DNA from: a virus
Reading direction: 5' to 3' (one strand)
IMG/VR virus record: IMGVR_UViG_3300045988_022071
Length of the DNA: 17,781 nucleotides
Under the pieces are notes generated by a model. That model was given only the letters and a program-made list of their open reading frames with translations, made no database searches and was not told the origin of the DNA. Below, one piece after another: positions 1 to 17,781 of the stretch. Within the stretch, counting starts at the first letter, position 1. Each line of letters begins with the position of its first letter. The position numbers and the translations under genes were made by a program.

Positions 1-142
1 TTTGCTTCTTTGTCTTGTTGTTTTCTGTTTTGTTTTCGTCTTTTTTATTGCTGGTTTTTTGTGTTGTTTTGTCTCGTGTTTTGGGCGCGTGGTTTTTTTG
101 TTTTTTTGTTGTCTTGGCGTGTCGTGTTTTTGGTTGTGCTAT
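1..142. repeat. Left inverted terminal repeat (ITR) of a linear genome
   Basis: The reverse complement of 17639-17781 matches 1-142 base for base, apart from one homopolymer indel (T7 at 93-99 versus the complement of A8 at 17682-17689). Identity ends after '...ggttgtgctat' (left pos 142). The repeat lies exactly at both window ends. Confidence 0.95.
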
Positions 143-215
143 TGTTTGGATTTTGTCCGAGGGATGTGAGGAGGGATTGTGTTTGAGGGTGCCGTGCTTG
201 ATGGTCTTATTGTTC

Positions 216-246
216 AATAAAAAAAGCCCCGCAATCTGCAGGGCTT
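216..246 (-). terminator. Rho-independent terminator closing the minus-strand transcription unit
   Basis: The minus-strand RNA reads AAGCCCUGC-AGAUU-GCGGGGCUU followed by UUUUUAUU. This is a roughly 9-bp GC-rich stem (224-232 / 238-246, one G.U pair) plus a U-tract, 16 nt after the endolysin stop (262-264). Confidence 0.8.
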
Positions 247-261
247 GTTCATGTTATGGTA

Positions 262-1053
262 TCACTCTACTGTGATGGTGAGCGAGTCTAGCTTTTCTTT
301 TATGGCTTTCTCTACGATTGCCGCGATTCTGTCGGGGTCTGCTCCTTGGTTTGCGGCGAGGGCTTTTACGGCTTCGGTGAGTGCGGTGATTTGCATGTCC
401 ATGATGTGCGTGTGCGCGTCGATATATCCAAGCCTATCTCCGAGTTTCGCGGTGGTGCCGTTGTATTTCACGGGCTGTTCGGTAATCAACTGGCCCATGT
501 TTGATGCGTGGGTCTTGTCGTCCCACTTGCTAAGGCGGTGAATTTCGTTGTTCGCGCCGTTTGCCGCTGTGTCGATGCCTTGCATGCGGTCGCGCATTTT
601 GACGCCGTTCTGATTGAAATTCCATACGGCTTCGGCGATGTCACTTGCGGTTGCCATGTCGTCATCTCCTAATTCTGGTATTGGTTGGTTTTCTATGTCG
701 CCGCTCCATCCGAGCGGCACGTATCCGTATTGGCGTATCCATTTGGATATGCTGTCTTCGTGTGGATGCCCGATGCTGCTATCGGTGGTGTACATCGTAT
801 CGCCTTCGAGGTGTAACGCGATGTGTCCGTAGGGATTGCCGGGTTGTGAGAAGTAGATGGGCGCGCCGTATGGTGCGGACGCTAAATCGCTTGTGGGATG
901 CGGTTCACTGCATCCGTTCCATGCGGCTATTGCGCTAGCGTATCGTGGTTCGGCCCCATAGGCGTCTTGGACGTGCGCTAGGCAGTATCCATTATAGCCT
1001 GTGTTGAGGACCGACCGTGCGTGCTCAACGGCTGCCGGTGGTGTTCGTATCAT
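262..1053 (-). CDS. Endolysin: N-terminal CHAP/NlpC-P60-type cysteine peptidase or amidase, plus a C-terminal non-catalytic domain
   Basis: 263 aa. A candidate catalytic Cys lies in 'NGYCLAHVQDAYG' and a His in 'NPYGHIALHLEGD'. The gene is last in the late operon, directly after the holin. RBS AAGGAGG sits 9 nt upstream of the ATG. The C-terminal half ('DIAEAVWNF...', 'DPDRIAAIVEKAIKEKL') resembles motifs I recall from actinophage lysin and tail proteins. Confidence 0.75.
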   Translation of the reverse strand: MIRTPPAAVEHARSVLNTGYNGYCLAHVQDAYGAEPRYASAIAAWNGCSEPHPTSDLASAPYGAPIYFSQPGNPYGHIALHLEGDTMYTTDSSIGHPHEDSISKWIRQYGYVPLGWSGDIENQPIPELGDDDMATASDIAEAVWNFNQNGVKMRDRMQGIDTAANGANNEIHRLSKWDDKTHASNMGQLITEQPVKYNGTTAKLGDRLGYIDAHTHIMDMQITALTEAVKALAANQGADPDRIAAIVEKAIKEKLDSLTITVE

Positions 1054-1408
1054 CGTTGTTTTCCTCCTTATTATAATCGGTGAAGACTTTCATGAATTCC
1101 GCTTGCGACAGCTGGGGATTGATTTTGCCGATGTTTTCGACTATGCTGGACAGCTCGATGAGAGCGATGCCTATGGTGACTATTGGGGTCAGTGCGCTGT
1201 GAAAACCGATGTCTATGTGCTTCATTTCGAAGTCAATGAACCATGCGATGAAGAACACGCAAAGATAGGCGAATTTATGGCCAAGACCCTCCCGCATTTT
1301 CGTGCTGGATAGATTGCCGTGCATTATGGCGCCGATGATTCCGGTAATGTAGTCTGTAATGGTGAACACGAGTACGGCTAGAATTTCGTAAAATAAAGTT
1401 TCCGTCAT
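1025..1408 (-). CDS. Holin (Phage_holin_4_1 / toxin-secretion-lysis holin family)
   Basis: 127 aa with several hydrophobic helices. Family-typical motifs are 'TDYITGIIGAIMHGNLSS.K...G..HK' and 'ELSSIVENIGKI'. The C-terminus is charged. RBS is GAGGAA. It overlaps the endolysin start by 29 nt. Confidence 0.8.
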   Translation of the reverse strand: MTETLFYEILAVLVFTITDYITGIIGAIMHGNLSSTKMREGLGHKFAYLCVFFIAWFIDFEMKHIDIGFHSALTPIVTIGIALIELSSIVENIGKINPQLSQAEFMKVFTDYNKEENNDDTNTTGSR

Positions 1409-1415
1409 CGTTTCC

Positions 1416-2558
1416 TCACTTTCTTATGCCTGACTGTTGTAACAAGCCGCCAAGAATCATACTGAATTCCGCCTTGATTTGCGGTGTCTCAAACCGTAGC
1501 CGGCCTACGCGATAAGCGTTTAATATCTTTTGCGTCATATCATCCGAACGTTTGAGCATAATGCAATCACTGTCGACCAGCCGATAATCGAACGTAAAGT
1601 CGCGGGTGATTTTCGGCTGTTTCTTTGTAATGATATACAATACCTCATCGGCATCGCTTAATTGTTGATATACGTTGAAAATACCGTATTCGGTGGTTCT
1701 CAGCGTGAACGCATAACCGGCGTTATTGAAGTCACTGATGAGGGTATTGGCGTTATCCATAAAATCATTGTCGATTGCATAGTTCGCATAGTTCTCGTCA
1801 TAGTTGCGTAGGAACGTACCGAATTTCGATGTGGCGACCTTGGCGCTGAATCCGCCGTAATCCGCCAATTCGACCATGATGAATCCGTCACAATAGCGCT
1901 GGTATTGCGTGTGGTTGTCAAGTTGTGGCTTGAGGTTGATATTGAAGGCGCTGAAATATGGGTTGGCGAGGGTTACGGCGTTGCTGCACATGATGACCCT
2001 CACGCGGTCGTTCCACCTGTCGACGGTATTATAGAATTCTTCAAGCGCCGTGACCTCGCCGCCGAGATAACGCATGTTATCGGGGAATATCTCATCGAAG
2101 ATAATGGTCCGTACCTTGGGGTAGGCGACCGACTTGACCTGACCGGCCTGACTGAGGGCGATGAAATACCCCATGATGTGCCATGTCGGGCGTGTCTTTC
2201 CGTGCTTGTCGGTGGTGGCATCCCTATCGTCCAGCCAGTGGCATTCCGCCTGATTGCCGGACACCCTGAACTCCAAATCCGGGTATTGTTCCGCGATGTC
2301 CGCAAACCACGTGCCTTTGTTCTTCTGTTCCTCCGCGGTGCGTCGCAGATAGATGAATTGCCAGCGTTTTTTAATCCAGTCACCGATGACCAGTTTCTTG
2401 GCGCCATAGGTCTTGCCGAGACCGCGGGCACCGATGACGAACATCCATGGCGCGTGATATGATAGCACGTGTCCATAGTCGTAGTAATCGCCTTCGTCTA
2501 ACAGTCTTTCCATGTTATCTATGATACCATATGACATCGACGACTGGTGGGCATCCAC
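1416..2558 (-). CDS. DNA encapsidation (packaging) ATPase, phi29 gp16-like
   Basis: 380 aa. Walker A is 'VIGARGLGKTYG' and Walker B is 'TIIFDEIF'. There is long colinear similarity to remembered phi29 gp16 ('LSY....FVIGARGIGKSY', 'QFIY.RR', 'CLSNAV...NPYF.FFN'). The start is uncertain: GTG at 2558 or ATG at 2537. Confidence 0.9.
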   Translation of the reverse strand: MDAHQSSMSYGIIDNMERLLDEGDYYDYGHVLSYHAPWMFVIGARGLGKTYGAKKLVIGDWIKKRWQFIYLRRTAEEQKNKGTWFADIAEQYPDLEFRVSGNQAECHWLDDRDATTDKHGKTRPTWHIMGYFIALSQAGQVKSVAYPKVRTIIFDEIFPDNMRYLGGEVTALEEFYNTVDRWNDRVRVIMCSNAVTLANPYFSAFNINLKPQLDNHTQYQRYCDGFIMVELADYGGFSAKVATSKFGTFLRNYDENYANYAIDNDFMDNANTLISDFNNAGYAFTLRTTEYGIFNVYQQLSDADEVLYIITKKQPKITRDFTFDYRLVDSDCIMLKRSDDMTQKILNAYRVGRLRFETPQIKAEFSMILGGLLQQSGIRK

Positions 2559-2573
2559 CGGCCTATCATCGCA

Positions 2574-3845
2574 CTAGCCGGCGATGTATCTGCGTATCTC
2601 CCATCGGCTCGCCATATTCATCTCACCGGACGCGGCGAACAGATTCGGGCCATTCCCCGGCCCCCCATGCGATAATGTTTCGTCCTTGCCGTCACCGGTG
2701 AACATTTCCACATGGTCCCATGACTGCGTGTATGCCCCCCAGTCCAGCAACAGCAAATCGGCGGCGTGTGCCATGCGGATGGCGTCGGATACGCTTGTGT
2801 CAGAGCTACCGCATACGCGCGTACCCTTGCCTGCCATCTGCCCCGTCCATGTACCCACGTCGAGACCCAACACATCCTGATATGCACGCCAACAGACCGA
2901 ACTGCAATCGCCATACCCGCTTGAATCCGGGTCCAACCGTCCTGCCCCCTGCGAGTAAGCGTATTTGCCGATTCGTGAACTCAACCATTCCACAACCCTC
3001 GCCGCATCCTTGCTACCGCTGCCCGAGCCTGAGCCGCCGCCAGTCTGTCCACCGCCCGGCTTAGTGGATTCGGAAGTCTTATATACCCATGTCTGCGCGG
3101 AGCTTTTCATGAAGACGGAAACGGCACTCCCGCTGTAAAGGATAAGGTTGTCGCCTTGCAATTGTATCCATGCGGTGCTGCCGGGCTTTCCGTCGATACC
3201 GGGTCGGTCGCCTCCGGGCGTGTCGGACGGTTCGGAGGTTTGGCCGAAGTCGGGCGGCGCGGAAGTGCCATCCCATGCGTTCAGGAGGTTATATGCGGTG
3301 GTGTACCGATTGCGGTATTGCCCCAGCACGCCGTCCGCCAAGATTGTCGTGTAAATCAGCTCAAGCGTGGCGGTGGCCGAGCATGACGCGAGTACGCGCT
3401 GCGCCTGTGCGGGCGACTGGTGGTAAGCGCACGCCCACATGATACGCTCTTTGACATTATCGGACGGGAACCCGAAATTGGTCATGGTTGACTGGTACCC
3501 GTCCCAATCCGCCTCCCATTGCGCCTCTTGAAAAGCGTGGTTTTCGTCGCGCTGCGCCCACGTCTTCCACGCATTGCCTTCGGCGGTGGATAGGTAGCGC
3601 GATGTCCAGTTGATGGTATTGGCCTGCACTTGCTGGGCTAATGTGGGTGCTGCCGTAGCGAACGTCGTCCATCCGTCCGGGTCTGCGGTGCGTCCGCGCT
3701 CCAAAAGATTCCGGGCACGATTGCCATACCATTGCATCATGCCCATAGTGATTGCGTCAACGTAATTGCACGCGCCCCAATCGCAATTGCTTTCCACGGT
3801 GCCGATTACGTACATCGCATAATATGCCGTATTGTCCATAATCAT
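2574..3845 (-). CDS. Tail-associated peptidoglycan hydrolase, phi29 gp13-like: N-terminal lysozyme-like domain, Gly/Ser linker, C-terminal NlpC/P60 peptidase
   Basis: 423 aa. The N-terminus 'GTVESNCDWG...GMMQWYG' parallels phi29 gp13 'GNMQSES...GLVQWTP'. The linker is 'GGGQTGGGSGSGSGS'. The C-terminus has 'GYGDCSSVCWRAY' (Cys) and 'WDHVEMFTG' (His), typical of NlpC/P60. Confidence 0.8.
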   Translation of the reverse strand: MIMDNTAYYAMYVIGTVESNCDWGACNYVDAITMGMMQWYGNRARNLLERGRTADPDGWTTFATAAPTLAQQVQANTINWTSRYLSTAEGNAWKTWAQRDENHAFQEAQWEADWDGYQSTMTNFGFPSDNVKERIMWACAYHQSPAQAQRVLASCSATATLELIYTTILADGVLGQYRNRYTTAYNLLNAWDGTSAPPDFGQTSEPSDTPGGDRPGIDGKPGSTAWIQLQGDNLILYSGSAVSVFMKSSAQTWVYKTSESTKPGGGQTGGGSGSGSGSKDAARVVEWLSSRIGKYAYSQGAGRLDPDSSGYGDCSSVCWRAYQDVLGLDVGTWTGQMAGKGTRVCGSSDTSVSDAIRMAHAADLLLLDWGAYTQSWDHVEMFTGDGKDETLSHGGPGNGPNLFAASGEMNMASRWEIRRYIAG

Positions 3846-3848
3846 AGT

Positions 3849-3878
3849 ATACCCCGCCCGGTGTACCGAGCGGGGTAT
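3849..3878 (-). promoter_or_regulatory. Intercistronic GC-rich stem-loop immediately upstream of the gp13-like start codon
   Basis: ATACCCCGC (3849-3857) pairs perfectly with GCGGGGTAT (3870-3878). On the mRNA the 3' arm (GCGGGGUAU) ends 3 nt before the AUG at 3845 and contains the only SD-like G-run. Confidence 0.55.
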
Positions 3879-3896
3879 GGTTCACGTGGAACGCCG

Positions 3897-5357
3897 TCAT
3901 TCTTGGCCGATAGGGCTGAAGCTCTGGGGTGTAATCCAGCAATTGCCGGACAACGTACCGCCGCCGACGACGCCGGTTATGGCCAGATCGCCATCGTCCA
4001 AGTGGGCAAACGCCTGCTGATTGCCCGCATTGCCCAGAATCATGATGAAATTATCCCCAAGGTCGATGAACTTCGGCAGCTTCGCAATGGTACCGGTCGG
4101 ACTGGAGGCGGTGAACTTCGCAGTGAGCGTCACCACGCCGCCCGAGAAACGCCAGTGAAGCTTACCCGAACAGCCGCCGGTCATAGGCACTTCGCCGCAA
4201 AGCTCACCCGCGCTCGGCTCGCAATCGCCCGCAATGGTCGAGGCGAGAATGCCGGCGATGTAATTCGCGCCGTCCTCATTGTAATGGGGGTCGTTCTTGT
4301 TGGCGAACCAATCGGGATGGCCCATGCCGAGCGTCCACGTCCATGGATGCCATGCTAGGCCATTCGCCGCCGCCGCCGATGCGATGCCGTTCATCGCCTG
4401 AGCGTTCGCATACGGAATGCCCGCATTGTCCCAGAGGAAAATGGCGTGGGCCGAAGCGTTCGGAAAATTCCGGCTCACACGCGACCCGGTACCCAGCAGC
4501 GCGTCGAAGACGCCTAACGCCGAACTGTACGTGTCGCCGGTATCGTTCCTACCGCCGCAGACCACCACGTACTTGACCTTCTTGCGGGCGTCGACATCCA
4601 TTGCGGAAAGCGCCTCGCTAGCGAGAGTAAGGAACGTCTTGCCCCCGTCGCCCGCCTTGCCATAGCCACTGGCGTTGTTGGCGAACACATGTAGGTTGAG
4701 TCCCAGCTTCGACGCGACACGCTGGGGGATACGCTTGCTTTCGGCGAGCGCGACACCTTGCGGCTGATAGCCGGTGCTCACACTGTCGCCAATCCACACC
4801 AGCTCGGTAAGGTCGGTGGTCACGGCGGCGACGGCGTTCACTGAGGTCTGCGCGGCGGCGGCCGTCGACTTCGCCATACCGGCGTCGTCCTTCGCCGCGG
4901 TGGCGGTGGAGTTGATGCTCGCCGCCGTACCGGAATACCCGCCTAATTGCAGATAACGACCATCCGACTCGCCCTTGGTGTACACGGAGCCGGCATCCAC
5001 CTTGCCTGCGAGGGCGCTGGAATCGGCCTTGCCGTTGATGGTGGTCAGCAGATTGCGCGCCGTGACCGCGGAGGTGATGCCAAGTTCGCCGAAATAGCCG
5101 TCCAATTCGGTAATATCGGTCTTATTGGCCTGTGCAAGGCTCAAGGCGTCATCGGCTGTGGTCTTCGCCTGACCCGCCGCCGTGTTCGCATTGTTCGCCG
5201 CCGCCGTCGCCGTGGTGATATCGGTCGCGTTCCTGTACATCTGCGCATCGATTCGGCTCATATCCGCGGTGTAATCGCCACGCCATGACGGCTTGTCATC
5301 CGGGCTGTCGCCGAATTGGCTGAGATTATAATGAGGGGTTTTGTTGAGACTACTCAT
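3897..5357 (-). CDS. Tail fibre / appendage protein with central SGNH (GDSL) esterase domain
   Basis: 486 aa from the ATG at 5357, with RBS GAGGAA upstream. The track ORF extends to 5468, but that extension looks non-coding. The N-terminus 'TPHYNLSQFGDSPDDKPSW' is fibre-anchor-like. An Ala/Thr-rich segment carries 'KADSSALAGKVDAGSVYTKGESDGRYLQ' fibre repeats. SGNH block I is 'LVWIGDSVSTGY' and block III is 'VVVCGGRNDTGD'. A block V-like 'NDPHYNEDG' is present. The C-terminal ~110 aa looks beta-rich. Confidence 0.75.
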   Translation of the reverse strand: MSSLNKTPHYNLSQFGDSPDDKPSWRGDYTADMSRIDAQMYRNATDITTATAAANNANTAAGQAKTTADDALSLAQANKTDITELDGYFGELGITSAVTARNLLTTINGKADSSALAGKVDAGSVYTKGESDGRYLQLGGYSGTAASINSTATAAKDDAGMAKSTAAAAQTSVNAVAAVTTDLTELVWIGDSVSTGYQPQGVALAESKRIPQRVASKLGLNLHVFANNASGYGKAGDGGKTFLTLASEALSAMDVDARKKVKYVVVCGGRNDTGDTYSSALGVFDALLGTGSRVSRNFPNASAHAIFLWDNAGIPYANAQAMNGIASAAAANGLAWHPWTWTLGMGHPDWFANKNDPHYNEDGANYIAGILASTIAGDCEPSAGELCGEVPMTGGCSGKLHWRFSGGVVTLTAKFTASSPTGTIAKLPKFIDLGDNFIMILGNAGNQQAFAHLDDGDLAITGVVGGGTLSGNCWITPQSFSPIGQE

Positions 5358-5511
5358 GGTGAGGTTCCTCGCTTTCAATACTACGGGCGGGCATGTCCAC
5401 CCGGACACTATTATAATCATCGGAAGTGGGCGCGTCCAATTGCGTGGCGGTAAGACCCGTTTCCTCATACTGGCTCAATCCGTAATGTTGAGTATGTTTG
5501 GAAGCCGTCAT
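5350..5511 (-). CDS. Small ORF (53 aa) carrying a second copy of the fibre N-terminal motif
   Basis: Hand translation gives MTASKHTQHYGLSQYEETGLTATQLDAPTSDDYNSVRVDMPARSIESEEPHHE. It is below the track's size cut-off. There is an ATGA start/stop overlap with the upstream frame, and its stop overlaps the fibre ATG. 'TQHYGLSQY' parallels 'TPHYNLSQF' of the fibre. Confidence 0.4.
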   Translation of the reverse strand: MTASKHTQHYGLSQYEETGLTATQLDAPTSDDYNSVRVDMPARSIESEEPHHE

Positions 5512-5609
5512 GGTCGCACCTCGCCGTTCGCGAAGTTCGACACGGTCGGATTACGTTGGACGTAAGTGGCGTTCGCATCGAACTTGGTCAAGTAAATGTC
5601 AGCCGGTTC
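5508..5609 (-). CDS. Coding-looking segment (33 codons) with no start of its own; probable C-terminal extension of the upstream 179-aa gene
   Basis: 'EPADIYLTKFDANATYVQRNPTVSNFANGEVRP' has GC-rich third positions and a fibre-like 'YLTKFDANATY' motif. There is no in-frame ATG or GTG after the upstream stop. Removing one G from the G4 run at 5611-5614 fuses it in frame with 5608-6147. Confidence 0.4.
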   Translation of the reverse strand, partial: EPADIYLTKFDANATYVQRNPTVSNFANGEVRP

Positions 5610-6147
5610 ACCCCTCGGGAATGCTCTTGCCGTAGGGGAATTGGGACCGTCCCGGAAAATCCCCGGGTACGCAATTGTCGACGGCGGTGGCGCGGAGGTC
5701 ATATTCGCGGGCGCTCAATTCCAAAGCGTCATACGTGGATGCTTCCAATTCCATATCATCATAATCGGACCAGAACAACGCATGATCGCGAACATTATCA
5801 TACATGCCGTCAAGTACCGTCTGCAAAGCATCCTGCCTACCATACGCCGGCGACCACGCCAGCCCGGATGCCTGCGATTGCCCGATAAGCCGGATAAGCT
5901 CCTCACGGAGTATGGCCATCTGGCTGGTCAGATTGTCGGCGAGTTGCCGGATGGCGGCGTCATTGTCCGCAACCGACTGGTTCACCTGTTCGACCAGCGT
6001 ATTAAAATCGGACTGCAAACCGTCGAGATTGCACCGGATGCATTCGATTAGCTGCAACGTGGTCGCCCCGTCACGGTAGGTGAACGGCACCGACGTCGGG
6101 ATGCGCACCAGCGGATAGGCGCGCGGAACAAGGGCATTAACTGACAT
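5608..6147 (-). CDS. Structural protein of unknown function (coiled-coil), sited between lower collar and fibre genes
   Basis: 179 aa from the ATG at 6147, with RBS GGGAG 5 nt upstream. The track start at 6159 overlaps the upstream stop. A predicted coiled-coil covers 'LDGLQSDFNTLVEQVNQSVADNDAAIRQLADNLTSQMAILREELIRLIG'. Its position suggests a tail or fibre accessory role. Confidence 0.6.
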   Translation of the reverse strand: MSVNALVPRAYPLVRIPTSVPFTYRDGATTLQLIECIRCNLDGLQSDFNTLVEQVNQSVADNDAAIRQLADNLTSQMAILREELIRLIGQSQASGLAWSPAYGRQDALQTVLDGMYDNVRDHALFWSDYDDMELEASTYDALELSAREYDLRATAVDNCVPGDFPGRSQFPYGKSIPEG

Positions 6148-6149
6148 TT

Positions 6150-6941
6150 TTACTCCCATTCTCCATAGTTATGGTAGTTACTGAAAATGGTATCATACGA
6201 GCCCCACACCTGCATGAAGCACGGTTCAAGGCTCCTGATGACTTCCATGTCCACATTGATGACCGCCTGCCGGTATTCCTGAATCAGGCTCATGGCCGAC
6301 TGGCTACGCCCCGTCACATGACTCAAACCCTTGGAATTGCTCGAATCATGCTGAAAATCAGTGGCACTCTGAGCGGTGGTGTGACTGGTCGAATCCTGCG
6401 AGCTGGACGCGGTGCCCAAACTGTCCGCCTGCGACTCGTTCGCATGGGAGGCGTAGCGCGAAAAATCGCCTACAACGCCGGTCTGCGGCACGTCGCTGTC
6501 GAAGCTCCTAGACGTGGTGGTGCTGCTGTTATCCGACTTACTGGTGCTGTTGCTGGTCGAATCCTGCATACTGGACGCCTTGCCGGATGACTGGGATTCG
6601 CTGCCGTTCTCACTGTCCGTGGTCATGTCCATGGAATCCAACGGATTGTATTCCAGGTCCAGCGTCCTGTAGCGTTCGTTGAAATAGGGCATAATCTCCG
6701 CCATCGTCATGCCCAGATAGAAGACGAACTGCTGCGCGGTCTCCTGTCCAATCTCCCGCAGTGCGTAATGGCGGACTATCTTCTCATTCAATTCCGCGCG
6801 GTGAGATTCGTCGTAAATCGGGTAATAGTCAGCGGACAAGTGCAGCTTGGCGTCCGTGTCATACCCCATGGCGACGAGATTGCCAAGGGTCTCGGTGTAC
6901 TCACCGGGCGTCTCCATCGCATAGGCACTAAAATCCTGCAT
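6150..6941 (-). CDS. Lower collar protein, phi29 gp11-like
   Basis: 263 aa. It lies immediately downstream of the connector gene, as in phi29. The N-terminal motifs 'RHYALREIGQETAQQFVFYL' and 'MAEIMPYFNERY' match lower-collar proteins of small podophages as I remember them. The central region is S/T/D/Q-rich and low-complexity. The start uses a TGATG overlap with the portal stop, with RBS GGAGG upstream. Confidence 0.65.
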   Translation of the reverse strand: MQDFSAYAMETPGEYTETLGNLVAMGYDTDAKLHLSADYYPIYDESHRAELNEKIVRHYALREIGQETAQQFVFYLGMTMAEIMPYFNERYRTLDLEYNPLDSMDMTTDSENGSESQSSGKASSMQDSTSNSTSKSDNSSTTTSRSFDSDVPQTGVVGDFSRYASHANESQADSLGTASSSQDSTSHTTAQSATDFQHDSSNSKGLSHVTGRSQSAMSLIQEYRQAVINVDMEVIRSLEPCFMQVWGSYDTIFSNYHNYGEWE

Positions 6942-7891
6942 CACAACACACCTCCGATACCCGCGTCATATGAAACGGGCATATCGACATCCGTCGTACC
7001 GCTTGCGCTTGAATCAAGCGCGTTGGGCACGCCGGAGCTTTGCGCATCCGCATACTCGACCCACACGTTCAACTGCGGCCACAATCGGTTAATCTCGGTC
7101 GCCGCCGTCTGCCGGGCTTTGAGAAAACTCAGACGGAACACGTCCACCTTCTCATTGGCCTGCGCCACCTCATCCGAAATGAGACGTTCCTTCTTCTCCG
7201 TACCACTGGACTGGATGCCCAAATATCCCAGCACCTCGTTGGTCACCTGCGCCTTTTGCTGGATGAACTTGTCCAACAGATACGGCGTGGTGTTGGGCCA
7301 CGGCTGGAACATGCTGCCGGGGTCCAACGAATCGTAGCCGATAATATAGTCCTGACCGTCCTGCCGCTGCTGCAGCATGTTCTGGACGGTGAGCTTGGTC
7401 CGGGGGTCGGCGGTGATGATGGTCGGCAGCTTCAGGCTCTCCAGATTCACGTCGTACGCCTTGTCGATGTCCGCGAGACGCCGCGCATACTGCCATAGGA
7501 TGTCCTTGAACGACATGCGCATGCGGTTGTCCCAGATGGGAATGCATTCACGGCCCGCCTTAAGCTGCCTGTAATGGTAGTTGACGCCCACCGGCTCGAA
7601 ACACGTCGGATTGTTGTATACGTTCAGTCGGCCTTGGTATCCGGCCTGAGTCACAAGGAACCGGCCTATGCGCCCGTCCTCGAAGAAGAGGGCGCACCCG
7701 TATTCGCACAGACACATTTCAAGCCATCGTTCGTCCACCGTCGGCGGCAATCCACGCCAGCTGAATCGGTTCAGCGCCAGCTCTTCCAACAGATGAAAAT
7801 ACATGCAGTCGAGGCCGGCGGCACGTGCCTTCGCATAATTGCCGCGAGGGTGCAACGCGCCGCCGACCCGGTTCTTCTTAGACCTACTCAT
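6941..7891 (-). CDS. Head-tail connector / portal (upper collar), phi29 gp10-like
   Basis: 316 aa. Colinear with remembered phi29 gp10. 'FSWRGLPPTVDERWLEMCL..YG' parallels 'FEWENLPPTINPSFLEKSI..FG'. 'LGIQSSGTEKKERLISDEV' parallels 'LGIKNANLEKKERMVTDEV'. The N-terminus is basic ('MSRSKKNR'). Confidence 0.9.
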   Translation of the reverse strand: MSRSKKNRVGGALHPRGNYAKARAAGLDCMYFHLLEELALNRFSWRGLPPTVDERWLEMCLCEYGCALFFEDGRIGRFLVTQAGYQGRLNVYNNPTCFEPVGVNYHYRQLKAGRECIPIWDNRMRMSFKDILWQYARRLADIDKAYDVNLESLKLPTIITADPRTKLTVQNMLQQRQDGQDYIIGYDSLDPGSMFQPWPNTTPYLLDKFIQQKAQVTNEVLGYLGIQSSGTEKKERLISDEVAQANEKVDVFRLSFLKARQTAATEINRLWPQLNVWVEYADAQSSGVPNALDSSASGTTDVDMPVSYDAGIGGVL

Positions 7892-7903
7892 GACACCATC
7901 ATA

Positions 7904-10204
7904 TCACTCGTAACCGATACCCGGCAATGGGTCATTGTCCGCCCAATCGGTCACGCCGATATACTCGGGCCTATCCCACACGGTCACGCCACGTTCGAAC
8001 ATGCCCTTGATGGCCAATCGCGCCTGTTCGGGCAGCGTGCCCCGAACATAACATTCCTGCATCTGCCAGTACGTGAACTTCTCCATGCATTGCAGACTTG
8101 AGGGCGGGGTGATGAACCGCTGGACGAAATACCCGAACCGCAGCATGAACTCCCCGACGCTGCGCAACGCGCTGGGGGCGCACGTGCGGAAACGTACCAG
8201 CACGCCCATGATGCCGTTGGCGAGGTTGAACGAATCGCCGCCCGCCGCACCGCTCGTGGTCGGTGGGGTCATCTGCATTTGCTGCACCTGCGCATTGATT
8301 CCCGCTATCGTGTTCTCATAATCGCCCTCGGCGAAGCGCGTGGCCAATCGATAGTTCTGCCCGGCCATAAGGGCGCTGGAAGTGCCCTGAATCTGTTGGG
8401 CGCGTTGCGCGTACGAGTTCGCCTGTGAGGTCTGCGCCGCATTGGTCGCCACGCTGTTGGCCGTGTTCGCCGCCGCCGTGTCGTTGGCGATGTCACGACT
8501 GGCGCGCAGTCCCGTATTGGTGATGCCGTTCTGTACGATTCCGCCGACGGTGCCGCCGACCAGTCCGGCCACGTTCCCCGACATGAGCGCGCTGCCGGCA
8601 TTGGAAACGAGCCCCCACGCGGTCTGCGCGTTGTTCTGCGATATGTTCAGGTCGGTCATGGCGTTGGTGTTCGCCTGTCCGATGGCCAGCGACTGGTTCA
8701 GCGAGTTGGCCGCGATGGCGTTCAACGCATTCCGGTTGGTGACGCCCAGTTGGGTCATCTCCTGCTGGGTGCGAATCGACGTGCCGGCCTGAGACAATGC
8801 GTTCGCGGCGCTCATGGTCGCCTTCTGCTGGGCCCACCCGGCCGACTGCTCGGCGTAGGCGCGGCTGTAGGCACTGTTGGCCATGGCAAGCGAGGCCCCG
8901 TTGTTCACCACCATGAACTGGGGGAAGTTGGTGATGCCGAAGCTGACGTTCAGCATCTCCCCCCCGTCAATCGGCAACCCGGCTCCGTTACCGGACGGGG
9001 AGTCGACCGTAGCCGCGCCAGCCGTATTATAATCCACCGGGTAGAAGTTCAGACGCGGTGACGGCGGCGCGTAATTCCATGTTTCGCGGATGACCAGATC
9101 ATCGGACTGGATGTCCTCGGGCCGATAGACGACGTTGGAGCCGTTCAAGCATGAGCATTCCACGATGCTGTACGGGTAGCACCGCAGTTTCCTCAGATTG
9201 CGATACCGGCTCGGAATGTTGAAATTATCGCGAAAGTTCCTGATGGAGACGATGTCGTCATACCGGTTGTCGCTCCTGGCCTCCCACACGAACGTGTATA
9301 CGTGGCCCTTGATTATGCCGGCCATGCCGTTTCCGAAGAATTGCGTCACTTCGCGACCCGCGTCGGCGACATAGTCGGCGCTGATTTTCGGTATGGCGTA
9401 AATCGCCGTGATGCCTTGAGTCACCCACGGGAACGAACTGCCCGCCTGCATGACGCGCGCAAAATCGTCGGCGGTATCGAAATAATAGATTCCCGCACCA
9501 TTGGATTGATTCTCGAATTGCGAACCCTGCGCGGTCTTCAGCGACGGCTTCTCGGCGCTGCCGCCCGACGCCACAAGGTCGGTCGTGGCTACGACGATGA
9601 CGCCGTAATCCAAGGTCGGCGAATTGAATCCGGGCTGCGCGGGCTTGCTGGATATCAGCGCCTTGTACAACTGGGAGGAGACGACGGTTTCCGCACCGGT
9701 ATCCAGTCCCTCCGGCAGCGCAAGCGTGGTACGCCCGTAATCGTCCCACTGACGCTCGTTGGCCACGCCGATATGCCCGCGCGTCACATAACAGCTGCCA
9801 AACGTCACATCATGCTGAAAGCTCTGCCACACATCCAGCATAAGCGTGAGCTGTGTGGTGTGCGCGTTGACGTATTCCACGGATTCGATGAAATAATACC
9901 ATGTCCGCGGAGCTTCCAGCTCGGGATAATCGTTGACGGCGACAAGGTAATTGTAGTTCGACGCCTGATTGAATGGCACGTCGATGCGTACGGGCGCGCC
10001 GAAGATATGCATGGTGGCCGAACGGCATTCCATGCCATCCAACCCGTCGAACCATTCCCGCTGCGTCTCGCGTGAAGCGAACCGCACGATATCGCGATAG
10101 CTCGCATCCCACGGCACGTGGCAAAGCTTCAACATGGTGTTGGGCGTCCACTCCGCCCACGAAAAACTGGATTCCACGTAGGGATTCACGTCATCAATCA
10201 TCAT
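7904..10204 (-). CDS. Tail knob / distal tube protein, phi29 gp9-like, with enlarged pore-forming loop region
   Basis: About 766 aa. The N-terminus ('VPWDASYRD...WF', 'W.YF.ESVE..N...T') and the C-terminus ('FMLRFGYFVQR...TYWQMQECYV.G...GVTVWD') are colinear with phi29 gp9. A central Q/N/A/S/G-rich insert contains a Gly/Ala-hydrophobic stretch. RBS GGAGGA lies at 10207-10212, so the start is the ATG at 10204 or 10201. The track's TTG at 10222 lies inside a hairpin. Confidence 0.85.
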   Translation of the reverse strand: MMIDDVNPYVESSFSWAEWTPNTMLKLCHVPWDASYRDIVRFASRETQREWFDGLDGMECRSATMHIFGAPVRIDVPFNQASNYNYLVAVNDYPELEAPRTWYYFIESVEYVNAHTTQLTLMLDVWQSFQHDVTFGSCYVTRGHIGVANERQWDDYGRTTLALPEGLDTGAETVVSSQLYKALISSKPAQPGFNSPTLDYGVIVVATTDLVASGGSAEKPSLKTAQGSQFENQSNGAGIYYFDTADDFARVMQAGSSFPWVTQGITAIYAIPKISADYVADAGREVTQFFGNGMAGIIKGHVYTFVWEARSDNRYDDIVSIRNFRDNFNIPSRYRNLRKLRCYPYSIVECSCLNGSNVVYRPEDIQSDDLVIRETWNYAPPSPRLNFYPVDYNTAGAATVDSPSGNGAGLPIDGGEMLNVSFGITNFPQFMVVNNGASLAMANSAYSRAYAEQSAGWAQQKATMSAANALSQAGTSIRTQQEMTQLGVTNRNALNAIAANSLNQSLAIGQANTNAMTDLNISQNNAQTAWGLVSNAGSALMSGNVAGLVGGTVGGIVQNGITNTGLRASRDIANDTAAANTANSVATNAAQTSQANSYAQRAQQIQGTSSALMAGQNYRLATRFAEGDYENTIAGINAQVQQMQMTPPTTSGAAGGDSFNLANGIMGVLVRFRTCAPSALRSVGEFMLRFGYFVQRFITPPSSLQCMEKFTYWQMQECYVRGTLPEQARLAIKGMFERGVTVWDRPEYIGVTDWADNDPLPGIGYE

Positions 10205-10219
10205 CGTCCTCCGGTATGA

Positions 10220-10260
10220 CAAGACCCGGAACGCTCACGTGGGTCACGTTCCGGGTCTTG
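10220..10260 (-). promoter_or_regulatory. Strong stem-loop (14-bp perfect stem) between the capsid and tail-knob genes
   Basis: CAAGACCCGGAACG (10220-10233) pairs with CGTTCCGGGTCTTG (10247-10260) around a 13-nt loop that contains CACGTG. No U-tract follows. The tail-knob RBS begins 8 nt downstream on the mRNA. Confidence 0.6.
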
Positions 10261-10280
10261 ACTTGCATCACACCGTGAGA

Positions 10281-10302
10281 GAGTGTGGCTTAAGCCACAC
10301 TC
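10281..10302 (-). promoter_or_regulatory. 22-bp perfect palindrome (hairpin) 8 nt after the major capsid stop codon
   Basis: GAGTGTGGCTTAAGCCACACTC is its own reverse complement. It could form a 9-bp stem with a UUAA loop. No U-tract follows. Confidence 0.6.
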
Positions 10303-10310
10303 CCATTATA

Positions 10311-12047
10311 TCACTTTCCGCTGACCACGGTCACGCTCTGCTTGCCGGACACGCCGAACAGCGTGGCGGTAATGCCGGAGGTGCCGGCCGCGACACCGGT
10401 GACGGCACCCGACTCGGACACCGTAGCGAACTCCGGCATGGCGGAAGCCCAAGCGGCCTGCATGGTCACGTCAGCCTTGCGTCCGTCAATCATGGTCGCC
10501 ACGGCAGTCGCCCGTACCGTCTTACCCGCAGCCACCGCCGGGACCGTAACGGCAATCGACGCGATAATGGACGGATTGAAGCCGATGACGCCATCGCCGA
10601 CCACCGACACGTCCAATGCGGCGGACACGGTGCCCGGCACCTCCGGCGTCTTGGGGCTGGTGTACAGCGCGGTGGCCGTGACCGGGATGATGGTATTCGG
10701 TTCGTCAAGGCCGACGACCAGCACGCCGGTAGGCGAGATGTACGTGTAATCACTCTTGGGCTTCGCGGTATCACCGATGGCATACCTGACCGCATCCGAA
10801 CGGAACGTAGCCGTGCCGTCATTGGTGATGGCCGTATCCGCGGTGACCTGCACCGCGCCGCCACGAGCCACATCGACCGGAGTCTTCGAACCACCGCCGT
10901 ACATGGCCAGCTTAAGCTGGAACGTCGGCGCCTTGGCCGTGGTATCGGTCGGGGCCACCGTGTCCGCAGAGGAACCAGCGCCGGTCCAGAACATCACGGC
11001 CGGGGCGAAGCCGGACACCGAGACGATGTGCTGGACATGCAGATAATGGTTGACCGAGTTGATGTTCACCGGGTTCGTCTGCTGGGTCATCTCGTTGATG
11101 ACGGGAATGTCGATGAGGAACTTATCGGTGGTGAGAATGGCCTGCACGCCATCCATGCCGAACCGGTCCTGCGGGATGACGATGATTCGGTCAATGGTCG
11201 GCTCGGCGTCCGTCCGCTGGAACACCGTGGCCAGACCCTGTACGTCAAGCGCCGACTTGACCTCGGGCGAGCAGAACAATACGAGCTCGTCGGGGCGGGC
11301 GAACGTCGGCATGTGCCGCGCATTGTATCGCGTACTGACGAACTTCAGCGTATCGGCCCACGCGCGAATCTGCCTCAGCATGTCGCGCGCGTCGGTTTCT
11401 GAACTGCCCATGTTGTTGAGGTCATTGGCCATATGGACACGCCAATAGCCGCCGAGCTTCGCATACTCGACGAACTGATGACACATGGCCTCAAAAAGGT
11501 CGACTTCGGCCGCGTTGTAGCACGAGGTGAGAATCTGCGAGGTGAGCGACGCCAGGCCGTTTTCGGACGTAAACGCACGCTGCAACGTCCTGTCGTCCGT
11601 GGTGGCCGGATACCAGTGGGCAAAATCCAGCCGGTGATACAGCGAATCGACGTCGACCTTCCACTTGCGGAAGTTATCCGCGCCGAGATATTCCGCATTC
11701 GGGTCGTACACTTGCGCCAACGGCATGCCCACGGCAATTTCCTGCCACGTATCGCCATACGCCTGCGAGGCCCGCTGGAAAACGCTCAATGGGTTGTTCC
11801 ACCGCCATGTGTTGACGTACGTGCCACCGATACGGTTGACCAGCGCCGAGTAGAACTCGTTCTTAAGCTGGGTGCTGGACATGAGCGTGGCCATCTGCCT
11901 GTCCATGTTCATCTGGGTAGCGGAGGGCATGCGCCGTTGATATTCAGGAGACGCCTCGTTACGAATCATGTTCAGAATCTGGGCGTTGTTGAATTCGGTG
12001 AGCGGCCTGAGCTGCTGCTTCGGCGTCACCACGGGGGTAGTTGACAT
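10311..12047 (-). CDS. Major capsid protein, phi29 gp8-like, with C-terminal tandem Ig-like (Big_2-type) domains
   Basis: 578 aa. 'ILNMIRN', 'NEFYSALVNRIGG', 'NNPLSVF' and 'YNAAEVDLFEAM' parallel phi29 gp8 'IVNAIRN', 'NDFITSLVDRIG', 'NNPLKKF' and 'YNSAEVDEYEYM'. The last ~85 aa fit a Big_2 pattern ('ATVSESGAVTGVAAGTSGITATLFG...SVTVV'). RBS AAGGAG sits 7 nt upstream. Confidence 0.9.
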   Translation of the reverse strand: MSTTPVVTPKQQLRPLTEFNNAQILNMIRNEASPEYQRRMPSATQMNMDRQMATLMSSTQLKNEFYSALVNRIGGTYVNTWRWNNPLSVFQRASQAYGDTWQEIAVGMPLAQVYDPNAEYLGADNFRKWKVDVDSLYHRLDFAHWYPATTDDRTLQRAFTSENGLASLTSQILTSCYNAAEVDLFEAMCHQFVEYAKLGGYWRVHMANDLNNMGSSETDARDMLRQIRAWADTLKFVSTRYNARHMPTFARPDELVLFCSPEVKSALDVQGLATVFQRTDAEPTIDRIIVIPQDRFGMDGVQAILTTDKFLIDIPVINEMTQQTNPVNINSVNHYLHVQHIVSVSGFAPAVMFWTGAGSSADTVAPTDTTAKAPTFQLKLAMYGGGSKTPVDVARGGAVQVTADTAITNDGTATFRSDAVRYAIGDTAKPKSDYTYISPTGVLVVGLDEPNTIIPVTATALYTSPKTPEVPGTVSAALDVSVVGDGVIGFNPSIIASIAVTVPAVAAGKTVRATAVATMIDGRKADVTMQAAWASAMPEFATVSESGAVTGVAAGTSGITATLFGVSGKQSVTVVSGK

Positions 12048-12069
12048 GATAATGCTCCTTTGCTAATGG

Positions 12070-12411
12070 TTATTCTTCGTAGAGGTCGTCGAATGTGCTG
12101 TAGGTGCCGTTATAGTCGTCGTCGGTCATCTCGGACGGTTCCGGCTCCTTATCGTCGTCGGGGCCGTCGTTCAGCATGTGTTCGGCCGCCGTGTCCCGCA
12201 TCGCCTCAATGGTCTTCGACAATTCGGCCACGGTCGCTTCGAGAGCGCTGAGACGGTTGGCCATGTCGGCGTTCTTATCGTCTCCCGCGTCCTCCGGTTC
12301 GCCATCGTCCTGAGCTTGAAGCTCCGGGTTCGGCGCATTGTCGTCGGCGGTCGCGTCCGGCTCGGTATCGGGCGCGGTGTCCGGCTTGTCATCGTTTTCG
12401 GCGTCGTCCAT
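12070..12411 (-). CDS. Scaffolding protein (phi29 gp7 analogue)
   Basis: 113 aa from the ATG at 12411, with RBS AAGGGG upstream. It is extremely acidic (D/E-rich ends) and has a central helical 'MANRLSALEATVAELSKTIEAM'. It lies immediately upstream of the capsid gene, as in phi29. Confidence 0.65.
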   Translation of the reverse strand: MDDAENDDKPDTAPDTEPDATADDNAPNPELQAQDDGEPEDAGDDKNADMANRLSALEATVAELSKTIEAMRDTAAEHMLNDGPDDDKEPEPSEMTDDDYNGTYSTFDDLYEE

Positions 12412-12431
12412 AATCACCCCTTAAGGTTAAT

Positions 12432-12459
12432 GGCCCGGCAGCAATCACACCGCCGGGCC
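12432..12459 (-). promoter_or_regulatory. GC stem-loop just upstream of the scaffold RBS, inside the 180-nt non-coding gap
   Basis: GGCCCGGC (12432-12439) pairs with GCCGGGCC (12452-12459), a perfect 8-bp all-G/C stem with a 12-nt loop. No U-tract follows. Confidence 0.55.
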
Positions 12460-12597
12460 GGGTTGCTAGGTTGTGCGGGTTCCCTCGCCGTCAATGGGCG
12501 TTGGCTACGCACGTCTACATCCGACCGAATCGCCTTACCGATTGCCTGTCGGTCGGGCCATCGAATCAGCTTGGGACGCACACCCCGCTACCGATGA

Positions 12598-14058
12598 TTA
12601 TAGCACGAAAGTATGGCCACTGTCATTACGATGGCGAGACCCCGGCAGAAACCGGTCATAAGAGATGGGGGCGGCGCGATGCACACCACTCAACCGCATC
12701 ACTGTGCCGCCGTCTTCCTCTACGCCGCAATATTTGCGATTGCCGAGAATACGAAGTTTTTCGTAGGTGTGGTCGTTCTTCCATGCGCCCAGCTTCCTGT
12801 CGTCCGTTTTGATTCCCGTGGGCGCATCCAGCCCCTCCAATATCATGCCGTCCGTGTCGGCGTAGAGCACACGTTCGGCGTTCGCATTCATTGCACGGGA
12901 GAGTATCTGCCGCCCGTAAGCGTTGACATAGGCGGCGGTCGGCAGCCATGCCAGTGAGTTGGTCGACTCGGGTCGTTCCACGGTAAAATCCACTCCGCCA
13001 TCCGTGGACGGCTTCGGATGCAGCATGGGCCGGTAGAGCGATGCCCCGAACTTCCCTACCAGCGAATTCAACAGCAGTTTCGCCATCTGCCTCCGTTCCC
13101 CGGTCGCGGTCTGCTTTACGCGAAACCACTTGTCCACATACTCACGGTAGAGGCCGTGCGACTTGCGGAATTTCCAGCCGCCGACATAGTCCCACACGTG
13201 GACGTCATAGTTTTCCGCAAGCGTCTGCCAATCCACATCCGTGACCGGCATGGTGACGACACCGAGCGTACTGTCCAAGCGTTCGCCCTCATACCCCCAT
13301 ACGGGCAAGATGTTGGTGAGCGTCGACGTCTTCCCCGTCTTCAGTTTTGCGTCAAACGCGACGACATCGATATGCAGCGGATAATCGTCATCATCTCGAT
13401 ATTCCCCGTCATACCATACGGGGGCACCTACCGGCATGGGCATATCGCACATGACGCTCGGATAAAGACTGTTTACGTCCCAGCTCCTGCAATCCCGGTA
13501 TTCACCCGGCTTGCTGTGTACTATCGCCCCATAGTAGGCGGGACGCATCCGGCGATAATCCTTCTTGTCCAGTGGTGGAAAACGGCGTTTGAACCCGGCA
13601 TAATCCCCGTCGATATAATCGGTCATCGCCATGGACGCTATGGTGGCGCCCCTGAGATTCAATGCGGCGCATTCCTGCGCGATGTTCCACGTGGTTTCCA
13701 AGTCGGAGGCTCCCCCGAACGTCTCACGTGAGACGTTTAACCCATCATCGCGCGTGATATTGCGCACGTCCAGAAAATCCACGGTGATGCCGCCCATACG
13801 CACGCGGAAACTGTAGAAGTGGCCGCGAATGTTGAACGTCCCCCATACGCCGTCCTTGCTGGGGTTCGGTTGCAACGGAAGACGTTTCAGTAGTTCGGCG
13901 GCTATGGGCTTGATATCCTGCCATCCGTGGGCACACCATACGCGCGTATGATAATCGAGCATGGTGAGACGGATGACGGCAGAGGCCGTTAACGATTCCA
14001 CACCGTCATCCGTCAATAGCGTTGCACCGTCTGTCGCCGCCGTTCGACGCTCTTTCAT
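12598..14058 (-). CDS. Protein-primed family-B DNA polymerase (phi29 gp2-like, DNA_pol_B_2 type)
   Basis: 486 aa. Motif A is 'WDVNSLYPSVM', motif B is 'KLLLNSLVGKFG', motif C is 'VLYADTDGMILEG', and the KxY region is 'LGNRKYCG'. 'WKFRKSHGLYREYVDKW' parallels phi29 'LKFKATTGLFKDFIDKW'. RBS AGGATGGAG. The gene is adjacent to the candidate terminal protein, and the genome has ITRs. Confidence 0.92.
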   Translation of the reverse strand: MKERRTAATDGATLLTDDGVESLTASAVIRLTMLDYHTRVWCAHGWQDIKPIAAELLKRLPLQPNPSKDGVWGTFNIRGHFYSFRVRMGGITVDFLDVRNITRDDGLNVSRETFGGASDLETTWNIAQECAALNLRGATIASMAMTDYIDGDYAGFKRRFPPLDKKDYRRMRPAYYGAIVHSKPGEYRDCRSWDVNSLYPSVMCDMPMPVGAPVWYDGEYRDDDDYPLHIDVVAFDAKLKTGKTSTLTNILPVWGYEGERLDSTLGVVTMPVTDVDWQTLAENYDVHVWDYVGGWKFRKSHGLYREYVDKWFRVKQTATGERRQMAKLLLNSLVGKFGASLYRPMLHPKPSTDGGVDFTVERPESTNSLAWLPTAAYVNAYGRQILSRAMNANAERVLYADTDGMILEGLDAPTGIKTDDRKLGAWKNDHTYEKLRILGNRKYCGVEEDGGTVMRLSGVHRAAPISYDRFLPGSRHRNDSGHTFVL

Positions 14059-14070
14059 AACTCCATCCTT

Positions 14071-15015
14071 TTAGTGTCGTGCTGCGCTGGTCATCCATTC
14101 GTCGATTCGCGTTTCCACATCACCTGCATCCGCTTTGGTCTCCCATTTATGCGCCTTATCATTATACCACGTCGCTTCACGCACCACGGCGCTAAAATTC
14201 GTGTTGTTCATCAGCCAGCGTTTTTGACGGTCGGACAAAGACGCGAATTTTTGCGCTACACTGGAGTCGAATGCCTCCAACTGCTGCTCGACTCTACCAA
14301 AATCCGTAGCCCCTTCGCTCTCGGGAATCCACTTGGTTCCCGCGCGTAGCGGCGCGCGTCCTACAAGCCCGGCGTACTCCAATATCTCCTGTTCGAGTTT
14401 CCCGCGGCCTCCGTCTCGTATCATCGCGCGCGCATGGCTTATGCCACGTTCCGTCCCGAATACGTTCGCTCGGCTCCGCGTGAGGTCGTCACGCGCTGAG
14501 CCGCCGACCGTATGAGTGCCCAGTACGTCGAACGGTGATTCGCCCGCGCGTTCCATCTCACGCACTTCGCCCACGGTATAGTAGGCCATGCTCAGCGCAT
14601 CGAATTGCTGAGCACGTTTGATTTTCCGCCGCGCCTCAATCCGGCGGCGCTGCTGCTGACGCAGCGTCTTCCGCCGTTTCGACGGAGCGTTGGCTATTTC
14701 CGCATCGGTAATCAGCGGTCGTACCGCCATCTCCCTGTCGAGTTTTGTAATCCGCACGTCGGGCACGACTTGATACGGTTCGTCATCCCGCGCCCTCAAG
14801 GCTTGCTGTTGTTCCCCGAATTCCTGTCCGATACGTCGCGTGACCTGTTCAAGCTGCTGGGCGCTGAGCTTTCCCAAAAACGTTTCCGTGATTTGCTTGG
14901 GGAGACGTCCGGTACTGTAGTCCCTTACCGCTCGCTCCTGACGTACCTGCGCTGACCTGATTGCGGCATTGCGTTTCAGATTGTTGGCGCGTCGGTTGGC
15001 TTTGCGTTTTGCCAC
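14071..15015 (-). CDS. Candidate terminal protein (phi29 gp3 analogue)
   Basis: 314 aa, GTG start with RBS AAGGAGAGG. The gene is directly upstream of the protein-primed polymerase, matching phi29 gene order 3-2. The N-terminus is very basic ('MAKRKANRRANNLKRN', 'KRRKTLRQQQRRRIEARRKIKR'), reminiscent of the DNA-binding N-terminal domain of the phi29 terminal protein. No clear sequence homology is visible by eye. Confidence 0.5.
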   Translation of the reverse strand: MAKRKANRRANNLKRNAAIRSAQVRQERAVRDYSTGRLPKQITETFLGKLSAQQLEQVTRRIGQEFGEQQQALRARDDEPYQVVPDVRITKLDREMAVRPLITDAEIANAPSKRRKTLRQQQRRRIEARRKIKRAQQFDALSMAYYTVGEVREMERAGESPFDVLGTHTVGGSARDDLTRSRANVFGTERGISHARAMIRDGGRGKLEQEILEYAGLVGRAPLRAGTKWIPESEGATDFGRVEQQLEAFDSSVAQKFASLSDRQKRWLMNNTNFSAVVREATWYNDKAHKWETKADAGDVETRIDEWMTSAARH

Positions 15016-15034
15016 AGCCTCTCCTTACGAGTGT

Positions 15035-15080
15035 AAAACACCCCCCCCCGCCGCAAGGATGGAAACGACGAGGGAGGGTG
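15035..15080 (-). terminator. Terminator-like hairpin containing a G9 homopolymer, between the SSB-like and terminal-protein genes
   Basis: In the minus-strand RNA, CACCCUCCC (15072-15080) pairs with GGGGGGGUG (15039-15047) and is followed by UUUU (15035-15038). The + strand has C9 at 15041-15049. The hairpin ends about 19 nt before the terminal-protein GTG. Confidence 0.45.
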
Positions 15081-15143
15081 AGTCTGGCGGCAACATCCCC
15101 TATAGGGACATTACCATATTATCAAATAGTGTGGACATTCACG

Positions 15144-15581
15144 TTACTTGCGCTTGTTCTCGGACACCAATTCGAGGTCGAAGAACTTATAGCCGCGGCG
15201 GCTCTTCTTTTCCACCACCTTAAGGGCGAGGGGCGCGGTCCACGTGTCCGGCGTACCGAAAATGGCGAACAGATTGCCAAAAGCGTGCGCCAGCGCGGGT
15301 GAGGCGGCGGCGAAGTCACCCTCTTCTGCGTGAATGACGACGCGGGTAGAAGAGTTAATTTCGCCGGTTTCCTGATTAGCGACCTCGATGGCCTGTGCAA
15401 GCACGTTGGTGACGTGCAATGGTTCATTAAGGTGTTCGTCAACCTTGTCGGCGGTCTGCATGGCGTTGTACAGCGCCATCTTACCGTCCATGGTAGTGGT
15501 GTCGAAGAAGTGGGATACGGCGTTAGTGCCGTTCGCAGAAAAGTTGTTGCCGTTTACTACAGTCAGTTCGTTGTCAGCCAT
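15144..15581 (-). CDS. Putative phage single-stranded DNA-binding protein (lactococcal-phage SSB-like family; phi29 gp5 analogue by position)
   Basis: 145 aa. The pattern 'L.NA...D..L.....V.........ETGE....R.V....EG.....S......I..IFG.P..W..P..LKV.....RG..F..LELV' matches my recollection of the Phage_SSB family. RBS GAAAGG. The gene lies upstream of the terminal protein and polymerase. Confidence 0.5.
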   Translation of the reverse strand: MADNELTVVNGNNFSANGTNAVSHFFDTTTMDGKMALYNAMQTADKVDEHLNEPLHVTNVLAQAIEVANQETGEINSSTRVVIHAEEGDFAAASPALAHAFGNLFAIFGTPDTWTAPLALKVVEKKSRRGYKFFDLELVSENKRK

Positions 15582-15617
15582 GATTATTACCTTTCCATAT
15601 AGGGGTTATTACTTATT

Positions 15618-15923
15618 TTACTCAGAGATGACATCATCTTCAACTACGTTGCCGTTCACCGGCCCCGGATAGTCGACAATGGTATCATCTCCAAACTCAC
15701 AATTAGCCCAATAGATTGCCTCACCCATGCGCGTCTCCTGCGCATGATATTCAGCGGACATGGGCAGCATGTCCTTGTTAATCTTACGGGCCTTCTTCAT
15801 TGCCATGTCAGCCGTACGGCACGCGCCATCTACGACCACTTCGGCGTCAATAAGTTCACCGTTTTCGCCGCGCGTGACGCCATGCACGATACTGTAATGC
15901 TTTGCTCGCTTAATGTATGCCAT
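15618..15923 (-). CDS. Hypothetical early protein; possible phi29 p6-like dsDNA-binding protein by size and synteny
   Basis: 101 aa, RBS AGGTGG. The C-terminal tail is acidic ('VVEDDVISE') and the centre is basic ('MAMKKARKINK'). It occupies the gene-6 position in the order 6-5-(4)-3-2. Confidence 0.3.
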   Translation of the reverse strand: MAYIKRAKHYSIVHGVTRGENGELIDAEVVVDGACRTADMAMKKARKINKDMLPMSAEYHAQETRMGEAIYWANCEFGDDTIVDYPGPVNGNVVEDDVISE

Positions 15924-15946
15924 AATTATACCACCTTATTGTAATG

Positions 15947-16474
15947 TTACTGCTGTTGTGACATTCTTGCGATGTCTGTATCAGTATACCGCGATTCGGT
16001 TAAGTTGTCAAAACAGCGACACGCGATTTTGACGATTGTCTGAGCGAATTCAATGCCATCCCAGACTTTGCACATCTCATAGCATGACGCGCCCTTGACG
16101 TGGCAGACCGCACACCACGCCACCAACGCCGGGGCATAGATGACACCGCCCAGCATCTCAATGTCCTGAGTTCGCGCTAACGCGCCAATACGGGACGTAT
16201 GCGGGGACAACGACAGGCAAACGTCTGCCGCATGTTCGAGGCTGTCAGCAAATGCCACCTGCGCCCCTTGAGGCTCATAAAAGTCCTTGAGCAGTGCTAT
16301 ACTACGGCATAATGTCTCCCAATCGCCCTCACTTCGATTGTATTCGCGCAAGTGCAGATTACGGCGACGGCCACGAATGACACGACGCACACGGTCATCA
16401 TTAAGCACGTCGTCATCAAACCAGTTCGTACGTTTTTCGCTGTTATCAAAATTCAAATTCTTCGAACTCATCAT
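15947..16474 (-). CDS. Hypothetical early protein (175 aa, Cys-rich C-terminal half)
   Basis: Intact ORF with RBS GGAG 5 nt upstream and a TAATG overlap with the upstream gene. I recognise no motif. Confidence 0.6.
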   Translation of the reverse strand: MMSSKNLNFDNSEKRTNWFDDDVLNDDRVRRVIRGRRRNLHLREYNRSEGDWETLCRSIALLKDFYEPQGAQVAFADSLEHAADVCLSLSPHTSRIGALARTQDIEMLGGVIYAPALVAWCAVCHVKGASCYEMCKVWDGIEFAQTIVKIACRCFDNLTESRYTDTDIARMSQQQ

Positions 16475-16677
16475 TAAAACTCCAACATATCTCCAACACT
16501 ATTATAGCCGTCCATCCACATCACCCTCCACAGATAACCGCTCGGGCAACGTTTTGGCGGACTATAAGAACCATGCTTGCCCTTCACGCCCGCACGAAAC
16601 GCGCGTAAACGCCAATAACCATCAGCATCAGGACAATCGCCACACGTCCATGAATGAATCCACCCACGAAAATACAC
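16474..16677 (-). CDS. Hypothetical small early protein (67 aa, Trp-rich, one CxxC)
   Basis: A GTG start at 16677 is preceded by AGGGA and follows the upstream TAG by 1 nt. The track's longer 96-aa version overlaps the upstream gene. T-ending codon bias matches the neighbouring early genes. Confidence 0.45.
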   Translation of the reverse strand: MYFRGWIHSWTCGDCPDADGYWRLRAFRAGVKGKHGSYSPPKRCPSGYLWRVMWMDGYNSVGDMLEF

Positions 16678-16678
16678 G

Positions 16679-16924
16679 CTAATCCCTATCCAAGAGTGGC
16701 GTACGGGCAATGTCGATAGCATCCAGCATAAGACCAGCAACTTGAGAACTATCAGCCGCGTCATATGCGCACGCCGCCATGCAGTTATTAGAACCAGCTA
16801 AAGTACAGAGCCTAACAGTATATCGAAGCTCATACCGATGATCGAGAGGACAATACCACAGACGCACACCACCGCCTGCAAACGGCGACGTAAACACGGC
16901 AACCTTCATATCACGCATACACAT
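16679..16924 (-). CDS. Hypothetical small early protein (81 aa)
   Basis: The ATG at 16924 is preceded by GAAAGGA about 8 nt upstream. The track ORF's upstream extension (to 16993) is Cys/Phe-rich and lacks an RBS. Confidence 0.5.
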   Translation of the reverse strand: MCMRDMKVAVFTSPFAGGGVRLWYCPLDHRYELRYTVRLCTLAGSNNCMAACAYDAADSSQVAGLMLDAIDIARTPLLDRD

Positions 16925-17011
16925 GTTCAGAATCCTTTCACTACTAAAACCAATACAAAAGCCACACATACACCAAGCACATCCAAAAAACAATAAAGTT
17001 TATAAGTAACA

Positions 17012-17242
17012 TTATACCAGCACCACCCTTACCATGCCAATCATAGCATTATCCGTATCGAATGTTGCGTTATCAATATCCACGCTCACATCCATACCAG
17101 AATAGGCGGCACGAACGTGGGATAATACACCATCCAGCGACGCCTTCAGCGACGTCGCATGAAACATGCAACTAGGTTTCACACAGTCAGGCAAAATCTC
17201 AAACACCTGAAAACCATCATCAGTAATAATAAAAAACCACAT
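17012..17242 (-). CDS. Hypothetical small early protein (76 aa, acidic)
   Basis: The ATG at 17242 lies 1 nt after the upstream TGA, with GGAGGGG about 9 nt upstream. The track's longer 164-aa version is a hydrophobic out-of-frame overlap with the upstream gene. Confidence 0.55.
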   Translation of the reverse strand: MWFFIITDDGFQVFEILPDCVKPSCMFHATSLKASLDGVLSHVRAAYSGMDVSVDIDNATFDTDNAMIGMVRVVLV

Positions 17243-17243
17243 A

Positions 17244-17600
17244 TCAGCATTCCCCTCCAAGTTCGACCAAGTCGTATCTGTCACCCTTAACCGCATCAAA
17301 CCGGCCGAGCTTAAGACCATAATCCGCAAGATACTCATTAGCAGAAGCCTCCCAATCAAGACCACAAACGGCTCCGCAAATACCAGTAACCCTCTCAGCA
17401 TCAACATCATGAAATAAATCATAATCATCGCCAACACAAGGGTCAAAATACCAAGAATAATCACCAGTCTGTTGCCATGCGCCCCAACCAGTAATATCGT
17501 CAGCAAATATCAACGACGTCCAACCATCGTCACCTATAACAGCAACCAAGTTAGCCGGTATTTCTCTACCGGAGTGAACGTCAAACCCTATTATATTCAT
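17244..17600 (-). CDS. First gene downstream of the right end: strongly acidic 118-aa protein of unknown function
   Basis: The ATG at 17600 has RBS AAGGAG 8 nt upstream. The track ORF's N-terminal extension into the ITR is a translation artefact. Hand count gives 17 Asp + 6 Glu against 4 Arg + 2 Lys. Confidence 0.7.
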   Translation of the reverse strand: MNIIGFDVHSGREIPANLVAVIGDDGWTSLIFADDITGWGAWQQTGDYSWYFDPCVGDDYDLFHDVDAERVTGICGAVCGLDWEASANEYLADYGLKLGRFDAVKGDRYDLVELGGEC

Positions 17601-17635
17601 TTTTATTGCTCCTTTCCCTTGAACTTGATAATTAC

Positions 17636-17644
17636 AGTATAGCA
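17636..17644 (-). promoter_or_regulatory. Candidate extended -10 early promoter (TGcTATACT) straddling the right ITR boundary
   Basis: The minus strand reads ...GGTTGTGCTATACTGTAATT..., with TG at 17644-17643 and TATACT at 17641-17636, about 36 nt upstream of the first ATG. No convincing -35 box is present. The first three bases of the hexamer come from the ITR. Confidence 0.35.
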
Positions 17645-17781
17645 CAACCAAAAACACGACACGCCAAGACAACAAAAAAACAAAAAAAACCACGCGCCCA
17701 AAACACGAGACAAAACAACACAAAAAACCAGCAATAAAAAAGACGAAAACAAAACAGAAAACAACAAGACAAAGAAGCAAA
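17639..17781. repeat. Right inverted terminal repeat (ITR), 143 nt
   Basis: Reverse complement of the left ITR, with one extra A in the A8 run at 17682-17689. It diverges from the left end at 17638. Confidence 0.95.

Follow-up and report, generated by a model that had tools for sequence, protein, structure and literature searches.

Record IMGVR_UViG_3300045988_022071 of IMG/VR holds 17,781 nt of viral DNA, all of which was analyzed here (the window). Is it a complete phi29-like genome, and is its layout unusual for such phages? A sequence-only reading had proposed both. It had also described a phi29-type, presumably protein-primed podophage with genes on one strand and a high-GC (actinobacterial) host, and this description held. 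The window very probably represents a linear phi29-like genome, near-complete with about 105–113 nt absent at each end, from a virulent and uncultured podophage of the human gut whose most likely host is Bifidobacterium.

Genome ends

Inverted repeats of 142 and 143 nt, differing by one indel in a T run, were found exactly at the two window ends (Table 1). Contig L005 was 100% identical to positions 311–17781 (17,471 nt) and then carried 113 extra nt at the right end. Contig L115 (99.1% identical) had 40 nt beyond position 1, which were the reverse complement of the L005 extension. Because these contigs continued past both ends with the same sequence, the repeat itself must be longer than seen in the window. 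From the contig sequences, we estimated a true ITR of about 250 nt, of which about 110 nt are absent per end. A conserved terminus, 5'-AAAAGGAGGGGAGGGG, ended more than 20 related contigs and was present at both ends in seven. In three loci it was joined straight to the Illumina TruSeq adapter. The exact terminus of the window strain was deduced from these relatives, since the outermost bases of the L005 extension (GGGGGCAG) deviated from the consensus end.

The proposal that the window is complete, with physical termini at its own ends (5'-TTTGCTTC...), drew on two observations that stand: the inverted repeat reaches both ends exactly, and a TTT run opens the sequence. Against it are the contigs that run further and the different, adapter-ligated terminus of the relatives. 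Truncation at both ends alike is also what an assembler would produce by merging the ITR copies into a single graph node. We consider completeness highly improbable; the inverted repeats are real, but they continue past the window ends.

Gene content and transcription signals

Phi29-family profiles from Pfam or PHROG matched eight hallmark proteins: SSB, polymerase (DNA_pol_B_2), capsid protein (Phi29_MCP plus Big_2), gp9, gp10, lower collar, gp16, and holin. For these, the phi29 gene set proposed earlier was borne out, but the terminal protein, gp13-like, and endolysin calls were weaker. The terminal protein candidate, predicted to be all-helical (pLDDT 74.9), matched no known terminal protein by sequence or fold. 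Its best hint was the PineapplePizza terminal protein (E = 0.29), and it is a candidate on synteny only. The gp13-like hydrolase candidate had a weak NlpC/P60 match (E = 0.01, under the curated threshold), and its relatives had weak CHAP matches. Identity of this candidate to its homologues was 54% for BD811P1, 51% for BadAztec1, and 30% for Av-1 (gp14). PHROG 12298 and 19265 were the sole profile matches of the endolysin candidate; Pfam, PDB, and curated-family searches gave none. Loci of B. scaligerum and B. olomucense matched its residues 122–262 at 41–42% identity. Profile searches found no family match for the structural protein at 5608–6147, the scaffold candidate, or the two conserved early genes. 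In the hypervariable early region, the most credible ORFs were 17244–17600 and 17012–17242, both with good ribosome-binding sites.

Table 1. Features predicted in the window.
Feature	Coordinates	Strand	Basis
Left ITR, inner part	1..142		~105–113 nt of true ITR absent outside position 1
Predicted intrinsic terminator, end of single transcription direction	214..246	-	10-bp stem 246–224, 6 GC pairs, then TTTTTTT to ~214
Putative endolysin, 263 aa	262..1053	-	Directly after holin; N-terminal half Cys/His papain-like
Holin	1025..1408	-	Pfam Phage_holin_4_1, E = 7.5e-17
gp16-type DNA packaging ATPase	1416..2537	-	Pfam Podovirus_Gp16, E = 3.5e-44, profile positions 2–319/331; PHROG 2150
Tail-associated cell-wall hydrolase candidate	2574..3845	-	Positional analogue of phi29 gp13; homologue of Av-1 'antireceptor'
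Tail fibre/appendage protein, SGNH/GDSL esterase domain	3897..5357	-	Pfam Lipase_GDSL_2, E = 5e-6, below gathering score
Conserved structural protein, function not assigned	5608..6147	-	39% identity to BadAztec1 gp09
Lower collar, gp11-like	6150..6941	-	PHROG 3225 (E = 3.6e-29), PHROG 5472 (E = 4.1e-23)
Head-tail connector/portal, gp10	6941..7891	-	Pfam Phage_connector, E = 1.9e-42
Tail knob, gp9-like, 765 aa	7904..10201	-	Pfam phi29_gp9_C and Caud_tail_N; PHROG 2248, E = 8e-90
Two strong hairpins between capsid and tail-knob genes	10223..10310	-	MFE -65.8 kcal/mol, z = -6.5, 0/200 shuffles as stable
Major capsid protein, phi29 type, C-terminal Ig-like domain	10311..12047	-	Pfam Phi29_MCP (E = 6.6e-86) and Big_2
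Scaffold candidate, acidic, 113 aa	12070..12411	-	Position before capsid gene and composition; weak match to BadAztec1 gp14
Conserved structured RNA, candidate prohead RNA	12432..12592	-	~165 nt; MFE -86.3 kcal/mol, z = -4.1
Predicted extended -10 promoter TGCTATAAT	12597..12605	-	Overlaps last codons and stop codon of polymerase gene
Protein-primed DNA polymerase, 486 aa	12598..14058	-	Pfam DNA_pol_B_2, residues 133–342 only
Terminal protein (TP) candidate, 314 aa	14071..15015	-	SSB-X-polymerase gene order as in phi29 and Av-1; basic N-terminus
Two hairpins between SSB and TP genes	15030..15110	-	z = -4.7; UUUU after second, terminator-like
Phi29-type single-stranded DNA-binding protein (SSB)	15144..15581	-	Pfam Phi29_Phage_SSB, E = 1.2e-14
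Two conserved early genes, function not assigned	15618–15923 and 15947–16474	-	Intact in 69–72/72 relatives, 80–89% aa identity
Hypervariable early region	16474..17600	-	Low GC3 (0.35–0.53); intact homologues among relatives few or none
Candidate early promoter TGCTATACT	17636..17644	-	Inner edge of right ITR, ~40 nt upstream of first gene
Right ITR, inner part	17639..17781		Genome runs ~105–113 nt past 17781

Three starts were chosen as follows. The ATPase was taken from the ATG at 2537 (the open frame reaches back to a GTG at 2558; gene call in L005), and the SGNH/GDSL protein was counted as 486 aa from an internal ATG (gene call in L005). The tail-knob start is an ATG with a GGAGG ribosome-binding site.

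Long ORFs with gene-like codon composition were all on the minus strand, with GC3 of 0.61–0.80 in the genes. Long plus-strand ORFs had the mirror pattern (high GC1), as antisense artefacts should show. Judged by codon composition, the real genes of the window are all on the minus strand, in agreement with the sequence-only reading. The promoters, the ends of transcripts, and the way the genome replicates were deduced from the DNA sequence alone. All six clades compared carry the TGCTATAAT promoter motif in the position it has in the window, with the rare Leu codon CTA each time. The motif TGCTATNNT was enriched in the window (6 copies versus 1.2 expected), and one copy is the early promoter candidate at the right ITR. 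Of the claim that a single terminator lies just inside the left ITR, the strong terminator was recovered, but it is not the only one: there is a terminator-like hairpin between the SSB and TP genes, and more strong hairpins come after the capsid gene.

The gene order ATPase, holin, putative endolysin was as previously read, and a recount at 8401–8460 again gave 40 G+C of 60. The significance attached to these traits was not sustained. One-strand transcription, the lack of a gp4 homologue and head fibre, and the ATPase before the lysis genes are common to Av-1, BadAztec1, and BD811P1. We also listed GC above 50% among the traits of all three; the window has 56.0%, and GC reaches 65.9% in a survey of 2,115 phi29-related genomes (PMC11476376). 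The layout is thus not unusual for the Bifidobacterium/Actinomyces phi29-like group.

Relatives and host

Core genes were fully syntenic between the window and BadAztec1, BD811P1, and Av-1. BD811P1-3 and BP1 are Bifidobacterium phages (unclassified Caudoviricetes) isolated from human gut or sewage, and their core gene order and strand are identical to those of the window. No nucleotide-level similarity was found between this group and the window. Protein identity was 36% for polymerase and capsid and 48–54% for tail knob, connector, collar, ATPase, SSB, and g18. The early region of BD811P1 is unlike that of the window, and BD811P1 has the homologue of the first early gene at its opposite end, on the other strand. 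Badaztecvirus (BadAztec1/2/4) and BadAargau2 are Bifidobacterium phages from honeybee gut; host species and habitat differ from those of the window phage. They have the same synteny, with core genes all on one strand. This group has a 259-nt perfect ITR and a GC content of 48.8% versus 56% for the window. Its capsid protein is 42–44% identical, whereas its polymerase is only 34% identical.

The Actinomyces phage Av-1 (Dybvigvirus), suggested earlier as a comparator, proved apt. It has ITRs, a comparable size (17,171 bp), and SSB, TP, polymerase, capsid, tail, connector, collar, ATPase, holins, and endolysin in the same order on one strand, with 29–38% protein identity; four small genes at one end are on the opposite strand. 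Bacillus phage phi29 (Salasmaviridae) shares the SSB, the polymerase with TPR1/TPR2, the Ig-domain capsid, gp9, gp10, gp11, gp16, and an A-run at the termini. Unlike the window, it carries early and late genes in divergent operons controlled by gp4/gp6, and it has an ITR of 6 bp, a head fibre, a proofreading polymerase, its ATPase gene after the lysis genes, and 40% GC.

Near-identity to a known phage was found in part: GenBank entries DAX10609.1 and DAX10623.1 ('MAG TPA: Caudoviricetes sp.') are identical to the window's capsid and TP-candidate proteins, but they belong to an uncharacterised MAG, and identity to the nearest cultured phages was only 34–54%. Capsid proteins of 89–95% identity were present in more than 125 IMG/VR contigs, and this phage type is very common in the gut.

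The nearest isolates all infect Bifidobacterium, and the C-terminal half of the endolysin occurs in Bifidobacterium genomes. An infant-gut publication describes abundant phi29-like phages with predicted Bifidobacterium hosts. One polymerase of 88% identity is labelled 'MAG: Bifidobacterium breve', a label that could be a binning artefact. This label, together with Firmicutes relatives labelled plasmids in a phi29-like review, would fit an integrated or pseudolysogenic element or a linear plasmid of Bifidobacterium. We regard such a resident element as very unlikely: virion, packaging, and lysis gene sets are all present, no profile search of the window proteins returned an integrase, partition, or repressor gene, and hundreds of 16.5–19 kb contigs stop at a common terminus, not in host DNA.

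The polymerase probably lacks proofreading

In the PDB sequence search, phi29 polymerase aligned only with residues 155–444 of the window polymerase. Its AlphaFold model (pLDDT 90.7) had a TM-score of 0.83–0.84 to phi29 polymerase. In alignments, the exonuclease motifs were lost, with no intact ExoI/II/III catalytic set, and this set was also absent from the polymerases of all Bifidobacterium-phage relatives, including the similarly short ones of BD811P1-3/BP1 and Badaztecvirus (469 aa). These results suggested that the window polymerase probably does not proofread. A working exonuclease with a non-canonical catalytic set would be compatible with the exonuclease fold kept in the N-terminal domain (TM-score 0.83 over full length), with Asp10, at the ExoI Asp position and invariant within the clade, and with Asp48 and Asp118, of which the former aligned with the ExoII Asp and the latter may align with that of ExoIII. 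However, Asp48 and Asp118 vary across the clade, the ExoI Glu has given way to Ala, Val, Thr, Arg, Ser, or Lys and the ExoII Asn to Gly, and the ExoIII Tyr was lost when about 26 residues were deleted. In long-form relatives, including the full-length Av-1 enzyme (566 aa, all motifs kept), the five catalytic residues are all invariant or nearly so. In phi29 polymerase, single substitutions at exonuclease catalytic residues cut exonuclease activity by orders of magnitude, and we counted this behaviour against a retained activity as well, which we consider unlikely.

A conserved RNA is the best prohead RNA candidate

The structured RNA between the polymerase and scaffold genes comprises domain I (~12461–12592), with a closing helix, a three-way junction, and two arms, and a 12-bp 3' hairpin (12432–12459) with a GUGA loop. 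In an alignment of 62 sequences, 99.2% of cells were paired versus at most 44% in slid controls, and compensatory changes were present at 8 pairs. Five other clades folded the same topology. Two loops were mutually complementary in four of six clades, with sequences that differ between clades. BD811P1-3/BP1 have the RNA and promoter in the same interval, and Badaztecvirus has the same topology at the same location, with a UGAAA 3' hairpin loop and no loop-loop complementarity in the minimum-energy fold.

No Rfam pRNA match was found for the window. Phi29 pRNA (174 nt), whose gene is at the left end of the genome, consists of domain I, a linker, and domain II (PMC5066667). The candidate is similar in its size, the arrangement of its domains, and its interlocking loops. 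A gp16-type ATPase together with a connector whose N-terminus is basic implies that a pRNA-type RNA is needed, and no other candidate packaging RNA was found in the window. We propose this RNA as the leading candidate for the adaptor of the packaging motor. Its position directly upstream of the late genes would suit a 5' leader that regulates them, for example as an attenuator, antitermination target, operator bound by a phage protein, or mRNA stabiliser. No second promoter follows it in the window, so the late mRNA must contain it. In BD811P1, unlike the window, a new promoter comes after the 3' hairpin, which is a terminator there. The stem of the 3' hairpin varies but its loop, GUGAUUG, is conserved, a pattern expected of a protein-binding site. 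The leader of Av-1 in the same spot is shorter, lacks the three-way junction, and closes with a hairpin resembling a terminator immediately ahead of the ribosome-binding site. The putative pRNA annotated in Av-1 is downstream of the lysis genes, and its fold is weak (-14.6 kcal/mol). The agreement with phi29 pRNA topology speaks against a leader, as do the clade-specific complementary loops, which are equivalent to the intermolecularly pairing loops of phi29 pRNA. We give the leader function slightly less than an even chance.

Proposed life cycle

By analogy with phi29, replication would be primed at both ends, in the ~250-nt ITR, by a terminal protein whose gene lies immediately upstream of the polymerase gene, and the real termini, 5'-AAAAGGAGGGG, would allow sliding-back through their A-run. 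The compact 486-aa polymerase, with TPR1 and TPR2, would copy by strand displacement, probably without proofreading. Transcription would run in one direction, with the extended -10 promoter at the inner edge of the right ITR serving the early genes. The second promoter, at the polymerase stop codon, would drive the structured RNA and the scaffold, capsid, tail, ATPase, and lysis genes, and transcripts would stop at the terminator at 214–246. The gp16-type ATPase would package DNA through the gp10 connector, with the structured RNA as the best candidate for the adaptor that the phi29 motor needs. Two features of this phage deserve attention: a polymerase without an intact exonuclease catalytic set, and a conserved RNA that is a candidate prohead RNA.

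Gene content and layout

Profile searches recovered a phi29-type gene set, with every gene on the minus strand (see table). The inventory in the sequence-only reading was largely right. Its names 'terminal protein', 'scaffold', 'gp13-like' and 'endolysin' are labels from position or composition, without family matches. Homologues of gp4, gp6 and the head fibre were not found in the window by profile searches, nor were tRNAs. Exact-protein look-ups of the full endolysin and holin gave no match because the gene calls differed; a 131-aa C-terminal call was matched.

The G+C content was 56.0% over the 17,781 nt, with 47–51% at the ends and 55–64% in the centre. Minus-strand ORFs covered ~95% of the window, and all long ORFs with gene-like codon composition were on this strand (GC3 0.61–0.80). 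In long plus-strand ORFs, the first codon position was rich in GC, as is characteristic of frames antisense to real genes. They were ruled out as genes by codon-position GC, including one of 387 aa.

The early ~1.1 kb was hypervariable among close relatives and low in GC3. The first early gene had its sole isolate homologue at the opposite end of the Bifidobacterium phage BD811P1, on the other strand; the ITRs of some relatives (400 to >600 nt) would take in such a gene. Separately, the first ~45 residues of the GDSL fibre-like protein resembled both the N-terminus of gp06 and the separate 55-aa gp07 of the Bifidobacterium phage BadAztec1. They may form a shared tail-attachment module.

Features of the window and compared loci (window coordinates unless a locus is named; L001, BadAztec1; L002, BD811P1)
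Feature	Coordinates	Strand	Match or remark
TGCTATNNT-type motif	137-145	+	edge of left ITR
Terminator	246-224		strong
TGCTATNNT-type motif	2459-2467	-
Putative endolysin, 263 aa		-	no curated family
Holin		-	E = 7.5e-17
gp16-type packaging ATPase, no nuclease domain		-	Podovirus_Gp16, E = 3.5e-44, nearly whole profile
423-aa protein ('gp13-like' label)		-	NlpC/P60, sub-threshold
Small structural ORFs and GDSL-domain fibre-like protein	after lower collar	-
GDSL fibre-like N-terminus	5220-5357	-
BadAztec1 regions compared with it	L001 5409-5543 and 5587-5703
Lower collar		-	PHROG, E = 3.6e-29
Connector gp10		-	Phage_connector, E = 1.9e-42
Tail knob, gp9-like		-	gp9_C and PHROG 2248, E = 8e-90
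Capsid/tail-knob hairpins	10223-10310	-
Rejected plus-strand ORF, 387 aa	10239-11402	+
Capsid protein with Big_2 domain		-	Phi29_MCP, E = 6.6e-86
Acidic 113-aa protein (scaffold label)	ATG 12411	-	position and composition
Rejected 55-aa ORF	12414-12581
Structured RNA	12432-12592	-
3' hairpin of structured RNA	12432-12459	-
TGCTATNNT-type motif	12597-12605	-
DNA polymerase	12598-14058	-	DNA_pol_B_2, Pfam E = 1.6e-34
BadAztec1 polymerase	L001 12858-14267
BD811P1 polymerase	L002 13004-14455
314-aa protein (terminal protein candidate)	14071-15015	-	no family match
SSB–terminal protein hairpins	15030-15110	-
Phi29-type SSB		-	E = 1.2e-14
TGCTATNNT-type motif	16295-16303	+
Small early ORFs, several	upstream of SSB	-	no family match
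Hypervariable early region	16474-17600	-
TGCTATNNT-type motif	17040-17048	-
First early gene	17244-17600	-
Its isolate homologue	L002 18-314	+
TGCTATNNT-type motif	17636-17644	-

Relatives and probable host

Megablast of the whole window against 50,697 phage records gave no nucleotide match. Similarity to Badaztecvirus and the cultured Bifidobacterium phi29-like phages was below the genus level (~70% nucleotide similarity genome-wide), with protein identities of 30–54%. By protein, the nearest isolates were all Bifidobacterium phages. BadAztec1/2/4 and BadAargau2 shared 42–44% identity with the capsid protein and 34% with the polymerase, and BD811P1-3 and BP1 shared 36–37% with both. The divergent arrangement of early and late operons and the gp4-type late activator, both Salasmaviridae traits, were absent. 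The sequence-only reading had found the one-strand layout unusual, as well as the position of the ATPase before the lysis genes. This did not hold, since gene content, gene order, single-strand layout and ATPase position are all shared with the Bifidobacterium isolates and with Actinomyces phage Av-1. A 2024 survey catalogued 2,115 phi29-related genomes with GC up to 65.9%, actinobacterial lineages included (PMC11476376).

Capsid relatives were present in at least 125 IMG/VR contigs, and the 80 retained were 89–95% identical to the window's capsid protein. The polymerase had more than 80 clusters at 83–95% identity, and the 90%-identity cluster of the capsid protein had 3,733 members. The closest IMG/VR genome was ~92% identical over 16 kb. 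Two GenBank entries, DAX10609.1 and DAX10623.1 ('MAG TPA: Caudoviricetes sp.'), were identical to the capsid protein and the terminal protein candidate. In an infant-gut virome study, phi29-like phages with predicted Bifidobacterium hosts were among the most abundant tailed-phage families. The C-terminal half of the endolysin was 41–42% identical to loci in two Bifidobacterium genomes, and one related polymerase was filed under a B. breve MAG. Together with the genus of the nearest isolates' hosts, these matches point indirectly to a Bifidobacterium host. The phage in the window adds a new, uncultured member to a known, abundant group and has the architecture usual for actinobacterial phi29-like phages.

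Genome ends

A 142/143-nt inverted repeat lies exactly at both window ends, its copies differing by one T in a homopolymer run. The sequence-only reading had taken the genome as complete, with its ends at these positions. Two contigs refuted this. L005, an ENA contig, was 100% identical to window positions 311–17781 (17,471 nt) and continued for 113 nt beyond the right end. L115, 99.1% identical, ran 40 nt past the left end, and these 40 nt were the reverse complement of the inner L005 extension, indicating that the repeat is longer than the window shows. A first hint that the window does not start at a conserved terminus came from its first 27 nt, which had no match in IMG/VR. From the contig extensions, the true ITR is put at ~250 nt and the genome at ~18.0 kb, with ~110 nt absent per end and no gene missing. 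Such symmetric truncation is expected if an assembler takes the ITR as a single shared path. Phi29-like phages are linear dsDNA of ~12–25 kb with ITRs, and the 17,781-nt window with its ITR of this length lies within that range. Among relatives, ITRs ranged from 223 to >600 nt.

In an IMG/VR scan, more than 20 related loci terminated in the outer motif, seven contigs doing so at both ends. These ends all read 5'-(A)AAAAGGAGGGGAGGGGnCCCAGCAGCTA. In three contigs (L092, L098 and L104), the Illumina adapter ...GTGCTCTTCCGATCT was joined directly to AAAAGG, a fusion that marks a real DNA end. These adapter-ligated 5'-AAAAGG ends carry the terminal nucleotide reiteration that permits sliding-back. 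For the window's phage, we infer physical termini of 5'-AAAAGGAGGGG from these relatives, as L005 itself opens with aberrant bases (GGGGGCAG).

Nextera or TruSeq adapter remnants were seen at several IMG/VR contig ends (L022 1–47, L092, L098 and L104). They are database contaminants, yet they mark physical DNA ends. The terminal ~30 nt were conserved across relatives with differing ITR interiors (L005 1–113, L115 2665–2704 and the ends of contigs L086–L111), and are probably the replication origin for that reason. A contig with an exact inverted repeat at its termini need not have physical ends there, which matters when genomes are called complete.

Transcription signals

The extended -10 element TGCTATNNT occurred six times in the window against 1.2 expected, and none of 200 shuffles reached six. 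One copy, on the inner boundary of the right ITR, preceded the first gene by ~40 nt, and a further one was upstream of the third early ORF. The TGCTATAAT copy (12605–12597) overlapped the end of the polymerase coding sequence (its final codons and stop). The left ITR edge has an inward-pointing copy on the plus strand; no gene lies there in the window, and BadAztec1 and BD811P1 annotate one.

A single clear terminator had been described just inside the left ITR. The terminator is strong and real. It is not the sole terminator-like site, since hairpins were also present in the gap between the genes of the SSB and the terminal protein candidate and after the capsid gene. The former gap (128 nt) is non-coding and contains two hairpins, the second with a G/C-rich 16-bp stem followed by UUUU. 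The second may be an internal terminator dividing the first early genes from those of the terminal protein candidate and polymerase. The gap between the capsid and tail knob genes contains two very stable hairpins with 10-bp and 15-bp stems and no U-run after them. These may serve mRNA stabilisation or set the capsid-to-tail expression ratio.

A conserved structured RNA between the polymerase and scaffold genes

The ~185 nt from the polymerase stop codon (12598) to the scaffold ATG (12411) were left empty by the gene caller. A 55-aa ORF there was rejected as a gene: it has stops in most relatives, and the nucleotides are conserved as RNA structure instead. The spacer was 84–96% identical among relatives that average ~82% genome identity to the window. 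The fold starting just downstream of TGCTATAAT had a free energy of -86.3 kcal/mol (z = -4.1), and none of 200 shuffles was as stable. A separate sliding-window structure scan, whose z-scores are rough because each window had only 8 mononucleotide shuffles, turned up no other candidate RNA.

In this fold, the 5' end of the transcript pairs with a segment ~125 nt downstream to form a long closing helix. The helix encloses a three-way junction; arm 1 has a 5'-side internal loop and an apical loop, and arm 2 is a short hairpin. A separate 12-bp hairpin follows after a short linker. Across 62 distinct sequences, pairing was kept in 99.2% of cells, versus at most 44% when partners were slid by 1–3 columns. 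Compensatory changes were found at eight pairs, and within the window's clade the covariation score was above all 500 shuffles.

Five further clades (polymerase identities of 76%, 55% and 44%, BadAztec1 and BD811P1) had the promoter at the same place, with Leu always encoded by the rare codon CTA. Their spacers folded independently to the same topology, although the 55% clade and the more distant ones share little sequence with the window. The 3' hairpin loop (C)GUGAUUG was kept in five clades on quite different stems (equivalents in L116, L118, L120 and L002). That the loop is kept while its stem changes points to sequence-specific recognition, and not to a plain terminator.

The internal loop of arm 1 was complementary to the apical loop of arm 2 in four of the six clades, through three different sequence pairs: GGC/GCC in the window's and the 76% clades, GACUA/UAGUC in the 55% clade and ACCGC/GUGGU in BD811P1. 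This complementarity was absent from the minimum-energy folds of the other two, and GGC/GCC is invariant within the window's clade and so gives no covariation evidence there. The Rfam pRNA search gave no match at E up to 10, either in the whole window or in the candidate region alone, apart from chance-level ones. A covariance model built from the window's clade found the window and the 76% clade only. It missed the distant clades because it was too sequence-specific (effective sequence number 0.7).

The terminal protein candidate

The 314-aa ORF lies beside the polymerase gene, at the syntenic position of the phi29 and Av-1 terminal protein genes, and has a basic N-terminus. Homologues with 30–34% identity were present in all relatives. 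No significant link to known terminal proteins emerged from Pfam, PHROGs, a profile search of PDB sequences, or Foldseek on PDB and BFVD. In BFVD, the protein matched its own uncharacterised relatives, and the best other match was the terminal protein of Microbacterium phage PineapplePizza (E = 0.29). The predicted structure was helical (pLDDT 74.9) with a small C-terminal β-hairpin containing Tyr284 and His289. Both residues were invariant across two clades only ~30% identical. Being invariant and in the predicted hairpin, Tyr284 is a possible priming residue.

The polymerase

The phi29 and Av-1 enzymes exceed the 486-aa polymerase by ~90 residues, and its Bifidobacterium-phage relatives are all similarly short (469–488 aa). 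Pfam and PDB sequence matches covered the polymerisation domain only; the N-terminal 133–154 residues gave no profile match. The AlphaFold model (pLDDT 90.7) superposed over its full length on phi29 polymerase (TM-score 0.83–0.84), so the N-terminal domain retains the exonuclease fold.

Multiple and profile-profile alignments indicated that the Glu of ExoI (DxE) is replaced by non-acidic residues and the Asn of ExoII (Nx3D) by Gly. The Tyr of ExoIII (Yx3D) is gone within a ~26-residue deletion. The ExoI Asp (Asp10) alone is invariant in the clade among the exonuclease residues, all five of which are retained in long-form relatives, Av-1 included. In the window polymerase and the Bifidobacterium-phage clade, motif B reads NSLVGK and the thumb hairpin is deleted, whereas Av-1 and other long forms keep NSLYGK and the hairpin. 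Motifs A, C, KxY, TPR1 and TPR2 are intact, of the protein-primed family B type. From these alignments, we infer a proofreading-deficient enzyme. Our searches of the literature returned no mention of proofreading loss in this clade.

Discussion

The genome itself adds little, as it belongs to an abundant gut group that is already catalogued and its layout is typical. The structured RNA and the polymerase could be of wider interest. In the 174-nt pRNA of phi29, a linker joins the 117-nt domain I to domain II, which is a hairpin, and the CE bulge loop of one molecule pairs with the D loop of another (PMC5066667). The layout of the structured RNA matches the one published for this pRNA, and a motor that needs an RNA of this kind is suggested by the gp16-type ATPase and by the connector's basic N-terminus. 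Known pRNAs have a mutual sequence similarity of only 12% (PMC5066667). On this comparative evidence, the structured RNA is a candidate prohead RNA, to which we give close to even chances.

A regulatory leader is a serious alternative. In the window, the structured RNA is necessarily also part of the late mRNA. Av-1 has a shorter leader at the same place with a terminator-like hairpin at its end, and in BD811P1 the RNA is followed by a terminator and a second promoter. If the RNA is a pRNA, its locus differs from that in phi29, where the pRNA is at the genome end. Our joint proposal for the Bifidobacterium phi29-like phages is tentative and we rate it somewhat short of even: the late transcript would begin, in the polymerase–scaffold spacer, with a pRNA of ~130–165 nt, and the polymerase would have kept the exonuclease fold and lost proofreading catalysis.

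If strand-displacing, protein-primed polymerases lack proofreading throughout a natural clade, this would have implications for phage mutation rates. A compact enzyme of the phi29 type that is naturally exo-minus would be of practical interest too. The pRNA is considered exclusive to phi29 and related Bacillus phages, and where it came from is a matter of debate (PMC5066667, PMC11476376). If the proposal is true, a pRNA outside Bacillus phages would have comparative support for the first time, and a pRNA-like RNA at a different locus in distant actinobacterial phages would make the evolution and minimal requirements of pRNA testable.

Follow-up and report, generated by a model that had tools for sequence, protein, structure and literature searches.

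A shrunken exonuclease domain in a phi29-type phage DNA polymerase that is probably deficient in proofreading

Does the protein-primed DNA polymerase encoded by this phage DNA still possess a proofreading exonuclease? The window (the whole stretch of 17,781 nucleotides that was analysed) encodes a polymerase whose beginning, at positions 13654-14058 (codons 1-135, inside the N-terminal domain), was predicted from the letters to belong to a shortened domain without recognizable ExoI, ExoII and ExoIII motifs. Phi29-type polymerases are the textbook single protein that unites protein priming, processivity, strand displacement and proofreading. The exonuclease domain was reported in a recent survey to be conserved in all family B polymerases except that of mavirus (PMC11161782).

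The window is a complete phi29-like phage genome of 17.8 kb with 142-nt terminal inverted repeats at its ends, whose complementarity is 98% over arms 1-107/17675-17781 and 100% over arms 93-142/17639-17688. Its size is within the range of the phi29-like small podoviruses (~15-20 kb), and it carries their packaging ATPase, connector, collar, tail and capsid genes: PHROG matches are to terminase (2150), upper collar connector (2038), lower collar (5472), tail (2248) and major head protein (2006), and Pfam Phi29_MCP, phi29_gp9_C and Phage_connector match proteins of an identical contig. A megablast search of the whole window against 50,697 phage records gave no match, so there is no annotated near relative among those records. 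The repeats and the replication genes are placed as follows:

1..142: terminal inverted repeat, left end
17639..17781: terminal inverted repeat, right end
15144..15581, minus strand: phi29-type single-stranded DNA-binding protein (Pfam Phi29_Phage_SSB, E 1e-14; PHROG 6243)
14071..15015, minus strand: candidate terminal protein, 314 aa with a basic N-terminus, so called from its position directly upstream of the polymerase gene
12598..14058, minus strand: gene of the protein-primed family B DNA polymerase, 486 codons and a stop (Pfam, phmmer, AF2/Foldseek)

This gene order (SSB, candidate terminal protein, polymerase) is that of phi29 and of the Bifidobacterium phages discussed below. The candidate terminal protein is 28-33% identical to its Bifidobacterium phage counterparts and has no Pfam, PHROG or PDB match (phmmer for PDB); a homologue search with it returned near-identical proteins only.

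The polymerase scores 120 bits against Pfam DNA_pol_B_2 (gathering cutoff 25.8), over residues 133-342 only, and phmmer aligns it with phi29 DNA polymerase 1XHX at an E-value of 7e-44; the phmmer and Pfam matches begin only at residue 133 or 155. The AF2 model of the whole protein has a pLDDT of 90.5, and Foldseek matches it to phi29 DNA polymerase with a TMq of 0.84. The start codon is secure: no other start codon comes between the ATG at 14058 and the in-frame stop before it, and this ATG lies 12 nt past the stop of the upstream ORF and is preceded by a ribosome-binding site, AAGGATGGAG. The identical protein is present on independent contigs, and the 80 near-identical metagenomic homologue clusters are all exactly 486 aa long.

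How far does the rest of the protein follow phi29? The features of its polymerase part are these (phi29 positions here and throughout are numbered on the 575-residue protein):

13642..13644, minus strand: T139, inter-domain linker Thr (phi29 T189)
13462..13479, minus strand: motif A, D194-V-N-S-L-Y199 followed by Pro, with both the catalytic Asp and the steric-gate Tyr preserved
13054..13080, minus strand: motif B, K327-LLLNSL-V334-G335, with Val334 in place of a near-invariant Tyr (phi29 Y390)
12850..12864, minus strand: motif C, Y399-A-D401-T-D403, intact
12730..12738, minus strand: KxY motif as R441-K442-Y443, with Arg at the position of phi29 Lys498
12601..12690, minus strand: shortened thumb, residues 457-486, with the phi29 thumb hairpin tip (P556-L567) deleted

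The alignment to phi29 residues 206-501 is continuous and covers the TPR1 and TPR2 insertions without large gaps, and the AF2 model has a beta-hairpin (345-361) at the TPR2 position. Motif B retains K327, N331, S332 and G335, and the KxY motif retains its Tyr, with Lys in the position adjoining the Arg. The offsets given in the original prediction were borne out by direct comparison: motif A (D194 vs D249) and motif C (D401/D403 vs D456/D458) both lie 55 residues nearer the N-terminus than in phi29, and the KxY Tyr (Y443 vs Y500) is shifted by 57. The exonuclease domain is indeed shortened, as the motif A and C shift of 55 had suggested, and by the linker Thr (T139 vs T189) it has 138 aa vs 189 in phi29, a difference of ~50. 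The C-terminal thumb region had been judged about 30 aa shorter, and 43 residues follow the KxY Tyr vs 75 in phi29, a difference of 32; taken together, the thumb tip and the hairpin that follows KxY have ~32 aa fewer than in phi29, and the modelled thumb has a short hairpin only (475-485).

Is the short N-terminal domain an exonuclease domain at all, or something else? It is the following:

13645..14058, minus strand: N-terminal domain, residues 1-138, degenerate exonuclease-domain remnant (hhalign, AF2/Foldseek)

Aligned by itself with the canonical exonuclease domain by hhalign, it gives a probability of 96% and an E-value of 2e-9. Modelled by itself (AF2 pLDDT 90) it has the RNase H-like exonuclease fold, with a strand and helix order that agrees with phi29, and Foldseek gives a TMq of 0.63-0.65 to the phi29 N-domain with a probability of ~1, though the E-value is weak (4e-3). 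In structure it matches only the N-domains of phi29 and other protein-primed polymerases: the best BFVD match is the BadAztec1 polymerase N-domain (rmsd 2.1 Å), and against the PDB there was no convincing match besides phi29 DNA polymerase and none to any other DEDD exonuclease. The two computational checks proposed with the original prediction agree, in that profile alignment makes the domain homologous to the phi29 exonuclease domain (with D-G-A for D-x-E and Gly45 for Asn) and superposition of the predicted structure on phi29 DNA polymerase gives TM-scores of 0.84 for the whole protein and 0.64 for the N-domain. The N-terminal domain is a true, shrunken descendant of the phi29 exonuclease domain.

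What remains of the active site is less than the fold. The polymerase has no DxE in its first 40 aa, and no Nx2-3(F/Y)D and no Yx3D, as predicted for the first two; the nearest approaches named at the time are where they were said to be ('DDGVE' at 17-21, 'LDYHT' at 34-38 and 'HGWQD' at 44-48), and 'ETTWNIAQECAAL', the segment set against phi29 ExoIII by eye, is likewise in its stated place at 121-133. The remnants of the motifs, and the counterpart of a phi29 loop, are:

14023..14031, minus strand: ExoI remnant, D10-G11-A12 (D10 under phi29 D12 and A12 under E14 in joint alignments)
13915..13929, minus strand: ExoII remnant, H44-G45-W46-Q47-D48 (Asn replaced, D48 one column off phi29 D66)
13759..13770, minus strand: D97-V-R-N100, counterpart of the phi29 D121-S-L-K124 loop (Asn100 clade-invariant)
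13684..13704, minus strand: ExoIII remnant, D119-L-E-T-T-W-N125, with which helix 119-132 begins

Where phi29 has the ExoI Glu, the 80 close relatives have Ala, Val, Thr or Ser, and the position of the ExoII Asn (phi29 N62) is Gly45 in the profile alignments and His when ungapped. Besides ExoI-III, phi29 has two auxiliary exonuclease motifs, Kx2h (K143) and (S/T)Lx2h (S122/L123). The ssDNA ligands S122/L123 are replaced here by V98/R99, and in the profile alignments Lys143 and Tyr165 both fall inside a deletion of 23-27 residues just upstream of the ExoIII remnant. The ExoIII alignment made by eye in the original prediction, with Glu at the Tyr165 position and Asn at that of Asp169, is therefore probably wrong, judging by the profile alignments. 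Asp169 itself is opposite D119 or within the deletion, depending on the profile alignment, and the spacing from D119 to T139 is 20 residues, the same as from D169 to T189 in phi29; the alignments of the ExoI and ExoIII regions vary with method. No more than three Asp residues (D10, D48 and D119) appear to stand where phi29 has metal ligands, or next to such a position. Of the conserved Asp, Glu and Tyr that would mark a working site, Asp alone is represented, and only in the window's own subclade; Glu, Asn, Tyr and Lys are all missing from the aligned exonuclease motif positions.

Is this a peculiarity of one phage? Roughly 10,000 relatives were detected. We surveyed 179 related polymerases, among which 116 have all three exonuclease motifs by regex and 28 form a short clade (454-496 aa). 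A neighbour-joining tree of polymerase domains (drawn without support values) makes this short clade monophyletic, and it takes in the cultured Bifidobacterium phages BP1, BD811P1-3 and BadAztec. None of the 28 short-clade members has the exonuclease motifs at aligned positions, and the Kx2h Lys is deleted in every one of them; the BadAztec-like members are missing the ExoI strand altogether. Regex matches within the short clade ('DGET', 'DYES' and 'YIDGD') were rejected, as they are at non-homologous positions on alignment. In the canonical isolates, which are phages of Clostridium, Eggerthella and Curtobacterium, none of the three motifs is missing. The short clade is also without the motif B Tyr (0/28 vs 107/116 canonical sequences), the KxY Lys (0/28 vs all 151 non-short sequences) and the thumb tip. 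When columns conserved in at least 93% of the 116 canonical enzymes were screened for loss in the 28 short ones, nearly all that came up belonged to the exonuclease site or the thumb tip or was K498; the linker Thr, on the other hand, is found in all 179 polymerases except one mid-length sequence, which has Ser. By these alignments the trait is one that defines the whole clade and is not peculiar to the window phage. About 18 further polymerases of 516-584 aa, dispersed over the canonical lineages, are likewise without exonuclease motifs, which suggests that motif loss has been recurrent and not a one-off event.

Selection bears on whether the remnant still matters. Among close relatives the N-domain has a dN/dS of 0.08-0.19, put in short at about 0.09 (0.08-0.105 for the polymerase domain), which is strong purifying selection; L012 (P0083) was left out of these codon comparisons, having an indel near the start. 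Over greater distances, at ~37-40% polymerase-domain identity, N-domain identity is 16% in the short clade vs 42% in the canonical enzymes. Constraint on the N-domain thus appears relaxed but real, and because purifying selection is strong the domain must be functional; judging by phi29 biochemistry, its role is probably that of a structural scaffold.

We consider it likely that the window encodes a protein-primed, phi29-type replicase in which a degenerate exonuclease remnant is kept as structure and which has little or no proofreading. Since the catalytic exonuclease residues are lost, we infer little or no intrinsic proofreading, and both the alignments and the models indicate that the replicase is probably proofreading-deficient. 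Within this explanation, the loss of the motifs is in all likelihood ancestral to the clade of 454-496 aa polymerases of Bifidobacterium-type phages.

Could the N-domain instead still be an exonuclease, with a reduced or rearranged site made of D10, D48 and D119 (possibly E121) that gives weak or conditional proofreading in the window's subclade? In the joint alignments the three Asp residues stand at or next to three of the four carboxylate positions (D10 matches D12, D119 matches D169, and D48 misses D66 by one column), so residual metal binding or activity is possible in that subclade, and the purifying selection on the domain would be in keeping with such a site. All three are 100% conserved in the 80 close relatives, and 6-7 of the 7 'HGWxD' subclade representatives keep them, but the former says little because almost every residue is conserved among the 80. 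None of them is conserved over the rest of the clade, as expected if they were no longer needed: D48 is present in only 7/27 short-clade representatives, position 119 is acidic in about 10/27, and D10 was rejected as a clade-wide invariant when a larger alignment put the 'DG' of other subclades at residues 17-19. Moreover, the equivalents of the ExoI Glu, the ExoII Asn, the ExoIII Tyr, the Kx2h Lys and Ser122/Leu123 are all missing, and mutagenesis of phi29 and Klenow polymerases has shown that single changes at several such residues cut activity by orders of magnitude. We regard a residual exonuclease as unlikely.

Proofreading might also be supplied in trans, by a host exonuclease (e.g. of the DnaQ type) or an unrecognized phage protein, so that replication fidelity is not reduced. 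Room for such a protein exists, in that six small early ORFs (96-175 aa, 15618-17506) and several ORFs of the structural region have no family match, but Pfam and PHROG scans found no exonuclease family match in any ORF of at least 96 aa, and no DEDD-like motif is visible by eye in the unassigned early proteins. In addition, a phi29-type polymerase encloses the DNA and replicates processively from one binding event (PMC6351526), and so would leave little access for an editor acting in trans. This makes the suggestion a very improbable one.

A last reading is that a normal exonuclease domain has been concealed by a misplaced start codon, a frameshift or faulty assembly, so that the N-terminus only looks short. 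Nothing was found for it beyond the fact that shortened domains are common among annotation artefacts, and it has next to no chance of being right: it is refuted by the start codon, the independent contigs, the 486-aa relatives and the cultured phages, whose homologues of 470-483 aa have the same gene order around them, and by an N-domain that folds confidently and evolves under purifying selection.

How might a replicase with little or no proofreading work, and why would it keep the domain? The polymerase would copy its linear 17.8 kb genome starting from the terminal protein, and the N-domain would be retained as a still required structural part. The phi29 exonuclease domain is one wall, beside TPR2, palm and fingers, of a tunnel that holds the downstream template and drives strand displacement, and it makes a D121-K125/T189 loop contact (PMC6351526). 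Both the linker loop and the terminal protein are contacted by this domain as well. Invariant residues of the window polymerase (T139, N100 and D97) lie in the inter-domain loop region, outside the old active site. The phi29 thumb couples the polymerase and exonuclease sites (PMC1475753), and its tip helps to move the primer between them; by this analogy the trimmed thumb tip would fit an enzyme that has no exonuclease site to shuttle to. In the literature covered (most subscription journals lie outside it) no account of polymerases from phi29-like phages that have lost their exonuclease came to light, and the trait in this gut phage clade is apparently undescribed before.

If proofreading is lost, the clade, which includes phages that can be grown in the laboratory and has dismantled the proofreading site while keeping the domain, together with loss of the motif B Tyr and the thumb tip, would be a natural experiment on the roles of the exonuclease domain besides editing, a raised mutation rate would be predicted for these abundant phages of infant- and adult-gut bifidobacteria, and enzymes for amplification or sequencing could be built on a small scaffold that is exo-minus by nature. 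The motif B Tyr helps to reject wrong nucleotides. That the clade, having lost both this Tyr and proofreading, consists of natural low-fidelity (mutator) replicases, with a high mutation supply as part of the phages' gut lifestyle, is a tentative and rather doubtful extension; were it true, the mutation supply could serve escape from host defences or receptor changes, and the very many metagenomic sequence variants of the phage could be a consequence. A weaker corollary still is that the polymerase may be a naturally compact, exo-minus, strand-displacing phi29-type enzyme of biotechnological use.

How does the polymerase compare with known systems? It has in common with phi29 DNA polymerase (gp2; PDB 1XHX, 2PYJ and 2EX3) the overall fold, motifs A and C, and TPR1/TPR2, and the two phages share a linear genome, inverted terminal repeats, and an SSB gene and a gene in the terminal protein position that adjoin the polymerase gene. 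It differs from phi29 in its length (486 aa vs 575 aa), in an N-domain without E14, N62, S122/L123, K143 and Y165, and in having Val for Tyr390 and Arg for K498. Closer to it are the polymerases of the Bifidobacterium phages BP1, BD811P1-3, BadAztec1/2/4 and BadAargau2 (Badaztecvirus and unclassified), which are 34-37% identical to the window polymerase, 470-483 aa long, encoded in the same gene order, and likewise without the Exo motifs and the motif B Tyr. These isolates are more degenerate than the window polymerase, in that Asp is missing from both the D48 and the D119 position; the BadAargau2 polymerase lacks the first strand of the N-domain, which the window polymerase retains, and BP1 and BD811P3 have Asn instead of the first motif C Asp, whereas the window's motif C is intact. 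They are annotated 'DNA polymerase' only, and we found no paper that remarks on their exonuclease domain.

Exonuclease function has also been lost from the mavirus-type virophage pPolB and the pPolB-helicase fusions of polinton-like viruses, for which the authors suggested lower fidelity (PMC11161782). Those are viruses of eukaryotes, of another lineage and with other hosts than the window phage, and most of the domain is physically gone and a helicase has been gained, whereas the window polymerase keeps a folded domain of 138 aa under selection, and the Pfam and PHROG scans of the genome turned up no helicase gene. In eukaryotic Pol alpha and Pol zeta and in the archaeal PolB2/PolB3-type enzymes the exonuclease fold is kept as a structural module and the catalytic carboxylates are lost. 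They are, however, RNA- or DNA-primed cellular enzymes with accessory factors, in cells with other proofreading polymerases, and the window polymerase is the sole replicase of a small virus. Finally, engineered phi29 exo-minus mutants (D12A/D66A) still polymerize without proofreading (PMC6351526, PMC1976434), and their strand displacement is weakened (PMC6351526). Those are laboratory point mutants with a full-size domain, whereas the natural clade has remodelled domain, thumb and motif B and, unlike them, has had time to compensate.

The window, 17,781 bases long, is a complete linear phage genome whose terminal inverted repeats, at about 142 nt, are far longer than the 6 nt repeats of phi29:

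1-142 and 17639-17781, terminal inverted repeats of about 142 nt, with T-rich runs (TTTTTTTGTTTTTTTG) and internal sub-repeats

G+C content falls from 57-62% mid-window to 46-51% at both ends, where AT skew is strong and opposite in sign at each. A phi29-like podovirus gene set is present (packaging ATPase, upper and lower collar, tail protein, major head protein), along with a phi29-type SSB and a polymerase that Pfam assigns to the organellar/viral type of family B. Every recognizable gene is on the minus strand, whereas the early and late genes of phi29 are on opposite strands. No nucleotide match to the whole window was found among 50,697 phage records; the closest polymerases by protein (34-37% identity) are those of Bifidobacterium phages BP1, BD811P1-3, BadAztec and BadAargau2, which share with the window the gene order SSB, unknown 318-351 aa protein, polymerase, small ORF, capsid, tail. 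Polymerases that are 83-95% identical form more than 80 clusters on 17-19 kb metagenomic contigs, one of which is labelled a Bifidobacterium breve MAG by one source. Synonymous substitutions amount to 0.2-1.3 per site between window positions 12601-14058 and four of the compared loci (L009-L011 and L013; polymerases 85-95% identical) and 672 clusters of close relatives came up in a terminal-protein search, so the micro-diversity of this phage group in gut metagenomes is very deep.

Several other minus-strand genes deserve comment. The 523 aa protein at 3897-5468 has a weak, below-threshold GDSL/SGNH hydrolase match and the 423 aa protein at 2574-3845 a weak NlpC/P60 match; either may be a lysis or tail-associated enzyme. 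The C-terminal extension of the major head protein (578 aa, 10311-12047) resembles Ig-like domains (Big_2, and PHROG families that contain Ig domains). Six small early ORFs of 96-175 aa (15618-17506) have no Pfam or PHROG match, and two of them (16474-16764 and 16679-16993) overlap, so some may not be real genes.

The polymerase gene is as follows:

12598-14058, minus strand, polymerase ORF, 486 aa

Its start codon is secure, since no other start separates it from the preceding in-frame stop, and since it lies 12 nt past the stop of the upstream gene and is preceded by AAGGATGGAG. The product is a polymerase of the phi29 type: its polymerase active site is intact and it has both TPR1 and TPR2 regions. 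Its D194 corresponds to phi29 D249, D401 and D403 to D456 and D458, and Y443 to Y500, which bears out the original prediction that the catalytic motifs are shifted N-terminally. That prediction had the exonuclease domain about 55 residues shorter than in phi29; it is indeed shorter, but by about 50 residues as measured from the invariant linker threonine (T139 here and T189 in phi29). The C-terminal part was thought to be about 30 aa shorter, and in fact 43 residues follow the KxY tyrosine, compared with 75 in phi29. The first 130-150 residues are invisible to sequence searches: the Pfam match begins at residue 133 and the phmmer match to phi29 at residue 155.

The N-terminal domain (residues 1-138, the N-domain) is nevertheless a relic of the exonuclease domain. 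A profile of the short polymerases (454-496 aa, including the window protein and those of the Bifidobacterium phages) aligns to that of canonical enzymes (phi29-type, with all three Exo motifs) over nearly its full length (E 2e-71), and the N-domains aligned by themselves reach 96% probability (E 2e-9), the ExoI Glu, ExoII Asn and ExoIII Tyr being absent from the motif positions. The AlphaFold models are confident (pLDDT 90.5 for the whole protein, 90.1 for residues 1-150), the strand and helix order of the N-domain matches that of phi29, and the whole-protein model superposes on phi29 polymerase with a TM-score of 0.84. Against the PDB the N-domain alone had one convincing match, again phi29 polymerase (TM-score 0.63-0.65, probability ~1, with a weak E-value of 4e-3), and against a viral structure library it matched only N-domains of protein-primed polymerases (best BadAztec1, rmsd 2.1 Å). 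These structure searches matched no generic DEDD exonuclease, so the N-domain has drifted far.

What is left of the active site was mapped from joint and profile alignments, which agree at most positions; in the first 25 residues and the ExoIII region the alignment depends on the method. At ExoI, within those first 25 residues, phi29 D-F-E-T becomes D10-G11-A12-T13 and the Glu is lost; at ExoII, H-N-L-K-F-D becomes H44-G45-W46-Q47-D48, with the Asn lost and the Asp off by one column. D121-S-L-K of phi29 becomes D97-V-R-N, so that the (S/T)L pair after the conserved Asp is replaced, and both the Kx2h lysine (K143) and the ExoIII tyrosine (Y165) fall within a deletion of 23-27 residues. One profile alignment places phi29 D169 within this deletion and two others pair it with D119, a pairing that fits because the spacing to the invariant Thr is then an equal 20 residues. 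The predicted lack of recognizable ExoI, ExoII and ExoIII motifs is thus confirmed, but the alignments do not bear out the by-eye ExoIII pairing that went with it (Glu at Y165, Asn at D169); they put Y165 in the deletion. On these alignments the window protein may keep three of the four carboxylates (D10, D48 and D119).

The N-domain is still needed. Among 80 close relatives it is 87-89% identical, compared with 86% for the rest of the protein, and five gene sequences gave ten valid pairwise comparisons, with dN/dS of 0.08-0.19 over codons 1-138 and 0.08-0.105 elsewhere. At ~37-40% polymerase-domain identity, on the other hand, the N-domain is only 16% identical in the short clade versus 42% in canonical enzymes. 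Close-range conservation with long-range divergence is the pattern expected if catalytic constraints were lifted and a structural role retained. T139 and N100 are invariant in the short clade and D97 nearly so; these are counterparts of the phi29 loop 121-125 and T189, which form a contact between the enzyme's two halves (PMC6351526).

Loss of the Exo motifs is the trait of a clade. Searching 1.84 billion representative proteins with a profile gave 9,979 relatives; in the best 150, which are biased toward query-like sequences, about 20 clusters (454-496 aa) match the query from end to end, and the rest (510-670 aa) only from about residue 120. By regular expression, DxE[TSA], NxxFD and Yx3D are all present in 116 of 179 surveyed sequences, and no short-clade sequence in this survey has any of them at the homologous position. 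In a polymerase-domain neighbour-joining tree (without support values) the short group is monophyletic and contains all the cultured Bifidobacterium phages. Of 27 representatives of this group, 7 retain D48 and about 10 have an acidic residue at position 119; BadAztec-like proteins lack the first strand entirely. All three motifs occur in the polymerases of Clostridium phage CI461P1, Eggerthella phage LE1-1 and Curtobacterium phage Prophecy. About 18 further metagenomic phi29-type polymerases have none of the three (handles are those of the surveyed proteins):

Motif-less polymerases of 516-584 aa: P0139, P0164, P0167, P0174, P0196, P0204, P0208, P0210, P0213, P0215, P0222, P0224, P0240, P0245, P0253, P0255, P0259, P0261

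In the tree, which is too crude for counting events, they sit on long branches dispersed among the canonical lineages, and this suggests that the motifs were lost repeatedly and independently.

When columns were screened for at least 93% conservation in canonical enzymes and loss in the short clade, those that emerged were nearly all exonuclease-site residues, the KxY lysine K498 and thumb-tip residues P556, G564 and L567, the last three being deleted. The corresponding window features, with motif B, are:

13054-13080, minus strand, motif B, with Val334 at the phi29 Y390 position, called invariant in family B
12730-12738, minus strand, KxY motif, R441-K442-Y443
12601-12690, minus strand, thumb

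The KxY lysine is Lys in 151/151 longer relatives and in no short-clade protein, and the thumb-hairpin tip (phi29 P556-L567) is deleted clade-wide. The motif B tyrosine, just below the 93% threshold, is present in 107/116 canonical and 0/28 short-clade enzymes, and another residue takes its place in 9 of the 20 mid-length sequences without Exo motifs (Fisher p = 1e-4 versus canonical). The phi29 mutation Y390S lowers nucleotide discrimination to ~3e2 (PMC1976434), and residues of the thumb link the polymerase site to the exonuclease site (PMC1475753). Losing these features together is consistent with an enzyme whose primer is no longer moved to an editing site; given such losses, base selection is possibly reduced as well, with compensating changes likely. 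Separately, 11 of 28 short-clade polymerases have Asn in place of the first motif C Asp (YANTDG), among them those of cultured phages BP1 (locus L001:2878-4293) and BD811P3 (L003:2842-4293) and surveyed proteins P0094 and P0097; the Asp is kept in 151/151 longer relatives and the window protein.

Upstream of the polymerase lies a further conserved gene:

14071-15015, minus strand, terminal-protein candidate, 314 aa, with a very basic N-terminus

By its position it is likely the terminal protein. It is conserved, unannotated, in the Bifidobacterium phages (28-33% identity), had no Pfam, PHROG or PDB match and probably represents a new terminal-protein family.

The phage genome is linear, with terminal repeats, and its phi29-type polymerase has an N-domain that is folded and under selection but has no Exo motifs. 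We think it quite probable that replication would start from the terminal protein at the repeats and proceed by strand displacement, that the N-domain would form part of the template tunnel and contact the terminal protein or linker, and that intrinsic proofreading would be slight or nil. The main rival, residual exonuclease activity from the D10/D48/D119 triad in the window's subclade, seems unlikely to us: the protein is without the exonuclease-site Glu, Asn, Tyr, Lys and ssDNA ligands, and in phi29 and Klenow mutagenesis several such single losses each cut exonuclease activity by orders of magnitude. That proofreading is supplied in trans is conceivable but unsupported, and highly improbable, as Pfam and PHROG matched no other window ORF to an exonuclease (or a helicase) and the small early ORFs held nothing suggestive of one. 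An artefactually shortened N-terminus is excluded by the secure start codon, the confident fold and selection on the N-domain. Host-phage pairs exist, so the favored reading of little or no proofreading is directly testable.

The short-clade proteins are already public, labelled simply "DNA polymerase". A targeted literature search, with most subscription journals outside it, found no description of exonuclease loss in phi29-like phages, and a 2024 review covering Badaztecvirus and BD811P1 does not mention it. It is well known that Pol alpha, Pol zeta and some archaeal PolBs retain an inactivated exonuclease domain as a structural module. Among protein-primed polymerases, loss of the domain has been described in mavirus-type virophages and polinton-like viruses, where most of it is gone and a helicase has been gained (PMC11161782), whereas the window phage, with no helicase match, has kept a folded N-domain.
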